50,959 nt of DNA from a virus (Duplodnaviria > Caudoviricetes), in IMG/VR virus record IMGVR_UViG_3300037484_000760, positions 1 through 50,959 of that record, one strand, 5' to 3'. Numbering within the stretch: the first letter of the stretch is position 1; each line of letters begins with the position of its first letter. The position numbers were made by a program, and so were the translations under genes. Positions 1 to 50,959 of this stretch are shown in pieces. The notes under the pieces are model-generated. The model was not told the origin of the DNA and searched no databases. It saw only the letters and a list, made by a program, of their open reading frames with translations.

Positions 1-127
1 CCTTACTTGTTGTCAACACTCCTAACTTCCCTGTCACAGCTAATGCAACGGCTCCAGTGACGCTGGCAACCTCAGTTCTTTGGCCCGGAAGCTTCTCTCA
101 TTCAACTTACTCCATTACGTTTAACGG
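1..127 (+). repeat. 127-bp exact repeat, copy 1 (other copy 49770..49896)
   Basis: Direct base-by-base identity, followed by divergence at mostly synonymous positions. Confidence 0.97.
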
Positions 128-1487
128 TCCGGTATCCTTCCCGGATGCTCAAGTGTTCACCGGTCCGGGGGCAGTGGTCTTCGGTTCCGGCTCAGTCTCT
201 GCAATCAATCCGGCATGGGGGTCGGGAACGGATACGGCTAAGACGCAATGGGCGGTTACAACAGCTCTGGCCTCTGGCGTTATGCCTATTGAAGTGTCGC
301 GCAAATACACCCTGACGAGTGCCGTAACCATAGATCGAGCCGTTGACACAACTACCAACGATCTCAGGATTATAGGTAAGGGGCTTGATGCCGGGTTCTA
401 TACTGCATCAGCTATCAGCATGTTTTCCAGCTCTATAGCAAACACTGATGACCCTGTGTCCGAACACATTTCCTTTGAGAACATTCGTTTTGCCGCAGAT
501 AGCGCAGCGACAAACTGCTACGTTATGGATGGGAACAAATTCCTCCGCGTTAAGATGAACAACTGCTATTTTTACGGAATTCGCCTTGCTAATACTGACC
601 AGTATTATCAGTCATGGGATATAACCAACAGTTATCTTACCGGCTGGCAGGGGACTTGGTGGAATGCCACAAACGGTGGAGGTACATTCGGGGGTAGGTT
701 CCTTGATTTGCATATCAGTCATTTTAAAGTTGAATTTGGCGCAGTAGGGAATAGCAAACTCATCGTAAGCGCAGGGCAGATTATAGGTGGTGCATTCACA
801 AACTCGCTGGTCGAGAATTTTGATGGTCCGGTTATAGAAACAAATGGCTTCGCAGGGTTCGATATATCAGGTAATTATTTTGAAGCAATAGTAAACCCCG
901 CGTTAAAACTTGGGACCACTGTTTCTTTAAGCCTAGTAGGCAACAACTTTGTTGATCCCAGCAGTGCAGCATGGATTGCCGTAGATTGCGAAACTTCGGC
1001 TAATGTCTACAGTTCGGGGAACGATAGCAGTGCTCACTTGTTTGATGATTCGGGCATGGTACGAGGTTCAGGAGATGGGCTAGTGTCCTTCGGGGATGTT
1101 GCAGTTGGGAATATCTACATTGATGCCGCGAAAAACCAATTAACCAAAACAGGAACATTGACCGGGTTCACCACCACAGTTCAGCAACTTTACTATGTTA
1201 CTCGTAATGCCAATGTAGTAACAATGTCATGGGATACCCAGACTGGAACAAGCAATGCGACCACTATGACGCTGACGGGGGTTATCCCTACCAGTTGGCT
1301 TCCTGCGACACAGAAATCCATATCAATCATCGTACAGGATAACGGCTCTTGGACTACTGGGCTCATGGTCATATCCAGTGCAGGAGTTTCAATCTACAAA
1401 GATATAACCGCCGGGACTCTACCGTTTACCGCATCCGGGACTAAGGGAATAGGTCGGCAGTCGATTAGTTACAGTATTGTACCTTAA
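3..1487 (+). CDS. Tailspike/tail-fibre protein with parallel beta-helix body, 5'-truncated at the window edge (variant B)
   Basis: Frame is open from position 3 (LLVVNTPNF...). Contains 'NPAWGSGTDTA', N/S/G-rich beta-helix-like repeats and a C-terminal 'YVTRNANVVTM...IPTSWLP' fibre-tip-like domain. Confidence 0.75.
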   Translation, partial: LLVVNTPNFPVTANATAPVTLATSVLWPGSFSHSTYSITFNGPVSFPDAQVFTGPGAVVFGSGSVSAINPAWGSGTDTAKTQWAVTTALASGVMPIEVSRKYTLTSAVTIDRAVDTTTNDLRIIGKGLDAGFYTASAISMFSSSIANTDDPVSEHISFENIRFAADSAATNCYVMDGNKFLRVKMNNCYFYGIRLANTDQYYQSWDITNSYLTGWQGTWWNATNGGGTFGGRFLDLHISHFKVEFGAVGNSKLIVSAGQIIGGAFTNSLVENFDGPVIETNGFAGFDISGNYFEAIVNPALKLGTTVSLSLVGNNFVDPSSAAWIAVDCETSANVYSSGNDSSAHLFDDSGMVRGSGDGLVSFGDVAVGNIYIDAAKNQLTKTGTLTGFTTTVQQLYYVTRNANVVTMSWDTQTGTSNATTMTLTGVIPTSWLPATQKSISIIVQDNGSWTTGLMVISSAGVSIYKDITAGTLPFTASGTKGIGRQSISYSIVP

Positions 1488-1516
1488 CGACCATCAACAA
1501 CCGAGAGGTGAAGAGC

Positions 1517-1822
1517 ATGGCTGAACATGAGCAGGCACGGTCCGGCGATGAGCGAAGAGCGCGGCCCCCTCTCCACGTAGAATGCCAGATGTTTGTTACG
1601 GAGGAAAGCCGGGTGGCTGTTCGGCACGTAATCACCCTCATGACCCCGGAGAATATCCAGGTGGTTGAACGGTGGCTTGACAGGCTGAAAAAGGCTGAAT
1701 CATCGGCGTGGGATATATTCGTGAGGTCTGTAAAGGTCGGCGTATTTCTGATAGCCGCAACGATTCTTTACCAACTGACGCAAGCTGAATTCGTTTCATG
1801 GTTGAAGAAGATAGTAAAATGA
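1517..1822 (+). CDS. Small membrane protein (possible holin/anti-holin type)
   Basis: GAGG upstream; single C-terminal hydrophobic segment (VGVFLIAATILYQL) and basic tail. Confidence 0.55.
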   Translation: MAEHEQARSGDERRARPPLHVECQMFVTEESRVAVRHVITLMTPENIQVVERWLDRLKKAESSAWDIFVRSVKVGVFLIAATILYQLTQAEFVSWLKKIVK

Positions 1823-1903
1823 TCATCTGCCCCACGGCAATCCAAGCACCGAGAGTGAGGCATTGCGGGTGTAGATACTGCGACCTAGGCAGGGAGGTAA
1901 TTG

Positions 1904-2140
1904 ATGAATGCAATCCTCCGAGAACAACAAGAAGCGTGTCGGGAATGCCCGGCGCGAAATGGGAATGCGCTCAACTGCGCCAGGATGCCATCAGACACTC
2001 CGGCTTGTTTGCCACGGCCCTTGCCGACCGAGATTGATGCAGGGGAAGTGCAGCCAAGCGTGTCCGTTCCAGCCGGATATGTGCATAATTCAGTTGTCTT
2101 AAAACAGGCTCTTGAACTGATAGAGGAGAAGAAATCATGA
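1904..2140 (+). CDS. Hypothetical Cys-containing protein
   Basis: GGAGGT RBS upstream; stop overlaps the next ATG (ATGA). Confidence 0.5.
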   Translation: MNAILREQQEACRECPARNGNALNCARMPSDTPACLPRPLPTEIDAGEVQPSVSVPAGYVHNSVVLKQALELIEEKKS

Positions 2141-3258
2141 AGAAAATACTTGCATGGGTGGTGATGATCAGTCTGGTGGCTTCCAATGCTTTCGGCTTTG
2201 GAGCGGGGACCGGGTGGTATCCACCGGCAGGCCCTTCAGACGGCCAGATGTTAGCATGGGACTCGGCGACGAACTCCGTGGTTTGGACTACCGGCACCGG
2301 GACGGGTGATCTGCTGGCGGGAACTATGGGGGCGGCGGGGAGCATCTGCGTAAATACCGCTGTTGCTAATACTCTTGATTGCAATGTGGCACAGGCCACG
2401 TTTGAGCCTGATATTACTTTCGGGACTGGGGTTTTAACGGCCCTTGGAGTCAATGTAGGCTCTGTCGGTGCTCCTGTAATTAACGGTGGTGCTCTTGGAA
2501 CTCCTTCCAGTGGAACTCTTACAAACTGCACATTCCCAACGCTTAATCAGAACACCAGCGGAACGGCGGCGGGTCTTTCAGGTACTCCAAATATCACAGT
2601 CGGCACAGTCAGCGCCGGAGCTGGTGGAATGCTCGTTGACGCTGATGGAGATACTACCGTCAAGAGTATTGCGATAGCTGCGTCAGCCGCTCCAGGCGGG
2701 GGATATATGGATTCAGACGCCCCCGGCGCAGATAAAGAAGTAGCATTTGACGGGGCGGCTTATGTCGATGGGGCCGATGGCTCGGAGAATGGGACACGCG
2801 ATCTTTACGTCCATGAGGGGGGAACAAGAACCTCATACATTCAACTTGACGGTAAGAACGTCCAGGTGGAGATTAACAAGCCCGTAACCCTTGGAGCGAA
2901 CAACTTTGTTACTACTGGTTCAATGTCGGCTGGCATCCCGAGTGTGGCCGATGCTGATGCTCATTCAGTAACGGGCGCGGAAGCCTACGGTTACATGGGA
3001 TGGGCGACAGGGGCGGGAACATGGACACTCCCGGCTGCGGTGGCCGGGATGAATCTTTGCGTCTATTCAACAACTGCGGCGGCGATTGTGATTAACCCTG
3101 ATGATGCAGATGTTATTGTCCTAAATGGAACGGCATTGAGTGCAGGGGATTCGATTACATCTGCTTCCGGCGCGGGAGACTTTATCTGCATCGTTGCCAG
3201 AGATGGAACAAACTGGCATACACTTGGACGCTCCGGCACTTGGACTGATACCAACTAG
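2137..3258 (+). CDS. Tail-fibre-like protein with N-terminal signal peptide
   Basis: MKKILAWVVMISLVASNAFG signal-like N-terminus; G/T/A-rich; LGTPSSGTLTNCT and TLPAAVAG motifs of the kind seen in phage fibre proteins. Confidence 0.65.
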   Translation: MKKILAWVVMISLVASNAFGFGAGTGWYPPAGPSDGQMLAWDSATNSVVWTTGTGTGDLLAGTMGAAGSICVNTAVANTLDCNVAQATFEPDITFGTGVLTALGVNVGSVGAPVINGGALGTPSSGTLTNCTFPTLNQNTSGTAAGLSGTPNITVGTVSAGAGGMLVDADGDTTVKSIAIAASAAPGGGYMDSDAPGADKEVAFDGAAYVDGADGSENGTRDLYVHEGGTRTSYIQLDGKNVQVEINKPVTLGANNFVTTGSMSAGIPSVADADAHSVTGAEAYGYMGWATGAGTWTLPAAVAGMNLCVYSTTAAAIVINPDDADVIVLNGTALSAGDSITSASGAGDFICIVARDGTNWHTLGRSGTWTDTN

Positions 3259-3271
3259 GAGGACGAATTCG

Positions 3272-4015
3272 ATGAAATCATTCCTTGTGATTCTAATAAC
3301 CCTTTTCTCAATAGTCCACTGCTATGCGGGGGGAGTAATGATGATGGGCGGTGGAGTGCCGGTTGTGGCTGGCGGTTTTTGCTCTACAGGATGCACGGGA
3401 GACCTTGTTTTCTGCTGGGGCATCGACGGCGACGCTGTTACAGGGGACTCAATAACTCTCACAGATGGATGTTCCGCAGGTGATGCTACAGTCACATTTA
3501 ATAGTGGAACCACGGTGGAGCCTAATCCCTCCGGTAGTGGGTACGCGCTATACTTCCCAACATCAAGCGATACGGGTCTGTTCGACGTAACAACAGACGA
3601 TATCCTTGACGATACAGTTGGGACATTCCAGGCAGATATCTACGTTACAACTTGGGCTGATTTGACAGGCGTATTGAGAGTATTTGGGCAAATAGACACG
3701 GATTTTGTACGGATTAGGTTAAGTGGCACAGATGAAATCACAATTTCACATGAGGGGAACAATGCAGGAACCGTTACAGCTACAACAGGCGCGGCTAACA
3801 TGGTAATTAATGGTTGGTATACGATAACAGGCAAGTGGCGAACAGGTGTTACTGACCCGTCGCTGTCTATAACTGCCAATGCAAGCACTGGTACGTCTAC
3901 AACAGATTTGACCGAATGGGCAATACAGCCATCGCAGATACAGCTGGGGCGACCCGACGGTGTTGCTGGGGTACTCTACATGAAAAATATTAAAATTTGG
4001 AAGGCATGGCAATGA
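3272..4015 (+). CDS. Secreted-type protein, probable LamG/concanavalin-like beta-sandwich
   Basis: AGGAGG RBS; MKSFLVILITLFSIVHCYA signal-like N-terminus; 'GWYTITGKW...YMKNIKIW' LamG-like pattern. Confidence 0.6.
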   Translation: MKSFLVILITLFSIVHCYAGGVMMMGGGVPVVAGGFCSTGCTGDLVFCWGIDGDAVTGDSITLTDGCSAGDATVTFNSGTTVEPNPSGSGYALYFPTSSDTGLFDVTTDDILDDTVGTFQADIYVTTWADLTGVLRVFGQIDTDFVRIRLSGTDEITISHEGNNAGTVTATTGAANMVINGWYTITGKWRTGVTDPSLSITANASTGTSTTDLTEWAIQPSQIQLGRPDGVAGVLYMKNIKIWKAWQ

Positions 4016-5673
4016 GAATAACTATATTTGTAACTTTATTACTTGCACTGTCATCACAAATATATGCCGCTCCATCTGTATCTACGGTATCAGGTACAGT
4101 ATCGCATGGACAAAGTGTTACAGTGTCGGGCGCGGCTTTTGGAACTCACGCAGATTACAATAGTATTTCTGATACATGGCAGGGTAATGATTTCCTAAAT
4201 TTCAGGTTTAAAGACTTTGAAGACAACGTCATGGAGTCTGATGGTCTAGTAACTAATTTTGACGATTCTCGTGCAGTGGCAACTCCGGGAGCCCATGCAG
4301 GCACCTATTACGGTAATCTATATTATGGTACAGCAGAAGAACGTATACAGTTGACAGTTGACAATATAAATTCCACAGGTACATGGTGGGCTTCATTTTG
4401 GTTTATGATGCCCGCAGATACGCAATCAGGTAAATTTTTCAGGATATATATGGGGGCAGATAGTTCACGGGACAATTTTTACCTGTCTACTGGATGTTCT
4501 GACAGAATGCTAAGAGGTGCGAATGAGGCCGGGGGTGCTACAGTATACGGGAGTCCTAACCAATTCGGAGTAGGGACATGGCATCGTGTTGATGTTTTAG
4601 CAACGGCGTCAACAGGTAACCTCAATGTAACTACGTGGATGGATGGGGCGCAGCAGTGGGCCAAAACTAATTGGGGGCCAAATTTAATTTATTCTCCTGA
4701 CGGCCATTCGTTTATGGCAAACGAAAGGATAGACGCTGTAGGAGCGAGTCGATGCGCCGCGCATCCAACATGGGATGGCGCGTACAATTATGATGATATA
4801 TATTTTTCTTACACTCAGGCCAGGGTTGAAATATGTTCAGGTAGCACTTGGGCTGCAAAAGGTACTTGTGAAATCCAGATACCCCAAACCTGGGCTGACA
4901 CTACTGCGGTTATTACTGTCAACCAAGGGGCATTTGCAGATAGTTCAACCAACTACCTTTATGTTGTGGATTCGGCTGGGGTGGCAAGCAACGCTGAAGA
5001 AATTACCTTCGGCGCTGGGGCACCAGACACCACGCCCCCAACGGTAACATCAGCATCAGTCAATGGCACTACAGTCACGGTTAACTTTGATGAAGCCGTT
5101 GTAACAACCGGCTATGATGCGGCTGATTTCAATATCGACTGTTCTACGGCAGGAACGGATATCTCCCTTACCAGCCCGACAGGGACAGGAGCAAGCAGGA
5201 CATTCACGGCGGCGTCATCCGTGGCGGCTGGCGATACCTGTAATCTTGATTATGTGGGCGGGGCCGATGACATAGAAGACGCGGTGGGAAACGACCTTGC
5301 AACATTTTCCGATACTTCCGTAACAGTCAATACTGCCGATGTTGCAGCCCCCATAACGACCATTTCAACAAGCGACCCGTCAACCATAGTTCCAGACAGC
5401 CTTTCTGCTACTGGCACTGCCTCTGATGCTGTTGGCGTTTCAGGTTGTAAATGGCGCATAGGGTTTGCCCCTGATGATACACACGGGACTTCCTGCACTG
5501 GAACGACCTCGTTTACCTGCGCCACTACCGGCTATGCTAGTGGAGCAAATACTTTGCATGTCGCTTGCTATGATGCCGCAGGAAACTACGGGGATGATTC
5601 GATAACAGTTAATTACGACCCCCCCGCGACTTGCCACACGGGTAGATCAATTAGCGGAATGTCGTTACAGTAA
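4012..5673 (+). CDS. Secreted-type multidomain protein (polysaccharide-lyase/lectin-like domain plus Ig-like repeats)
   Basis: MRITIFVTLLLALSSQIYA signal-like N-terminus; WHRVD and YDDIY jelly-roll-like motifs; DTTPPTV and GTASDAVGVS Ig-like linkers; paired Cys. Confidence 0.6.
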   Translation: MRITIFVTLLLALSSQIYAAPSVSTVSGTVSHGQSVTVSGAAFGTHADYNSISDTWQGNDFLNFRFKDFEDNVMESDGLVTNFDDSRAVATPGAHAGTYYGNLYYGTAEERIQLTVDNINSTGTWWASFWFMMPADTQSGKFFRIYMGADSSRDNFYLSTGCSDRMLRGANEAGGATVYGSPNQFGVGTWHRVDVLATASTGNLNVTTWMDGAQQWAKTNWGPNLIYSPDGHSFMANERIDAVGASRCAAHPTWDGAYNYDDIYFSYTQARVEICSGSTWAAKGTCEIQIPQTWADTTAVITVNQGAFADSSTNYLYVVDSAGVASNAEEITFGAGAPDTTPPTVTSASVNGTTVTVNFDEAVVTTGYDAADFNIDCSTAGTDISLTSPTGTGASRTFTAASSVAAGDTCNLDYVGGADDIEDAVGNDLATFSDTSVTVNTADVAAPITTISTSDPSTIVPDSLSATGTASDAVGVSGCKWRIGFAPDDTHGTSCTGTTSFTCATTGYASGANTLHVACYDAAGNYGDDSITVNYDPPATCHTGRSISGMSLQ

Positions 5674-5684
5674 GGAGAGGATAG

Positions 5685-6122
5685 ATGGCCCCAAGATGGT
5701 ATGAACATGCGTTAAAGGATAAAGGTCTGAAGGAAATCCCCGGCCAGGGTGCGAACCCCCGTATAGTGGAGATGTTCACTCACACTACTTACCACGCCAA
5801 ATCAGACGAAGTGAGTTGGTGTGCGGCGGGAATGTGTTGTTGGCTGGAAGAGTGCGGGATTCCTTCCACCCACTCAGCAGCGGCAATCTCATACGAGACG
5901 TACGGCACGAAGTTGACCGAGTTGAGGCAAGGGGCCATCCTGGTATTTAAACGCCGCGTACAGGGCAGACCTGATGCCAGACACGTAACATTCTGCTCAA
6001 GCGAGTGGACCGATACCCATGCCTATTGCTTCGGAGCGAACCAACACAACATGGCCGATTACTCTTGGATGCCCCTGAAAGACCTCGAAGAGATTCGTTG
6101 GCCGAAAGGTGAACCGCTGTAA
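5685..6122 (+). CDS. Endolysin, NlpC/P60-CHAP-like peptidase (TIGR02594-like)
   Basis: GLKEIPG..NPRI, DEVSWCAA, HVTF and GANQ motifs. Confidence 0.85.
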   Translation: MAPRWYEHALKDKGLKEIPGQGANPRIVEMFTHTTYHAKSDEVSWCAAGMCCWLEECGIPSTHSAAAISYETYGTKLTELRQGAILVFKRRVQGRPDARHVTFCSSEWTDTHAYCFGANQHNMADYSWMPLKDLEEIRWPKGEPL

Positions 6123-6149
6123 GTCAGTACTACTTAAAAGGAGAACAAA

Positions 6150-6422
6150 ATGGAACAGATTAAAGCAATGTTGGCAAGCTGGCAGCCGGTTGTATCGACG
6201 TGGGTGATTGCGTTCTTTTCATTCGTAATGTTTAAGCCTGCATACTTTGCCGATTGGTTGGTTGACTTGGCGATATGGGGAGCTGGTGGTGGTTTGGTCG
6301 CTTTAGGCTTTGTAACGAAACAACATAACGTCACTGGTGGGACAAAGCCTATTGCCAGTAATGAGGCTGCAAGGGCTTCAGTCTTGGAACCTACTTCGAC
6401 AAAGGAAGGAGTCCAGAAATGA
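6150..6422 (+). CDS. Putative holin
   Basis: Two hydrophobic segments, charged C-terminus, adjacent to the endolysin. Confidence 0.6.
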   Translation: MEQIKAMLASWQPVVSTWVIAFFSFVMFKPAYFADWLVDLAIWGAGGGLVALGFVTKQHNVTGGTKPIASNEAARASVLEPTSTKEGVQK

Positions 6423-6664
6423 GAAAACTACTTATCCTGTCATCAGTACTCATGGCGGGCTGTCAGACGCTGAGCGTTCCAGTCACAGTTAACTTACCCT
6501 CAGGGGCGGTTACAGGGGATGTATCTCCGCTTGAAATCTACGTCTCTCTGACGAACTGTAACAACAAGGAAGTTGTCATCCCAACTGACATGCTCCGCAA
6601 CGCAAACCTTCAGGCACCGATGCAGGGCGGGACTACTCAGGGAGATCAAGTACAAGGAAAATAA
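6419..6664 (+). CDS. Lipoprotein (possible spanin component)
   Basis: MRKLLILSSVLMAG-C lipobox-like N-terminus within the lysis cassette. Confidence 0.6.
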   Translation: MRKLLILSSVLMAGCQTLSVPVTVNLPSGAVTGDVSPLEIYVSLTNCNNKEVVIPTDMLRNANLQAPMQGGTTQGDQVQGK

Positions 6665-6691
6665 CACTTGGGGTGGAAATTAACCCAAGTG
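6665..6691 (-). promoter_or_regulatory. 27-bp dispersed palindromic site #1
   Basis: CACTTGGGGTGGAAATTAACCCAAGTG, intergenic before the small terminase. Confidence 0.85.
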
Positions 6692-6707
6692 ATTGTTGGA
6701 GGACCTC

Positions 6708-7214
6708 ATGGCAGGAGTAGCTGGAAGAAGCGGAAGACGGCCGGTCTTCGATAGACAGTACCAATTACAGAATATGTCCCAGATTCATCACGAGATAGTT
6801 CGCCTTCTCCTGCTTGGTTGGGGCAATAAGGAGATCGCTGAGCACTTTGGTGTGACTGAGGCAATGGTCTGCTATACGGCTAACTCCCGCATTGTGCAGG
6901 ACAAGCTGGCTATGCTCCGACAAGTGCGTGATGCGGAGGCTATAGACGTGGCTCAGCGCATCAAAGAGCTAGCCCCCGAGTGCATCGACACCCTGGATGA
7001 GATTCGAAGGAACGATAACGCCGGCTTTGCCATACGGGCCAAGGTTTCGATGGACCTTCTTGACCGTGCCGGCTACGCTGCCCCCAAAGTTATTCGAGCA
7101 GAAGGAGTTGTCGCCCACCTTACCATGGACGACATAGCGGAGATCAAGAGAAGGGCAATAACTCAAGGGATCGAGTCAGGAGTAATAATAGATGCAGTCG
7201 CTGAGTGCGCTTGA
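6708..7214 (+). CDS. Terminase small subunit (HTH)
   Basis: MAGVAGRSGRRP N-terminus, HTH (GWGNKEIAEHFGVTEAMV), 'LLDRAGY' motif, directly upstream of TerL. Confidence 0.75.
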   Translation: MAGVAGRSGRRPVFDRQYQLQNMSQIHHEIVRLLLLGWGNKEIAEHFGVTEAMVCYTANSRIVQDKLAMLRQVRDAEAIDVAQRIKELAPECIDTLDEIRRNDNAGFAIRAKVSMDLLDRAGYAAPKVIRAEGVVAHLTMDDIAEIKRRAITQGIESGVIIDAVAECA

Positions 7215-8700
7215 CATACGATCAAACTCCGACGTCAAAGATATTTTGGCCCAATGCTACGTCAACGACGCAGTTTTCGCCAAAACTATCTTTCCCGAGA
7301 GGTTTAATTTGCCCTTCTCTTCGATCCATCAGACCGTTTTCGAGGCTATGGAGAGTGGAAGGCAGAAGATAGTCATTGCCGCGCCTAGGGGTTCCGGAAA
7401 GACGACCATTTCCAACCTACTTTTTCCGGCAAAGAAGATTCTCTTCCGAGATAAGCGCTTTATAGTGCCTATTTCCAACACTGCGACGCAGGCAACTATG
7501 CAGTCAGAGAACTTGAAGGCCGAACTCTGTTCGAATACGCTGGTTCGGTCCTTCTTCGGGGACGTAAAAAGCAGTGAAACCTTCTCTAAGGATATGTGGG
7601 TGGCTTATGCGGACCCAGAAGCAGGCGATCCGGGGGTAGTTATTCTCCCTCGAGGCGCAGGACAGCAGATTCGTGGCTTCAACTGGCGTGGATTCCGCCC
7701 TGATCTCATCATAGGGGACGATCTCGAGAACGCGGAAGATGTGAGGAACCCTGATACTAGGAAGAAGATCAAGGAATGGTTCTTCGCTGACGTTATGAAC
7801 TCAGTTGACCGCAGCAAGAACTGGCAGATTATAGTTGTCGGTACAGTTCTGCATGAGGATAGCTTGCTGGAGAACCTACTTAATGACCCGACTTGGTTCC
7901 CAATCCGCTTGGAGATATGCGATGATAATTATCATAGTAATTGGCCTGACTTACTTAGCGACTCTGCTGTTAGAGAGTTGGCTAACATGTATCGAGCGCA
8001 CGGGTTGCTTGACGTCTTCTATCGAGAGTATAGAAATATGCCCATCTCGACCGAGGACGCTACCTTTAGGAAGGAGTACTTTCGGTATTATAAGGAGGTC
8101 GATGAAGACTTTTTGCGGGAGAAGCGGGGACTTGAGACAGTTGTCCTGCTCGACCCAGCGAAGACAGTCAAGATACACTCCGCGGAGAGTGGGATTATAA
8201 CTCTTGGGCTTGATAGGAAGCAGGGCCGCATCTATGTCCGAAACGTCATTGCGGAGAAGTTGTACCCTGACCAGATATATAAGGCGGTTCTTGATCAAGC
8301 AGTTCAGTTTAATGCAACTGCTATTGGGATTGAGGTGACTTCGCTTAACGAATTCATCACTTACCCCTTCAAGAACGAGATGGTTAAAAGAGGGAAGATA
8401 TATCCGCTTATCGAACTGAAGGCTGTAGGGAAGAAGGAGGAACGTATAGCTTCAATGGTTCCCTTCTACCGCGGCGGCCACGTTATACATAATGAAGAGT
8501 GTGCTGGAGTTCTCGAAGGCCAGCTCCTTTCCTTCCCGCGCTGTACTCGATTCGACGCTATTGATGCCTTAGCTTACTTCGTCAAACTCTTTGACATTGG
8601 AGATAGGTTCTTCGAAAGCGAGAAGGCTGACGAAGATGAGTATGCTGACCTGGCTGAGATGGAACCTTTGCCTCTTATGGAACCTTGGAGGATTTGCTAA
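7192..8700 (+). CDS. terL: Terminase large subunit
   Basis: Walker A APRGSGKTT, Walker B RPDLIIGDD, VGT motif, RNase H-like nuclease (LDPA...FDAIDALAY). Confidence 0.95.
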   Translation: MQSLSALDIRSNSDVKDILAQCYVNDAVFAKTIFPERFNLPFSSIHQTVFEAMESGRQKIVIAAPRGSGKTTISNLLFPAKKILFRDKRFIVPISNTATQATMQSENLKAELCSNTLVRSFFGDVKSSETFSKDMWVAYADPEAGDPGVVILPRGAGQQIRGFNWRGFRPDLIIGDDLENAEDVRNPDTRKKIKEWFFADVMNSVDRSKNWQIIVVGTVLHEDSLLENLLNDPTWFPIRLEICDDNYHSNWPDLLSDSAVRELANMYRAHGLLDVFYREYRNMPISTEDATFRKEYFRYYKEVDEDFLREKRGLETVVLLDPAKTVKIHSAESGIITLGLDRKQGRIYVRNVIAEKLYPDQIYKAVLDQAVQFNATAIGIEVTSLNEFITYPFKNEMVKRGKIYPLIELKAVGKKEERIASMVPFYRGGHVIHNEECAGVLEGQLLSFPRCTRFDAIDALAYFVKLFDIGDRFFESEKADEDEYADLAEMEPLPLMEPWRIC

Positions 8701-9077
8701 TGGCTGAGAGGGAGTGGTATATAGGTACAGTTGGTCCGTTCTTCATGGACACAGATGATCCTCTGTTTCTTGATGAGCGGCAGATGCTAACTCGCCAGGA
8801 ACTTGATGTGGCTGGAGATGTAATTAACTTCATACATGATTCTGATGAGCAGAATCCGCCGGATGAAGATACAGAGTTGTTACTTATTGATCTATCTGTA
8901 GTTATGGGGGCTACTCAGCTTTCTTTTAAGAAGATTTCTTGGGCTAATCTTAAGTCCGCCCTTATCGCGGATTTGCCTGGGTTAACTCAGGATGTGACGG
9001 TAGTAACTGACATAGGCCCTCCGCAGGTAACATCTGTTCTTCATTTCACTGATGGACTTTTAACTAGTATTACATAG
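8700..9077 (+). CDS. Hypothetical virion protein
   Basis: Coupled to the terL stop; acidic; ends in LHFTDGLLTSIT. Confidence 0.6.
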   Translation: MAEREWYIGTVGPFFMDTDDPLFLDERQMLTRQELDVAGDVINFIHDSDEQNPPDEDTELLLIDLSVVMGATQLSFKKISWANLKSALIADLPGLTQDVTVVTDIGPPQVTSVLHFTDGLLTSIT

Positions 9078-9087
9078 GAGAACTGTT

Positions 9088-9780
9088 ATGACTCTTGATG
9101 CAAGTAAACCTACAGATGAAGAGATTCTTTCATTCCACGCTTCCTATATAAGGGAGATTAAGGCCGCTCTAAATACTCTTGAGGAGGCTCAAGCTGAGGG
9201 GCTGCTTCCTGCTGCAACCCTGGCAGCGAACGCTGATACTTCTCCGTCGGTAGATGGAGTTGTTCTCCTGGTTACGCAGAACGCAGGCGCCACGCTTATC
9301 AGCTTCTTTGATGACGCTTATGACGGCCAGTTCATCATACTCCTCGCTGGGGACGCCTACACAACCGTGCAGCATGACAGTGGCCTTATTCAACTGACCA
9401 GTTTGGGTAACGTAAAACTCCGTCAAGGTGAGGCTATCCTTCTGGCCTTCTACGACAGCGTTTGGCATGAGGTAGGGGGCTACAAGAGAACGACGCAGAA
9501 GATCGTTACTGATGCAACTTATTCGGTGCTCAACACAGACGTAGCGCTGATTGGTAATGCAGCTGCTGGAGACCAAACGTTTACCCTTCCTCTAGCGTCC
9601 TCCGTCTCAGAGGGCCACGAGGTGCAGGTGAAGAAACTCAGCTCTCATGCAGGCGTGGTCAACACTATTCGTCAGGCATCTGACTACATCGACAACGGGA
9701 CTGAGTACGAACTAACCCTCGAGGGCGAGTGCGTTACTTTCTCCTCTGATGGTTCCACAACTTGGTATCGCTTTAACTAG
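9088..9780 (+). CDS. Tail/fibre-like virion protein
   Basis: AGGAG RBS; C-terminal 'TFTLPLASS...VQVKK...DGSTTW' fibre-type domain. Confidence 0.55.
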   Translation: MTLDASKPTDEEILSFHASYIREIKAALNTLEEAQAEGLLPAATLAANADTSPSVDGVVLLVTQNAGATLISFFDDAYDGQFIILLAGDAYTTVQHDSGLIQLTSLGNVKLRQGEAILLAFYDSVWHEVGGYKRTTQKIVTDATYSVLNTDVALIGNAAAGDQTFTLPLASSVSEGHEVQVKKLSSHAGVVNTIRQASDYIDNGTEYELTLEGECVTFSSDGSTTWYRFN

Positions 9781-9788
9781 GGGTTTCT

Positions 9789-11723
9789 ATGGACTACGTT
9801 GCTGGAGCACAAGGGGAAGCTGGTGGAAAGGTTCTTGATTGGCGTGATAAGACGTATGACTACACTTATCCCTACGGGCTTGATCTGAAGCCTGGTTCAG
9901 CCTTGAGTAAGAAGATATGCAAAGCTGTCTATGAGCGCGCTGAGCTCTCTTACCGCAGGATGAGTAGTCGTCATAAGTCGTGGCGTCAGATAGATCGCGT
10001 CCTTACTGCATACATCCCTTTGGATGAGGAAGAGAAGAAGGTTAAGAGTAAGGACTATCGCAAGCCGGTGACGATAGTTGTTCCGTACACCTATGCGACC
10101 CTTGAGACGCTTCTGACTTATCTGGTGGACACGTTCTTGTCGGGGGAAATCTTCCGTTACGAAGGGACTGGGCCAGAGGATCAGATTGGTGGGGTCCTCT
10201 TGGGCAAGCTCATCAGTCAGCAGTGTGAGAAGGCCAAAGTCGCCCTTAGTCTCCACACTATGTTCAGGGATGCGTTGGCTTACAGCGTTGGCTCGGTTGC
10301 CTGTAGCTGGGAGCGGAAACTCGGCAAGCGTACCATCAGGCAGGACACTGGCTTCTATGGCCTCTTGGGTAAGTTTATGCCTACTGGGAGAAGGCGTCAA
10401 GAGGTTGAGACCGTCCTCTATGAAGGCAATACTCTTAAGAATATAGATCCGTACTGTTATCTGCCGGACCCATCAGTATCCGTCCACCAACTCCAGGACG
10501 GAGAGTTCTCAGGCTGGCTTGAGCGGACGAACTTGATGAACCTTCTCAGTACGGAAATGACCAGCGATGATATCTTCAACGTGCGTTACCTCAAGCATTG
10601 TGGTGGGAAAACTTCCCTGATCCAGGGCGACCAGAGCCTCCGCGGTGAGCGCTTCAATATGGAAAAAGATGACTTCACTTCCAGCGTCAAGTGCCCTATT
10701 GACGTCATCTACATGTACGCCAAGATCATTCCCAAAGAAATGGGTCTCGGCAACTCGGAGTATCCTGAGAAGTGGTACTTCGCTGTAGCCGGAGATCAGG
10801 TCGTCATCGAGTGCCGCCCAATAGGACTTAATCATGGCCTCTATCCAATGGCATCAGCCGCGCCAGACTTTGATGGATACTCTGCTACTCCAACCAGTCG
10901 GCTTGAGATACTGTATGGTCTACAGACAACCCTCGACTGGCTCTTCTCCAGTCATACTGCTAACGTACGGAAAGCCATTAATGACATGCTGATTGTTGAT
11001 CCGTATCTGATTAATATGGACGACTTGAAGGACCCTGAGCCGGGGAAGATGATAAGGCTGCGTAGGGCTGGTTGGGGTAAGGGTGTGGAAAATGCTGTTA
11101 AGCAGCTCGCAGTTCAGGACGTAACCAAGCAGCACATTGGTGACTCTTCGTATATCATCGAGCTGATGCAGCGGGTCAGTGCGGCGAACGACTCTATGAT
11201 GGGTATGACGAGGCAGAGCAGTGAGCGGATTACAGCTACGGAGATACAAGGAGACCGCTCCAGCGCTGTTAACCGTCTGAAGAGAATGGCCAAGGTCATC
11301 AACATGCAAGCGATGTATGATATCTCTTACATGTTCGCTGCCCATACGCAACAGCTGCTCTCCAATGATACCTACGTCAAAGTGGTTGGAGACTGGCCAG
11401 ACACTTTAAAAGATATCTATCAGCCCGGCCAGAGCGTTTCCGTCTCCCCTTTCGACCTCATGGTAGAGTATGACGTCAAACTGCGGGACATTGACCAGGA
11501 AGTGGGTGGCAGGGAATGGATTGACCTTTACCAAATCTTGGCCCAAAATCCCCTGGTCGGCCAGCAGTTCGACATGGTCAGAATATTCAAGCACGTAGCC
11601 ACTCTCATGGGGGCTAAGGACGTCAACTCCTTTGTCATGCAGGGAGGTAATGTCAACCCTCAGATGATGGATGACGAAACTGTGATGAAGCAGGCAGATG
11701 CGGGAAACATAAGACCGCTGTAA
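9789..11723 (+). CDS. Portal protein
   Basis: 644 aa after terL; 'ITATEI' motif typical of podovirus portals. Confidence 0.85.
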   Translation: MDYVAGAQGEAGGKVLDWRDKTYDYTYPYGLDLKPGSALSKKICKAVYERAELSYRRMSSRHKSWRQIDRVLTAYIPLDEEEKKVKSKDYRKPVTIVVPYTYATLETLLTYLVDTFLSGEIFRYEGTGPEDQIGGVLLGKLISQQCEKAKVALSLHTMFRDALAYSVGSVACSWERKLGKRTIRQDTGFYGLLGKFMPTGRRRQEVETVLYEGNTLKNIDPYCYLPDPSVSVHQLQDGEFSGWLERTNLMNLLSTEMTSDDIFNVRYLKHCGGKTSLIQGDQSLRGERFNMEKDDFTSSVKCPIDVIYMYAKIIPKEMGLGNSEYPEKWYFAVAGDQVVIECRPIGLNHGLYPMASAAPDFDGYSATPTSRLEILYGLQTTLDWLFSSHTANVRKAINDMLIVDPYLINMDDLKDPEPGKMIRLRRAGWGKGVENAVKQLAVQDVTKQHIGDSSYIIELMQRVSAANDSMMGMTRQSSERITATEIQGDRSSAVNRLKRMAKVINMQAMYDISYMFAAHTQQLLSNDTYVKVVGDWPDTLKDIYQPGQSVSVSPFDLMVEYDVKLRDIDQEVGGREWIDLYQILAQNPLVGQQFDMVRIFKHVATLMGAKDVNSFVMQGGNVNPQMMDDETVMKQADAGNIRPL

Positions 11724-11725
11724 TC

Positions 11726-11752
11726 CACTTAGGTTAATATTCACCCGGAGTG
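11726..11752 (+). promoter_or_regulatory. 27-bp dispersed palindromic site #2
   Basis: CACTTAGGTTAATATTCACCCGGAGTG; its GGAG doubles as the RBS of the next gene. Confidence 0.85.
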
Positions 11753-11756
11753 AATC

Positions 11757-12050
11757 ATGGACAAGTTTAACGACTGGCTACTCCCTTCTGAGAAGACTAC
11801 GATCAAGAGCAAGGAGATGTGGACAGCTTTCTTCCAGCACCCTTGTTGGAAGGAATTTACTGACACCTGCAAGGTGCGCCTCTCTATGACTCGGGATGAA
11901 CTCGAAGTAGGAGTGAAGGAACAGTTTGAAGAGAACAGGGGCGAGGCCCGTAGTCTTCGCTTCGTACTGGCTTTTGAAGAACTGGTTTTAAGCGAACCAG
12001 AACCTAGACAAAAGGAGAATGAAGATGATCTGGAACCGAATGAGGAATAG
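11757..12050 (+). CDS. Small head-module protein between portal and scaffold
   Basis: 'FFQHPCWKEF...ENRGEARSLR' pattern and position. Confidence 0.65.
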   Translation: MDKFNDWLLPSEKTTIKSKEMWTAFFQHPCWKEFTDTCKVRLSMTRDELEVGVKEQFEENRGEARSLRFVLAFEELVLSEPEPRQKENEDDLEPNEE

Positions 12051-12894
12051 GATGATTTGCTTCGACAACCCCGAGCCCGGCGCTGCTGGCCCCCCTGCGG
12101 AAGGAGGAACACCAAGTGAACCTACTTCGACTACTGAAACGCCTGACTTTATCGGGGAGTTTCTTGAAGGCCCTTCCGGGGCAGGAGAAGCTGAGCCACC
12201 AACTCCGGCACCAGCGGAACCTCCAGCATCAGGTGAAGAGCCTCCAGCTGGAGAGCCGCCTGCATCAGAGGGAAGTGCGGAAGATGCGCTGAGGCAGGAG
12301 ATTGCCCGCATGGCTGGGATTATGGCTTCTCATGGTATTACCATGAGTGAGACAGCTCCGGCGACTGGTGAGGAGCCTCCCGCAGCTGATCCTACGGCAA
12401 CTCCGACTCCTGCTCCAGCTGTAGCCGTTTGGGGCGAGGTTGTAACTATCTCCGACGAAGACTTTCAGAACTCCCTCGAGAGCAAGCCTGCTTTCGAGAA
12501 AATCCTGACAAGTGTTCGAGACCAGGCTGTCGAGCGAGTTGTCCAAAGCATCCCTCAGCTCGTCCAGAACATGGTCAAGCAGCAGATTTACATGAACGAA
12601 TTGTCCCGCGAGTTCTACCGAGCCAATGAGGACTTGGCTGGTATCAGGCCGTTTGTAGGGGTCATAGCGAATGAGATCGCCAGTAAGAACCCCGGCTTTA
12701 CGCCTGAGCAGGTACTCGAGAATACTGCGACAGCAGTCAGAGAAAGACTGAAACTGAAGGCGAAGGCTGAGGCAGCTGCACCAGCTGGTCCCGGCCCAGG
12801 CCCAGGCCTTCCCAACTCAACTACACGACCGAGAGCAGCGGCTCCGACTCTGTCAGGACTGGAGAAAGAGCTGGCTGAACTCATGGAGATTTAA
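12019..12894 (+). CDS. Capsid scaffolding protein
   Basis: Acidic Pro/Ala/Glu-rich low-complexity N-half, helical C-half, upstream of the capsid gene. Confidence 0.7.
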   Translation: MKMIWNRMRNRMICFDNPEPGAAGPPAEGGTPSEPTSTTETPDFIGEFLEGPSGAGEAEPPTPAPAEPPASGEEPPAGEPPASEGSAEDALRQEIARMAGIMASHGITMSETAPATGEEPPAADPTATPTPAPAVAVWGEVVTISDEDFQNSLESKPAFEKILTSVRDQAVERVVQSIPQLVQNMVKQQIYMNELSREFYRANEDLAGIRPFVGVIANEIASKNPGFTPEQVLENTATAVRERLKLKAKAEAAAPAGPGPGPGLPNSTTRPRAAAPTLSGLEKELAELMEI

Positions 12895-12896
12895 CT

Positions 12897-13577
12897 ATGT
12901 TAATCAAACAAGGTCTCTGGATTAAGGACCTCTATGTTGGAACGAACAAGGTCCTTCTTTCTACTCTGAATGGGTCTCTTATCGCTGGCAAGGGGTCATC
13001 GTCATCTCCGCTCTCCTTCGCCACAGCGGATAAGAACTTCATCGGCCTTTGGCTGAAGTCAACTGCCACTACGGGCACGACCAGAGGGCTTTACCAACGG
13101 CTTTATCTGTCATCTGGTGCGGGTGGGGAGTGTGCTCGCCTCTTTACCACGGTGGAGAATGATACACCAGCTGATACCGTCAACGGGGCGCACGTCTCCC
13201 TCAGCTTCGGCTCAGCTGCCGGCAACGTAACTGGGGAAGGCCAGGCTGTGAGGGGCACTCTTCACATTCCCAATCGTTCCCTCGGGGGCACCTGTGCTGC
13301 AATCAAAGCTGAGCTCTGGGCAGATGGTTCTTCCTCAGCTGTTGGTGGAACCCTCGCGTTTATCCGGGCTACTGCTGGGGGCAACCAGACTGGGATCGAC
13401 AAGATCGACGACAGCGGGTTCCTTCTCGCACTGGATGGCGTAACTGCTGGGGCTGCCCATCTCTTCCGGACGGGGCTGACGGCAGCTACAATCAATGCCG
13501 CTACCACATGTGCCCTTCGCGTCAAGATCGGAGCCACTACCTACTTCATTCCGGTCTCAACTGCTGCCGAGGGGTAA
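12897..13577 (+). CDS. Virion structural protein (head fibre/decoration-like)
   Basis: G/A/T-rich; C-terminal 'LRVKIGATTYFIP'. Confidence 0.55.
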   Translation: MLIKQGLWIKDLYVGTNKVLLSTLNGSLIAGKGSSSSPLSFATADKNFIGLWLKSTATTGTTRGLYQRLYLSSGAGGECARLFTTVENDTPADTVNGAHVSLSFGSAAGNVTGEGQAVRGTLHIPNRSLGGTCAAIKAELWADGSSSAVGGTLAFIRATAGGNQTGIDKIDDSGFLLALDGVTAGAAHLFRTGLTAATINAATTCALRVKIGATTYFIPVSTAAEG

Positions 13578-13580
13578 GCT

Positions 13581-13742
13581 ATGATAACCCCTGAACAGAT
13601 CAAAGAAATGCTCCAGTCCCTCGAGACGCAGGAGGCTGAACTCCTGGCGAAGCTCAACCAAGTGGCTGGAGCCAAAGATACCCTTAACCATCTTCTCTCC
13701 CTTGCCCAGGGAGACTCTCTGAAGGAGAACTCAAATGTCTGA
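13581..13742 (+). CDS. 53-aa coiled-coil protein (not in the ORF track)
   Basis: MITPEQIKEMLQSLETQEAELLAKLNQVAGAKDTLNHLL...; fills the intergenic gap. Confidence 0.6.
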   Translation: MITPEQIKEMLQSLETQEAELLAKLNQVAGAKDTLNHLLSLAQGDSLKENSNV

Positions 13743-15063
13743 TATGGTTGCCTTTCCTGGTGTGCGTGGCTCTGGTTCGTGGTCGACAGACGAACGGCCG
13801 AAGAGCTATCGTGAAATGATTCTTTACCTCTACCCCAACGGGGATATGCCCCTGACTGCACTCATGTCCATGCTTGCGTCGGAAAGCGTAGATGATCCTG
13901 AGTATCACTGGTGGACCAAGACAATCCCGTCGCAGCGCACCGCCATTACCGAGGGGGCTGTCTACACAGACACCGGCCTCTCTGCCGCTGCTCAGTGGGA
14001 CTATGACACTGCTGGCAACAACGACTTCGGCGCCGGCGAAACTGTCTATGTCGCCCTTGGGACCTTGGTCGAAGCGAAGAAGTATCGCGCTGGTCATATC
14101 GTCCTTCTGCGTGACGCCTCAGATCCGTCCCGGGACACTCGTTGCCGCGTGACAGCAGTTGACACTTCCACCTTCTACCTCACCTGCTACGTGCTCAAGG
14201 AGTACAAGGGTAAGTCGACCGAGACCGTTGCCCTCAACAACACCTACGACACCGTCCTGATCATCGGTAACTCCAACGCTGAGAACGCGGTTCGCCCAGC
14301 TTCCATCTCCTACGATCCGGTGAAGTACTACAACTTCACCCAGATCTTCCGCACCCCTCTGGAGATTTCCCGTACTGCGAAGAAGACCCGTCTGCGGACC
14401 GGTGACGCTTACAAGCGGCTAAAGAGAGAGGCCCTCGAGATCCACGGCATGGAAAGAGAGAAGGCCTACTTCTGGGGCGTCCCTACTGAGATCACCGATG
14501 CTACGACTGGCCTGCCTCACCGTACCACTGATGGCCTGATCAACTTCATCACCACCAACGCGCCGGGTAACGTTCTCGACTTCACCACTGACCACTCCGG
14601 TGAGACTTGGATCGGCGCGGGCGAGAAGTGGCTTGATACCTCTCTCGAAGTTATCTTCCGCTATGGTTCCCGCGACAAGCTGGCCATGGTCGGCTCCGGG
14701 GCGCTGCTCGGGATCAACGAGTTGGCGAAGGCCTCTGGCTGGCAGTCCCTGACCCCCAACACCGCTCAGTACGGCCTCAAGGTTGTCTCCTGGGTAACTC
14801 CCTTCGGCGTTCTGCATCTCAAGACTGCGCCTCTGTTCAGCTTTGAAGTAACTGACCGTCACCGTATGGTTATTCTCGACACCAAGAACCTCCGTTCCCG
14901 CTACGTTGACCAGACCATGTTCAAGGGAGATTCGTCCATTACTGAATCCATCGGCACCGGTCGCGATGGTCAGGCGGAAGAGTTTCTTACCGAGGATGGG
15001 CTGGAGATTCACCACCCTGAAACCTTCGGCATCTTCAACAATGTCGGAGTTGACGCAACCTAA
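13735..15063 (+). CDS. Major capsid protein (SU10/DUF5309-like HK97 fold)
   Basis: AAGGAG RBS; strong codon bias; 'NFTQIFRTPLEISRT', 'TDGLINFI' and 'TPFG' motifs; followed by a hairpin. Confidence 0.85.
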   Translation: MSDMVAFPGVRGSGSWSTDERPKSYREMILYLYPNGDMPLTALMSMLASESVDDPEYHWWTKTIPSQRTAITEGAVYTDTGLSAAAQWDYDTAGNNDFGAGETVYVALGTLVEAKKYRAGHIVLLRDASDPSRDTRCRVTAVDTSTFYLTCYVLKEYKGKSTETVALNNTYDTVLIIGNSNAENAVRPASISYDPVKYYNFTQIFRTPLEISRTAKKTRLRTGDAYKRLKREALEIHGMEREKAYFWGVPTEITDATTGLPHRTTDGLINFITTNAPGNVLDFTTDHSGETWIGAGEKWLDTSLEVIFRYGSRDKLAMVGSGALLGINELAKASGWQSLTPNTAQYGLKVVSWVTPFGVLHLKTAPLFSFEVTDRHRMVILDTKNLRSRYVDQTMFKGDSSITESIGTGRDGQAEEFLTEDGLEIHHPETFGIFNNVGVDAT

Positions 15064-15082
15064 CAGCAACAATAGTTGATCT

Positions 15083-15109
15083 GAGTGGCCTCAGAAATGG
15101 GGCCACTTT
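15083..15109 (+). terminator. Hairpin after the capsid gene (GAAA tetraloop)
   Basis: GAGTGGCCTCA-GAAA-TGGGGCCACTT, weak U-tract; overlaps site #3. Confidence 0.6.
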
Positions 15110-15130
15110 GGTTAATTTTCAACCGGAGTG
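15104..15130 (+). promoter_or_regulatory. 27-bp dispersed palindromic site #3
   Basis: CACTTTGGTTAATTTTCAACCGGAGTG; its GGAG doubles as an RBS. Confidence 0.85.
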
Positions 15131-15134
15131 GATC

Positions 15135-15845
15135 ATGGCCCTTCTTGAGATAAGACAAAAGTTTGTTGAGTTCACTGGACGGTATGACCTGGTAGTTGAC
15201 ACTGACGCGTTTGCAGATAATGGGGCAGACTGGTTCATTAATGCCGGTCAACGCTATCTGGATCGGAGTCTTGACGTTGGGAAGACAAGGGCGAAGTACT
15301 TTGGGACCCTCCTTACCGAACGCCACGCTATGGCTATCCCCCAAGCCCGGGTCATTGAGAGGGTCTACGCAGTGGTTGAGGGAGAGCAGAAGGAGTTACA
15401 CAAAGCTGAGTCTGACTTCATCCTTTGGTTCTACAACAAGTATCGGGAAGAGGCTCTTACGCGCCCCTACTACTATTCCCCCACCGTCCTACGGATTGCT
15501 GAAGACTCTTCCCTCAACAGTATTCCCGGGGACATAGCTACGGTGCAATACCAAGATGAGGAATACTCAGGAATTCTCTTCGGCCAGAAGGCTGACCAAG
15601 ACTATGGGATTATAGTTCAAGGACTCTTCTATTCGCCTAAGCTCCTGACGGACACAAGCAGGAGTTTCTGGACTGAGGTGCATCCGGAGATACTTATCGC
15701 CGCATCCCTGCTGTCGATAGAACGCCTCTATCGGAACTTTGAAGGAGTGAAGGAAAGCCGGGCCTCGGTGCAGGAGTTGGTGATGCAACTGGATATGGAT
15801 GAAGTGGCACAACAGATAGTAGACGTCAACCAGATGGAGGGCTGA
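15135..15845 (+). CDS. Head-tail adaptor / tail tubular protein A-like
   Basis: Position after the capsid gene; 'WFINAGQRYL' and 'FWTEVHPEILI' adaptor-like motifs. Confidence 0.7.
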   Translation: MALLEIRQKFVEFTGRYDLVVDTDAFADNGADWFINAGQRYLDRSLDVGKTRAKYFGTLLTERHAMAIPQARVIERVYAVVEGEQKELHKAESDFILWFYNKYREEALTRPYYYSPTVLRIAEDSSLNSIPGDIATVQYQDEEYSGILFGQKADQDYGIIVQGLFYSPKLLTDTSRSFWTEVHPEILIAASLLSIERLYRNFEGVKESRASVQELVMQLDMDEVAQQIVDVNQMEG

Positions 15846-15846
15846 G

Positions 15847-16266
15847 ATGAACGAGGAAACGCTTGAGGCATTAGAAAAGAAGATTAACGAAGTTCGGTTG
15901 GAGGTCAAGAAGAGGAAGGTCATCAAGATGGCCCCTGATCAGTACTTCTCCCTCTACCTCTCCAATCCAGGCATTACCAACGGGATGTTTCTCCCAGCTG
16001 GGAAGATTATAAAGATTGTAACAGCTCTCTTCGACGCACCGAAGGGGACGCTTTATCTCAGCATTAACCAGCTGCATGAAAGCCGGACTATAGAGATTTC
16101 CCTGAACAAGGGCGTAAGGAATATTGACAAGGAGATAATCCTTCCTGAGGACTCAGCTGTGCTGGTTAAGTTCGACGCTGAGAACGCTAACGCCTATATG
16201 ATAGTCGGCTGTGTCTTCCAAGGGAAAGGTTTTCATATTGTGGAGAAGGGGGAAGAAGATGCGTGA
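15847..16266 (+). CDS. Hypothetical virion protein
   Basis: RBS present; tightly packed in the tail module. Confidence 0.6.
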   Translation: MNEETLEALEKKINEVRLEVKKRKVIKMAPDQYFSLYLSNPGITNGMFLPAGKIIKIVTALFDAPKGTLYLSINQLHESRTIEISLNKGVRNIDKEIILPEDSAVLVKFDAENANAYMIVGCVFQGKGFHIVEKGEEDA

Positions 16267-17578
16267 GTATCCTTTCGCTCTTAAGGGCCATATAACTAAA
16301 GGTATAGTGCCTACTCCTGGTAGTGATCAGGAGGGGCTCTATACCTGCACGAACGCTAGGCCATTCAGCAGGGGGATGGAATTCGTTGCGCCGTACGCAT
16401 CTTACCTTGACCTCGAAGTGGTCTTCCCTTTCTCGCAACTCCTAGTCACGGATAAGTATAAGTATGTGGCCTACTCAACTGGGATATATGAAGTAGTTAA
16501 CAACGCCCTGGTGAGTCGGGCCAGCTTAGCCCTATCCAGCCACGTTGATCTGGCGGACTTCAAAGATTCTGTGGCGCTGACTGGAGGCAACAAAACGCTG
16601 ATTCGTAATGCCGCTGGAGCGCTGGTTGAAGTAGATAATGTCCCCAAGGCGAATGCTTGCTGCAGCTTTGAAGGGCTGCTAGTCCTGGGCAACATTGCTA
16701 GTTGGACTCAATCAGCAGATGTTGGCGCCGACTCCATCGCATGGGCAAGTCGACCAAGAAGTGCTGACTTTGTCCTTTCAGTGGCCAACGTAGCAACAGG
16801 TGCTGGGTTCTCTCGTCTCTTCTGTGGGACAGTTTTGAAAGTACTGAATGTGGATAAGAAGTTAGTCGTCTTTGGGACGAAGGGTATTGCAGTACTGGAC
16901 CTGCAGTCTGCACCCCTTCCAGCTTTTGGCGTCTCAAAGACTTATAAGGCTTCTATCACTTATAAGGAGAGTATTGTTCAATCTGACTCACAGGTTCTAT
17001 TTGTCGACTCTCTTGGCTTTCTCTGTTCTTTCTCTGTCGAGAAAGGACCGGTAGTATTAGGCTTCGAACGGTTCTTTTCTGGTCCTGTAGTTGGCTCTTA
17101 CAACGAGCAGGATCAAGAAGTGTATATGAGTACTGAGACTGATGCGCTGGTTATTACATCTAGTGGAGTTGGCCGCCTAGCTCAGGCTATCACCTCTTGT
17201 GGTTGGGACGGCTCAGCGTTGTGCGTAGTTGCCTCTACCCCGTCTTCCGAAAACCTCGAACTGATCATAGATAACTGCAACATGGCTATTGGCGCGAACA
17301 AGACGCTCTACGCCCAAGAGGTGACTGGCGAAACTGATGGACGGTTCGAAGTAGGCGCCTTCTTCAAGCGGGATGCATCCTCTTCCTACCTCAACGCTGG
17401 CTACTCTTCCTGTGGCCCCGGCGGAGTTGGGACGAAGATTGTTGAAGGCTCTTCCTTCCGTCCCAAGATACGCGTCATTGAGCCGGAGCATGCCAAAGTG
17501 TTCGACTACAATCTGCGCTGGAAACTAACTGACAAAAGGAGTGTAAGAGGCTACTATGATAACAAGACTTCTGCCTGA
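16259..17578 (+). CDS. Tail nozzle / tubular protein B-like (beta-propeller)
   Basis: Beta-rich 439 aa in the podovirus nozzle position. Confidence 0.65.
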   Translation: MREYPFALKGHITKGIVPTPGSDQEGLYTCTNARPFSRGMEFVAPYASYLDLEVVFPFSQLLVTDKYKYVAYSTGIYEVVNNALVSRASLALSSHVDLADFKDSVALTGGNKTLIRNAAGALVEVDNVPKANACCSFEGLLVLGNIASWTQSADVGADSIAWASRPRSADFVLSVANVATGAGFSRLFCGTVLKVLNVDKKLVVFGTKGIAVLDLQSAPLPAFGVSKTYKASITYKESIVQSDSQVLFVDSLGFLCSFSVEKGPVVLGFERFFSGPVVGSYNEQDQEVYMSTETDALVITSSGVGRLAQAITSCGWDGSALCVVASTPSSENLELIIDNCNMAIGANKTLYAQEVTGETDGRFEVGAFFKRDASSSYLNAGYSSCGPGGVGTKIVEGSSFRPKIRVIEPEHAKVFDYNLRWKLTDKRSVRGYYDNKTSA

Positions 17579-17996
17579 AAACGTAACTGAGAATTGGGAG
17601 ATAGTGAAGTTTGCTATCAAAGGATCGCTTCCACCCTTTGCAAAGGATTCGCCTGATAAGATGAATCGCATCTTGGAGTCGATTGTTCTTGGGCATCTCG
17701 AGGTGTGGGTCTTCTATGTACCAACTCCCCCTTCGATACACATCAAGAGTATTGTTACCACAAGTATTATTACGGACCAAGAGAGCCAGACCAAGAATCT
17801 TTTGATCTATTCCATTTACAACTTTGACCGCGGTTCTATTGAAGAGTGGGAAGAGGGGCTAAGCGGCCTTCGTGAGTATGCCCGGGCGAACGGCTGCGCT
17901 GGTATCACTGGCTTCACCGTTGACCCGCATTTGATCAAGTTTGTAGAACATGCTGGTGGGTCCTCAGATGTGCGGTTCGTAAAGATACCAGTCTAA
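17556..17996 (+). CDS. Tail assembly protein, possibly GNAT-like fold
   Basis: 'LREYARANGCAGI' motif; lies between nozzle and ejection genes. Confidence 0.5.
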   Translation: MITRLLPENVTENWEIVKFAIKGSLPPFAKDSPDKMNRILESIVLGHLEVWVFYVPTPPSIHIKSIVTTSIITDQESQTKNLLIYSIYNFDRGSIEEWEEGLSGLREYARANGCAGITGFTVDPHLIKFVEHAGGSSDVRFVKIPV

Positions 17997-18023
17997 CACT
18001 TAGGTTAATTATCACCCCAAGGG
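17997..18023 (+). promoter_or_regulatory. 27-bp dispersed palindromic site #4
   Basis: CACTTAGGTTAATTATCACCCCAAGGG. Confidence 0.85.
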
Positions 18024-18035
18024 GCGGAGGATACT

Positions 18036-18971
18036 ATGGGAAGTGGCGGCGGTGGGAGCTCAGGCAAAATTGACTATCCAGAGTACTTAAAGACTATTCA
18101 TAGCGCTTTTCTAGATAGTGATGGAACGGACACACTTGAGTTCAGCCTAGTAGATTTGTTGAATGATGCTTATGATACGAATCCTATGGAGGATGCGTCC
18201 CTTTCGATCTACAGTGGGAGGGCTGTTATAGATACAAGTGGCAATGAGAGTATGACAACTGTGGCTACTTCCATAGCTGCCGTGCTCTCTGCGCTTAATG
18301 CCTTTGATGTACAGGCTGCTTATAGCTCGCTCTTGACGCAAGTCGCCAGTGATGTGGATGCAGTTATTCTAGATGACTCAGTTATTTCAGCTGCTAGCGC
18401 ATCCTTCGCCACAGTCTTGGAGCCAGACACAGCTGCGGAGAAGGCTAAGTATGACGCTGACGCAGCTCTGTTGGGGATCAGCTTTACGAATACTTATACC
18501 CTCGGTAAGAGCTTTATCGACGCCAGGAAGACGGAACGGGTAGCGCTGTACGATGCTGATCTCCGTGCCAGGATGTATCTGCAAAGGAATGATATAATCA
18601 ATCTGACCACTCGTGAGCTGCTGGCGAAGCAGATGGTTAAGCTCCAGATGACGAAAGAATTCTACTCCTTCGCAGTGGAAGGGGTCAAGCTAAAAATCCT
18701 CAACGAGAGGGAATATGCAGAGCAGAATATGGGTTACCTCAACAAGAAGGGAGTGTGGCGCTTCGAGGCTATGCAGAATGGCTTTAATGCGATCGCAGCT
18801 ATTGGCGGCGGTACAGCTATTGCCAACTCCCCGAAGATGAGTGCAACTCAGGCCACAGTCAGTGGGGCTTTCTCTGGAGCCGCTATTGGTGCTCAGATGG
18901 GCGGCGGTGCTTACGGGACAGCCATAGGTGCGGTTGTAGGAGGAGTTGCCGGCTACCTTGGTTCGAGGTAA
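18036..18971 (+). CDS. Ejection/internal virion protein, paralog 1
   Basis: MGSGGGGSSG N-terminus and C-terminal glycine zipper (GTAIGAVVGGVAG). Confidence 0.7.
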   Translation: MGSGGGGSSGKIDYPEYLKTIHSAFLDSDGTDTLEFSLVDLLNDAYDTNPMEDASLSIYSGRAVIDTSGNESMTTVATSIAAVLSALNAFDVQAAYSSLLTQVASDVDAVILDDSVISAASASFATVLEPDTAAEKAKYDADAALLGISFTNTYTLGKSFIDARKTERVALYDADLRARMYLQRNDIINLTTRELLAKQMVKLQMTKEFYSFAVEGVKLKILNEREYAEQNMGYLNKKGVWRFEAMQNGFNAIAAIGGGTAIANSPKMSATQATVSGAFSGAAIGAQMGGGAYGTAIGAVVGGVAGYLGSR

Positions 18972-18974
18972 CTT

Positions 18975-19952
18975 ATGGGAGGAGCTAAAGGAGGCAGTAG
19001 TGGAAGGGTCGACTGGCCTGAATACCTTAAGGACATACACAGCACATTTCTTTCTAGTGAAGGAACAGACTCTCTCGTTTTTAGCTGTGTGGACCTTCTT
19101 AATGAGGCAACCTCTTCTAATCCATTCTCGGGTATGGTCGCTTATACTGGAGATGAGGTTGTTGGGGCTATTCAGACTTCAGCAGCTGCCGCCATTGGTT
19201 CTGTCCTCGCTCTCGAGATTGACCCCTACGCTAGGTTTCAGGCCAATCTAGCTCTGTGCGCCCAGGAGAACGTTCTTGATCTATCGCGTGAAACTACACA
19301 TCTTAACAACTTGATGACTGACAGGAGGCCAGCGCTAGGAGTCGCCCTTGGAGATAACTCCATTCAATCTATTATCAATGGTACTTCTTTCTCCAGCGCT
19401 GGAATTCTTTCTCGGCCAATTGTAGTGAATGACTGGATAGGGAAAGCTTTTGAGGATACAAAGGGAGTTAGTAAGAATACTCTTCAGCGGGGAATGAGTG
19501 TGGTCACTGACACTCTCTTCCTCACAGAGAACGATATGAAGTTGATGCACTTTTCAGCTGGGGTGTATGAACTATCTGTTGAGATGGTTAAGTTGAATAT
19601 ACTTAATAAGCGGGAAGGGACGACACAGCTGGCTGATCACCTTCTAACCGAGGGGAAGTGGGCTGTTACTCAATACCAGGTTATGGCAAATGGAATAGCT
19701 TCGCTGCATGGCGGTATTCCGATGACTTCTCATCCACAAATCCTTAGTGCTGCCCAAGCTGCGAATGACGCTTTTAATCCTTTCGGCGCTCGTGGGCTTA
19801 GGGGCCACGCTATTCAGAGCGCTAAGAGTGGGATGACCGCTGCTTCAGGCGCAATGACTGGAATGTTGATAGGGTCGTATTTCGGCCCTGTGGGAATGGC
19901 TGTAGGGGCAGTAATAGGCGGAATAGTTGGAACAGTCGCTAGCTTCTTCTAG
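18975..19952 (+). CDS. Ejection/internal virion protein, paralog 2
   Basis: N-terminal ~50 aa similar to the preceding gene; glycine zipper (GMAVGAVIGGIVG). Confidence 0.7.
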   Translation: MGGAKGGSSGRVDWPEYLKDIHSTFLSSEGTDSLVFSCVDLLNEATSSNPFSGMVAYTGDEVVGAIQTSAAAAIGSVLALEIDPYARFQANLALCAQENVLDLSRETTHLNNLMTDRRPALGVALGDNSIQSIINGTSFSSAGILSRPIVVNDWIGKAFEDTKGVSKNTLQRGMSVVTDTLFLTENDMKLMHFSAGVYELSVEMVKLNILNKREGTTQLADHLLTEGKWAVTQYQVMANGIASLHGGIPMTSHPQILSAAQAANDAFNPFGARGLRGHAIQSAKSGMTAASGAMTGMLIGSYFGPVGMAVGAVIGGIVGTVASFF

Positions 19953-19961
19953 GAGGAATAC

Positions 19962-20531
19962 ATGGGATTCTTTGATTTTATGCAAAGTGGACAACCTCAA
20001 GGGCAGCAGGTAGGCCAGACGCCGTACCAAGGATATATGCAGCCGACAGTTTCGGGGGCGAACCCGCCGACAATTCCAGCCAGCGTTCAGCCCGGGGCTA
20101 CGCCTCAGGAGAACTCGGCTATAGCTGATGCGCTGATGAGTGGCGCGGCTGACCCTAATGCTGAGGGGAAGAAGAATGAGAACTCCCTTCAGACGAGGCT
20201 GGGTGGGATCAGTAATATCTCCTACATCTTGGCCTCCATCGGTTCGGCGCTTTCAGCTAGGGACCCGAACAGCTGGCAGCACCAACTGGGGAATATGGTC
20301 AAGAGTGGGAGCCAAACTCAGCAGCTTGCCAGGCAGCAGTTGGTAGCTGCGTTGAGCCAGAAGATGAAGCAAACTCCGGTGATTGGTCAGGAGTTTAGCA
20401 AGGCTTCTACGCTCGGCAGCGGGCTGGGGGACATGGGAAGTATGAAGCCTGAGTTCAGTCTTGACAAGTTCAAGCTGTCTCCTTCGTACACGGACTTATT
20501 GGGAGGAACTAACAATGCTAACCGCGCCTGA
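19962..20531 (+). CDS. Putative ejection protein
   Basis: Q/G/P-rich; AGGAGG RBS; position. Confidence 0.6.
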   Translation: MGFFDFMQSGQPQGQQVGQTPYQGYMQPTVSGANPPTIPASVQPGATPQENSAIADALMSGAADPNAEGKKNENSLQTRLGGISNISYILASIGSALSARDPNSWQHQLGNMVKSGSQTQQLARQQLVAALSQKMKQTPVIGQEFSKASTLGSGLGDMGSMKPEFSLDKFKLSPSYTDLLGGTNNANRA

Positions 20532-21744
20532 TTGGGGAAGTTTTACTGCATCTGATCTTGTTGACGCGCTGGACCCGAGACCCGCTATGCAGTTCCTTCG
20601 GGGGATTATAGCTGGGTCGCAGTACCAGCCTGAGCCCCTGACGGAGACGAAAAAGAAGCCAGCTGCCAAAGCTGCGCCGAAGCAGCAGACGGTAGGCGAT
20701 CAGTTGGCTGCGAATATAGCTCAGCCTTCAACAGCTATACCTATGTTCCCAGTTAATCCGACGCCAGCTCCGGTGCCTATGGCTGTGTCAATGCAACAGA
20801 GTGGTAGTGGTCCTGCTGGTGGGGGAGGCGGAACTAGGATGCCGGCTCCAGTTGACTTCGGCCAAACTCCTTCCTACAACCAGGACCAAGTCCCTCCTAT
20901 GCCTCAGCAAGGGGCTAACCCGAATCAGAATCTGGCTGAGTTCCTTGGCGGCTCAACTCCAACACAGAAGACTACGCCTCCGCAGATGCAGGGTTTCCAG
21001 ATGCCTATCTTCGACAGGATGAGCCTCTTCTCGCTGACACCTGAGATGTATAACAATGTGCTGGATACGACTAAGTCGAATATCGCCTTCAACAATAATA
21101 CCAGTCAGCAGAACTACTCTAATATGATCCAGCAGATGAAGGAGATGCAGGGGATGGATCAGGCTGAGCAGCAGCGCTTTACGCAAAATCTGCAGAATCG
21201 CAACTCGGTCATCCAAGGCAATGCGCAGCAGAAGCAGACGGCTTTCATGCAGTCGCCTCAGGAAGAAGCTGGGATGCGGATGAAGGGGGAAGAGCATATT
21301 ACTAAGTTGAGGTCAGCTCTTGACCACGCTAACCGTATGTCCGAGATGAACGCGCAGTATAATAAAGAACTTAAGTTGATAGGTGCGCGGCTCAAGAGTG
21401 AGGGAGTTGCTAAGACTGTTGAGACTGCGCGGAATGAAAGTATTAAGACTGACTGGGATTTGATTAAGACTGCGGTTACCTCCCTTCCTGCTTCAGCTGC
21501 CGGGGGAGCTAGTGACGCTATGGGCAGTAATGACATGGCAGGCTTGGCCGCCATACTCGGTGCTGGCGGAAGTGGTAACGTCGAGACAGACCGAAAGCTC
21601 CAAGCTGGACGGGAAGCTGCCCTTCGTCAGGGACTGATTCTCCAGACAGCGTACAACTATGGCCTCTTCACTCCTGGTGGGGCTGAGAAGAAGAGTGGGC
21701 GTACTATGGTGCGGAAGGATGGAAAATGGGTAGAGAAGAAATAA
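20515..21744 (+). CDS. Putative ejection protein
   Basis: Q/P/M-rich with coiled coil; ends in 'MVRKDGKWVEKK'. Confidence 0.6.
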   Translation: MLTAPDWGSFTASDLVDALDPRPAMQFLRGIIAGSQYQPEPLTETKKKPAAKAAPKQQTVGDQLAANIAQPSTAIPMFPVNPTPAPVPMAVSMQQSGSGPAGGGGGTRMPAPVDFGQTPSYNQDQVPPMPQQGANPNQNLAEFLGGSTPTQKTTPPQMQGFQMPIFDRMSLFSLTPEMYNNVLDTTKSNIAFNNNTSQQNYSNMIQQMKEMQGMDQAEQQRFTQNLQNRNSVIQGNAQQKQTAFMQSPQEEAGMRMKGEEHITKLRSALDHANRMSEMNAQYNKELKLIGARLKSEGVAKTVETARNESIKTDWDLIKTAVTSLPASAAGGASDAMGSNDMAGLAAILGAGGSGNVETDRKLQAGREAALRQGLILQTAYNYGLFTPGGAEKKSGRTMVRKDGKWVEKK

Positions 21745-21746
21745 TC

Positions 21747-21773
21747 CACTTCGGGTGGAAATTAACCTAAGAG
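21747..21773 (-). promoter_or_regulatory. 27-bp dispersed palindromic site #5
   Basis: CACTTCGGGTGGAAATTAACCTAAGAG. Confidence 0.85.
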
Positions 21774-21789
21774 AGCGTGAGGCCCGCTA

Positions 21790-24700
21790 ATGACAACGAA
21801 GTTTGAAATGCCCGATGGGACGACATATGAGGTGGAGGATAATGAAGTTGACGACAAACTCCTGGCAGAGATGCAGGACTTGCATGACAAGCACTCGGGA
21901 GAGGCCGGCTTTGGTACGAAGGTAGGTGGGTTCGTCAAGGGGCTGGCTAAGGGGGCTGTGCAGGGCATATCAGGGATTCCTAAAGCAGCTGCAATCTTCG
22001 GCGCTGCGGATGTGAACAAGGCGCGGGCTGACGTTGGCTTGCCGCCCAAGGCAGCAAAAGACTCCCCTATATATAAATTCGGAGAATGGCTGGACGAGAC
22101 AGTTGCCCCACGCATAGATGCCCGGGTCCGTGGCGATTTCATGACGCAGGTGGGAGCGGGCCTCGGACAGGTTGCTACCTCTATAGCTACTGGCGTCGTC
22201 GCTGGTGGGGCCACCAAAGTTGGTCAACTCGCAACTGCGGCCGTCCCAGCTATGGGCATGCAGATGAGTGAGGACTATGGGAGGGCCGTAGAGAAGGGCG
22301 CTACTGAGGAGGAGGCCGTCACCGCGGGTATGTGGGGAGCTGCTTGGGGCGCTACAGATGTGCTGCCCTTCGAGAGGGCGTTCTCCATCTTGCAGAAGGC
22401 CAGCCCTGGGTGGAAAGGCTTCGTCAAAGATGTAGGTGGACAGTTCTTCCTCGAGGGGGGTCAGGAGGGGATGCAGCAAGTTCTCTCTAATGCGACAGCT
22501 AAGCTGACTTATGACGAGCAGCAGTCGTTGATGGAAGATGTGTTGCCTAGTGCTAGCGTTGGCGGAGTTGTTGGTGCCCTCGCTGGGACCATCCTCAACG
22601 TGCTTGGCGCAAAGGGGAAGGTTAAAGTTGGGAAGGACAAGACTGGGAGTGGTACTCCGGGGAATGAGACTATTCCGTCGGCCAGTGCTGGTGATGAATC
22701 TGCTGCGGCTAAGATCATAGCTGATCTCAAGGCCCAGGGGATCGGTGCTACTGCCACAGAGAATACTACGGTTGTAGTTCCGGCGAGCAAGAAGTTGGAG
22801 CCCACCACTGTTGATTCTATCCAAGCAAATATGGATGGAACTTTTACTCCGAGCCAAGCGTTTGCGAAGAAGCTGCTGGAGGCTGGAGCGAGTGAGAGCG
22901 AAGTTCACGCTGTGTTGAGTTTGACCAATGCTCATGCAAGGTATCGAGGGGAGGACCTCGACACGTTTGTGGAGCAGAGAGTTGCCGATGTGCGAAAGGG
23001 TGGGAAGGGTGAGCTGAATCAGGCCCAAGTACTTGACCTGAAAAAGCGGCTATGGGATAAGCGGATTGAGAAAGAAGGTGGAATAGCCGCTGGAGAACAT
23101 TATTCTTATGATAGCCGCGGCAATCCAATAGACCAGTATGGTCGACAACTTGAAACAGTACAAGAGAATATTGCAAGAGTCGAGGAAGAGCAGAAAGGAT
23201 GGGAAAGGATTGGTAGTTCAATCGCTGTTGTTGATATAGAAGATATAATAACAGGCGATACTATAATACCTAAAGGCACTCGCATTACATACGAACATAT
23301 ACAGCAGATGGAAGAGATGGGATATGAGCCAAACTCCCCGTATATGAAAAGATCTTTTGCTCCTGCTGGACCGAGAAGTTTGAATCAGGCCGAAGTAATT
23401 GATATGGCTTCTCGTGGGGTACCTAACAGTATTATTAACGGCTTTAAATTAGCTAACCGGGAAAAAGGTAGGGTTAGTTACTTGGCTATGTCTCAGTCAA
23501 TTACGCCAGAAGAAATGCAATCTATTCCACCGGCTACCTGGAAGGCTATAGAGGAGACGACGGGCTTAAGTAAACGTATAGAAGAAGAACGACAAAGGAA
23601 AACAAAGAGCGGTGATACACCAACTATTACCGAACAGAAGGTTGATGTTATAAAAAGGAATGCTGTAGTAGACTACGTTGTACAAACCTTTGGGAGAGAC
23701 ACGCTGAATCAGGCTGAACAAGAAGCAGAAGTTACCACAACAAAGCTAACCCGTGGGGAGAATGCTTTCTTCAGTCAGATATTTAGTAATGAGGCAGACT
23801 TACAGGAATTAAAGGAGGCTGTTCCTAGTATTCAATTCGTTAACGGTGAGGTAAGCATTGATCCAAAGGACAATATAGCTCTAGCTAACTATGTAGATGA
23901 CGTTGTACGTTTGAATGAAGGAGATAGATTACCTCCAAGTTTTCACTCAGGCCTGTTCACTACCAAGCTTTTTCAGAACGTCAAGGGAGCTGTCTCATTC
24001 CTCGAAGACGGACGCGCCGTCATCAGCATCATGCAGAAGGCCGACGCATCTACCATTCTTCATGAGATGAGTCATATCTTCAGACGGTCCCTTCTCGACG
24101 AAGAGGCAGCAGCCGCCAACGAGTGGGTCGGCGCTGGCTCCAACGAATGGACAACTGAACAGGAGGAGTTGTGGGCCCGCTCATTCGAACGTTATCTGCG
24201 TCGCGGCAAAGCTCCCAACGCCTACCTCAAGGAAGTCTTCGAGAAGATGCGGACTTGGTTGAGGCGCATCTATAAGACCCTCAAAGGTAGCCCCATCGAC
24301 TACCCGCTTGATCCTAAGGTCGTGGCGCTATTCGACAAGATCTTGACGCCGGCAGAGCTGCCGAGCCAGAAGAAAGCTTTCGAAATGCCTTTCGCTGCGT
24401 GGCAGAAGGTTTATGGTGAAGACGAAGCGGCCATGTACGGGCTGACGGATAAGAGTGTGGCTGTTAGAGAGCCTTCTCGCTTCTCAACGCTGGTCAACGA
24501 CGTTAACAACAAAGCTGCCCGTGGTATAGTCCTCGGGAGGTATCTAACCAAGGCTGAGACTGAGGCACAACTTGCTATAGTCACAGCTCCGGAGTACCTC
24601 CAGCAGCCTCTCGCTGCTCAGGACCTCGACAGCTATATCATTAGAGTGCTGAACCTCTTCGCTGTACGGGCCAACGCTGCGTTTCATGAGAACTCCTCCA

Positions 24701-27700
24701 TCGCCCCTATCCTTGAGGACCTTCAGATTCAACGAGACAATGCAGAAAAGAAGAGCCTCTTCGACAACGATCTGGGTCATGCTTATATGGATGAAACAGG
24801 TGGGATGATCGTAACTAGGCGCACCGAGTTCGATGAGACAATCAAGTTCATCACGAAGCTGGACAACATCCAGAAGGTGAAGGAAAGCTGGGCGACTCCG
24901 GCAAGAGAGCAACTCCTCAAAGTTAAGAACGATCTCTTCAAGGGGCAGCAAGATGTGGTCATGGACAGGACGACGGGCAACATCTATGCGGTCGAACAGA
25001 AGAGTGTGTATCATGCTTCGTTGGTGGACGTAGACAGAGGCACAGTAAGACGTGTTCCCATATCTGATCTCTACGCCAAGTTCATCTGGCCTGAGATCAT
25101 CTCTCCCGACTCCGGCGCCACCCTAACCAAGGACGAGTGGATGCTGGAGCGCCATTACAAGGAGGTACGTGATGCTGTTGATCGAGGAGAGGTTGTACCT
25201 TCATTCGCTATCGAGCCGCATCTCACAAAGGACCCTACGTTGCAAGATAACTTTGACAGCGCTAGTGCTTTTGAAGATAATCAGGATGGAACGAGCGCTC
25301 AGTCGGATGCTATTATTCAGCTCTTCCAAGAGGCGCAAGATCCTTCTAACCTTCCCAATGATGATGAGAAAGTCGTTGCTGGCCCGACTCGTCGAGTTGA
25401 CCAAAGCCACTTAGATAAGATCGCAGTTATTGTGCAGGCTTCGTATAAGGAACTCTCTCGCCTCAGTAACGTGACAGACCATGAAGAGGGGCCACGTCTC
25501 CTTGATATGATTTCTAAGACGGAGCTGCAACGACTGGCACGTATCCAAGGGGCAGTAGGGGAGCGTCCCGCTGAAGAGTACTTAGCTGATCTCTACAAAG
25601 AGCTTGACGAATACAAAGCTGCCCTTCGTGATCGCTCCAATGAGCTGGATGCAGGAACAGTTGGGTTAATTTTTGACCGAAGCGGAACAATATATGAAGG
25701 GTTGAAGAAGTTTACTGATACGATTGAGAACATAGGGCAGTCTAGGCTGCTTGACGAGCACCCGACTATTAGCTGGACAAGGAACGCTAACCATTGGCTC
25801 CAGCGGAATATCCTACACAAGGAGCCCACCGTCGAAAGCTCTGTGACCTGGGCTTGGAATAGGGCCTTCTTCACCATGCAAGGCCTTTCCAACCGATACC
25901 CAGTTGCGAAGCCTCTCTTTAAGTTGGCTGTAGGGATGAGGAATAACTCTTCCAAGGTCCAGCATGATCTCATGCTTGGGAAGAGTGAGATTGAAACCAT
26001 CCAGATAGAGAAGGATGGAGGAGTTGTTGAGCTGAAGTTGAAGGCACCTGGGCTTAGAACTCTCCGCAGCTTGGGGACCAACAGCCCAGCGTATGACGCT
26101 CTTCGTTCGCTTATAGTTGTAGGTGACAAACTTCGTTCGCAGTTCAAAGTGGAAGAGATCATATCTGGGATGGACGCCAGAGTTGAGGCGCTCGTTAAGG
26201 GAGCGAATGAGGCAACTGATCCAGCCGAACAGGCTATGTTGGTCCAAGAGGCGACGGCATACGAAGCGCTTAATCAGATACTTAGTCGGAAGAGTATAGA
26301 GGATAGAAAGCTGGCGGCTAAGGCTTACTTTGAGATACAGGATACTTTGCAGTACTCCTACTTTAAGACTCGCCAGGTGATGGAGAATATTCTTGGGAAG
26401 CAAGCAGGGGAGAAGGTGATGAGCCATATTTATCCCCAAGGGTATATCCCCGGCTACTTCCCCCACATGCGCTTTGGGAAGTACGGCGTTGTAGTTAAGG
26501 ACGCCGAGAATAAGACGAAGTACTTTACAGCCTTCGAAGATTGGGTCAGCCAGAAGAATGCCCTAGCTGAGTTGAAGGCAAAGTATCCGAACGATCGAGT
26601 GGCGGTTGTCGATACTACGAATCGCCTTGATCTGAAGTTGGGCGGAGGCGAGGACATGATGACTGCGATTCAAGACGTTATTATGAAGACGCAGTTGAAT
26701 CAGACCATAGAGGATCCAGCCACGCTGGAGGCTGTGCAGAAGGCGCTAATTGAGACGACTACGGAAATGGTTAAGGCGCATGGGATATTCTCCATGTTCA
26801 AAGAGAGGCAGGATGTTCCTGGGTATGATGAGCGTATTACGAGAGTTATGTTCAACAGGGTTCAGGACTTCGCCTCGGCCATAGCAAAGATTGAGTTCGC
26901 TCAGAAGGGGGCGAAGGAACTGGCAACGCTACGCCATAATCCCAGGTTGTATAACTACTCCTCCGAGTGGTTCGGGGCTATGCTGGAAGGGGCCGACAGC
27001 TCTGACGCCATGATGAGTAAGATAAGAGCTGCTATATTCCTCAAGCATCTGGGCTTTAACATTAAGACAGCCTTCGTCGTCTTTATGGATAAGCTGACTA
27101 ATGCCCCTAGCGTGCTTGGGAAATACACTACACAGGCAGACAAGAAGATCATCGCCGGCCTGGGGGACACAATGAGGTTCATGTCCTGGCTGCATAAGGT
27201 TGAAAAGGTGATGAACAGCACTGGAGTTTCCCGTGACGTTGCAGTGAAGCAGCTGGGGCTGGCTGAAGGCTTTGATGAAGAGACTACGAACGCCCTTCTC
27301 TGGTCGATGGACTCTGGTGCGACGCTCGCCAAGTTCATGCCCGAAGTGATGAACAACGAGACTATGACGTGGGAAGCTGAGCGTGGCGGGGAGAGCGCGG
27401 TTGGTCGAGGTCTTTATGTAGCCGGCTTCGGGATGCGCAAAGTGTTCGATGCATCTGCATGGATGGTCAGTAAGATGGAAGAACTGAATAAGATGAGTAC
27501 TTTCTTGAGCGCTTACAGGGTGATGAGAAAGGAGAAAGAATACTCGTTTGACCGCTCAGTAGATGTGGCACAAGATATAGTTAACGATGCTCATGTGGTG
27601 TATGGAAGGAGTAATATTCCCCTGCCTTTCCTCAGGAAAGGGATATGGAAGTACTCTCGTATGGCTTACATCTTCCGCGCTTTCGAGCACAACTATCTCC

Positions 27701-28545
27701 AACTCCTATTCAATATGAGTACAGTTGAGGGCACTCGAGGAAAGATGATGGCGCTTCGTTCGCTGGCAACTCTGGCCGCTCTGGCCGGCGTTCCAGCTCT
27801 GCCCTTCTTCACTATGCTCTTCAAGCTATGGGGCGTGCTAACTGGGGATGACCCTGAGCAGTGGTTCCGGCGGACTTTCAACAGCATGACAGGAAATACG
27901 TGGACTTCGGCGCTTTTCAGTGACGGGCTTCCAGCTGTAGCGCACACTTCGATCAGGGGTTCGTTGCAGGTTGGAGCTTACTCGGACTGGATGGATATGG
28001 CTTTTGGGGTGGCTGGATCAACGATAAGGGATGTGGGCAAGATTGGAACCTCAGCTAAGTCAGGCGACTGGGATGGGTTTGTCAAGACGATCATGCCTTC
28101 GGTCTTTTCCAACCTTTATAAGGCCCATCAAGGGGCGACTACTGGGGTCATGAGTGGGAAGGGAACGCCACTGAGGGAGGACACGATAGGGGCGCAGATC
28201 AAGTACTCAGGCTATGACTCTTTGTTGAAGGTAACTGGCTTCAACGTCCAGAGAGAGCTAAACTCTTACCGAATGAAAGACGCTGCCCAGCGTGAGGACT
28301 CCTACTGGGCTGATCGCCGCAGCTCCATCTATGTGAAGTTTGCAAAAGGCGCTAGGTTAGAGGACAAAGCCTATATCCAAAGCGCCTTAGAGGATGCTAT
28401 TCAATATGAAAGGGATCGTCGAGGCAAGCGGGCTTTAGACATACCTCCAATATCGAGGGAGGGTCTGAAGAGGAGTCTGTCGGAATCTGGGTTGCAGCGG
28501 AAGCAGGTTCTGCAAGTATTAAGACTGTCAGGTCGGCTCCCATAA
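21790..28545 (+). CDS. Large internal virion / polyvalent protein (zincin-like HExxH domain, PLxRFG-like domain)
   Basis: 2251 aa; 'ADASTILHEMSHIF...EELWARSFERYL' metallopeptidase-like motif; 'YFPHMRFGKY' PLxRFG-like motif; hydrophobic C-terminal region. Confidence 0.8.
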   Translation: MTTKFEMPDGTTYEVEDNEVDDKLLAEMQDLHDKHSGEAGFGTKVGGFVKGLAKGAVQGISGIPKAAAIFGAADVNKARADVGLPPKAAKDSPIYKFGEWLDETVAPRIDARVRGDFMTQVGAGLGQVATSIATGVVAGGATKVGQLATAAVPAMGMQMSEDYGRAVEKGATEEEAVTAGMWGAAWGATDVLPFERAFSILQKASPGWKGFVKDVGGQFFLEGGQEGMQQVLSNATAKLTYDEQQSLMEDVLPSASVGGVVGALAGTILNVLGAKGKVKVGKDKTGSGTPGNETIPSASAGDESAAAKIIADLKAQGIGATATENTTVVVPASKKLEPTTVDSIQANMDGTFTPSQAFAKKLLEAGASESEVHAVLSLTNAHARYRGEDLDTFVEQRVADVRKGGKGELNQAQVLDLKKRLWDKRIEKEGGIAAGEHYSYDSRGNPIDQYGRQLETVQENIARVEEEQKGWERIGSSIAVVDIEDIITGDTIIPKGTRITYEHIQQMEEMGYEPNSPYMKRSFAPAGPRSLNQAEVIDMASRGVPNSIINGFKLANREKGRVSYLAMSQSITPEEMQSIPPATWKAIEETTGLSKRIEEERQRKTKSGDTPTITEQKVDVIKRNAVVDYVVQTFGRDTLNQAEQEAEVTTTKLTRGENAFFSQIFSNEADLQELKEAVPSIQFVNGEVSIDPKDNIALANYVDDVVRLNEGDRLPPSFHSGLFTTKLFQNVKGAVSFLEDGRAVISIMQKADASTILHEMSHIFRRSLLDEEAAAANEWVGAGSNEWTTEQEELWARSFERYLRRGKAPNAYLKEVFEKMRTWLRRIYKTLKGSPIDYPLDPKVVALFDKILTPAELPSQKKAFEMPFAAWQKVYGEDEAAMYGLTDKSVAVREPSRFSTLVNDVNNKAARGIVLGRYLTKAETEAQLAIVTAPEYLQQPLAAQDLDSYIIRVLNLFAVRANAAFHENSSIAPILEDLQIQRDNAEKKSLFDNDLGHAYMDETGGMIVTRRTEFDETIKFITKLDNIQKVKESWATPAREQLLKVKNDLFKGQQDVVMDRTTGNIYAVEQKSVYHASLVDVDRGTVRRVPISDLYAKFIWPEIISPDSGATLTKDEWMLERHYKEVRDAVDRGEVVPSFAIEPHLTKDPTLQDNFDSASAFEDNQDGTSAQSDAIIQLFQEAQDPSNLPNDDEKVVAGPTRRVDQSHLDKIAVIVQASYKELSRLSNVTDHEEGPRLLDMISKTELQRLARIQGAVGERPAEEYLADLYKELDEYKAALRDRSNELDAGTVGLIFDRSGTIYEGLKKFTDTIENIGQSRLLDEHPTISWTRNANHWLQRNILHKEPTVESSVTWAWNRAFFTMQGLSNRYPVAKPLFKLAVGMRNNSSKVQHDLMLGKSEIETIQIEKDGGVVELKLKAPGLRTLRSLGTNSPAYDALRSLIVVGDKLRSQFKVEEIISGMDARVEALVKGANEATDPAEQAMLVQEATAYEALNQILSRKSIEDRKLAAKAYFEIQDTLQYSYFKTRQVMENILGKQAGEKVMSHIYPQGYIPGYFPHMRFGKYGVVVKDAENKTKYFTAFEDWVSQKNALAELKAKYPNDRVAVVDTTNRLDLKLGGGEDMMTAIQDVIMKTQLNQTIEDPATLEAVQKALIETTTEMVKAHGIFSMFKERQDVPGYDERITRVMFNRVQDFASAIAKIEFAQKGAKELATLRHNPRLYNYSSEWFGAMLEGADSSDAMMSKIRAAIFLKHLGFNIKTAFVVFMDKLTNAPSVLGKYTTQADKKIIAGLGDTMRFMSWLHKVEKVMNSTGVSRDVAVKQLGLAEGFDEETTNALLWSMDSGATLAKFMPEVMNNETMTWEAERGGESAVGRGLYVAGFGMRKVFDASAWMVSKMEELNKMSTFLSAYRVMRKEKEYSFDRSVDVAQDIVNDAHVVYGRSNIPLPFLRKGIWKYSRMAYIFRAFEHNYLQLLFNMSTVEGTRGKMMALRSLATLAALAGVPALPFFTMLFKLWGVLTGDDPEQWFRRTFNSMTGNTWTSALFSDGLPAVAHTSIRGSLQVGAYSDWMDMAFGVAGSTIRDVGKIGTSAKSGDWDGFVKTIMPSVFSNLYKAHQGATTGVMSGKGTPLREDTIGAQIKYSGYDSLLKVTGFNVQRELNSYRMKDAAQREDSYWADRRSSIYVKFAKGARLEDKAYIQSALEDAIQYERDRRGKRALDIPPISREGLKRSLSESGLQRKQVLQVLRLSGRLP
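25658..25684 (+). promoter_or_regulatory. 27-bp dispersed palindromic site #6 (intragenic)
   Basis: CAGTTGGGTTAATTTTTGACCGAAGCG inside the giant gene. Confidence 0.7.
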
Positions 28546-28825
28546 CTATTGATTTGAAGAGTTCCTTCTCCATCTTACCAAGAATATTAAGGCCTTCGAG
28601 ACACCTATACACGCGAGTGAGGGAGTCAAGAAGGCCTTTCTCGTCTGTGTCCATCTTCTGCATCATGATGGCAGTTACGGTTGACCAACAGACAATGTCG
28701 GGAAGACTCCAGCAGTCAGCCAGTTCGATCTCTGTATAGAAGTCACAAGTAGTGGGGTGATCCTTCTTACAGAAAATCCCGTGGATTAGTTGAAGTAGCA
28801 TGCGTGATGATTCAGTTCGTTCCAC
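28397..28825 (-). CDS. Hypothetical protein overlapping the 3' end of the giant gene
   Basis: AAGGAG RBS upstream of GTG; last gene of the - strand arm. Confidence 0.55.
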   Translation of the reverse strand: MERTESSRMLLQLIHGIFCKKDHPTTCDFYTEIELADCWSLPDIVCWSTVTAIMMQKMDTDEKGLLDSLTRVYRCLEGLNILGKMEKELFKSIVMGADLTVLILAEPASAATQIPTDSSSDPPSILEVCLKPACLDDPFHIE

Positions 28826-28826
28826 G

Positions 28827-28967
28827 TTAAGACTCCTTTAATATGGAGAGGGTGTAAATAGTATTACAGTCTATACACTTAAGGTTTTTTTGGTCTACTG
28901 TTCTACTAAGATAAGTTAGAACAGTACCACATCTGAGGCAGTAAATAGTTTCAACTGGCTTCCACAT
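28827..28967 (-). CDS. 46-aa zinc-ribbon microprotein (not in the ORF track)
   Basis: MWKPVETIYCLRCG...KCIDCN; coupled to the upstream stop. Confidence 0.6.
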   Translation of the reverse strand: MWKPVETIYCLRCGTVLTYLSRTVDQKNLKCIDCNTIYTLSILKES

Positions 28968-30202
28968 TAGTTCCCCCTTAATGCGCTTTGGTCATATTTC
29001 ACCCCAAGTGATTTTTCATTCGAGCCTGGGACGTGTTCTATTGTTGGGCAAGTACCTCCGTCAAACCTTATCTTGACGAAGCCTGCGTCTTCGAGTGTTT
29101 TGAGAACGCCGTCTAGTTCTTCGGACGAAGTATCATGGAGATACATCTGGAGTAGGTCCTGCCTGGTGATGCTCTTCCTTTCGGAAATCATAAGCATGAT
29201 GCGATTGAGAAGTGGGGCTTGAGCGTTCTTGCCTACCCCACCGAAGGTGCTTAACATCGGGCCTTCGGTCTCCTCGAGGAGGTTGATAGCGCTGAGCAGG
29301 TCCACTTCTTCGATCACTCGACTCATGGTCTTGTCGCGGAACATAGCCATGATCATGCTGAGCTTGAAGAGGTGAGTTGGGCGGCGCTCAACGTAGGGGG
29401 CTAGGCGTGGGTCGGTGAAGGGTGGCTTCGAATCTGCCCGAATGTACCAGTCGGTCCAGCGCTCCATGAAGGCACTGGTCACGCGGAAGGCGCCAGAGAC
29501 CATACTCATTTGCTCTAGGTCTTGGACTAGATAAGTCCAGAGGCGCATCTGCTCTTGGGTCAGGAACGGTGCAGGGCATACCTTGTCCTTCTTATCCGCA
29601 TAGACGAAGATGATTCGACTTGTTAATCCCGATCCGATCGCGTCAAGAGGGAGCGCAGTCTGGATAAGATCAGGAGTTGTAGCACCGATAAGATTGACCC
29701 ACACGCCAACGATATCGTCAGTACCCATGTTCTTGGTCCGATAAGTCCACCGCTCCCGACAGTCGAACCAATCAGTGAGGTCAGACATAAGCTGGTGATT
29801 GTTATAGCCAAGGAAAACAGTGAGTTCAGGGCTATATATCGTAAGACTTGCGTGAAGACACATCTTTCCTGTTGTAAGGTCAACCTGTGAGTCACTGGAA
29901 TCTTTGAGTTCACGAATTAGCGCCTCCCGTGTTATAGATTCAGCTGCCATCTTTATGTTGAGATCAGAGAGGAGTCGGAAGCCGGGACCCATGGCAGTTC
30001 CTTTGCGACACCTGCCAGGAGGCCCGACTAGGACGATGTAGAAGTTTGGGTAGAACAGGAGCGAGCCCCAGCTGAGGAAGCACTTCCTGCGGAGGACTGC
30101 CGCAACGCAGGAAACAGCTATCCACTTGTGATAGATCTTCGGCGGCTCTGTGTTGTCGTTATACTCGAGGTATGCTTCGAGCCAGTTATCTAGCTTTCTC
30201 AA
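28967..30202 (-). CDS. DUF3987/YfjI-like P-loop ATPase (putative replicative helicase) with C-terminal winged helix
   Basis: 'PNFYIVLVGPPGRCRKGT', 'TREAL', 'LIGATTP' and 'GLTSRIIFV' motifs. Confidence 0.8.
   Translation of the reverse strand: MRKLDNWLEAYLEYNDNTEPPKIYHKWIAVSCVAAVLRRKCFLSWGSLLFYPNFYIVLVGPPGRCRKGTAMGPGFRLLSDLNIKMAAESITREALIRELKDSSDSQVDLTTGKMCLHASLTIYSPELTVFLGYNNHQLMSDLTDWFDCRERWTYRTKNMGTDDIVGVWVNLIGATTPDLIQTALPLDAIGSGLTSRIIFVYADKKDKVCPAPFLTQEQMRLWTYLVQDLEQMSMVSGAFRVTSAFMERWTDWYIRADSKPPFTDPRLAPYVERRPTHLFKLSMIMAMFRDKTMSRVIEEVDLLSAINLLEETEGPMLSTFGGVGKNAQAPLLNRIMLMISERKSITRQDLLQMYLHDTSSEELDGVLKTLEDAGFVKIRFDGGTCPTIEHVPGSNEKSLGVKYDQSALRGN
28984..29010 (+). promoter_or_regulatory. 27-bp dispersed palindromic site #7 (in a gene 3' end)
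   Basis: CGCTTTGGTCATATTTCACCCCAAGTG. Confidence 0.7.
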
Positions 30203-30429
30203 CGGGAAACCTCCGTGCAGGATAGCATGTATTCGTCGATGCGGTTGAAGGTAATCCAGGGAGCAGAGAGAAAAGAGGGCTCGTGTCCCCAGTGATAAAA
30301 CCAGATAGAGCCAGGTTCAACCTCTGGGCGATAGTTTGGATTGAAGCGCTTATACGTCCAATCCTTCTCAAGCATAAGCTCTCTACCATACTTGTCTCGC
30401 TGACGCAAGCAGCCTATTTGGGACCTCAT
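30199..30429 (-). CDS. Hypothetical protein
   Basis: AGGAGG RBS before the ATG at 30429. Confidence 0.45.
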   Translation of the reverse strand: MRSQIGCLRQRDKYGRELMLEKDWTYKRFNPNYRPEVEPGSIWFYHWGHEPSFLSAPWITFNRIDEYMLSCTEVSR

Positions 30430-32869
30430 AGTTCCTCCTGTAAATGTCTTCAAGTTTTTTGGCCAACTCTTCCACGCTCGTCCCAGTGGAGAACTTAACT
30501 TTGATGAGGCCGTTAGGGTTGTCCTTGCCATGCTTGCCGAAGTTCAGGCCTATCTCGGTATCGACTGGGATTGAGAAAGAGTAGGGGCCCCAAGTTAGCT
30601 GGCGCTCCAGACTCTTCTTGAGTTGGAGCAGGACACGAGCATGAGCCTTCCATCCGTCGCTGACCTTCTTCTGAAACCAGATCGAGTCGTGGACGTTGTT
30701 TAGATACTCAATGTCAACTCCATGGTAGTAAGGTTCAATGATGCCGTAGCGGTTAAGGATCGCGGCGACGGAAGACTGGGGGATAAAGGAGTAGGCCACC
30801 TTAAAGAGTTCGTCTCCCCACTGATCGAGAAAAAGGCGGTTCCATCCGAAGAGGTTAGTAAGGATTCTATCCTTAGAAAGCTTTTCTCTAACCCAAGCGT
30901 GATAACGACGAACACCGGGATAAGCAGAATGATATCGTTCGCAGATGAACTTGGCATCAGCCTCAGGTATTTCATAATAGAAGGCGAACGTTTTATATCC
31001 GAGATCATAGTTAAGTCCGTGATTTGCTTTTTTACCCCAGAACCTCTCAGAATGCTGACCACCTCCGATTGGGCAAGATCCATCTTCATCACTTATTTCC
31101 TCCATAGGCTTGCCGAAAATTAGCGCAGCCGTCTGTCTGTGAATGTCTCGGCCAGATTCGAAAGCTTCGATCATGAGAGAGTCGGGGCTGATGTAAGCGA
31201 CGACCCTGTTCTCGGCTTGCGAAAGGTCCATCTGGTAACAGACGTAGGACTCGTCTGCTTCGATGAACTTTCTTACATCATAAGGTAGATTCTGAGTGTT
31301 TCCTCCGGTATCAAAGATAGTTTTGGAGCTACTAAGCCGAAGGGAGTCAGTTCCAACTGGATTAAAACTTGATCTAATTCGATCGTCAGTATCAAGCTGC
31401 ATTTCGAGGTAGGTGGATTGGCGTTTAGCCAGACCTCGTATCTCGCTGATGACTCGAGCCTCCTCAAAACCTTTGCGACTAAGTCTTTTGAGAGCGTCTC
31501 CATCAACAGTTGCTCCACCCGTCTTTCGATTAATGTACGGCTTAACTCCTTTGGTACCGTAGAAGTAGTCGCACAACTGTTTTGGGCTGGCGTGGTTGAT
31601 TTGACTTCCGGTAATACTCCAGAGCTTTTGCTCAAGTTCTCTGATTCGTTCTTCACTCTCTCTTGCCTCCTTATCTCTCGCCTTGACATTGACTCGCATA
31701 CCGCGCTCACTCATATAGATAAGCGGCTCGATCATTTTCGTCTGGGTTTCATAAGTCTCGTAATTCCCCAGGCGTTCGAGGTCTGTCTTGAGGCGGCCAA
31801 ATGCTTCGATGCAAACCAAACTATCCTTCGCGTTATAGAGCCAGAAGTCCCTCATGTTGCCGCCATACTTCATATGCTTCTTCCCTTCGTCCTTATAGTA
31901 AGGCTCTTTGGTGAAGATGGAAGTTATGAAGTCTAGGCCCTTGGGAAAGTCGGGGTACATGACAGCTTCGGCAATCATAGTATCATCGTAGTTATAGGTT
32001 TTGATCCCATACTTGCGATGGATAAAGGTCATGTCGAAGATGCCATTTTGGAAGTACTTCTTGATCGAGCTGTTGCCAAGGATAGCCTCAATCGAACTCC
32101 ATATAGCAGTCTCCTGATCAACAGCAAAGTAATCCTGTCCGTCGCCATAAAACGGTATGCTGATACCCAGAAAAGGCGTCGGTGCGAAACTGATACAAGA
32201 TATCTCTTCATTTGTCACCTCAATGTCGATCGCTACTTCAGGGCACTGCTTGACGTGTTCGAGGAAGTTCATGGAGTCGAGGAAGGACGGAGATATCTTT
32301 ATGTCCCTGATGACTCGTCGGATTTCAGGATAGAGGGATTCTTCTTTGACTCGCTTAAGGTCGAAGGTGATGAAGTGTCGGTAGACGTACATTCGGAGGG
32401 CAGCTGCTGGGTGGATGATAGGGATGACCTTTCTTCCAGGGAGGAGAGTTGATTCCAAAATAGACCCACGTCGTTTTGAGGAGGCCAGCAAGTTACATAG
32501 TGCGAACAGGGCTGTACCTCCAACAGCGACGATAACATTCGCTGAACAGTCTGAAAGCTCTTCTTTAAGTTCTGCCACATATGAGTCGAAGGCAGCTGAC
32601 TTGATGACTCCATTTCTTTTGACCTCGAAGAATGGGGTTATGTCGTTGCGGGGTGGGCGCTCCTTGACGACGTTAGTTAGATAGACCTCGTGACGGCCAA
32701 TGCCAGCGTTGTGCATGAGCTGAGTTAGGAGCGAACCAGACACGCCGACGAAAGGTTCGCCCATCTTCTCCTCTTGCGCGCCAGGAGCTTCGCCGACGAA
32801 GGCTATGGTGCAGTCAGTGCGTGGGCCAACTCCACGGACCCGCACAGTTGGAGAGTCGAAGAAGCTCAT
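30383..32869 (-). CDS. polA: Family A DNA polymerase with N-terminal uracil-DNA glycosylase-like domain and 3'-5' exonuclease
   Basis: UDG family-4-like GEAPG/PFVG/TNVVK/HPAA; Exo DIE/NGIFD/YNAKD; Pol motif A DLSQAENR, motif B KKANHGLNY, motif C VHDS. Confidence 0.95.
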   Translation of the reverse strand: MSFFDSPTVRVRGVGPRTDCTIAFVGEAPGAQEEKMGEPFVGVSGSLLTQLMHNAGIGRHEVYLTNVVKERPPRNDITPFFEVKRNGVIKSAAFDSYVAELKEELSDCSANVIVAVGGTALFALCNLLASSKRRGSILESTLLPGRKVIPIIHPAAALRMYVYRHFITFDLKRVKEESLYPEIRRVIRDIKISPSFLDSMNFLEHVKQCPEVAIDIEVTNEEISCISFAPTPFLGISIPFYGDGQDYFAVDQETAIWSSIEAILGNSSIKKYFQNGIFDMTFIHRKYGIKTYNYDDTMIAEAVMYPDFPKGLDFITSIFTKEPYYKDEGKKHMKYGGNMRDFWLYNAKDSLVCIEAFGRLKTDLERLGNYETYETQTKMIEPLIYMSERGMRVNVKARDKEARESEERIRELEQKLWSITGSQINHASPKQLCDYFYGTKGVKPYINRKTGGATVDGDALKRLSRKGFEEARVISEIRGLAKRQSTYLEMQLDTDDRIRSSFNPVGTDSLRLSSSKTIFDTGGNTQNLPYDVRKFIEADESYVCYQMDLSQAENRVVAYISPDSLMIEAFESGRDIHRQTAALIFGKPMEEISDEDGSCPIGGGQHSERFWGKKANHGLNYDLGYKTFAFYYEIPEADAKFICERYHSAYPGVRRYHAWVREKLSKDRILTNLFGWNRLFLDQWGDELFKVAYSFIPQSSVAAILNRYGIIEPYYHGVDIEYLNNVHDSIWFQKKVSDGWKAHARVLLQLKKSLERQLTWGPYSFSIPVDTEIGLNFGKHGKDNPNGLIKVKFSTGTSVEELAKKLEDIYRRNYEVPNRLLASARQVW

Positions 32870-33006
32870 ATGAGTCTCCTGTGGATGAAGTCTGAGATGA
32901 GGTCCTCTATTTCTATGTTCGTATACCAGATACGACACGGAGCACAATCGGTGTGCTTCTTGTTGTAGTGGAGCCGACCACAGACAGGACAGGTTATAGC
33001 TATCAT
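32866..33006 (-). CDS. 46-aa zinc-finger microprotein (not in the ORF track)
   Basis: MIAITCPVCG...DCAPCR; AAGGAGG RBS; ATGA overlap with polA. Confidence 0.6.
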   Translation of the reverse strand: MIAITCPVCGRLHYNKKHTDCAPCRIWYTNIEIEDLISDFIHRRLI

Positions 33007-33014
33007 ACGAAACC

Positions 33015-33041
33015 TCCTTAGGGTGAAATTTAACCGAAGTG
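33015..33041 (-). promoter_or_regulatory. 27-bp dispersed palindromic site #8
   Basis: TCCTTAGGGTGAAATTTAACCGAAGTG; the deviating end forms an RBS. Confidence 0.8.
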
Positions 33042-33043
33042 GG

Positions 33044-33625
33044 TTAGACTAATCCTCTACGTTGCATCTCATAGAAGCATCGTCTGGTAGCCCGAACGTC
33101 CTCGAGAGCATCATGAGCCCCTTCAAAGGTTTCGTTGAAGAGGAACTGGTAGAGTTCCATGAGCTTGGGCCACTTGTAGCCGAACTTGCCTGGTAGTTTG
33201 CAGAGGTTCGTGCTGTTGTTCATGGTACAGTAGAAGGCGCCGTTGCGGAAGAAGTTGTAGTGGTCGACGCGGTCGAGGCGGTGGAGAGCTATCATGATGA
33301 GCTTCTTGTCGAAGGATACGTTGTGGCAGACGATTAGGTCGGCGCGTTCTACCATGTTGATGAAGACGTTGAGAGTTTCTTCAGAGCGGAGACCAGTGGT
33401 GCGAATAATCTCGTCGGATATACCGTGGGCCTCGGCAGCTTTCGGATGCATCTTCCATTCCGGGTTCAGGTCGCTCGGGTCTATAACGCAGGAGAGCTGG
33501 GTGTAAATATGCTCTGCGTCGGAGAGGATGGCGCCCAGCTGAATGACGTCGGGCTGGTTAGGGTGAGTAGGTTCTTCCTTGAAAAGGGGAAGGCCAGTTG
33601 TCTCGGTGTCGAAAAACAGTTCCAT
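33044..33625 (-). CDS. DnaQ-like DEDDh 3'-5' exonuclease
   Basis: FDTETTG, HNVSFD and HDALED motifs. Confidence 0.92.
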   Translation of the reverse strand: MELFFDTETTGLPLFKEEPTHPNQPDVIQLGAILSDAEHIYTQLSCVIDPSDLNPEWKMHPKAAEAHGISDEIIRTTGLRSEETLNVFINMVERADLIVCHNVSFDKKLIMIALHRLDRVDHYNFFRNGAFYCTMNNSTNLCKLPGKFGYKWPKLMELYQFLFNETFEGAHDALEDVRATRRCFYEMQRRGLV

Positions 33626-33634
33626 TTATTCCTC

Positions 33635-35038
33635 CTATACTGGACCAAAGGTTAGAGCCTGACTGCTGGGAAGCGAAGCATACATCCCTGGAGTTCCTTC
33701 GCTCACCCTGATGGTATAGCCGTCTTTGTAAGGTTTGGAGAGGTCGTAGCCGAAGGCACTCATCTTGAGGTTCGCCCCGGCTAGGAGCGTGTTGCCAGAG
33801 CCGAGGAAAGGTATCATAAGCCGGGCTCCGGGCCAGCCAAAGGTGGAGAGGATATCTTGGATCAGTTCCACTGGACGCTCAGTCGGGTGAATCTTCTTCG
33901 TCGGCGGCACAGTGTTGTAAGTGAACACGTTGGAGCGGCCAGGGCGAGAGATTTGCGGAGTACCCTTCGAGGCGTAGTAGAAGTCCTCCTTCGCGTTGGC
34001 CAGGTAGCGCTCAGGACAGCGAGTTTGACCATTCGGCTTGGCCCACAGCCCACCTATGCGCTTGACGTTGAAGCCGTTATCTGCGATCATGCGGAAGATG
34101 ACTTCCTGCCAAGGTTCGCGGGCATACCAGAAGATGAGCCAGCTATGCTCGGACATAACTCGATAGACTTCCTTGAGGAGGTTATTGATGAAGGGGATGT
34201 AGATCTGCGGGTCGATCTCGTTGTAGTCACACTCGTCGTACTGCGCAGAGAAGTTTTCCATTCCCTTTTTCACGTTGTTCAGGTCGATAGCGTAAGGTGG
34301 GTCGATCTCGACAATGTCGCAAGATTTGTCGGGGAGTTCTCTGATGCCTTCCATACAGTCGCGGAGGATGTAGTTGGAGATGAGCTGGCTCTTGAGAGCG
34401 TCCATTCCGCCAGAGGCCTGCTTCCTGTCGATTTGGGCCAGGAGCTCGTTGTTAACTGCGATGTTCTGCAGCTTCTTTAGAAGTTTGTTGGCATCACTCT
34501 TGGTGGGCGCGTCAGCTAGCTGCGGTATGACTTTCATCATCTCAGCTAGGCGAATATCCTGGCTGACGCTCGGCCGGGAGGAGCCAAGGATGTCCGCGGT
34601 CTTCTTATGCGTCCACCCATCTTCGGCCTCCTTGTTAGCGTTGCCCTTGTCTATGACACGGCCATACTTGGCAGTCATCAGATCATTCAGCTCCTTCTTC
34701 ATCTTAACTTCTTCGGACCAGGAGAGGTCCTTCCGCTCGAGGTTTTCGATCAGCTCGATCTCTCGATAGAGGAGGTCGTCCAGGTCTGGGTCGTTGAAGA
34801 TACGGCAGGGCAGCTCAGTCATCTGGTTGATAGCAGTGGCTTGGAACCTTCGGCCGCCGGCCAGGAGCAGGTATGGCAGCTCTCCTTCTTTCAGCGGCGT
34901 TGGCCGTTGCCAGATTGCGATAGGTTGGATAAGCCCCTTCTCGCGAATCGAGGCAGCGAGTTGCTCCAAGTTGCCGTAGTCCTCTCTTCGGCGAGCGCCA
35001 AAGTCGATCTCGTTTCTGTTGATAATTCCTATGTCCAC
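33635..35038 (-). CDS. ParB-N domain fused to an N6A/N4C DNA methyltransferase (beta class)
   Basis: ParB: 'LAASIREKGLIQPI', 'AGGRR', 'ENLERKDL' plus HTH. MTase: DPPY, HPTERP, PFLGSG. Confidence 0.9.
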   Translation of the reverse strand: MDIGIINRNEIDFGARRREDYGNLEQLAASIREKGLIQPIAIWQRPTPLKEGELPYLLLAGGRRFQATAINQMTELPCRIFNDPDLDDLLYREIELIENLERKDLSWSEEVKMKKELNDLMTAKYGRVIDKGNANKEAEDGWTHKKTADILGSSRPSVSQDIRLAEMMKVIPQLADAPTKSDANKLLKKLQNIAVNNELLAQIDRKQASGGMDALKSQLISNYILRDCMEGIRELPDKSCDIVEIDPPYAIDLNNVKKGMENFSAQYDECDYNEIDPQIYIPFINNLLKEVYRVMSEHSWLIFWYAREPWQEVIFRMIADNGFNVKRIGGLWAKPNGQTRCPERYLANAKEDFYYASKGTPQISRPGRSNVFTYNTVPPTKKIHPTERPVELIQDILSTFGWPGARLMIPFLGSGNTLLAGANLKMSAFGYDLSKPYKDGYTIRVSEGTPGMYASLPSSQALTFGPV

Positions 35039-35040
35039 GG

Positions 35041-35214
35041 TTAGTTCTCCTTTAGATAGCCAAGACGCTTGGCTTCTTCGAAACGTAGTTTGAAGACATT
35101 CTTCATATGAGGCCAGAGTTTTTTCAGGCTCCTATATGACTGATGCCTTGTCTTGTCTGAGTTACCATAAGCATAGGAAAGCTTTCTTAACCACTTTGAT
35201 CTTGTGCCTCTCAT
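35041..35214 (-). CDS. 57-aa basic hypothetical protein (not in the ORF track)
   Basis: MRGTRSKWLRKL...; fills the gap and is coupled to its neighbours. Confidence 0.5.
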   Translation of the reverse strand: MRGTRSKWLRKLSYAYGNSDKTRHQSYRSLKKLWPHMKNVFKLRFEEAKRLGYLKEN

Positions 35215-35450
35215 CACTTTCCCCCTCTTGCCAGTTGTTCGAGCATCGCTAAGGCTTGCTGCGGAGATATGCCGGCGAGAGTTCGTTTCGCCGTCGCTTT
35301 CGACACCACCCCAGATTTCTCAGCCTTCTGTGCGCGCTCAATAGTTTGTTGTTTCACTTTGCGTCGGTTACTTCTGATCTCAAGAATGTGGCGGCGGAGC
35401 TCATCCTCGCTCATATCCTTGAGGCTTTGTCTTAGGGATGCTAGCCTCAT
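35214..35450 (-). CDS. Hypothetical protein
   Basis: AAGGAG RBS. Confidence 0.65.
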   Translation of the reverse strand: MRLASLRQSLKDMSEDELRRHILEIRSNRRKVKQQTIERAQKAEKSGVVSKATAKRTLAGISPQQALAMLEQLARGGK

Positions 35451-35461
35451 GAGAGGGCTCC

Positions 35462-35659
35462 TTATGGTATGAATACTGCAAGTTCGTAGTCGTCTTTTCT
35501 TACTTGGTAGAAGTATGGGCCGTATTCAGAACACTTAGAGTTGAGAAAGGCTGCTATCGCTACTGCGTAAGAAGGCTCTACGTTATCTGCGATACATTTC
35601 TCATCGTAGCCAGGAGTCTCTCCTGACCTGTCAAAGTTGTCTGTTCGAATTATCTTCAT
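35462..35659 (-). CDS. Hypothetical protein
   Basis: AAGGAG RBS. Confidence 0.6.
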   Translation of the reverse strand: MKIIRTDNFDRSGETPGYDEKCIADNVEPSYAVAIAAFLNSKCSEYGPYFYQVRKDDYELAVFIP

Positions 35660-35873
35660 GTTGAGGCTCCTTTAGGTGAATAGTGAAGCCATGTCGAGTG
35701 AGGAGGGCTAAAGAGATTGGCCCATGCTCCTTGACAATGGCAAGTAGTTCGCGAATAAAGATGAGGAAGAGATGAGTCTTCATGCCCCAAGGTATGTCTC
35801 GTTGGAGGGCGAGGTACTCTTCCTCGGGAATAGCTATGCTCAGGCGAGGTACCCAGGCAGGTTGATTGGTCAT
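35631..35873 (-). CDS. Hypothetical protein (possible ribbon-helix-helix)
   Basis: 'PRLSIAIPEEEYLAL' RHH-like start; GGAGG RBS. Confidence 0.55.
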   Translation of the reverse strand: MTNQPAWVPRLSIAIPEEEYLALQRDIPWGMKTHLFLIFIRELLAIVKEHGPISLALLTRHGFTIHLKEPQHEDNSNRQL

Positions 35874-35874
35874 G

Positions 35875-36063
35875 CTAGTCCTCCTCTAAAGCTTCCATGG
35901 CATCGCCATACCATTCCCAGTTGTCAACTCCTGCATTTTCAAGTGCAGTAAGCTTCCGTGCAGAGTGTTGAAGCTGCTCATATTCTTCTTTAGTGATTAT
36001 CATACAGTCTTGTTCGTCAACGAGCACCTCAACTCCACCAATAATATGAGTTGGTCTTTGCAT
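35875..36063 (-). CDS. Small phage protein with GVDNWEWY motif
   Basis: 'LTALENAGVDNWEWY' motif common in small phage early proteins. Confidence 0.7.
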   Translation of the reverse strand: MQRPTHIIGGVEVLVDEQDCMIITKEEYEQLQHSARKLTALENAGVDNWEWYGDAMEALEED

Positions 36064-36081
36064 ACTTAACCTCCTGAAGAT

Positions 36082-36112
36082 GAAAGAAAGGGCAGCTTGT
36101 TGAGGGCTGCCC
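36082..36112 (-). terminator. Rho-independent terminator after the SSB gene
   Basis: On - strand: GGGCAGC...GCTGCCC followed by TTTCTTTC. Confidence 0.7.
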
Positions 36113-36137
36113 AGTTCTCAGATTTTAGTTTTCGTGT

Positions 36138-36530
36138 TTACTTTGCTGTGATGAAGCGCTTGACGCGGTTCTGCTCGCCGTAGGTGGCGTCTTCTTCCAC
36201 ATCCAGGAGAGCCCAGCCAGTGGAGCCGACGAGGTTGTCTCCGAACTCGGGGCGCGAGAGGTCGAGGCCGAAGCAGAGGCAGAACTCCTTGACCTGATTG
36301 AGCTGGCGGATTTTCTTCTTCTCGTCAGTGGAAGCGTCGGGAAGATTGATCCAGTGGGAGATATCCTTGGAGGCCGGAGCGGATGGGATATCGAAGCGGA
36401 CCTGAATACCAGGGTTGCCCTTCGAGCTGATCTTCATCTCACAGCTGGTGATGCGCAGTTCGTATTCTTCGCCTGCGGGTACTACGTCAAGGGCCGGTAC
36501 GTCGTTCAAGTTGAAGTCGAGGAAAGACAT
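36138..36530 (-). CDS. DUF669-like single-stranded DNA-binding protein
   Basis: 'VPAGEEYELRIT...SSKGNP...QNRVKRF' OB-fold pattern, near Sak4. Confidence 0.75.
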   Translation of the reverse strand: MSFLDFNLNDVPALDVVPAGEEYELRITSCEMKISSKGNPGIQVRFDIPSAPASKDISHWINLPDASTDEKKKIRQLNQVKEFCLCFGLDLSRPEFGDNLVGSTGWALLDVEEDATYGEQNRVKRFITAK

Positions 36531-36672
36531 GGTGTTACTCCTTTCGTTGGTTAGCTGCGTTAGTAGGAAGGCCTCTTACCACTTAAGTAAAACGGATAAG
36601 AAGCAATTTCTTGTATCAGGGTTTGCTGTACTTGCTTGGCCGCAGCTACATCCATTCCCCATAGGGTGTAGC

Positions 36673-37047
36673 CTACTTGAAAGGGCGGGCCAGCAGGACC
36701 ACCTCGTCGCCGGCAAGTATGGCTGCGTTGACAGCAGGTGTTGCCGCCAGCGTCTGCTTCGCCGACTCCTCGTTACGAGCCAGGATGGTTGTCGGACCAG
36801 CGAGGATTTCAGTCGGCTGGCCCTTGTCATCTACACGAACTGCGATTACGTCGAAGATTTGTTTCATTGCTTGTTCCTCCTTTTCTATTAGAGTTTTCGT
36901 TATCCAAGGGTCGTCTATGACGAAGAAGTCCGCCCTCGCCCCTCTTACTGAGTTTCTGAAAGAGGCAACTCCTCTTCCATACTGAGCAGCAAAGTTATTC
37001 TTTTTATTCTCCTGTCTTTGCTTATACAACCATTCGTCAAAAGCCAT
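36673..37047 (-). CDS. Hypothetical protein (second in-frame start at 36867)
   Basis: RBS at both starts. Confidence 0.55.
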   Translation of the reverse strand: MAFDEWLYKQRQENKKNNFAAQYGRGVASFRNSVRGARADFFVIDDPWITKTLIEKEEQAMKQIFDVIAVRVDDKGQPTEILAGPTTILARNEESAKQTLAATPAVNAAILAGDEVVLLARPFK

Positions 37048-37061
37048 AAGTTACTCCTTCC

Positions 37062-37088
37062 CACTTCGGTTATTTTTTAACCCAAGCG
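37062..37088 (+). promoter_or_regulatory. 27-bp dispersed palindromic site #9
   Basis: CACTTCGGTTATTTTTTAACCCAAGCG; overlaps the Sak4 stop codon. Confidence 0.8.
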
Positions 37089-37882
37089 GGGTTATCCGCG
37101 TCGCTGATTCCAGCTTTCCGTAGAAGCGCTTTTATGTCGGGCTTCTCGTACGTGTCAAAGATTCCTCCCTTCCCCAGACGGGTCCGCGCTTTGTACATGC
37201 CACTGGGTTGGGTGAGAAGAGAGTATTCGATCCCTTCCTTCGTCTCCTTAGTGACCGCGGCATAGATTTCGTCGAACCATACTGGATATTTTCCCCTGCT
37301 GGATTTGCCAATGAAGTTGGGGCCGGCAAACATTCGGCCACTCACCTCGTCTTTGTCAACGTCTGTGTGGGCTATGAAGATGACGTCGCAAGGCAGAGCG
37401 AGAATGTCTTTCATTGCGGCACTGATCGCAGCCATGATGGGGTTGTAGTCCTGCTGATAAAGGTAGTCGCCGGCCCTATTTTTGGAGGCCAGGTACTGGT
37501 TAGCAAAGCAGTCGCTGAACGTGGTGACCGAGTCGATGACGTAAGTGCCGAGCTGTCCGAAGATGCCGTCACGCTTCCTTCGCTCGTACTCCTTCTCCCA
37601 ATCCTTAGCGACAGACGGCTTCTTGGGATTCTCCAGTTCCCAGCGAGTGTCAGCGTTGATCGCGCCTATGACCCAGCCATGGGTGATTCCGTTGATCTCG
37701 TCGCGCAGAGTCTTTGTCCCGCCAGGGTCGAAGCTGTCTATGAGGATAGGCAAGCGGGCGGTCTGAATGAGACGGGTCTTCCCGCTGCCCATGTCGCCAT
37801 AGATGAGGCCGTTGAACTTCTCCGTTTTCTCGGCTGTGTAGAGCGTTCGGAGTTTTTCTATTTCGCTGCTGAGTTCTAGCAT
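37070..37882 (-). CDS. Sak4-like AAA ATPase / recombinase
   Basis: YGDMGSGKT, VIDSVT, FIAH, 'ARTR' motifs. Confidence 0.85.
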   Translation of the reverse strand: MLELSSEIEKLRTLYTAEKTEKFNGLIYGDMGSGKTRLIQTARLPILIDSFDPGGTKTLRDEINGITHGWVIGAINADTRWELENPKKPSVAKDWEKEYERRKRDGIFGQLGTYVIDSVTTFSDCFANQYLASKNRAGDYLYQQDYNPIMAAISAAMKDILALPCDVIFIAHTDVDKDEVSGRMFAGPNFIGKSSRGKYPVWFDEIYAAVTKETKEGIEYSLLTQPSGMYKARTRLGKGGIFDTYEKPDIKALLRKAGISDADNPAWVKK

Positions 37883-38133
37883 GGGTCGGCCCCTTCTTCG
37901 TCGTTGATAGGGATTTTACCGCTAAGACACTCTTCGATATGACCAAGTATGAGAAGAGCTGTGTCGTGAGCGTCTTGTTCGGAGCCGAAGCCGCGGATGT
38001 AGCTGCTTCCGCCCCCAGCATCTTCCCCAACCTCAGTAACTGCGAAGACGAAGAAGTACTTCTGGGAGGCCAGTTCTTCTGAGATTGCGGCCTCGATCTT
38101 TTCAATGATTGCGTCTCGGTCTGTGGTAGCCAT
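37876..38133 (-). CDS. Hypothetical acidic protein
   Basis: AAGGAG RBS. Confidence 0.6.
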   Translation of the reverse strand: MATTDRDAIIEKIEAAISEELASQKYFFVFAVTEVGEDAGGGSSYIRGFGSEQDAHDTALLILGHIEECLSGKIPINDEEGADPC

Positions 38134-38184
38134 TTTCTTACTCTCCTTTCGTTTGATTTAAGGGCTTGCTGTGAGCGCCCTCCT

Positions 38185-39120
38185 TTAGAAGTTAACAACC
38201 TTATTCGCTTCCTTCTCCCTATCTCTCGGGTCCCACCTGTATTCGATGAACCCACTTGGAACCTGATCACAGTGTTGGAGCGGGTTAGGCCAGTTGATGC
38301 AGAAGTCATGGAAGGGGCAGCCGAAGTACTTGGTACAGTTGCCAGGGTTGCGTGGGAAAGCTTCCATGACGCCATCACTCTCGGTGCATCGTTGGATGCG
38401 GTCATACTGCTCTTCGATCAAGGTGAGCCAGTAAAGAACGTCAGCGTGCCAGGCGTCCATCGCCCTGGGCGTCTTTCGAACTGGGACCCGGACATGCTTG
38501 ATTTCTTTCTTCGTGAAGATAGACCCGTTGACGAGAGCTCCGCCGACCTCTTCAGGAGGGAACATACAGTAGAGGGCGTAGATGTATGTGCCCAGCTGTA
38601 TGGCTAGAGGCCATTGTTGGTACCAGCTGGAGCGGTCCGACTTTGTTGTTTTGTGTTCGAGGACGATGACTTTGCCTGTCTCCAGCTCGCGGAGAATAGC
38701 GTCAATGCGGAACGCTATGGAGAGGCCTTGGCTCATCATAACACTACCTGCGACCTCTGTATAGAGCACTTCGTACTTGTGCCGGTCGTCAGCGTTTTGG
38801 ATTGCATAGCTGAGGTAGCCGATCTGAGCGTACTGAGGATTCTTCGGAGCATAGTCGGCGTCAGTATGTTCGCCGAAGTGCTTGCGATAGTGATCGAGGA
38901 AGAGGCCGTGAGCAGCGAGGACTTCGTCTCGATGGTTGCCGTTCTTTGTCAAGTGCTCCATGCCGCGATGCCAGGCTTCGCCGAACTCGAGGTCGTGTCG
39001 AGGGAAGTCGGGAATCCAGTTGAGCACGAACTCGTAGAAGTACTTGCGCGGGCAGTCGAGGTAGGAGTTGGTCTTGGTTGAGTCGTCGCAACTTTGGCGC
39101 GTTATGAGATTTCCGTTCAT
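38185..39120 (-). CDS. PD-(D/E)XK exonuclease, Cas4-like
   Basis: CPRKY, GEAWH, RID..EHKT, QLGTY and C-terminal C..Y..CPF...C cluster. Confidence 0.88.
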   Translation of the reverse strand: MNGNLITRQSCDDSTKTNSYLDCPRKYFYEFVLNWIPDFPRHDLEFGEAWHRGMEHLTKNGNHRDEVLAAHGLFLDHYRKHFGEHTDADYAPKNPQYAQIGYLSYAIQNADDRHKYEVLYTEVAGSVMMSQGLSIAFRIDAILRELETGKVIVLEHKTTKSDRSSWYQQWPLAIQLGTYIYALYCMFPPEEVGGALVNGSIFTKKEIKHVRVPVRKTPRAMDAWHADVLYWLTLIEEQYDRIQRCTESDGVMEAFPRNPGNCTKYFGCPFHDFCINWPNPLQHCDQVPSGFIEYRWDPRDREKEANKVVNF

Positions 39121-39350
39121 CTATCCCTCCTTGCAGCTGTATACGCTGGAATAGACTGGAGCATAGTGGTACAAGTCTCAGCTATTCGTTGTAAGGTGCA
39201 GTTTAGGGAAGATAACTGTCCAGAAGTTGACTGCGTACGAAAGAAAGAGTTCTGTTCCGTTAAGATAGTAACATCTTTAACAAGAAGACGATTAGTCTCC
39301 TGTAACTCCTTGACCTGCTGCTGTAAGGCAGCTATTGTTATTCTAGCCAT
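39117..39350 (-). CDS. Coiled-coil hypothetical protein
   Basis: GGAGG RBS; heptad pattern. Confidence 0.55.
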   Translation of the reverse strand: MARITIAALQQQVKELQETNRLLVKDVTILTEQNSFFRTQSTSGQLSSLNCTLQRIAETCTTMLQSIPAYTAARRDR

Positions 39351-39522
39351 GAGAGGGCCTCCGTAGGAACTCTTCGAGGTTGGCTACTGCGCGACGCTGA
39401 ACTGCGAGGTCATACGCGCCGAGGACGAGAGAGTAGAGAAGGTCAGTCTTATCCCACAGACGTAGTATTTCTTTCTCAAACTCCTTCCGTTGCTTCTCCG
39501 CTTCCGTCATTCTCTTGCTCAT
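39343..39522 (-). CDS. 59-aa hypothetical protein (not in the ORF track)
   Basis: AAGGAGG RBS; MSKRMTEAEKQRKEFE... Confidence 0.55.
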   Translation of the reverse strand: MSKRMTEAEKQRKEFEKEILRLWDKTDLLYSLVLGAYDLAVQRRAVANLEEFLRRPSHG

Positions 39523-39533
39523 GTTGAGCCTCC

Positions 39534-39755
39534 TTAGAGTTTCTTCTTACAACAGGGACAGAACTGGGTGTCCGTAGTCAGCCTCGTCACACCTGAGCCC
39601 ATGTTGTAGATGATGTATGGTCTGTTCCTGTTTAGGAGCTGGAGAAGAAGATACTGCACCTTATTCTTCTCAGTCGTAGTAATGTCAATCGGCAGATCCT
39701 TCTCCAACTTCTCCTGCCAGATTCGTAGCCAGCTGCTACTAAGCATTTTCGACAT
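39534..39755 (-). CDS. Hypothetical protein
   Basis: AAGGAGG RBS. Confidence 0.55.
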   Translation of the reverse strand: MSKMLSSSWLRIWQEKLEKDLPIDITTTEKNKVQYLLLQLLNRNRPYIIYNMGSGVTRLTTDTQFCPCCKKKL

Positions 39756-39914
39756 CTCTCGCCCTCCTTACGAAGAGGCCCCAGCAAGGACGGCGGATGT
39801 ACTTGGTGCCCTTGCAAGAGGCGACGTACTTCTTGTGTGGGTGCAGGGAGACGATGACTTCGGAGAGGCACGTTTCCATGGACGGAGACATTTCTCGGTG
39901 GAGTTGGAGTTTGG

Positions 39915-40154
39915 TCATAGTTCCTCCAACATATGGTGGTTGAAAGCGAAGCCGTCGATGAGAGGCTCAAAATCCCCTACAAAATCCCACGCCTCTGGAG
40001 TAAACTCCTTTCCACAGAACTGTTTCATTTCTTCGGTGAATAAGCTGTTTCCCGAAACATCTATGTTTTCTTTGAACAGCCCGAACTCCTTCTCCATATC
40101 CTCCCAAGCCCGGATGCGATACGTCTTGCCCAATATGATATCTTCTCTCTTCAT
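39915..40154 (-). CDS. Hypothetical protein
   Basis: AAGGAG RBS; 'YRIRAWEDMEKEFG'. Confidence 0.6.
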   Translation of the reverse strand: MKREDIILGKTYRIRAWEDMEKEFGLFKENIDVSGNSLFTEEMKQFCGKEFTPEAWDFVGDFEPLIDGFAFNHHMLEEL

Positions 40155-40471
40155 TTCTCTTTCTCCTTTCTAAGGTCAGTAAAGTCCATCTTCCGTTCGA
40201 CATAATCTCCATCCATGAACAGGAGAAGGTTAAGTCGAGAGTGAAGCATGACCATAATGCAGCAGGCGATGCAACTCATTACGGTCAAGCTGGTGATCAG
40301 AATGTAGTCGTCCGCGGAGGACTTCTCGAGTGTTTCTCGAAACATGCGAAAGATATTGTTGACAGCATACTTGTTCACGCCTCCTTTTGAGAGGTAGATG
40401 ATTTCTCCATAGCGCGAGGCTGGGGAGAAGTCGTGCGCTGCTTTGTTGATTATGTAGACTTTGGGGGACAT
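40151..40471 (-). CDS. Conserved phage hypothetical protein
   Basis: 'HDFSPASRYGEI...DDYIL' pattern. Confidence 0.65.
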   Translation of the reverse strand: MSPKVYIINKAAHDFSPASRYGEIIYLSKGGVNKYAVNNIFRMFRETLEKSSADDYILITSLTVMSCIACCIMVMLHSRLNLLLFMDGDYVERKMDFTDLRKEKEK

Positions 40472-40614
40472 TATAGTTCCGATCCGCAGAAGACGCAGTA
40501 GCAAATCTCGCCTTCGTTGTGGTTTCCTTCGATTATGTCCAAGATGACGAACTCCTTCTTGCACTTTGGACAAGCGACCGTCCAACTCTTGAACTCTCCA
40601 GTTATACTATTCAT
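40471..40614 (-). CDS. 47-aa zinc-ribbon microprotein (not in the ORF track)
   Basis: ACPKCKK...YCVFCG; coupled on both sides. Confidence 0.6.
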   Translation of the reverse strand: MNSITGEFKSWTVACPKCKKEFVILDIIEGNHNEGEICYCVFCGSEL

Positions 40615-41467
40615 CTTCTTCCTCCCTTTCCGTTATTCCTACGATGACTGGATGATTCGGCACTCCGCGGTCAGTCAGCTCAGGATACTTAATAAGAGCG
40701 TATTGACCAGGTAGACTATTACGTATAACCCACAAAGCACTGCGGGCATCGTGAGTAAGAAGACTACCAGTTCCAACAGAAAATCTTTGGCCATCCTTCT
40801 CACACTCAAGGGAGCCGAGGCGTCCTTTTGGCGTTCCATACTTATCCACCTCCTCTTGATAGCCAACTATAAGATATGAGTCCTTATGGCGAGGTTTCCA
40901 CTTTAGCATGTTGGTAGTGCGCTTTCGTTCGTATAGGGCGTTGGCCTCTCTAATGATAATGCCCTCGTAGCCCTCTCCGCAGTAGAAGTGGAGGAGTTTC
41001 TCAATCCCTTCCATGTCCCAGACTCGGTGTGTGTCGACTACTTTGACGCAACCTGTTGCTTCGAGCAACGAACGGAAGTCAGCGTAGAGATATCGGAGGC
41101 GTTCCATCTGGGAAAGCTCTTCGTGGATGATATCGAAGACGTGGTATTGCATCTTCTCATGATCAGGATGCGGGGTCTTGCGCCGCATGAAGCTGGAGAT
41201 AGCCTGCTTGGACATGCCGTGAAGGTAGACCTCACCATCTAGCTCGATCTTTGTGCTGATGGCTAGCGCCTTGTTGATATGCGGAAGGGTGACGATCTCG
41301 TTCTCTTCGCTGGATAGAAGGGTGACGCCCCTGTTGGTGATGAGGGCTCGGCAGCGCTCCCCGTTGAGCTTGGGCTGAACGAGATATGGTTGGGAATACT
41401 TCGTAAGGCGTTTAGCCTCGAATGGGTAAGCGAGCTGAATGCCGCTTCTTCGTGTCCACAGCGCCAT
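40607..41467 (-). CDS. ATP-dependent DNA ligase (minimal)
   Basis: Motif I KLNGER, LDGE, VFD, EGIII, KWK, plus OB domain. Confidence 0.92.
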   Translation of the reverse strand: MALWTRRSGIQLAYPFEAKRLTKYSQPYLVQPKLNGERCRALITNRGVTLLSSEENEIVTLPHINKALAISTKIELDGEVYLHGMSKQAISSFMRRKTPHPDHEKMQYHVFDIIHEELSQMERLRYLYADFRSLLEATGCVKVVDTHRVWDMEGIEKLLHFYCGEGYEGIIIREANALYERKRTTNMLKWKPRHKDSYLIVGYQEEVDKYGTPKGRLGSLECEKDGQRFSVGTGSLLTHDARSALWVIRNSLPGQYALIKYPELTDRGVPNHPVIVGITEREEEDE

Positions 41468-41497
41468 GGCTGTCTCCTTGGGTGATGATGTTTTGGT

Positions 41498-41704
41498 TTA
41501 GATGAAATAGTAGTAGTAGGCATTACAAACAGGGCATTCTTGGTCAAGTTCTCCTTTGTTGAAGTAGGCTACGTTTATCCCTTTGATTTCTTGGTCGACT
41601 CGGGTAAGGCCGTTCTCAGTACACCCACATCGTACCTTTCTGATCTTGCCATTATCTTCTGGATGAAGTACATCTGCGATAACTCGAGTATATCCTTTTT
41701 TCAT
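41498..41704 (-). CDS. Small Cys-containing protein
   Basis: CGC...CPVC; AAGGAG RBS. Confidence 0.55.
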   Translation of the reverse strand: MKKGYTRVIADVLHPEDNGKIRKVRCGCTENGLTRVDQEIKGINVAYFNKGELDQECPVCNAYYYYFI

Positions 41705-41717
41705 CTTAATCTCCTTT

Positions 41718-41744
41718 CACTTGGGTTGGAAATTAACCTAAGTG
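41718..41744 (-). promoter_or_regulatory. 27-bp dispersed palindromic site #10
   Basis: CACTTGGGTTGGAAATTAACCTAAGTG. Confidence 0.87.
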
Positions 41745-41778
41745 GTAGGGCAGCGTTAGTTGCCACCCTACCACTTAG
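41738..41778 (-). terminator. 13-bp-stem hairpin downstream of 41804..42193
   Basis: CTAAGTGGTAGGG...CCCTACCACTTAG; overlaps site #10. Confidence 0.6.
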
Positions 41779-41803
41779 CACGTACAACTGATTACAGAAA
41801 GAA

Positions 41804-42193
41804 CTAGGCCGCCTTTGCCGCCTTCGCGGTGAGGTCAGCAATGAGCTTCGCCTGCGCCTCGGGAGAGAGGGAGGGGAAGGTGCGGAGCAGGGCAGCCGTC
41901 GGGTCGACAGTGCGCTCAAGGGCAACGCCGGGCTTCCATGCTTCCATCGTCGACTGGACTTCGTCATCCGCCTTGCCCTGTTCCATGAGCCGGCGCATGG
42001 CTGACTGGGCGGTTACCTTGGCGGCGCGCACGAAGTTGGAGTAGACCACTTCCTTGCCGAACTTCTCAGCGGCCTTGTCCATGTCCCCGCCGAAGTCGAA
42101 GAGGATGGTGCACTCGCGATCGCCTTCTTCGCCCTTCTTGTAAGTGGCGCTGATCTCAACTACTTCACTTGCAACTGCGTTTTCTTCAGACAT
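41804..42193 (-). CDS. Hypothetical protein, probably highly expressed
   Basis: Own promoter, AAGGAGG RBS, biased codons, followed by a hairpin. Confidence 0.8.
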   Translation of the reverse strand: MSEENAVASEVVEISATYKKGEEGDRECTILFDFGGDMDKAAEKFGKEVVYSNFVRAAKVTAQSAMRRLMEQGKADDEVQSTMEAWKPGVALERTVDPTAALLRTFPSLSPEAQAKLIADLTAKAAKAA

Positions 42194-42275
42194 TTGATGC
42201 CTCCTTATGTTGGCGGTAGGTCGCGACCCTAGTGACGGGGCTCAGAAGAGAACCCTCATCTGATGATTGAAACAC

Positions 42276-42304
42276 ATTATGGCATGGTTGGTGGTAGTTG
42301 TCAA
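42276..42304 (-). promoter_or_regulatory. Sigma70-type promoter
   Basis: TTGACA-17 bp-CATAAT on -. Confidence 0.8.
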
Positions 42305-42323
42305 CACATTTATTTCCTTTGAA

Positions 42324-42575
42324 TCAGCAAGACACAATAAAGTGCTTGCGGCCCTCATGTTCTGCGCAATCAACAGGACGGCTTTCTTCTCTTTCATGGT
42401 CCTCTCTGTGAACAGTCACCCAGCCGTTGGTCGTACCGCAGAGGTTATCCCGATTACTGACGGCGAGAATCTCCTCGTCTGTAGCGTCGGCGACTGCACA
42501 GACTTGCATGGCGAATAGGCTTATAAAGTATCTTGACACTTCTACTCTTTCCATTTTCACTTCTCCTTTCTCCAC
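42324..42575 (-). CDS. Hypothetical protein
   Basis: ORF with RBS; 'GTTNGW'. Confidence 0.55.
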   Translation of the reverse strand: MEKGEVKMERVEVSRYFISLFAMQVCAVADATDEEILAVSNRDNLCGTTNGWVTVHREDHEREESRPVDCAEHEGRKHFIVSC

Positions 42576-42760
42576 TTGATCTCCTCAAGTGTGGTTGGCC
42601 TCTTCTGCAAATAAGGCTCGTTGTAGGCGCCATAGACGATGACGTACTCGTCTGGGATGCGATCAAGAGTTCGGTCGATCACTACGTTGACGCGATCAGT
42701 GGCGCAGTCCCAGCAGACGGCGCTGACGAAAATGACGAGGAGCATTAGGGCTTTACTCAT
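42557..42760 (-). CDS. Small protein with hydrophobic N-terminus
   Basis: MSKALMLLVIFVSAVCWDC; GGAGG RBS. Confidence 0.45.
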   Translation of the reverse strand: MSKALMLLVIFVSAVCWDCATDRVNVVIDRTLDRIPDEYVIVYGAYNEPYLQKRPTTLEEIKWRKEK

Positions 42761-42871
42761 CGTCGTCCTCCTCGCATTGGCAAGTTTCGCCGTCAACGAA
42801 GAGGACGCGGCACACAGTACAGCGCCACTCTCCTTCGTTGTCCTCGTTAGTTTGAATGTGGAAGAACTTGG

Positions 42872-43288
42872 TCACGCTACCCTCCGTATGAGAATGAGGG
42901 ATTTGCAGAGGACTGTGTTTCGAGGCATAGGACGAGTGGATTCGAAGACTTCGCGTGGTGCAAAGAACTTTTCTACACCCTTCTTCCAGATCAGGCAAAG
43001 GCGGGCTAATGAATGTATGCGAGCCGGGAAAGGGATCGTCTCTACATACTTCGTAGAAACCCTTGCTTCGGCCTCCCAGACTTCCAAGGCCTCGTCGTAT
43101 TTGAGGTTGCGGTATGCCTCACGTTTAGCCGTATATTCATCTTTACATGCAAAGATATACCCGCACTCAGGATGCGTCCATTCTTCGGTTGAGTAAGATA
43201 GGATCAACTCAGGATTGGACAAAAGATTGGCCATTGCACTCCTTAGTGTTCCATCCCCTGCGACGGAAACAATCTTATATACTTTCAC
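42872..43288 (-). CDS. Hypothetical protein
   Basis: AGGAGGT RBS, GTG start. Confidence 0.6.
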   Translation of the reverse strand: MKVYKIVSVAGDGTLRSAMANLLSNPELILSYSTEEWTHPECGYIFACKDEYTAKREAYRNLKYDEALEVWEAEARVSTKYVETIPFPARIHSLARLCLIWKKGVEKFFAPREVFESTRPMPRNTVLCKSLILIRRVA

Positions 43289-43730
43289 AGCAACACCTCC
43301 TATAAAGTGGTTTCTCTTTCTCTTCTACTTCGTCATCTGAGGCTACGTCCTCAGGGTCGTACACTTCTTCCTTCTCATCAAGGAGTTCTTCCAGCACTTC
43401 CTCTTCCTCCTCGATCTCCTTCTTCTGACGTTCTAGTTGCTTGATGAGCGCCTTGATTTGGGCCTCGTCAAGGTGAGCCAACACAGCGTCTACGCTGACT
43501 GGCTTCTGTTCCGCCACACTCCTTTCTCGCACACTCTTGCGCGTAATGCGTGTTATGACGACGTAGCGTTCTTCGATCGATCTCTTCTCACGACAGAGTT
43601 TTTCGATCACTCTATCTACGTCATCCAGGTGGGCCTGATAGTGGATGCGCTCAGGGCAGAGGGTGACTAGACGGCGGTCGATCTCCTTGAGGCGCGCCTC
43701 GTGTTCGGGTAGGAGAGGGAGGCGAGTCAT
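43275..43730 (-). CDS. Hypothetical protein with coiled coil and acidic tail
   Basis: E/D-rich C-terminus. Confidence 0.6.
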   Translation of the reverse strand: MTRLPLLPEHEARLKEIDRRLVTLCPERIHYQAHLDDVDRVIEKLCREKRSIEERYVVITRITRKSVRERSVAEQKPVSVDAVLAHLDEAQIKALIKQLERQKKEIEEEEEVLEELLDEKEEVYDPEDVASDDEVEEKEKPLYRRCCCESI

Positions 43731-43984
43731 AGGTCGGCCGCTTCGCTGAGGCGCTGTTGGATGTTGAACCAGTAATCGTGGCCCTGAGGCGTGTCGTCCC
43801 AGTGGAGGGACCTGCAAAGAGTCTTACCTTCGGGAGTTGTTTCACAAAGACAGAAGCCCTCGTAGATAAGCTTCCCACACTCTTCCCCTCTCAGCCACTT
43901 CGCCGCCTTCTTCATCTCAGCCCCACCGAGGTTCTCGACAGCCTTTGCCAGTGCACGAAACTCAGGTGTGATGTTCTTTCTCAT
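43727..43984 (-). CDS. Hypothetical protein
   Basis: 'WDDTPQGHDYW' motif; AAGGAG RBS. Confidence 0.65.
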   Translation of the reverse strand: MRKNITPEFRALAKAVENLGGAEMKKAAKWLRGEECGKLIYEGFCLCETTPEGKTLCRSLHWDDTPQGHDYWFNIQQRLSEAADL

Positions 43985-44156
43985 GGTAGTGGTCTCCTTT
44001 ACCTCGGAAAGACTTCTGTCTCCCCAGTTGAGTGATGATAGCGCTCTAGCCGATTCTTGAAGAGTCGATCAGTGCGCAAGTCGCCTTCGCTCCAGTACGA
44101 GATGAGGCGAAGGTAGCCGGTTTCTGTAAAAGGTGTTGGTGTCATTAGTTGTTCTC

Positions 44157-44396
44157 CTATCCTGCGTTATACGAGGAGCAGATCACTCCTGCGGTTGTTC
44201 CTTCTACCGCCGTTCCGATCAGCAGAACAGTAACTTTGTCAGGAGATGATGCCCACTCAGAGTAAGATTGACCCCAGCGAGTAAAACTATCAGGCATAGT
44301 ATTCCTAGCCTCCTCCTCCGTCTCTGCCGCAACTACCATACTGTCGTAAGTGTCGTAGTTACAGTTCTCAGTCTGTGATACAAGATACAAGTTCAT
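44157..44396 (-). CDS. Conserved small phage protein
   Basis: 'YDTYDSMVVAAETEEEAR...SYNAG'. Confidence 0.7.
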   Translation of the reverse strand: MNLYLVSQTENCNYDTYDSMVVAAETEEEARNTMPDSFTRWGQSYSEWASSPDKVTVLLIGTAVEGTTAGVICSSYNAG

Positions 44397-44407
44397 AACT
44401 TTTCTCC

Positions 44408-44605
44408 TTATCCAGCCACCTTCCGGTAGCCTTCGTTACCTTCATCCCAGCGATACTTCTGCCCTTTCCCAAGACCTAGGCCAACACCGTTGTGTGTGAA
44501 ACAGATGTTGCACATGTTAGCCCAGGCTGTTCCGAAGCGTGTGCGGCCGTCTATGTAGAGGTTAAGATGGTCTCGCCCACAGATGTCACATTGTTTCTTC
44601 TTCAT
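44408..44605 (-). CDS. Small zinc-binding phage protein
   Basis: CDIC...WANMCNIC...GLGLGKGQKY. Confidence 0.7.
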   Translation of the reverse strand: MKKKQCDICGRDHLNLYIDGRTRFGTAWANMCNICFTHNGVGLGLGKGQKYRWDEGNEGYRKVAG

Positions 44606-44754
44606 GGCTGCTTCTCCATCTTCCATGCGCCATCAGATGGTTGGTTAAAGCAGTCGGCACAGATAAGAACTACGTCAACCGCACCATCGTGCCAAGTGCG
44701 TACGGCCTTAACTGCTACCTCTTTCTCTTGGCATACTTCGCATAGTTCGTTCAT
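44602..44754 (-). CDS. 50-aa zinc-finger microprotein (not in the ORF track)
   Basis: LCEVCQ...ICADCF; GGAGGT RBS; first gene after a promoter. Confidence 0.6.
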   Translation of the reverse strand: MNELCEVCQEKEVAVKAVRTWHDGAVDVVLICADCFNQPSDGAWKMEKQP

Positions 44755-44792
44755 GACAACCTCCATTCGAAAATGTTTTCTTCCATGATAAC

Positions 44793-44820
44793 ATTATACC
44801 ATATAAGCCATGAGTTGCAA
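44793..44820 (-). promoter_or_regulatory. Sigma70-type promoter with extended -10
   Basis: TTGCAA-16 bp-TATAAT with TGG before the -10, on -. Confidence 0.7.
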
Positions 44821-44859
44821 CCATCCAGTTGAAATTTATTTCATCAGTTGATCGACCAT

Positions 44860-44991
44860 TCACTTAGGTTGAAAATTAACGCAAGTGGGACACCGGCAAT
44901 CTTGGCAATGCTCTCCTTCTGGATACTCCATAGGACATTTGCCGTCACAGATGAATTCGTTAATGAGAAGGCACAAGAAGCAGGGTTTCAT
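44860..44991 (-). CDS. 43-aa microprotein with 8 Cys (not in the ORF track)
   Basis: MKPCFLCLLINEFICDGKCPMEYPEGEHCQDCRCPTCVNFQPK; ends inside site #11. Confidence 0.5.
   Translation of the reverse strand: MKPCFLCLLINEFICDGKCPMEYPEGEHCQDCRCPTCVNFQPK
44861..44887 (-). promoter_or_regulatory. 27-bp dispersed palindromic site #11
   Basis: CACTTAGGTTGAAAATTAACGCAAGTG. Confidence 0.85.
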
Positions 44992-45287
44992 CATTCTTCT
45001 CCTCTTGTTAAAGATAGGGCAATAATAGGCACACTGCTTATTTGCTGAAGGGCGTAATCTACGTCATCAAGTAAGAAACCTTTAATACCTCTACCACAAT
45101 AATGTTTTCCGAAAAATTCTGAGTAAGAAATAGGGAAAGGAATATCCTTTCCTTGTTTCAAAGCTAGATGAAAAATACGAGTGCATTCATCTTGACTTCT
45201 ACAGACTATATAATAGAAGTTCTCATGGGCAAGGTTAATGAGTGCCTGAGTTTTCCCTTTCTGCCTTCCTCGAATTATTACTTGCAT
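44991..45287 (-). CDS. Minimal P-loop protein
   Basis: RGRQKGKT and FLLDD in 98 aa; AT-rich gene. Confidence 0.6.
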   Translation of the reverse strand: MQVIIRGRQKGKTQALINLAHENFYYIVCRSQDECTRIFHLALKQGKDIPFPISYSEFFGKHYCGRGIKGFLLDDVDYALQQISSVPIIALSLTRGEE

Positions 45288-45289
45288 CG

Positions 45290-45802
45290 CTATCCCTCCA
45301 CTTCAACTATGTGAATCCCAGCTTCGTCGAGAATCAGATGACTGTCCCTGCTGACGTAGCGGCCAGAGTTCTTAAACACAACTTCAACAATCCCTGCGTT
45401 GATTATGAGCTTACTGCAAATGGCACAAGGGAGATCAGTCACGTAGATGGTCGCTCCTTCTATGCAAGCCCCAGAGCGGGCCGCCTGAGCTATGGCATTC
45501 ATCTCGGCATGAGCTGAGCGGCAGGTTTCGTATCGTTCGCCGGCCTTCACCTTATGAGTCTCTCTATAGCACTCTCCCAGCTCAGCGCAATCTTTCATCC
45601 TTCTCGGCGCGCCGTTATATCCAGTGCTCAGTATTGTCTTATCTCTCACCACCAGCGCCCCGTGCCGCGCCCTTCGACACGTGCTCCTCGTCGCTACCTC
45701 CAGCGTCAACTTCAAGAAGTACTCTGTCCAACTAGGACGCGGCCTAGCCACAGCTGTCTGCAACGTTCCGTTGCCTCCTCCATCTTCATCAATATTAGGC
45801 AT
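45290..45802 (-). CDS. dCMP deaminase
   Basis: RSTC, GYNG, HAEMNA and PCAIC motifs. Confidence 0.93.
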   Translation of the reverse strand: MPNIDEDGGGNGTLQTAVARPRPSWTEYFLKLTLEVATRSTCRRARHGALVVRDKTILSTGYNGAPRRMKDCAELGECYRETHKVKAGERYETCRSAHAEMNAIAQAARSGACIEGATIYVTDLPCAICSKLIINAGIVEVVFKNSGRYVSRDSHLILDEAGIHIVEVEG

Positions 45803-46088
45803 CTGCGTCCTCCTTATACTGAATAATAGCTAACGCACTATAGTTAATCGCATCCATCAGCGTATCAAGCACACTCTCATCCTTCACCTTCATCTCCCCT
45901 TGCTTGACAAAGTTCTTAAGCCGGTGATACTTATCACCAAGCCTAACTATAATCCCCTTCCAGCCGAAGTCATCGAAGTTAGACATAGCATTATCGTCCC
46001 CTGCATAGTCGTGCCCCTTCTTCTCAGCAATCGCCAAGCACGCGTCAAATATACTCCGCATCGCCGCTAGCTTCTCCTCCTGAGTCAT
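45795..46088 (-). CDS. DUF1599-like nucleotide-modification-associated alpha-helical protein
   Basis: KKGHDY...VRLGDKYHRL...ESVLDTLMDAINY. Confidence 0.8.
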   Translation of the reverse strand: MTQEEKLAAMRSIFDACLAIAEKKGHDYAGDDNAMSNFDDFGWKGIIVRLGDKYHRLKNFVKQGEMKVKDESVLDTLMDAINYSALAIIQYKEDADA

Positions 46089-46106
46089 CTTAAGTCTCCT
46101 TTCTTA

Positions 46107-46349
46107 TTATTCATATTCTATTTGAAACATATGCTTGTATTCGCTCCACATTTCGAGTTTTATTTGGTGCCATTTACCTAATACAGTATGGCGAGTAATT
46201 CCTTTAGGCCAGTCTCTTGGGTCATCTGATCCACTTCTAAGCAACCAGAAGACTTCTGAAAACGTTAAGCCTGTTCGAAATTCTGAGTATTCTTTAGCTT
46301 CAATCGAAGTCATATTGATTTGTAGCGCAATGTTCCATTGCCTGTTCAT
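46107..46349 (-). CDS. Hypothetical protein
   Basis: 'TRHTVLGKWHQIKLEMW'; coupled to the upstream stop. Confidence 0.55.
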   Translation of the reverse strand: MNRQWNIALQINMTSIEAKEYSEFRTGLTFSEVFWLLRSGSDDPRDWPKGITRHTVLGKWHQIKLEMWSEYKHMFQIEYE

Positions 46350-46552
46350 TAGAAAATCTTCAACTGGCTCAGCCGTGCCACTACCTGCTTCGCTCTGTTT
46401 ACGATACGTAGATCGAAACACTGAACACTCATTGGATCACTATCCCACTCAGCTGCTACTAGTCCAAGAAGGTCAATTGCCTCTTGCTGTAACGCAAAGC
46501 GCTCCTCCATCTCTGCTATCGCCTTAGGCGTCATTTGTGCTCTTAGTCCCAT
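46349..46552 (-). CDS. Hypothetical protein
   Basis: AGGAGG RBS; 'EWDSDPMSVQCFDLRIV'. Confidence 0.65.
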   Translation of the reverse strand: MGLRAQMTPKAIAEMEERFALQQEAIDLLGLVAAEWDSDPMSVQCFDLRIVNRAKQVVARLSQLKIF

Positions 46553-46608
46553 TGCTATCCCTCCTATCGTTGACTGCAAGGCTGTCTGCAACCTAGTGGT
46601 TGTCTATT

Positions 46609-46635
46609 CACTTCGGTTAATTTTCAACCAAAGTG
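46609..46635 (+). promoter_or_regulatory. 27-bp dispersed palindromic site #12
   Basis: CACTTCGGTTAATTTTCAACCAAAGTG; overlaps the stop of 46617..47516. Confidence 0.87.
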
Positions 46636-47516
46636 GGGGCGTTCTTAGTAATGGCCTCAAAGGCCTGTTTCATCTGTTCTCTTTCCTCTGCATCAGCCGC
46701 AGCTCGCCTTTGATTCAACTCAGCAATCGACAATGTTTCATCCGATACATAGCCATCATCCCCTGTCTTTTTAATGGTCATAGTTGTCTCAGGCGCAGGC
46801 TCGACATACCCACTTGGCTCTGGCTCACTCTCTTCCTTATACTCCCTATCCCGATCATGCTGCTGAGAGAGCAGATCAAACGCCTCAGCACTCTGAGTTT
46901 GACTTGGCACAGCCTTAGCTGCCTGTGCTTCGTCTCTCTCCCTAGTAAGAGTCAGAAAGGCTTCTCTCCAATGAGGCGGAGGACTATAGCTACTCCCCAT
47001 CTCTCCTCTCATCACAGCCTCAAACACCGGCCTGGCCCCATCCAAGTTCTTCTGCTTCTCTTCAGCCGACACATACTTCTGCGGCATCGCAGCTATCTGC
47101 TGTGCAGCCATCTCAATAGCATGTTTCTTCCCTATATCCCCTTTAGTCGCCCTCGATCCCCTCTCCATCCCGAAGTCCCGCTCCAAGCTCTCCTCCGCTA
47201 CACTCGTGATCAGCCGCTTATTCCACCCAGGCCCACCATTCACCGGCTTGAACTGACTCATAGAGAAGCCATTCTCCCTGAGCCAATCAATAGCGTCAGT
47301 CAAGAACTCAAACCGCTCCAAGTGCTCCGGGTCCCCAGCTTCAATGCAATCCAGCATGTGATCAATACAATGGTGAACCAGCTCTCCATACTGCGCACTC
47401 TTCAGCACCCCACAGCCAGCCAAATAGCTCGCTACGGCCGCCAACTCCCTCACATCCACATACGCTTGTACATTAAAGCTAGTTTTCTGCTGCGTAGTTC
47501 TATTATTCCTTCTCAT
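46617..47516 (-). CDS. Hypothetical early protein (first gene after a strong promoter, next to the origin-like element)
   Basis: AGGAGGT RBS; 299 aa. Confidence 0.75.
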   Translation of the reverse strand: MRRNNRTTQQKTSFNVQAYVDVRELAAVASYLAGCGVLKSAQYGELVHHCIDHMLDCIEAGDPEHLERFEFLTDAIDWLRENGFSMSQFKPVNGGPGWNKRLITSVAEESLERDFGMERGSRATKGDIGKKHAIEMAAQQIAAMPQKYVSAEEKQKNLDGARPVFEAVMRGEMGSSYSPPPHWREAFLTLTRERDEAQAAKAVPSQTQSAEAFDLLSQQHDRDREYKEESEPEPSGYVEPAPETTMTIKKTGDDGYVSDETLSIAELNQRRAAADAEEREQMKQAFEAITKNAPTLVEN

Positions 47517-47547
47517 CTTTCCTACCTCCTGTCATTGTGATACCCAG

Positions 47548-47576
47548 ATCATATCACGCCCACCGATAGTTGTCAA
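47548..47576 (-). promoter_or_regulatory. Sigma70-type promoter
   Basis: TTGACA-17 bp-TATGAT on -. Confidence 0.8.
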
Positions 47577-47656
47577 CACACAATTTCAAATGTTAGCTCC
47601 TATAAATGTGCAAAGTTACGTTCCCACATACATCCTACTGCTACATCCACGCCCAT

Positions 47657-47931
47657 ATCCACATCCAACCTATCTCTACACCCCCTAGCCCCTCTCTCCC
47701 ATATTCACCCTCTGAGTAACAGCCTGAATGGCTTAATCACGCTAAGAATGACCCCGAATAAGCTGATCTCATGAAGAGAAGGTGTTAGTCTGTTGTTGTT
47801 TCTTTTTTTATATTTTTTTTTTAATTCTAGACTACGTTAGCTGCTTTCTCCCTCCCTTACCCTGACCACCACTCAGGCCGCCAAAATGGAGGAGAGGGGG
47901 GGGAGGGTGTAGTAATAGTATGGATGTGGAC
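47657..47931. repeat. Imperfect 44-bp inverted repeats flanking a T-rich tract (origin-like)
   Basis: 47657..47700 vs reverse complement of 47888..47931: 33/44 ungapped; T-tract at about 47790-47825. Confidence 0.65.
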
Positions 47932-47999
47932 ATTTATATTTGGTAGGGATAGGAATAGGCCTAGCAATAGCCATATCCACATATTTGTGCGTTTCAATC

Positions 48000-48026
48000 C
48001 ACTTGGGTTAATTATCATCCCAAGCG
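48000..48026 (+). promoter_or_regulatory. 27-bp dispersed palindromic site #13
   Basis: CACTTGGGTTAATTATCATCCCAAGCG. Confidence 0.83.
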
Positions 48027-48308
48027 TGCGGTCATGGCCAGAGCGCATATGTCACTAGGTTCAGCGCAATAGAAAGAGCCCAGCGCACTAATGGCTCTCT
48101 GGGCTCCCGTTGTTACCAGATTGTATCTCCTTTGTATTCTTCTCAGCAGCAGTATGCCTTCGCTATGTACGGCCAAAGTGCCGTGTACAACTCCCATGAT
48201 ACCCAGACGCGCTCTCCGTCTATCGTTTCGATCAAGATCATTCTACTCACCTCCCTTCTCCATTCGTTGAGTCCTCTCTCCTAGGCGCGTGGTTCTTGTA
48301 ATGAATCG

Positions 48309-48716
48309 TTATTTGTTCTCCAACTTCGCCTGTAACGCCGCTATCAAACTCTCCAAACTTTCCTTATCCATGTCCTTCCGCAACACGGCAACTTCAGGTG
48401 GGATAAGGCTTGGAGCGCGCCGTTCCCTGCCGTAGAACTCACTCATGCTAGTGGTCTTGCCACTTTCGCTGAGGACTGCCTTTCCCATCGGACGAAAGAC
48501 CGCATTTTGCAAACTGACCACATCGTTGGCCGCCGCCGAGTCCAACACATCCTCAACTTTCGTCCCGGTGTAATCCAGATAGTGAACCATGTTTTCAGCA
48601 AAGACCAATTTGCTCGGCCCTTTCCCTTCCGACACGGACACTAACACCTTGATCGTTCCCTGCGTGTAAACTCCATCCTCAACTACGAACTCACGCGTTA
48701 TCTCTCTCTTCGCCAT
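48309..48716 (-). CDS. Hypothetical protein, first gene of the - strand arm
   Basis: AAGGAGG RBS; extended -10 upstream. Confidence 0.7.
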   Translation of the reverse strand: MAKREITREFVVEDGVYTQGTIKVLVSVSEGKGPSKLVFAENMVHYLDYTGTKVEDVLDSAAANDVVSLQNAVFRPMGKAVLSESGKTTSMSEFYGRERRAPSLIPPEVAVLRKDMDKESLESLIAALQAKLENK

Positions 48717-48829
48717 GACATCCTCCTTGCCCATCACGCCCAGGAGAGAGAACTCAACTATTCACTTGTCAAAGAACAACTCCTACAACTTCGTGCCAAT
48801 GTTTAATGTGGTTGACTTCCCACATGACA

Positions 48830-48838
48830 ATTATACCA
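48830..48838 (-). promoter_or_regulatory. Extended -10 promoter element
   Basis: TGGTATAAT on -; no clear -35. Confidence 0.5.
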
Positions 48839-48968
48839 TAGTCGTCCACAACGAGAACCGGGGGATGGCCGAGGGGGAACGCGAGCGCGCCGCATTAGGG
48901 GTTGACACTGGTAGAAAATTTATAAAATCTAGACCAATACCACAATTACGGCGACTACGTCGCGGCTC

Positions 48969-48995
48969 CGCTTTGGTTAATATTAATCCGAAGTG
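48969..48995 (+). promoter_or_regulatory. 27-bp dispersed palindromic site #14
   Basis: CGCTTTGGTTAATATTAATCCGAAGTG, between the divergent promoters. Confidence 0.78.
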
Positions 48996-49045
48996 GGCCG
49001 CCCTGACTGCGTTTAATTGTGAGGCGAGCCGATGGTAATTATGTG

Positions 49046-49074
49046 TTGACAAGGAATGGGGCGCATGATATAGG
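49046..49074 (+). promoter_or_regulatory. Sigma70-type promoter for the + strand arm
   Basis: TTGACA-17 bp-TATAGG with TG extension. Confidence 0.6.
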
Positions 49075-49121
49075 TAATGGCATATTGACTAACATTGGTT
49101 CCAACGAATAGGAGGCCTCTG

Positions 49122-49460
49122 ATGAGAGTACTTGTGATAGCAGTTGCCGTGACCCTGGGCTTGGCGCTGACCAGCTTCTTAGCCGACGCTGTGTCGGACT
49201 TCCCTTATGATAATGCCCAGATCTTTGCGCCCAATGGGAAGTTGACGGAGAGTATAACTTCGGCTACCACGCGCAATTTGACCAAGACCCGTGTCTGGCG
49301 CGTGACGTCTACCACGGCCTGGAAGAGGATGCACACGGCAACTTCAGCCAAGGATAGCACCTATGTTGATGTACCTGCCGGCATCACAGAGTTGGGCGTC
49401 AGTTCCATCACCCCCTTCCTTCACATGACCAGTGTTACTGGCACGTTAGAGAGGCAATAA
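49122..49460 (+). CDS. Small secreted-type protein
   Basis: AGGAGG RBS; MRVLVIAVAVTLGLALTSFLADA signal-like N-terminus; Thr-rich beta domain. Confidence 0.7.
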   Translation: MRVLVIAVAVTLGLALTSFLADAVSDFPYDNAQIFAPNGKLTESITSATTRNLTKTRVWRVTSTTAWKRMHTATSAKDSTYVDVPAGITELGVSSITPFLHMTSVTGTLERQ

Positions 49461-49462
49461 AT

Positions 49463-50959
49463 ATGCTTCGGTTAATTATCACCCTAAGTGTTTGTCTCCT
49501 CACTCTTAGCCAAAGCGCCTTTGCTGGCACAATCGCTTCGGATATCTTCAGAGGGAGGCTAGGGGTCTTCACGAACATGACTGGGGTTTCAGTTAAGGCT
49601 GCTACGCTCAGAGGGCAGCTGACTGGGAATGTAACTGGGAATGTAACTGGTAACGTAACTGGAGACCTTATTGGTAATGTGACGATATTAGGCTCAGTTA
49701 AAGATATCCGCTTCTCCGACGAATTTGCCTCATACAACGCAGCTATTACTGCAATTGGTAGTACTCCCGCCTTACTTGTTGTCAACACTCCTAACTTCCC
49801 TGTCACAGCTAATGCAACGGCTCCAGTGACGCTGGCAACCTCAGTTCTTTGGCCCGGAAGCTTCTCTCATTCAACTTACTCCATTACGTTTAACGGCCCT
49901 GTATCTTTCCCCGATAGCCAGGTGTTCACCGGGACGGGGACGGTGGTATTCGGCAGGAAATCTACAAGGGCGCTTAATCCCTTATGGTGGGGTGTTAACG
50001 CTAGCGGGACCAACACCACAACGGAGATGCAGAGTTGCTTTAATTCTGCCTTTGCGAGTGAGGTCAAGCTGGTTGAGTTCGGTCCGGGCCTGTTCAGAAT
50101 TGATGGAACTGTAAATATAACCGACGTAATTGATATTGAGGGCGTATCTACGGGAACAGCAAGAGCAACTAAAACTAACGCAATGGGATCAACTGTTTTC
50201 TTCACAGATAGTGGAACCGGGAATATGTTCTATGTATATTCTGCCACTGATCGAATCAGTGGCTTCACGATGCGGAACGTGTCCTTACTTGGGTCCGACT
50301 CAATGCTTGTAGATACTAATGCTGTTACTAAAACTGCAATATATTTCAAAGATACATTAAGTGAAACCATTATAGACAATGTTAATATTACTGGATTTCA
50401 TGTGTCTGCGCTTTACTTGGACTCAGTATGGGATGCGACTATCCAGAACAGCCGCATTATGTATTCAGGTACAGCAACTGTCCCAGCTTTAGCTTTTGTT
50501 GCTACTGCTGACAATACAAATGCAATTAAATTCACCAACAACCATGTGGAACATTGTCCTTATATCCTTCAATTAGCAAATGGGGCAAGGCAGAATAAAT
50601 TTATAGGTAACAAATTTGAAATAGGTAACCGGACCCCAACAGGATCTCCGTTTAATATAAGTTCTGATTCTGTGTCTAACCTTTTTGTCGGCAATCAGTT
50701 TGTTTATACAACGCACTCGCCATGGTTATTTACTATTGCTAATAAACATACTGTGATTAATGGCAATGTCTTTGAGGGCGCAAATTTCGCTAAATGGATT
50801 TATCATACTGGGGGCGGTTTGGTTTTAACTAACAACTCTTTTTTATGGTCAGACGGCGCAACTTACCCGTTTGTTTTTAACGATAATGTCATTATGACGG
50901 GCAACACTGTTGATCTTCTTCCTCATAGTGGAGATCGTTATTTTGTCCAAATGCATTCC
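49463..50959 (+). CDS. Tailspike/tail-fibre protein with signal peptide and beta-helix body, 3'-truncated (variant A; not in the ORF track)
   Basis: Open frame from ATG 49463 to the window end; MLRLIITLSVCLLTLSQSAFA; TGNV repeats; 'NPLWWG..GT..TTEMQ', 'FGPGLFRI' and N-rich beta-helix repeats. Confidence 0.8.
   Translation, partial: MLRLIITLSVCLLTLSQSAFAGTIASDIFRGRLGVFTNMTGVSVKAATLRGQLTGNVTGNVTGNVTGDLIGNVTILGSVKDIRFSDEFASYNAAITAIGSTPALLVVNTPNFPVTANATAPVTLATSVLWPGSFSHSTYSITFNGPVSFPDSQVFTGTGTVVFGRKSTRALNPLWWGVNASGTNTTTEMQSCFNSAFASEVKLVEFGPGLFRIDGTVNITDVIDIEGVSTGTARATKTNAMGSTVFFTDSGTGNMFYVYSATDRISGFTMRNVSLLGSDSMLVDTNAVTKTAIYFKDTLSETIIDNVNITGFHVSALYLDSVWDATIQNSRIMYSGTATVPALAFVATADNTNAIKFTNNHVEHCPYILQLANGARQNKFIGNKFEIGNRTPTGSPFNISSDSVSNLFVGNQFVYTTHSPWLFTIANKHTVINGNVFEGANFAKWIYHTGGGLVLTNNSFLWSDGATYPFVFNDNVIMTGNTVDLLPHSGDRYFVQMHS
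49464..49490 (+). promoter_or_regulatory. 27-bp dispersed palindromic site #15 (overlaps the start codon and signal peptide)
   Basis: TGCTTCGGTTAATTATCACCCTAAGTG. Confidence 0.83.
49622..49681 (+). repeat. 12-bp tandem coding repeat (TGNV/TGDL/IGNV x5)
   Basis: ACTGGGAATGTA ACTGGGAATGTA ACTGGTAACGTA ACTGGAGACCTT ATTGGTAATGTG. Confidence 0.8.
49770..49896 (+). repeat. 127-bp exact repeat, copy 2
   Basis: Identical to 1..127. Confidence 0.97.

Follow-up and report, generated by a model that had tools for sequence, protein, structure and literature searches.

Tailed phages, by the textbook account, assemble wholly within the cytoplasm. What, then, are secretion signals doing on a run of adjacent tailspike-, fibre- and lectin-like proteins of a tailed phage? 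The question is raised by a stretch of 50,959 nucleotides (hereafter the window) from an uncultured short-tailed phage of sediment, known here from its sequence. The genome carries the tailed-phage set of terminase, portal and capsid genes. Its portal (PF23899, E=3e-15) and major capsid protein (PF17236, E=4e-30) are both of the SU10 type, and on the strength of these two proteins the whole genome is classed as that of an SU10-like podovirus. The nearest named phage is Desulfofustis phage LS06-2018-MD01, with 44.5% identity in TerL. A PHROGs scan of 52 ORFs gave no match to integrase or repressor families, in keeping with the first-pass annotation, which had seen no lysogeny module. Our literature search found no paper describing Sec leaders on such host-recognition proteins of tailed phages.

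Five adjacent genes, starting at positions 49122, 49463, 2137, 3272 and 4012 (all features described here lie on the + strand), begin with N-terminal leaders of 19 to 23 residues that are of the Sec/signal-peptidase-I type. The n-, h- and c-regions read MKK, ILAWVVMISLVA and SNAFG, with the cut before F, in the 2137 protein; MKS, FLVILITLFSIV and HCYA, before G, in the 3272 protein; MR, ITIFVTLLLAL and SSQIYA, before A, in the 4012 protein; MR, VLVIAVAVTLGLALTSFL and ADA, before V, in the 49122 protein; and MLR, LIITLSVCLLTL and SQSAFA, before G, in the 49463 protein. Every leader has a lysine or arginine among its first three residues and an uncharged, hydrophobic h-region, which is 11 to 12 residues long in four of the five and 18 in the 49122 protein; read directly, the leaders are rich in Leu, Ile and Val. 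Small residues occupy -3 and -1 in all five: A-F-G or S-N-A (2137), C-Y-A (3272), I-Y-A (4012), A-D-A (49122) and A-F-A (49463). A Tat signal was rejected, no twin arginine (RR) being present in any leader, as was a lipoprotein signal cleaved by signal peptidase II, there being no lipobox at the end of the h-region.

The signal peptides that the first-pass annotation had recognized on these five proteins are thus all present, at the same start codons. Each ATG is preceded at 7 to 10 nucleotides by a Shine-Dalgarno-like motif (GAGGAG for 2137, AGGAGG for 3272 and 49122, GGAAGG for 4012, GAGAGG for 49463), and the 4012 gene starts in an ATGA stop/start overlap with the 3272 gene. Since all five ATGs are backed in this way, the true starts do not lie downstream of the hydrophobic segments, a possibility that the annotation itself had raised. 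Leaders were called with a heuristic of our own and not with SignalP (positive n-region, a hydrophobic stretch of 8 to 16 residues free of charge, and small side chains at -3 and -1). By this heuristic, five of the eight cluster genes carry a leader versus 2 of the 45 other called genes (Fisher p=3.7e-4), one of these two encoding the lipoprotein at 6419; the script alone flags 4/8 cluster genes, and the 3272 gene was added on account of a Shine-Dalgarno-supported ATG 44 codons inside its longest ORF. The mature parts are also richer in cysteine, with 22 in 1682 residues (1.31%) versus 43 in 7271 (0.59%) for 18 non-leader packaging and structural proteins (p=0.004). In a survey of homologues, which the annotation had proposed, leaders are kept while their sequence drifts, and the mature start is conserved behind an AXA-type site; relatives of the tailspike follow the same pattern. 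That the five leaders, as predicted by our heuristic, are genuine Sec signal peptides is well supported, and export and cleavage of the five proteins are strongly indicated.

The annotation had described the leader genes as contiguous across the join of the two window ends. The ends do not form a clean circle. The gene at 49463..50959 encodes the first 499 of 653 residues of a tailspike (leader 49463-49525), with GNVTG repeats at residues 47-80, a conserved module at 84-176 and then a right-handed beta-helix, as the annotation had claimed (PF13229, E=7e-7 for the window fragment and 3e-9 for the full-length copy in contig L009). At the other end, 1..1487 encodes the C-terminal 494 residues of a tailspike whose start lies outside the window. 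Positions 1-184 repeat 49770-49953 at 93%, after which the two sequences diverge, and the window ends do not overlap. Contigs from one sediment run (X1) branch inside the shared tailspike module and rejoin at a 61-nucleotide segment, and a near-identical contig, L008, has the order small leader protein, tailspike, small membrane ORF, fibre, ..., TerS. These observations together identify the window ends as two alleles of one tailspike gene, both of them found in one sediment metagenome. The full-length protein in L008 has 653 residues and is 100% identical across the 499 of the window.

The N-terminal 176 residues of the tailspike are matched by 620 proteins at E<=1e-3, the module at 84-176 being common to proteins with and without leaders; its relatives match the tail spike PHROGs 2234 and 7458. 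Residues 22-83 gave no match to a particle-binding domain family, Head_binding included, and only about 60 mature residues precede the conserved module, which counts against a place in the virion. Directly upstream, 49122..49460 encodes a small partner of 112 residues (23-residue leader, 49122-49190) for which searches of Pfam, PHROGs and the Atlas returned no family; its leader-bearing homologues adjoin the tailspike in L012 (33% identity) and L011 (36%). Directly 3' of the tailspike lies a 104-residue ORF with a C-terminal hydrophobic segment (1508..1822), without a family in the Pfam and PHROGs scans and replaced in L008 by an unrelated 87-residue ORF of the same build; it is followed by an unassigned, Cys-rich, leaderless ORF of 79 residues (1901..2140).

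The fibre motifs, LamG-like and Ig-like domains that had been read from the letters were all recovered. The 373-residue protein encoded at 2137..3258 (leader 2137-2196) has a conserved mature N-terminus, fibre repeats at about residues 53-180 that are shared with classic leaderless tail fibres, and a C-terminal beta-sandwich tip at 265-373. The predicted model of this tip (pLDDT about 90) superposes at Z 10 to 12 on domains from virion appendages of solved structure, among them the Pa223 capsid spike (Z 12.2) and residues 79-185 of CBA120 TSP4 (Z 11.0, rmsd 2.2, 93 aligned). Leaders occur in 27 of the 37 tip homologues with an M start versus 5 of 70 homologues sharing the repeats only. The tip family appears nearly absent from cellular genomes, its profile finding one locus among representatives of 185,579 species versus eight in viral contigs.

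A 3272-type gene always lies directly behind such a tip-domain fibre gene (L006, L007, L011, L021, L022, L023, L027, L028). Here it occupies 3272..4015 (leader 3272-3328) and encodes a 247-residue LamG (ConA-like) protein with four conserved cysteines, kept in both its close homologues; a hydrophobic leader stands at the start of all 11 aligned family members. Atlas feature and structure searches assign its jelly roll to Laminin_G_3 (PF13385; score 0.96; TM 0.68 over 190 residues), and hmmscan found nothing at E<=0.01. The last gene, 4012..5673 (leader 4012-4068), encodes a 553-residue protein with 11 cysteines, an IPT-like domain, a ConA-like jelly roll, a second small beta domain and two Ig-like domains (predicted model, pLDDT 87.5). 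Its best compact fold matches are the PL20 glucuronan lyase 2zzj (TM by target 0.60) and the PL14 alginate lyase 5gmt, along with lectin modules. A leader is flagged in 75 of its 98 homologues, and the -3/-1 rule is kept in 49 of 58 members with a locatable mature start.

Directly 3' of the cluster lie the lysis genes (5685..6664; phrog_1259, E=4e-20, and sequences): a leaderless endolysin-like gene (5685-6122), a two-TM holin-like gene (6150-6422) and a lipoprotein gene with the lipobox LMAGC (6419-6664). The cluster runs in the same direction as the genes for lysis, packaging and structure, and terminator-like sites in between do not exceed chance. Further on, 9088..9780 encodes a leaderless backbone protein of 230 residues, with an N-terminal helix followed by beta-sandwich domains (PF25692, Phage_depo_C, E=8e-6). 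It is 100% identical in L009 and 56% in L010 and L011, and aligns to the first 150 or so residues of a 656-residue leaderless protein of the Desulfofustis phage (E=2e-4). This protein is a candidate for a virion-anchored adaptor on which exported proteins might dock.

Comparison among relatives suggests what the cluster might be for. In L008 and L009 the backbone is 97 to 99.7% identical and the cluster is swapped: only the fibre leader with about 45 residues, and the first 164 residues of the tailspike, are kept, and every large protein of the alternative version again bears a leader. Such variation, which resembles host-range variation, leans towards a hypervariable, exchangeable host-recognition module. 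At TerL identities of at least 77%, leaders are found in all three contigs that show the region (L009, L011, L012). At 46 to 52% (L013-L019) none was flagged, fibre- or spike-like ORFs being visible in L014, L015, L018 and L019, and the Desulfofustis phage has none. When proteins with and without leaders are aligned, the leaders prove to be placed ahead of N-terminal motifs with which, in these alignments, leaderless tail fibres and tailspikes begin. Similarity to phrog_26190 begins at about residue 15-21 in the leaderless P0010 and P0029 and at about 38-42 in the leader-bearing P0034, P0069, P0074, P0045 and P0106; the fibre motif KISEL forms the very N-terminus of the leaderless P0153 and directly follows the leader in P0160, P0181 and P0274.

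We propose, at a probability of roughly 0.45, that the exported receptor-binding proteins join the particles at lysis. Late in infection, host SecYEG would export all five leader-bearing proteins (49463, 49122, 2137, 3272 and 4012), and signal peptidase I would then cut off their leaders. The proteins would fold in the periplasm, probably with disulfides, the tailspike probably pairing there with the 112-residue protein and the fibre tip with the LamG protein, while DNA-filled particles lacking them form in the cytoplasm. Once the holin has breached the inner membrane and the envelope has come apart, the contents of both compartments would mingle, and the mature proteins could use their conserved N-termini to dock on the tail, itself conserved, perhaps by way of the adaptor-like 9088 protein. 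That host-recognition proteins fold outside the compartment where the rest of the particle is built is probable; their attachment after lysis is weakly suggested. We lean towards export followed by mounting because of the hypervariable cluster, the conserved mature N-termini, the positions of the motifs shared with leaderless fibres and the MS/MS record of Cellulophaga phage phi18:3 (see below). The first-pass annotation had offered two alternatives, an exported adsorption apparatus and a secreted or surface system. Export, common to both, is well supported, and the choice tilts tentatively towards the former; as a description of the whole apparatus it went too far, since the leaderless, fibre-like 9088 protein indicates that part of it need not be exported.

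The main alternative, somewhat less probable, is that the exported proteins never join the virion and instead cut or bind nascent surface polysaccharide, working either in the periplasm or at the infected cell's surface. Receptors would then be removed or masked, excluding other phages and sparing progeny from loss on debris, or capsule, sheath or matrix would be loosened for release. VexL, a periplasmic beta-helix lyase, degrades capsule in transit, and its cytosolic form does not (PMC6003464). A depolymerase meant to work on the polysaccharide of the infected cell itself before lysis would thus need to be in the periplasm. Bacteria also make exported tailspike-like enzymes such as WceF (PMC7949094). 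The ConA-like core of the 4012 protein, as modelled, resembles polysaccharide lyases, the cluster adjoins the lysis genes, and a leaderless fibre-like protein is present in the backbone. Some leader-bearing relatives have lipoboxes (LAGC in P0069, MVGC in P0045), and anchoring by lipid would suit an enzyme bound to the membrane more than it would a component of the virion. Where the leader-bearing fibre/LamG pair occurs in sipho-like contigs, it is set among a complete run of ordinary leaderless tail-tip genes, in L021 next to a leaderless pair of fibre and Tfa-like genes, and there looks accessory. Against this reading, it is not evident why a free enzyme should need a conserved mature N-terminus, or N-terminal motifs at the exact position seen in leaderless virion fibres. 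No further receptor-binding protein with an enzymatic part that could serve the particle is seen in the window, and the leader proteins of phi18:3 are recorded in virions. In addition, cells with VexL stayed sensitive to a capsule-specific phage, so that periplasmic degradation alone did not exclude it (PMC6003464).

Whatever their later fate, the proteins might stay tethered to the inner membrane, on its periplasmic side, by uncleaved signal anchors until the holin fires, as SAR endolysins do. We consider this unlikely. Uncleaved Sec signals do have a tailed-phage precedent in the SAR endolysins (PMC6116005), and the 18-residue h-region of the 49122 protein would suit an anchor, but the other four are too short to span a membrane, the -3/-1 sites of all five are conserved at the edge of conserved mature sequence, and SAR domains are rich in Gly, Ala and Ser. 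Still less probable is that the cluster is cargo unrelated to infection, a set of secreted adhesins or enzymes of host origin that travel as morons and alter the behaviour of infected cells (aggregation, biofilm). LamG and Ig domains belong to the usual repertoire of bacterial surface proteins, and the 4012 family is common as a secreted protein of about 355 residues on long contigs labelled Patescibacteria, Steroidobacteraceae and Gammaproteobacteria; the occurrence of its members on 100-330 kb contigs labelled cellular MAGs counts against the virion reading as well. A phage whose 52 scanned ORFs include no lysogeny genes would, however, give such changes little time to act, both tailspike and fibre are phage-type proteins, the tip family is nearly absent from the species-representative genomes, and the cluster is co-oriented with the genes for lysis, packaging and structure.

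A broader reading, of the same tentative standing, is that tailed phages infecting several host phyla divide the assembly of their particles between two compartments: heads and tails would form in the cytoplasm, while receptor-binding proteins, exported through Sec, would be processed and folded in the periplasm and added only when the holin joins the two. This cluster, with alleles that are swapped in nature, would then be one instance. Were such export routine, the last assembly step would hang on host Sec, signal peptidase, probably disulfide formation and the lysis programme; recombinant production or engineering of such fibres and depolymerases would require periplasmic expression; and host-range genes would be mislabelled by annotation pipelines in which a signal peptide counts against placement in the virion. 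Should the proteins instead remain separate from the particle, they would represent a new class of phage-encoded envelope-modifying factors made from tailspike and fibre parts.

Among known systems, the tailspike gp9 of P22 is a right-handed beta-helix enzyme with a conserved N-terminal part and an exchangeable distal part, and is the last protein added to the particle. It can join spikeless particles in vitro, which makes attachment after lysis physically plausible. The window tailspike likewise has a beta-helix behind a conserved N-terminus and an exchangeable distal part, but gp9-type tailspikes are made and attached in the cytoplasm and have no leader; for the window tailspike, neither Head_binding nor any other particle-binding family was matched. 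Branched tailspike systems with docking domains include CBA120 TSP4 and the SP6/K1-5 adaptor. The modelled fibre tip resembles part of TSP4, and the 9088 protein could serve as a dock, although a shared fold alone shows no function and docking here is a candidate role. The g3p of Ff filamentous phages is an adsorption protein with a cleaved Sec signal, but those phages assemble at the membrane, unlike a phage with terminase, portal and capsid genes. Exported and SAR endolysins (fOg44 Lys44, P1 Lyz, phage 21 R) are late proteins that use host Sec and await the holin outside the cytoplasm (PMC6116005); they are muralytic, whereas fibre, beta-helix, lectin and Ig folds are found here. Pantoea WceF and Burkholderiales VexL are exported beta-helix proteins that cut their own cell's glycans; unlike the present proteins they are host-encoded, in polysaccharide loci, and WceF uses a Tat signal. 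An experimental parallel is the cultured Cellulophaga phage phi18:3 (Pachyviridae, NC_021794), although its host belongs to another phylum (Bacteroidota) and no sequence similarity to the window proteins was found. The paper underlying its record is reportedly that of Holmfeldt et al. 2013. Three adjacent large proteins with Sec-type leaders, gp085, gp086 and gp087, are encoded upstream of the endolysin and terminase, as is the cluster here. In the record they are annotated as structural or tail proteins of the virion "based on experimental MS/MS proteomics analysis", a basis to be read with the caution that purified virions may carry co-purifying proteins.

The five leaders (Sec-type signal peptides) that the first-pass annotation had placed at the starts of the genes at 49122, 49463, 2137, 3272 and 4012 are indeed there, and an SD-like motif lies ahead of each ATG. 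All five show the n/h/c build of Sec signals cleaved by signal peptidase I; Tat, lipoprotein and prepilin-type signals were excluded, as none of the five carries an RR, a lipobox or a G/FTLIE-type motif. Leaders were called with a simple heuristic of our own, not with SignalP (a positive n-region, 8-16 uncharged hydrophobic residues and small residues at -3/-1). On this basis, five of the eight cluster genes are flagged versus two of the 45 others (p=3.7e-4), one of these two being the lipoprotein at 6419; the script alone flagged four of the eight, and 3272 was added by its SD-supported ATG, internal to a longer ORF. Cysteine makes up 1.31% of the mature parts of the leader proteins versus 0.59% of packaging and structural proteins without leaders, about a twofold difference (p=0.004). 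Periplasmic N-glycosylation was considered and dropped, N-X-S/T sequons not being enriched except in the GNVTG repeat of tailspike allele 1 (z of 2.1; -1.5 to 0.8 in the other proteins). A sigma-70 promoter read by eye before 49122 (TTGACA-N17-TATAGG) was rejected, being unlisted by the scan, and promoter- and terminator-like sites in the cluster region do not exceed those of shuffled sequence. Two more leader-like N-termini occur within the early minus-strand region, at 42732-43196 (+) and 42760-42557 (-); one of these ORFs lies on the strand opposite to its neighbours, and the other, of 67 aa, has GAGGAGG ahead of it.

Signal conservation among homologues, a check that the first-pass annotation had named, is found in the 3272 and 4012 families, which keep their leaders. 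The two close homologues of 3272 (65% and 48% identity) keep a leader of different sequence together with the four cysteines, and a leader stands at the start in 11 of 11 aligned members of this family, drawn from eight further phage contigs. Our heuristic flags 75 of 98 homologues of 4012. The conserved mature start (xP-S/A-I/V-S/T) could be located in 58 members of the family, and in 49 of them small residues occupy -3/-1 directly before it. This combination, in which the leader varies and both the cleavage site and the mature start behind it are conserved, is the mark of signal peptides that are cleaved. At E<=1e-3, 620 proteins match the first 176 residues of the 49463 tailspike; of the 150 best matches, 38 are flagged. 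Among tailspike-like proteins, the phrog_26190 domain begins at residues 38-42 in five with leaders versus 15-21 in two without, and the position of the 'KISEL' fibre motif with and without a leader follows the same pattern. Thus, cleavage of the leader would restore the N-terminus of leaderless fibres. We consider it very likely (probability about 0.9) that the five leaders are functional Sec signals and that the proteins are exported.

The domains that had been proposed for the mature parts were also recovered. The 49463 protein is a right-handed beta-helix, 3272 is a LamG protein, and the model of 4012 (pLDDT 87.5) comprises an IPT-like domain, a ConA-like jelly roll, whose nearest structures are PL20 and PL14 lyases and also lectin modules, and Ig-like domains. 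The fibre motifs of 2137 are repeats that also occur in classic tail fibres without leaders. The beta-sandwich tip at the C-terminus of 2137 (model pLDDT about 90) superposes on solved virion-appendage domains, with Z scores of 12.2 for the Pa223 capsid spike, 11.3 for a KP1 baseplate protein and 11.0 for residues 79-185 of CBA120 TSP4. Among homologues starting with M (twelve rows without such a start were omitted), leaders are flagged in 27 of 37 that share the tip versus 5 of 70 with the repeats alone (p=2e-12). In at least three of the ten unflagged tip homologues a leader is visible further in, which suggests, from sequence, mis-called starts. The 112-aa protein (49122) matched no family, and a sequence search of solved structures with four of the proteins gave nothing below E=0.1. 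Among cultured phages, 4012 had no match, 2137 only fibre-repeat matches and the tailspike only weak beta-helix matches; the fibre tip is in no cultured phage searched, and tailspike relatives matched neither the P22-type head-binding domain nor another anchor family. The IPT and ConA-like part of 4012 also exists as a stand-alone secreted protein of ~355 aa (P0279, P0283, P0289, P0333) on contigs of up to 328 kb; those that are labelled reach 312 kb and bear the names Patescibacteria, Moraniibacteriota, Steroidobacteraceae and Gammaproteobacteria. The nearest named phage, Desulfofustis phage LS06-2018-MD01 (TerL identity 44.5%), encodes at 30313-33392 a GP4-type fibre I protein (PF23140) and a leaderless 760-aa LamG protein, so that export signals are not constant companions of phage LamG domains.

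In the record (50,959 bp, linear class, estimated complete by IMG/VR), the plus strand running from 49.1 kb through the ends and on to 28.5 kb encodes, in this order, the cluster, lysis genes (5685-6664), TerS, TerL, a portal and capsid of SU10 type, Gly-zipper proteins that match the P22 gp7 ejection protein weakly and below threshold, and finally a protein of 2251 aa. This last protein (21790-28545; phrog_9880, phrog_10691, weak LPD1 match) closes the structural module and probably has an internal or ejection role; its positional counterpart in the Desulfofustis phage has 1577 aa. Replication genes occupy 28.4 to 48.7 kb on the minus strand, where a ParB-like nuclease domain is fused to a DNA methyltransferase domain (33635-35038). 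No tRNA genes were found in the window, and no RNA holder was listed for positions 1-5700. Clues to the host are confined to the relative's host name, the sediment label of metagenome run X1 and the lipoprotein at 6419. The backbone encodes at 9088-9780 a leaderless 230-aa protein made of an anchor helix and beta-sandwich domains (Phage_depo_C), 100% identical in the related contig L009 and 56% identical in the clade at 77% TerL identity. The protein aligns with the N-terminal ~150 residues of a Desulfofustis phage protein of 656 aa that has no leader. A role as a dock for the exported proteins, and possibly as a tail anchor, is conceivable. Its N-terminal motif QPTD...YIR also starts that 656-aa protein and a 153-aa ORF in contig L027.

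Leaders are present on all fibre-like ORFs upstream of TerS in the three contigs with TerL identity of at least 77% that show the region (L009, L011, L012). None was seen on ORFs upstream of TerL in the seven contigs at 46-52% (L013-L019), four of which (L014, L015, L018, L019) have fibre- or spike-like ORFs there, nor upstream of TerL in the Desulfofustis phage. The pair formed by a leader-bearing tip-domain fibre followed by a leader-bearing LamG protein recurs in podo-like contigs and in two sipho-like ones with unrelated backbones, and a search with the fibre-tip profile gave eight loci in viral contigs versus one in species-representative genomes.

The cluster had been described as contiguous across the join of the window ends. 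The gene order stands; a simple join does not. The ends show no overlap; positions 1-184 are a repeat, 93% identical, of 49770-49953. Contig L008/L009, 97.6-99.7% identical in DNA to the window on either side of the cluster, carries the identical tailspike allele 1 (653 aa), then a small membrane ORF, then a fibre gene. Among the contigs from one sediment run, the path splits inside the shared module (depth 15.8 before the split, 6.8 along the allele-1 branch) and rejoins at a 61-nt segment identical to 1820-1880, where loose ends have window-type sequence on both sides. Hence, the two ends of the window represent alternative alleles of a single tailspike gene within one population. The alleles are bordered by the shared N-terminal module and the 61-nt segment (1-184, 49770-49953 and 1820-1880 in the window; 1761-1944 and 3711-3771 in L008), of which the 61-nt segment is 100% identical in both genome types, and from sequence comparison they look like a cassette whose recombination borders are fixed.

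All the large cluster proteins of L009 likewise bear leaders, but they differ from their window counterparts. Between the fibres, only the leader and about 45 mature residues are retained, with a tip of 32% identity; the counterpart of 4012 shows 32% identity over its whole length and is highly conserved in one stretch. Receptor-binding proteins that dock on a constant particle vary in this manner, the N-terminus being kept and the rest exchanged. On these 97-99.7% identical backbones the endolysins are unrelated (phrog_1259-type at 5685-6122 in the window; at 7067-7612 in L009, an enzyme that we take, from its motif, to be peptidase-M15-like), showing that the lysis enzyme belongs to the swapped block.

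That the exported proteins join particles at lysis is the reading we put forward, at a little under even odds. In its favour we counted the traits of the leader proteins with their swapping and spread, the candidate dock at 9088-9780 and the analogy with Cellulophaga phage phi18:3. Against it we counted lipoboxes in some relatives, the seemingly accessory nature of the fibre/LamG pair in sipho-like contigs and the members of the 4012 family on long contigs labelled cellular. The proteins might instead act on the envelope after export and stay off the virion, which we regard as possible though doubtful. This reading leans on the example of the beta-helix lyase VexL, which degrades capsule only in its periplasmic form, yet cells with VexL retain their sensitivity to a capsule-specific phage (PMC6003464); it leans also on WceF, which is Tat-exported (PMC7949094). 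It is unlikely that the hydrophobic N-termini are uncleaved anchors. Slighter still is the chance that the cluster is cargo unrelated to infection. What probability these four readings leave over was assigned to error.

Spanins and exclusion lipoproteins are known examples of exported proteins in tailed phages. Endolysins are another (PMC6116005). Receptor-binding-type proteins were not found among them in the literature searched, and a full-text search found no description of Sec signals on tailed-phage fibres or tailspikes. The likeness that we counted for assembly of the exported proteins into virions is with gp085-087 of phage phi18:3, which have leaders at their start, are encoded upstream of that phage's endolysin and terminase, and are annotated in their record as virion proteins from MS/MS.

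Follow-up and report, generated by a model that had tools for sequence, protein, structure and literature searches.

ParB proteins of ParABS systems act as CTP-gated clamps at a palindromic cis site, parS. The ParB paralogue Noc (PDB 7ol9, 7nfu, 7ng0) has many dispersed palindromic binding sites and anchors chromosomal DNA at the membrane when cells divide. The stoperators of mycobacteriophage L5 are asymmetric sites, dispersed in many copies, that follow the direction of transcription and to which the prophage repressor binds. Several OB palindromes scattered over one replicon, plasmid RK2, serve as loading sites for KorB, a CTPase clamp of the ParB family that is described as sliding as far as ~1.5 kb and so acting on remote positions (PMC11790492). 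Fusions of the ParB-CTPase fold to an N6_N4 methyltransferase were found in a survey to be enriched in phages and prophages, with an unknown role that is "perhaps anti-defense" (PMC12704722). Among actinobacteriophages, start-associated inverted repeats are described for clusters EG (18 bp, 8-10 copies) and O (17 bp); these are dispersed, private to a cluster, located in short intergenic gaps 14-22 bp upstream of starts, and without known function (PMC7302621).

We analyzed a window of 50,959 nucleotides, which is the complete ~51-kb genome of an uncultivated lytic phage, and found 15 copies of one 27-bp near-palindrome spread over it (Table 1). As in L5, a single site recurs in many dispersed copies, whose binding by a protein is putative here; unlike stoperators, these copies are palindromic and orientation-free, and neither an integrase nor a repressor was found in the window phage. 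The window also encodes a 467-aa ParB-methyltransferase fusion. Its likeness to ParB-parS extends beyond the palindromic cis site to an N-domain with ParB nucleotide-binding boxes followed by a ParB-type HTH, and to a predicted dimer with two N-domain/HTH "legs". In contrast to ParABS, the phage has no ParA, a DNA methyltransferase replaces the C-terminal dimerisation domain, and the sites are spread genome-wide rather than clustered (8-16 per ~45-50 kb among the phages compared here) in a lytic element with nothing to partition. They also differ from the canonical parS consensus. Their conserved span of 25-27 bp exceeds that of known ParB-family sites, and an HTH dimer alone does not explain the outer arms. 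KorB has sites near promoters, and sites 11 and 13 here likewise lie near promoters, but KorB represses together with KorA and IncC (PMC11790492), and no KorA-like partner is known in the phage. The surveyed fusions share the domain architecture of the window protein, although the survey's passages on them name no DNA sites (PMC12704722). The EG and O repeats are shorter than the phage sites, EG copies occur only at the right genome end, and neither even spacing nor intragenic copies are reported in that account (PMC7302621).

Table 1. Positions of the 15 palindromic sites and of their candidate reader in the window.
Feature	Coordinates	Strand	Context	Detection or content
Site 1	6665..6691		follows a small gene (stop 6664), precedes terS-like gene (start 6708)	0 mismatches (minus-strand match); 42.8 bits
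Site 2	11726..11752		3' of portal gene; right arm provides GGAG 4 nt ahead of ATG at 11757	1 mismatch; 39.5 bits
Site 3	15104..15130		3' of major capsid gene, immediately behind a G+C-rich terminator-like hairpin (15083-15108)	consensus + matrix
Site 4	17997..18023		between genes 17556-17996 and 18036-18971	consensus + matrix
Site 5	21747..21773		ahead of 2251-aa gene	consensus + matrix
Site 6	25658..25684		inside 2251-aa gene, codon ~1292; weakest copy	4 mismatches; 26.5 bits
Site 7	28984..29010		last codons of DUF3987 primase/helicase gene, 16 nt ahead of 46-aa gene	consensus + matrix
Site 8	33015..33041		between RNase T-like exonuclease gene and UDG-PolA gene	consensus + matrix
Site 9	37062..37088		overlaps stop of Sak4-like gene; most symmetric copy	consensus + matrix
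Site 10	41718..41744		further hairpin (17 pairs) formed by left arm and an extra half-site at 41771-41778	consensus + matrix
Site 11	44861..44887		41 bp upstream of sigma-70-like promoter (44820-44793, minus)	consensus + matrix
Site 12	46609..46635		overlaps stop of gene 46617-47516	0 mismatches; matrix
Site 13	48000..48026		424 bp upstream of best sigma-70-like promoter (47576-47548, minus)	consensus + matrix
Site 14	48969..48995		divergent early/late control region; near-identical relative L012 has a copy nearer consensus here	consensus + matrix
Site 15	49464..49490		covers first codons of beta-helix tail-fibre-like ORF starting 49463	consensus + matrix
ParB-methyltransferase fusion (candidate reader)	33635..35038	minus		467 aa: ParB N-domain, ParB-type HTH, long helix, DNA methyltransferase

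The sites form a discrete, sequence-conserved family. With up to 3 mismatches allowed, the consensus CACTTNGGTTANNNNNCANCCNAAGTG matched 14 places (20 strand-matches on both strands of the window), compared to 0.01 expected by chance and a maximum of 1 in 100 dinucleotide shuffles. A scoring matrix built from these 14 sites, leaving out the copy at 25658, reached at least 8 bits at exactly 15 places with scores of 26.5-42.8, the lowest belonging to the omitted copy. No place in the window scored between 8 and 26.5 bits, and 20 shuffles peaked at 17.3. All 15 coordinates listed in the first-pass annotation, and the gaps between them, were thus confirmed, and the scan added no further places of at least 8 bits that would undo the spacing.

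The sites had been described as a quasi-palindromic dyad. The motif is not fully symmetric, since C occurs at position 17 in one arm only in 13 of 15 sites; each site therefore has an orientation. The asymmetric centre lies sense to transcription in nine window sites and antisense in six, in agreement with the earlier claim of independence from transcription, and is likewise mixed in two relatives (G005 and L085). Sequence conservation across sites covers the two arms as well as the centre, while positions 6 and 22 can pair in only 5 of 15, with 37.5% expected by chance. Predicted hairpin energies range from -1.7 to -12.8 kcal/mol. The weak hairpins, the lack of strand bias and the unconstrained 6/22 pair point to double-stranded DNA read by a dimer.

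Spacing was compared to random placement, and the near-regularity noted previously proved more even than chance (P from 0.008 to below 0.001, depending on the null). For the 15 window sites, the coefficient of variation of the gaps was 0.44 on a linear and 0.54 on a circular map, giving P = 0.00095 and P = 0.0088, respectively, against uniform placement; against random choice among the 71 called gene starts, none of 20,000 linear draws was as even, and the circular P was 0.00065. The ten gaps from 6665 to 44861 have a coefficient of variation of 0.17, in a sub-range picked after the fact. The term "lattice" is nonetheless too strong, since spacing falls to 0.5-1.7 kb in the early control region. 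Most sites had been assigned to gene boundaries; ten of 15 do lie outside called genes, but five do not. The copy at 25658 is, as proposed, inside the 6.7-kb gene near the midpoint between its neighbours, which are 3911 and 3326 bp away, within an open frame of 2254 codons.

In related phages the sites are retained in number, build and even spread, and partly in position, while the sequence is private to each. Six further whole relatives have 8-16 copies of a palindrome that shares this build, is 21-27 bp long and is particular to each genome; more than 30 partial loci likewise carry such palindromes, and a palindrome-family detector returned 6-14 members compared to 3-5 in shuffles (window and G001-G005). 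Four of the nine sites in a Desulfofustis phage occupy positions orthologous to window sites 1 (upstream of terS), 4, 7 and 9, with a different motif. The spread was even in all seven genomes (per-genome P 0.008-0.14), with a Fisher combination of 1.2e-5 over genomes that are related and hence not independent. Five copies in four genomes are embedded in long ORFs of 495-2254 codons; relative to their neighbours they fall at 0.48-0.73 of the gap, closer to its middle than under uniform placement (P 0.002). The outgroup Microcystis phage Mel-JY34 had no palindrome family above shuffles, though it encodes a ParB-HTH-methyltransferase protein (24% identity).

The first-pass annotation saw no repressor or recombinase, and hence no protein to explain the sites, but the fusion is such a candidate. 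It comprises a ParB N-terminal (CTPase-fold) domain, HTH helices at 144-151 and 155-170, a long helix at 180-221, and a beta-class N6/N4 DNA methyltransferase with DPPY and FxGSG motifs. Pfam ParB_N (E 5e-10) and N6_N4_Mtase (E 1.5e-15) matched, while HTH_ParB remained below its cut-off (E 0.02; 15.4 vs 22.6 bits). The sequence also matches solved ParB, Spo0J and Noc. Noc, which lacks the phage protein's methyltransferase, is the closest solved relative of the N-half both by sequence profile (E 9.5e-19) and by fold, whereas KorB, without an enzymatic domain, resembles the N-domain only (8qa8, E 3.4e-5). Foldseek searches with an AF2 model (pLDDT 84.7) returned Noc 7nfu_A (227 columns), ParB-parS 6t1f_D (204 columns), CcrM and N4CMT. 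All 23 sequences compared share residues R63/R64 (GGRR) and E95, L96, E98, N99 and R102 (ELxENxxR), and the fusion was present in five of five whole relatives searched and in the Desulfofustis phage. PF13614 returned no ParA-type ATPase, with the control positive in 14 of 14 genomes, so the fusion is not a partition ParB. A homodimer model scored 0.75 compared to 0.00 for the best control, a mark that 20 of 30 solved homo-pairs attained, as did 1 of 23 single chains; three runs agreed in at least 65% of contacts with partner pLDDT of at least 75. The predicted interface is the methyltransferase domain, whose relatives are known dimers, and the model may have passed by that likeness.

Across relatives, the residue opening the recognition helix changes together with the inner bases of the palindrome. 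At this position (the W-R155 column), His or Arg occurs in 11 of 11 genomes with GG-type inner half-sites and in 3 of 23 others (L139, L155 and L116), an association with a Fisher P of 1.3e-6 that is not corrected for kinship and uses motif classes assigned by eye. The column ranked second of 1606 variable columns from five proteins, and both top motif-associated columns belong to the fusion. The helix residues SSKS pair with GTCCC in D, L181 and L187, although in four proteins D shares just 21-38% identity with L181 and L187, a polyphyly shown on a quick, unfinished tree; L184 and L186, close kin of L181 and L187 (55-75% identical), have other helix residues and other motifs. Six of seven predictions made before looking held, one of the six being for a duplicate genome, and L190 failed. 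A partial Mantel test on a pre-chosen helix window gave r 0.29 (P 0.0002), while the scan-wide permutation P for the fusion was 0.09-0.10. Control proteins from the same genomes have windows that equal or exceed this partial correlation, with maxima of 0.37 (PolA), 0.35 (Sak4, P 0.037), 0.31 (primase, not significant) and 0.31 (exonuclease), and a capsid protein reached 0.60 (P 0.006) in a second genome set. The correlation scans are therefore not specific to the fusion.

We suggest, at a probability of about 0.55, that the sites are parS-like double-stranded-DNA docking sites of the phage's own orphan ParB-methyltransferase. We infer both the binding itself and any downstream action. A dimer joined through its methyltransferase domains would set two HTHs on the two inner half-sites (GGTTA here), after which, as in ParB, KorB and Noc, the N-domains may bind nucleotide and shut, forming a clamp that would depart from the site along the DNA. 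In the downstream role we favour, the clamp would hold the methyltransferase on phage DNA in cis, and sites every ~3-5 kb, including copies inside long genes, would give whole-genome coverage; alternatively, the dense sites in the early control region suggest KorB-like silencing. If correct, the sites would be the likely targets of a ParB-methyltransferase fusion, a common phage protein. The earlier proposal of dimer-bound dyads with a positional, parS-like loading role thus remains the best-supported reading, because sequence rather than pairing is conserved, orientation is free, spread is even in seven genomes and intragenic copies fall mid-gap; ordinary promoters, which it disfavoured, are less probable. 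Neither matS-like compaction nor packaging or ejection checkpoints, which had also been suggested, found any support.

The main rival to docking of the fusion is that the sites serve another factor as promoter or operator. The sites could be operators or activator sites of another phage-encoded dimeric regulator that switches gene blocks at the DNA level, comparable to the conserved inverted repeats of phiC31 or those of clusters O and EG. We consider this unlikely, although a called start lies within 25 nt of 8 of 15 window sites and 39 of 84 sites across seven genomes, sites are densest in the divergent early/late control region, and, of the three best sigma-70-like early promoters, two are preceded by a site, at distances of 41 and 424 bp. 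Annotation is also lacking for several small, conserved proteins of the early region, and the covariation statistics are not exclusive to the fusion; however, no HTH or RHH regulator was detected among 20 early and small window proteins scanned, and the annotated "transcriptional regulator" of the Desulfofustis phage has no homologue in the window. Mid-gap copies in long genes and even spacing in seven genomes are also unlike operators, and the two top-ranked columns point to the fusion instead. It is less probable still that the sites are middle or late phage promoters, with transcripts starting inside the site; the enzyme would be either the host RNA polymerase, assisted by a phage factor, or a phage polymerase that escaped recognition. 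The intergenic repeats of halovirus HF2, shown to be promoters, offer a precedent (PMC8707807). The element is ~25 bp, highly conserved, private to each phage and A+T-rich at its centre, it closely precedes ribosome-binding sites and immediately follows the capsid-gene terminator, and no sigma-70-like promoter stands out in the late arm (13 vs 16.7 expected). Yet it is palindromic with a centre unlinked to gene direction, its flanks in the window have no conserved -35, and some copies are internal to long genes. At two sites, transcripts that began beyond the centre would lack the GGAG serving as SD. Neither an RNA polymerase nor a sigma factor was found in the window phage, and its 2251-aa protein has neither a DxDxD motif nor an RNA polymerase match in the PDB.

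An RNA role, in which intercistronic hairpins serve processing, mRNA stabilisation, termination, or SD masking and translational coupling, is very unlikely. Sites do lie between stop codon and SD, the right arm in relatives often ends in AAGG, usable as SD, with the left arm its complement, the capsid-gene site adjoins a terminator-like hairpin, and folds are slightly stronger in sense (mean -6.8 vs -5.7 kcal/mol in antisense). But 7 of 15 sense hairpins are weaker than -5 kcal/mol, there is no U-tract at the sites, and the conserved loop occurs in both orientations, so that different sites would yield different RNA; in long genes, the 2251-aa gene among them, it would be damaging to cut or stall at an internal copy. 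Least probable of all is another positional role on DNA, through site-specific nicks, lagging-strand priming or helicase loading by the DUF3987 protein, or topological barriers. Even spacing, irrelevance of orientation and intragenic copies would fit, as would two conserved site positions that flank replication genes (after primase and after Sak4). No covariation or other link between these proteins and the sites was found, however (primase maximum as above), the arms contain too many mismatches to extrude as cruciforms or hairpins, and any resemblance to the LUZ24-type nick consensus or to P4 alpha iterons is putative.

Eight of the 15 window sites adjoin a ribosome-binding site, which also fits a role in transcription or translation. 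The order of capsid gene, hairpin, site, SD and ATG recurs in many of the 41 loci listed.

The 27-bp quasi-palindromic sites described in the first-pass annotation are confirmed as an observation. Fourteen places in the window matched the consensus at three or fewer mismatches, where 0.01 were expected, and the copy reported inside a long coding sequence was present with 4 mismatches. A matrix built from the 14 sites returned exactly 15 places, scoring 26.5 to 42.8 bits; nothing else exceeded 8 bits (best of 20 shuffles, 17.3), and the reported regularity was not undone by an excess of equally scoring sites. The half-site CACTTnGG occurred 13 times in the window, only three of them outside the sites. 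Gaps were more even than under uniform placement (P = 0.00095 with the record treated as linear, 0.0088 as circular), and comparison with random picks among the 71 gene starts gave P = 0.00065 (circular) and 0 of 20,000 draws (linear). The reported dyad stood as a 27-bp palindrome of incomplete symmetry: there is no constraint at positions 6 and 22, and the C at position 17 occurs in just one arm, which gives each site an orientation. Nine sites are sense and six antisense to transcription, in line with the orientation independence noted earlier. Placement at gene boundaries held for part of the set, with 10 of 15 sites outside called genes and a called start within 25 nt in 8 of 15. The earlier reading of a parS- or matS-like lattice was supported in part, namely as a DNA dyad read by a protein, with a positional role based on spacing.

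Coordinates of sites and genes in the window phage and of selected sites in its relatives
Feature	Position	Strand	Remark
27-bp sites 1-15	6665, 11726, 15104, 17997, 21747, 25658, 28984, 33015, 37062, 41718, 44861, 46609, 48000, 48969, 49464		window
terS-like gene	6693-7214	+	late gene
Large terminase gene	7192-8700	+	late gene
Portal gene	9789-11723	+	late gene
Major capsid gene	13735-15063	+	late gene
2251-aa protein gene	21790-28545	+	late gene
Early and replication gene block	48716 down to 28827	-	
ParB-methyltransferase fusion gene	33635-35038	-	467 aa
Intragenic site, window	25658		2254-codon open frame
Intragenic site, relative genome G001	19137		1789-codon open frame
Intragenic site, relative genome G002	21940		1684-codon open frame
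Intragenic site, relative genome G002	32725		628-codon open frame
Intragenic site, relative genome G004	21445		495-codon open frame
Desulfofustis phage sites orthologous in position	before terS; after Sak4; primase gene end; between 17556 and 18036 homologues		

Several properties of the sites suggest that a symmetric protein reads them as double-stranded DNA. Single-strand folds were weak (-1.7 to -12.8 kcal/mol, with 7 of 15 sense folds weaker than -5), and their mean energy was -6.8 kcal/mol in the sense versus -5.7 kcal/mol in the antisense direction. Pairing between positions 6 and 22 was possible in 5 of 15 sites, which is the chance level. The "loop" was conserved as strongly as the arms and occurred in both orientations, and no conserved flank sequence was found around the sites. 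With no stable compensated stem and no strand bias, the sites do not behave as intrinsic terminators or structured RNAs; site 3 is the only one next to a terminator-like hairpin, which lies just upstream of it, after the capsid gene. Nor do they behave as sigma-70 promoters, since in three scans no -35/-10 consensus match (16-18 bp apart) coincided with any site. Of the three best sigma-70-like promoters, two are preceded by a site, at distances of 41 and 424 bp.

Other known elements were considered as the identity of the sites. N4-like hairpin promoters for a virion RNA polymerase were rejected, as the 2251-aa protein has neither DxDxD nor a PDB RNA polymerase match. A Bacteroidota-type TAnnTTTG promoter, suggested by the flanks of one relative locus (L010), was also rejected: SDs in the window are strong, and the pattern fails on the other arm. 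Host boxes, such as those of LexA and IHF, were ruled out because the motif differs among related phages. The sites may resemble the LUZ24/tf nick consensus and the P4 alpha iterons. At site 10, a 17-pair hairpin (41738-41778, minus strand) is formed by the left arm of the site and an extra right-arm-like half-site at 41771-41778, and may be either what is left of a second site or a true terminator. In the window (15083-15130) and in many of the 41 loci listed, the capsid gene is followed by a G+C-rich hairpin, the private palindrome, an SD, and ATG, in that order; at several of these loci the hairpin takes its T-rich tail from the left arm of the palindrome.

A capsid-profile search of viral contigs yielded 174 relatives, of which 80 were kept. 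A near-identical phage carries the same sites as the window and was the sole match when viral contigs were scanned for the exact motif pattern. More distant relatives (capsid identity 44-53%) had no match to the window matrix; each carried its own palindrome of the same build, with outer bases that are conserved (often CTWTG...CAWAG), an inner half-site particular to the lineage, and a center rich in A+T. Six further whole genomes contained 13, 16, 15, 8, 8, and 9 copies, and the G001 palindrome has the 11+5+11 geometry of the window sites. Across the window and the five whole relatives G001-G005, a palindrome-family detector recovered 6-14 members, compared to 3-5 in shuffles. Single-linkage and an initial arm-9 repeat clustering blew up in A+T- or G+C-rich genomes, an exact 7-mer palindrome method failed to recover the window's own family, and an arm-8 detector missed the family of the Desulfofustis phage LS06-2018-MD01, known from a matrix scan. 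That phage is the nearest named one (capsid identity 42%), and 4 of its 9 sites are orthologous in position to window sites while the motif sequence is unrelated. Given these private motifs of shared build and the orthologous positions, the site system is old, kept in place, and co-evolving with a phage-encoded factor.

Two relatives have unusual site arrangements. In G001 (loci L096-L098), the site pairs 14334/14374 and 43315/43355 are each exactly 40 bp apart, start to start, which could reflect cooperative double docking. G004 (L105-L107) has hybrid sites at 9214, 40176, and 45279 that join the usual left half, TGTCAAT, to a GGTTA-type right half, which suggests a second specificity or a heterodimer.

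Even spacing was shared across the family. Gaps were more even than under uniform placement in 7 of 7 genomes, with per-genome P values of 0.008-0.14 and a Fisher combination of 1.2e-5 over genomes that are related to one another. While approximately 90% of each genome is coding, 62 of 84 sites were outside called genes; a called start lay within 25 nt of only 39 of 84. The five intragenic copies split long gaps at 0.48-0.73 of their length (P 0.002 versus uniform), the position of two of them being partly forced because their host gene is short. Together, the even gaps and mid-gap intragenic copies argue that the sites are needed to cover the length of the DNA and are not tied to gene starts.

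We considered as candidate reader of the sites a protein encoded in the minus-strand block, in which a ParB N-domain and HTH are fused to a DNA methyltransferase. Its N-terminal domain has the ParB CTPase fold (Pfam ParB_N, E 5e-10; PDB ParB/Noc/Spo0J matches with E down to 9.5e-19), and the Box II arginines (GGRR) and Box III ELxENxxR were invariant in all 23 homologues aligned. The following segment aligned with the ParB/Noc HTH, weakly by sequence, with Pfam HTH_ParB alone below threshold (E 0.02). Residues 219-445 form a beta-class N6/N4 DNA methyltransferase with DPPY and FxGSG, which takes the place of the absent C-terminal ParB dimerization domain. All 5 whole relatives that were searched encode the fusion, as does the Desulfofustis phage. 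An AlphaFold2 model (pLDDT 84.7) placed HTH helices at 144-151 and 155-170, then a long helix (180-221) and the methyltransferase. With Foldseek, the N-half aligned over 204-231 columns to C-terminally truncated Noc/ParB chains including the DNA-binding domain, among them the ParB-parS complex 6t1f, and the C-half matched CcrM, M.RsrI, and N4-cytosine methyltransferases. The modeled fold is thus that of ParB topology with a different dimerization module. A two-copy model passed a complex test, with 0.75 compared to 0.00 for the best control, at a mark that 20 of 30 solved homo-pairs and 1 of 23 single chains attained; contact agreement between runs was at least 65% and partner pLDDT at least 75. 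The modeled interface lies in the methyltransferase domain. Because relatives of this domain are known dimers, the pass may reflect likeness to them rather than the behavior of the fusion itself. No ParA partner was detected, as PF13614, the single ParA model used, had 0 matches in the complete record, the control being positive in 14 of 14 genomes. Matches of ParB N-domain plus HTH length also occurred in 14 Gordonia phage records, labeled "ParB-like nuclease domain protein," and in Leptospira, Listeria, and Staphylococcus phages.

To relate the fusion to the palindromes, 80 loci were collected around fusion homologues (464 relatives reported), the local palindrome family was called in them, and motif classes were typed before the HTH segments were displayed. 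The residues that open the recognition helix (155-170) went with the inner half-site of the palindrome: SSKS with GTCCC (relative D and loci L181 and L187), xSH with GGTAA-type half-sites (six genomes), [S/K]RP with CTTnGGT (window and L144/145), and small residues with GTTCA. These classes cut across kinship, as judged from protein identities and a quick, unfinished tree. Over four proteins, D shares 21-38% identity with L181 and L187; L184 and L186, 55-75% identical to L181/L187, have other helix residues and other motifs; and L133 (Pro, GTTCA) shares 63-74% identity with both L131 and L160 (His, GGTAA). His or Arg at the column of window residue R155 was present in 11 of 11 genomes with GG-type half-sites versus 3 of 23 others (34 genomes; Fisher 1.3e-6, uncorrected for kinship). 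This column ranked second among 1606 variable columns from five proteins, behind fusion residue 127. For nine added loci, blind predictions held in six of seven cases, one of the six being a duplicate genome, and failed at L190.

A partial Mantel test on a helix window chosen in advance gave r 0.29 (P 0.0002), and in the sliding scan the five best of 424 windows were the recognition helix. However, the scan-wide permutation P for the fusion was only 0.09-0.10, and windows of control proteins were equal or stronger (PolA 0.37; Sak4 0.35, P 0.037; primase 0.31; exonuclease 0.31; capsid protein 0.60 in another genome set, P 0.006). For these reasons the Mantel test and scans are non-specific, and we keep them as weak support. 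Three genomes have His/Arg without a GG half-site. TerS, as an alternative reader, had homologues in only 5 genomes, so its covariation is uninformative. Among phages with no detectable site family, Kuura (no ParB-like ORF by motif) and Vibrio phage VS-ABTNL-3 (ParB_N-methyltransferase without an evident HTH) agree with the link, whereas Mel-JY34, whose fusion has an HTH-like segment, disagrees. The conserved outer arms of the 25- to 27-bp sites are not accounted for by the HTHs of the fusion; as speculation, the methyltransferase domain might read them. In VS-ABTNL-3 (L113), we also saw a non-palindromic, phage-promoter-like repeated word, AATTATACAAT..., at 15377, 32140, 39929, and 42206, and CAATCG-N6-CGATTG palindromes at 173, 23359, and 38800.

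We put at roughly 0.55 the probability that the sites are parS-like docking sites of an orphan ParB-methyltransferase dimer, with its two HTHs on the inner half-sites. The known clamps ParB, Noc, and KorB load at palindromic sites and, having closed on CTP, slide. What docking may involve beyond binding is drawn from this known behavior of the family: after loading, the fusion may leave the site as a clamp, and the simplest purpose of the attached methyltransferase would be fast in cis methylation of phage DNA. A factor of limited travel that needs to cover the whole genome would fit both the even spacing and the copies forced into long genes. That the fusion is a nucleotide-gated sliding methyltransferase, which loads only at its private palindromes, clamps, and travels a few kilobases while methylating, we regard as rather unlikely. 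If it were so, the evenly spaced "addresses," some inside long genes, would let the phage mark its own genome quickly, selectively, and in cis, forming a self-addressed epigenetic shield and a new route to genome-wide reach of an enzyme.

Silencing in the manner of KorB would fit equally well with the dense sites in the early control region and with the sites upstream of two early promoters. The KorB-OB system of RK2 has several dispersed palindromes on one replicon, some at or upstream of promoters, to which the 15 dispersed sites of the window may compare, and KorB is described as reaching promoters up to 1.5 kb away (PMC11790492). Docking by a ParB-type dimer has a parallel in ParB-parS (ParABS), with which the fusion shares the N-domain boxes and the ParB-type HTH; the C-terminal dimerization domain and ParA partner are missing in the window phage, and known sites of the ParB family are shorter than the 25- to 27-bp span of the phage sites. 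Actinophage clusters EG and O are described as having dispersed, start-associated inverted repeats of unknown function (PMC7302621). These repeats are 17-18 bp long, in short intergenic gaps 14-22 bp before starts, whereas the window sites are 27 bp and some are intragenic. Stoperators are asymmetric and oriented with transcription, in contrast to the quasi-palindromic window sites with their 9 sense and 6 antisense copies. Halovirus HF2 is described as having intergenic repeats that bear promoters (PMC8707807).

In the passages of a 2025 survey (PMC12704722) used here, ParB-fold/N6_N4 methyltransferase fusions are frequent in phages and among their commonest ParB-like proteins, with the role given as unknown and no function assigned. 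If the palindromes are docking sites, they would be the first predicted DNA targets for such a fusion, helix-start His/Arg with a GG half-site would be the first recognition rule, and the geometry of even spacing and copies forced into genes would argue for action at a distance along the DNA. The CTP-clamp principle of ParB, Noc, KorB, VirB, and BisD would in that case reach a lytic virus and an enzyme that modifies DNA. Docking might also account for "start-associated" inverted repeats without a function in other phage groups. There is precedent for ParB modules that serve DNA-modifying enzymes, since a 2026 paper describes a phage ParB homologue that activates a thymine dioxygenase on double-stranded DNA (PMC13229309). 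Literature tying a ParB-methyltransferase to dispersed palindromes was not found, mostly at the level of titles and abstract openings, and in the Desulfofustis phage paper (PMC10370329) "ParB" was absent, while among the matches listed "palindrom" or "inverted repeat" referred to CRISPR or general text. What appears new here is that a lytic phage has palindromic sites, evenly spaced over its genome, together with a ParB-family protein that carries a methyltransferase.

The window is one complete IMG/VR record of 50,959 bases (CheckV 100%) without end repeats, with a G+C content of approximately 50% and no tRNA genes. Megablast returned no near DNA relative among deposited phages, and one DNA run (Logan contigs) contained 0.66 of sampled window words, whereas a look-up listed no RNA run containing the window. 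Open frames run off both ends (1-1487 and 49463-50959) without an in-frame join; the 3' frame is a beta-helix, tail-fiber-like ORF and the 5' frame has 494 aa, and despite its complete rating the record seems to be cut within or beside a tail-fiber gene. The window proteins that were scanned included no recognizable integrase, repressor, RNA polymerase, or sigma factor. The 2251-aa late protein matched no Pfam family, and its only family matches, to two PHROGs of unknown function, were weak. It is probably a virion protein of the internal or ejection type, and in relatives the homologous giant genes likewise contain a site. Besides the fusion, the minus-strand block encodes a dCMP deaminase, a DUF1599 protein, a ligase, an exonuclease, a Sak4-like ATPase, an RNase T-like exonuclease, a UDG-PolA fusion, and a DUF3987 primase/helicase. 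The dCMP deaminase gene adjoins that of the DUF1599 "nucleotide modification associated" protein (45290-46088, minus strand), and PolA (30383-32947, minus strand) has an N-terminal UDG-superfamily domain; together, these genes hint that the DNA of the phage may contain non-canonical pyrimidines.
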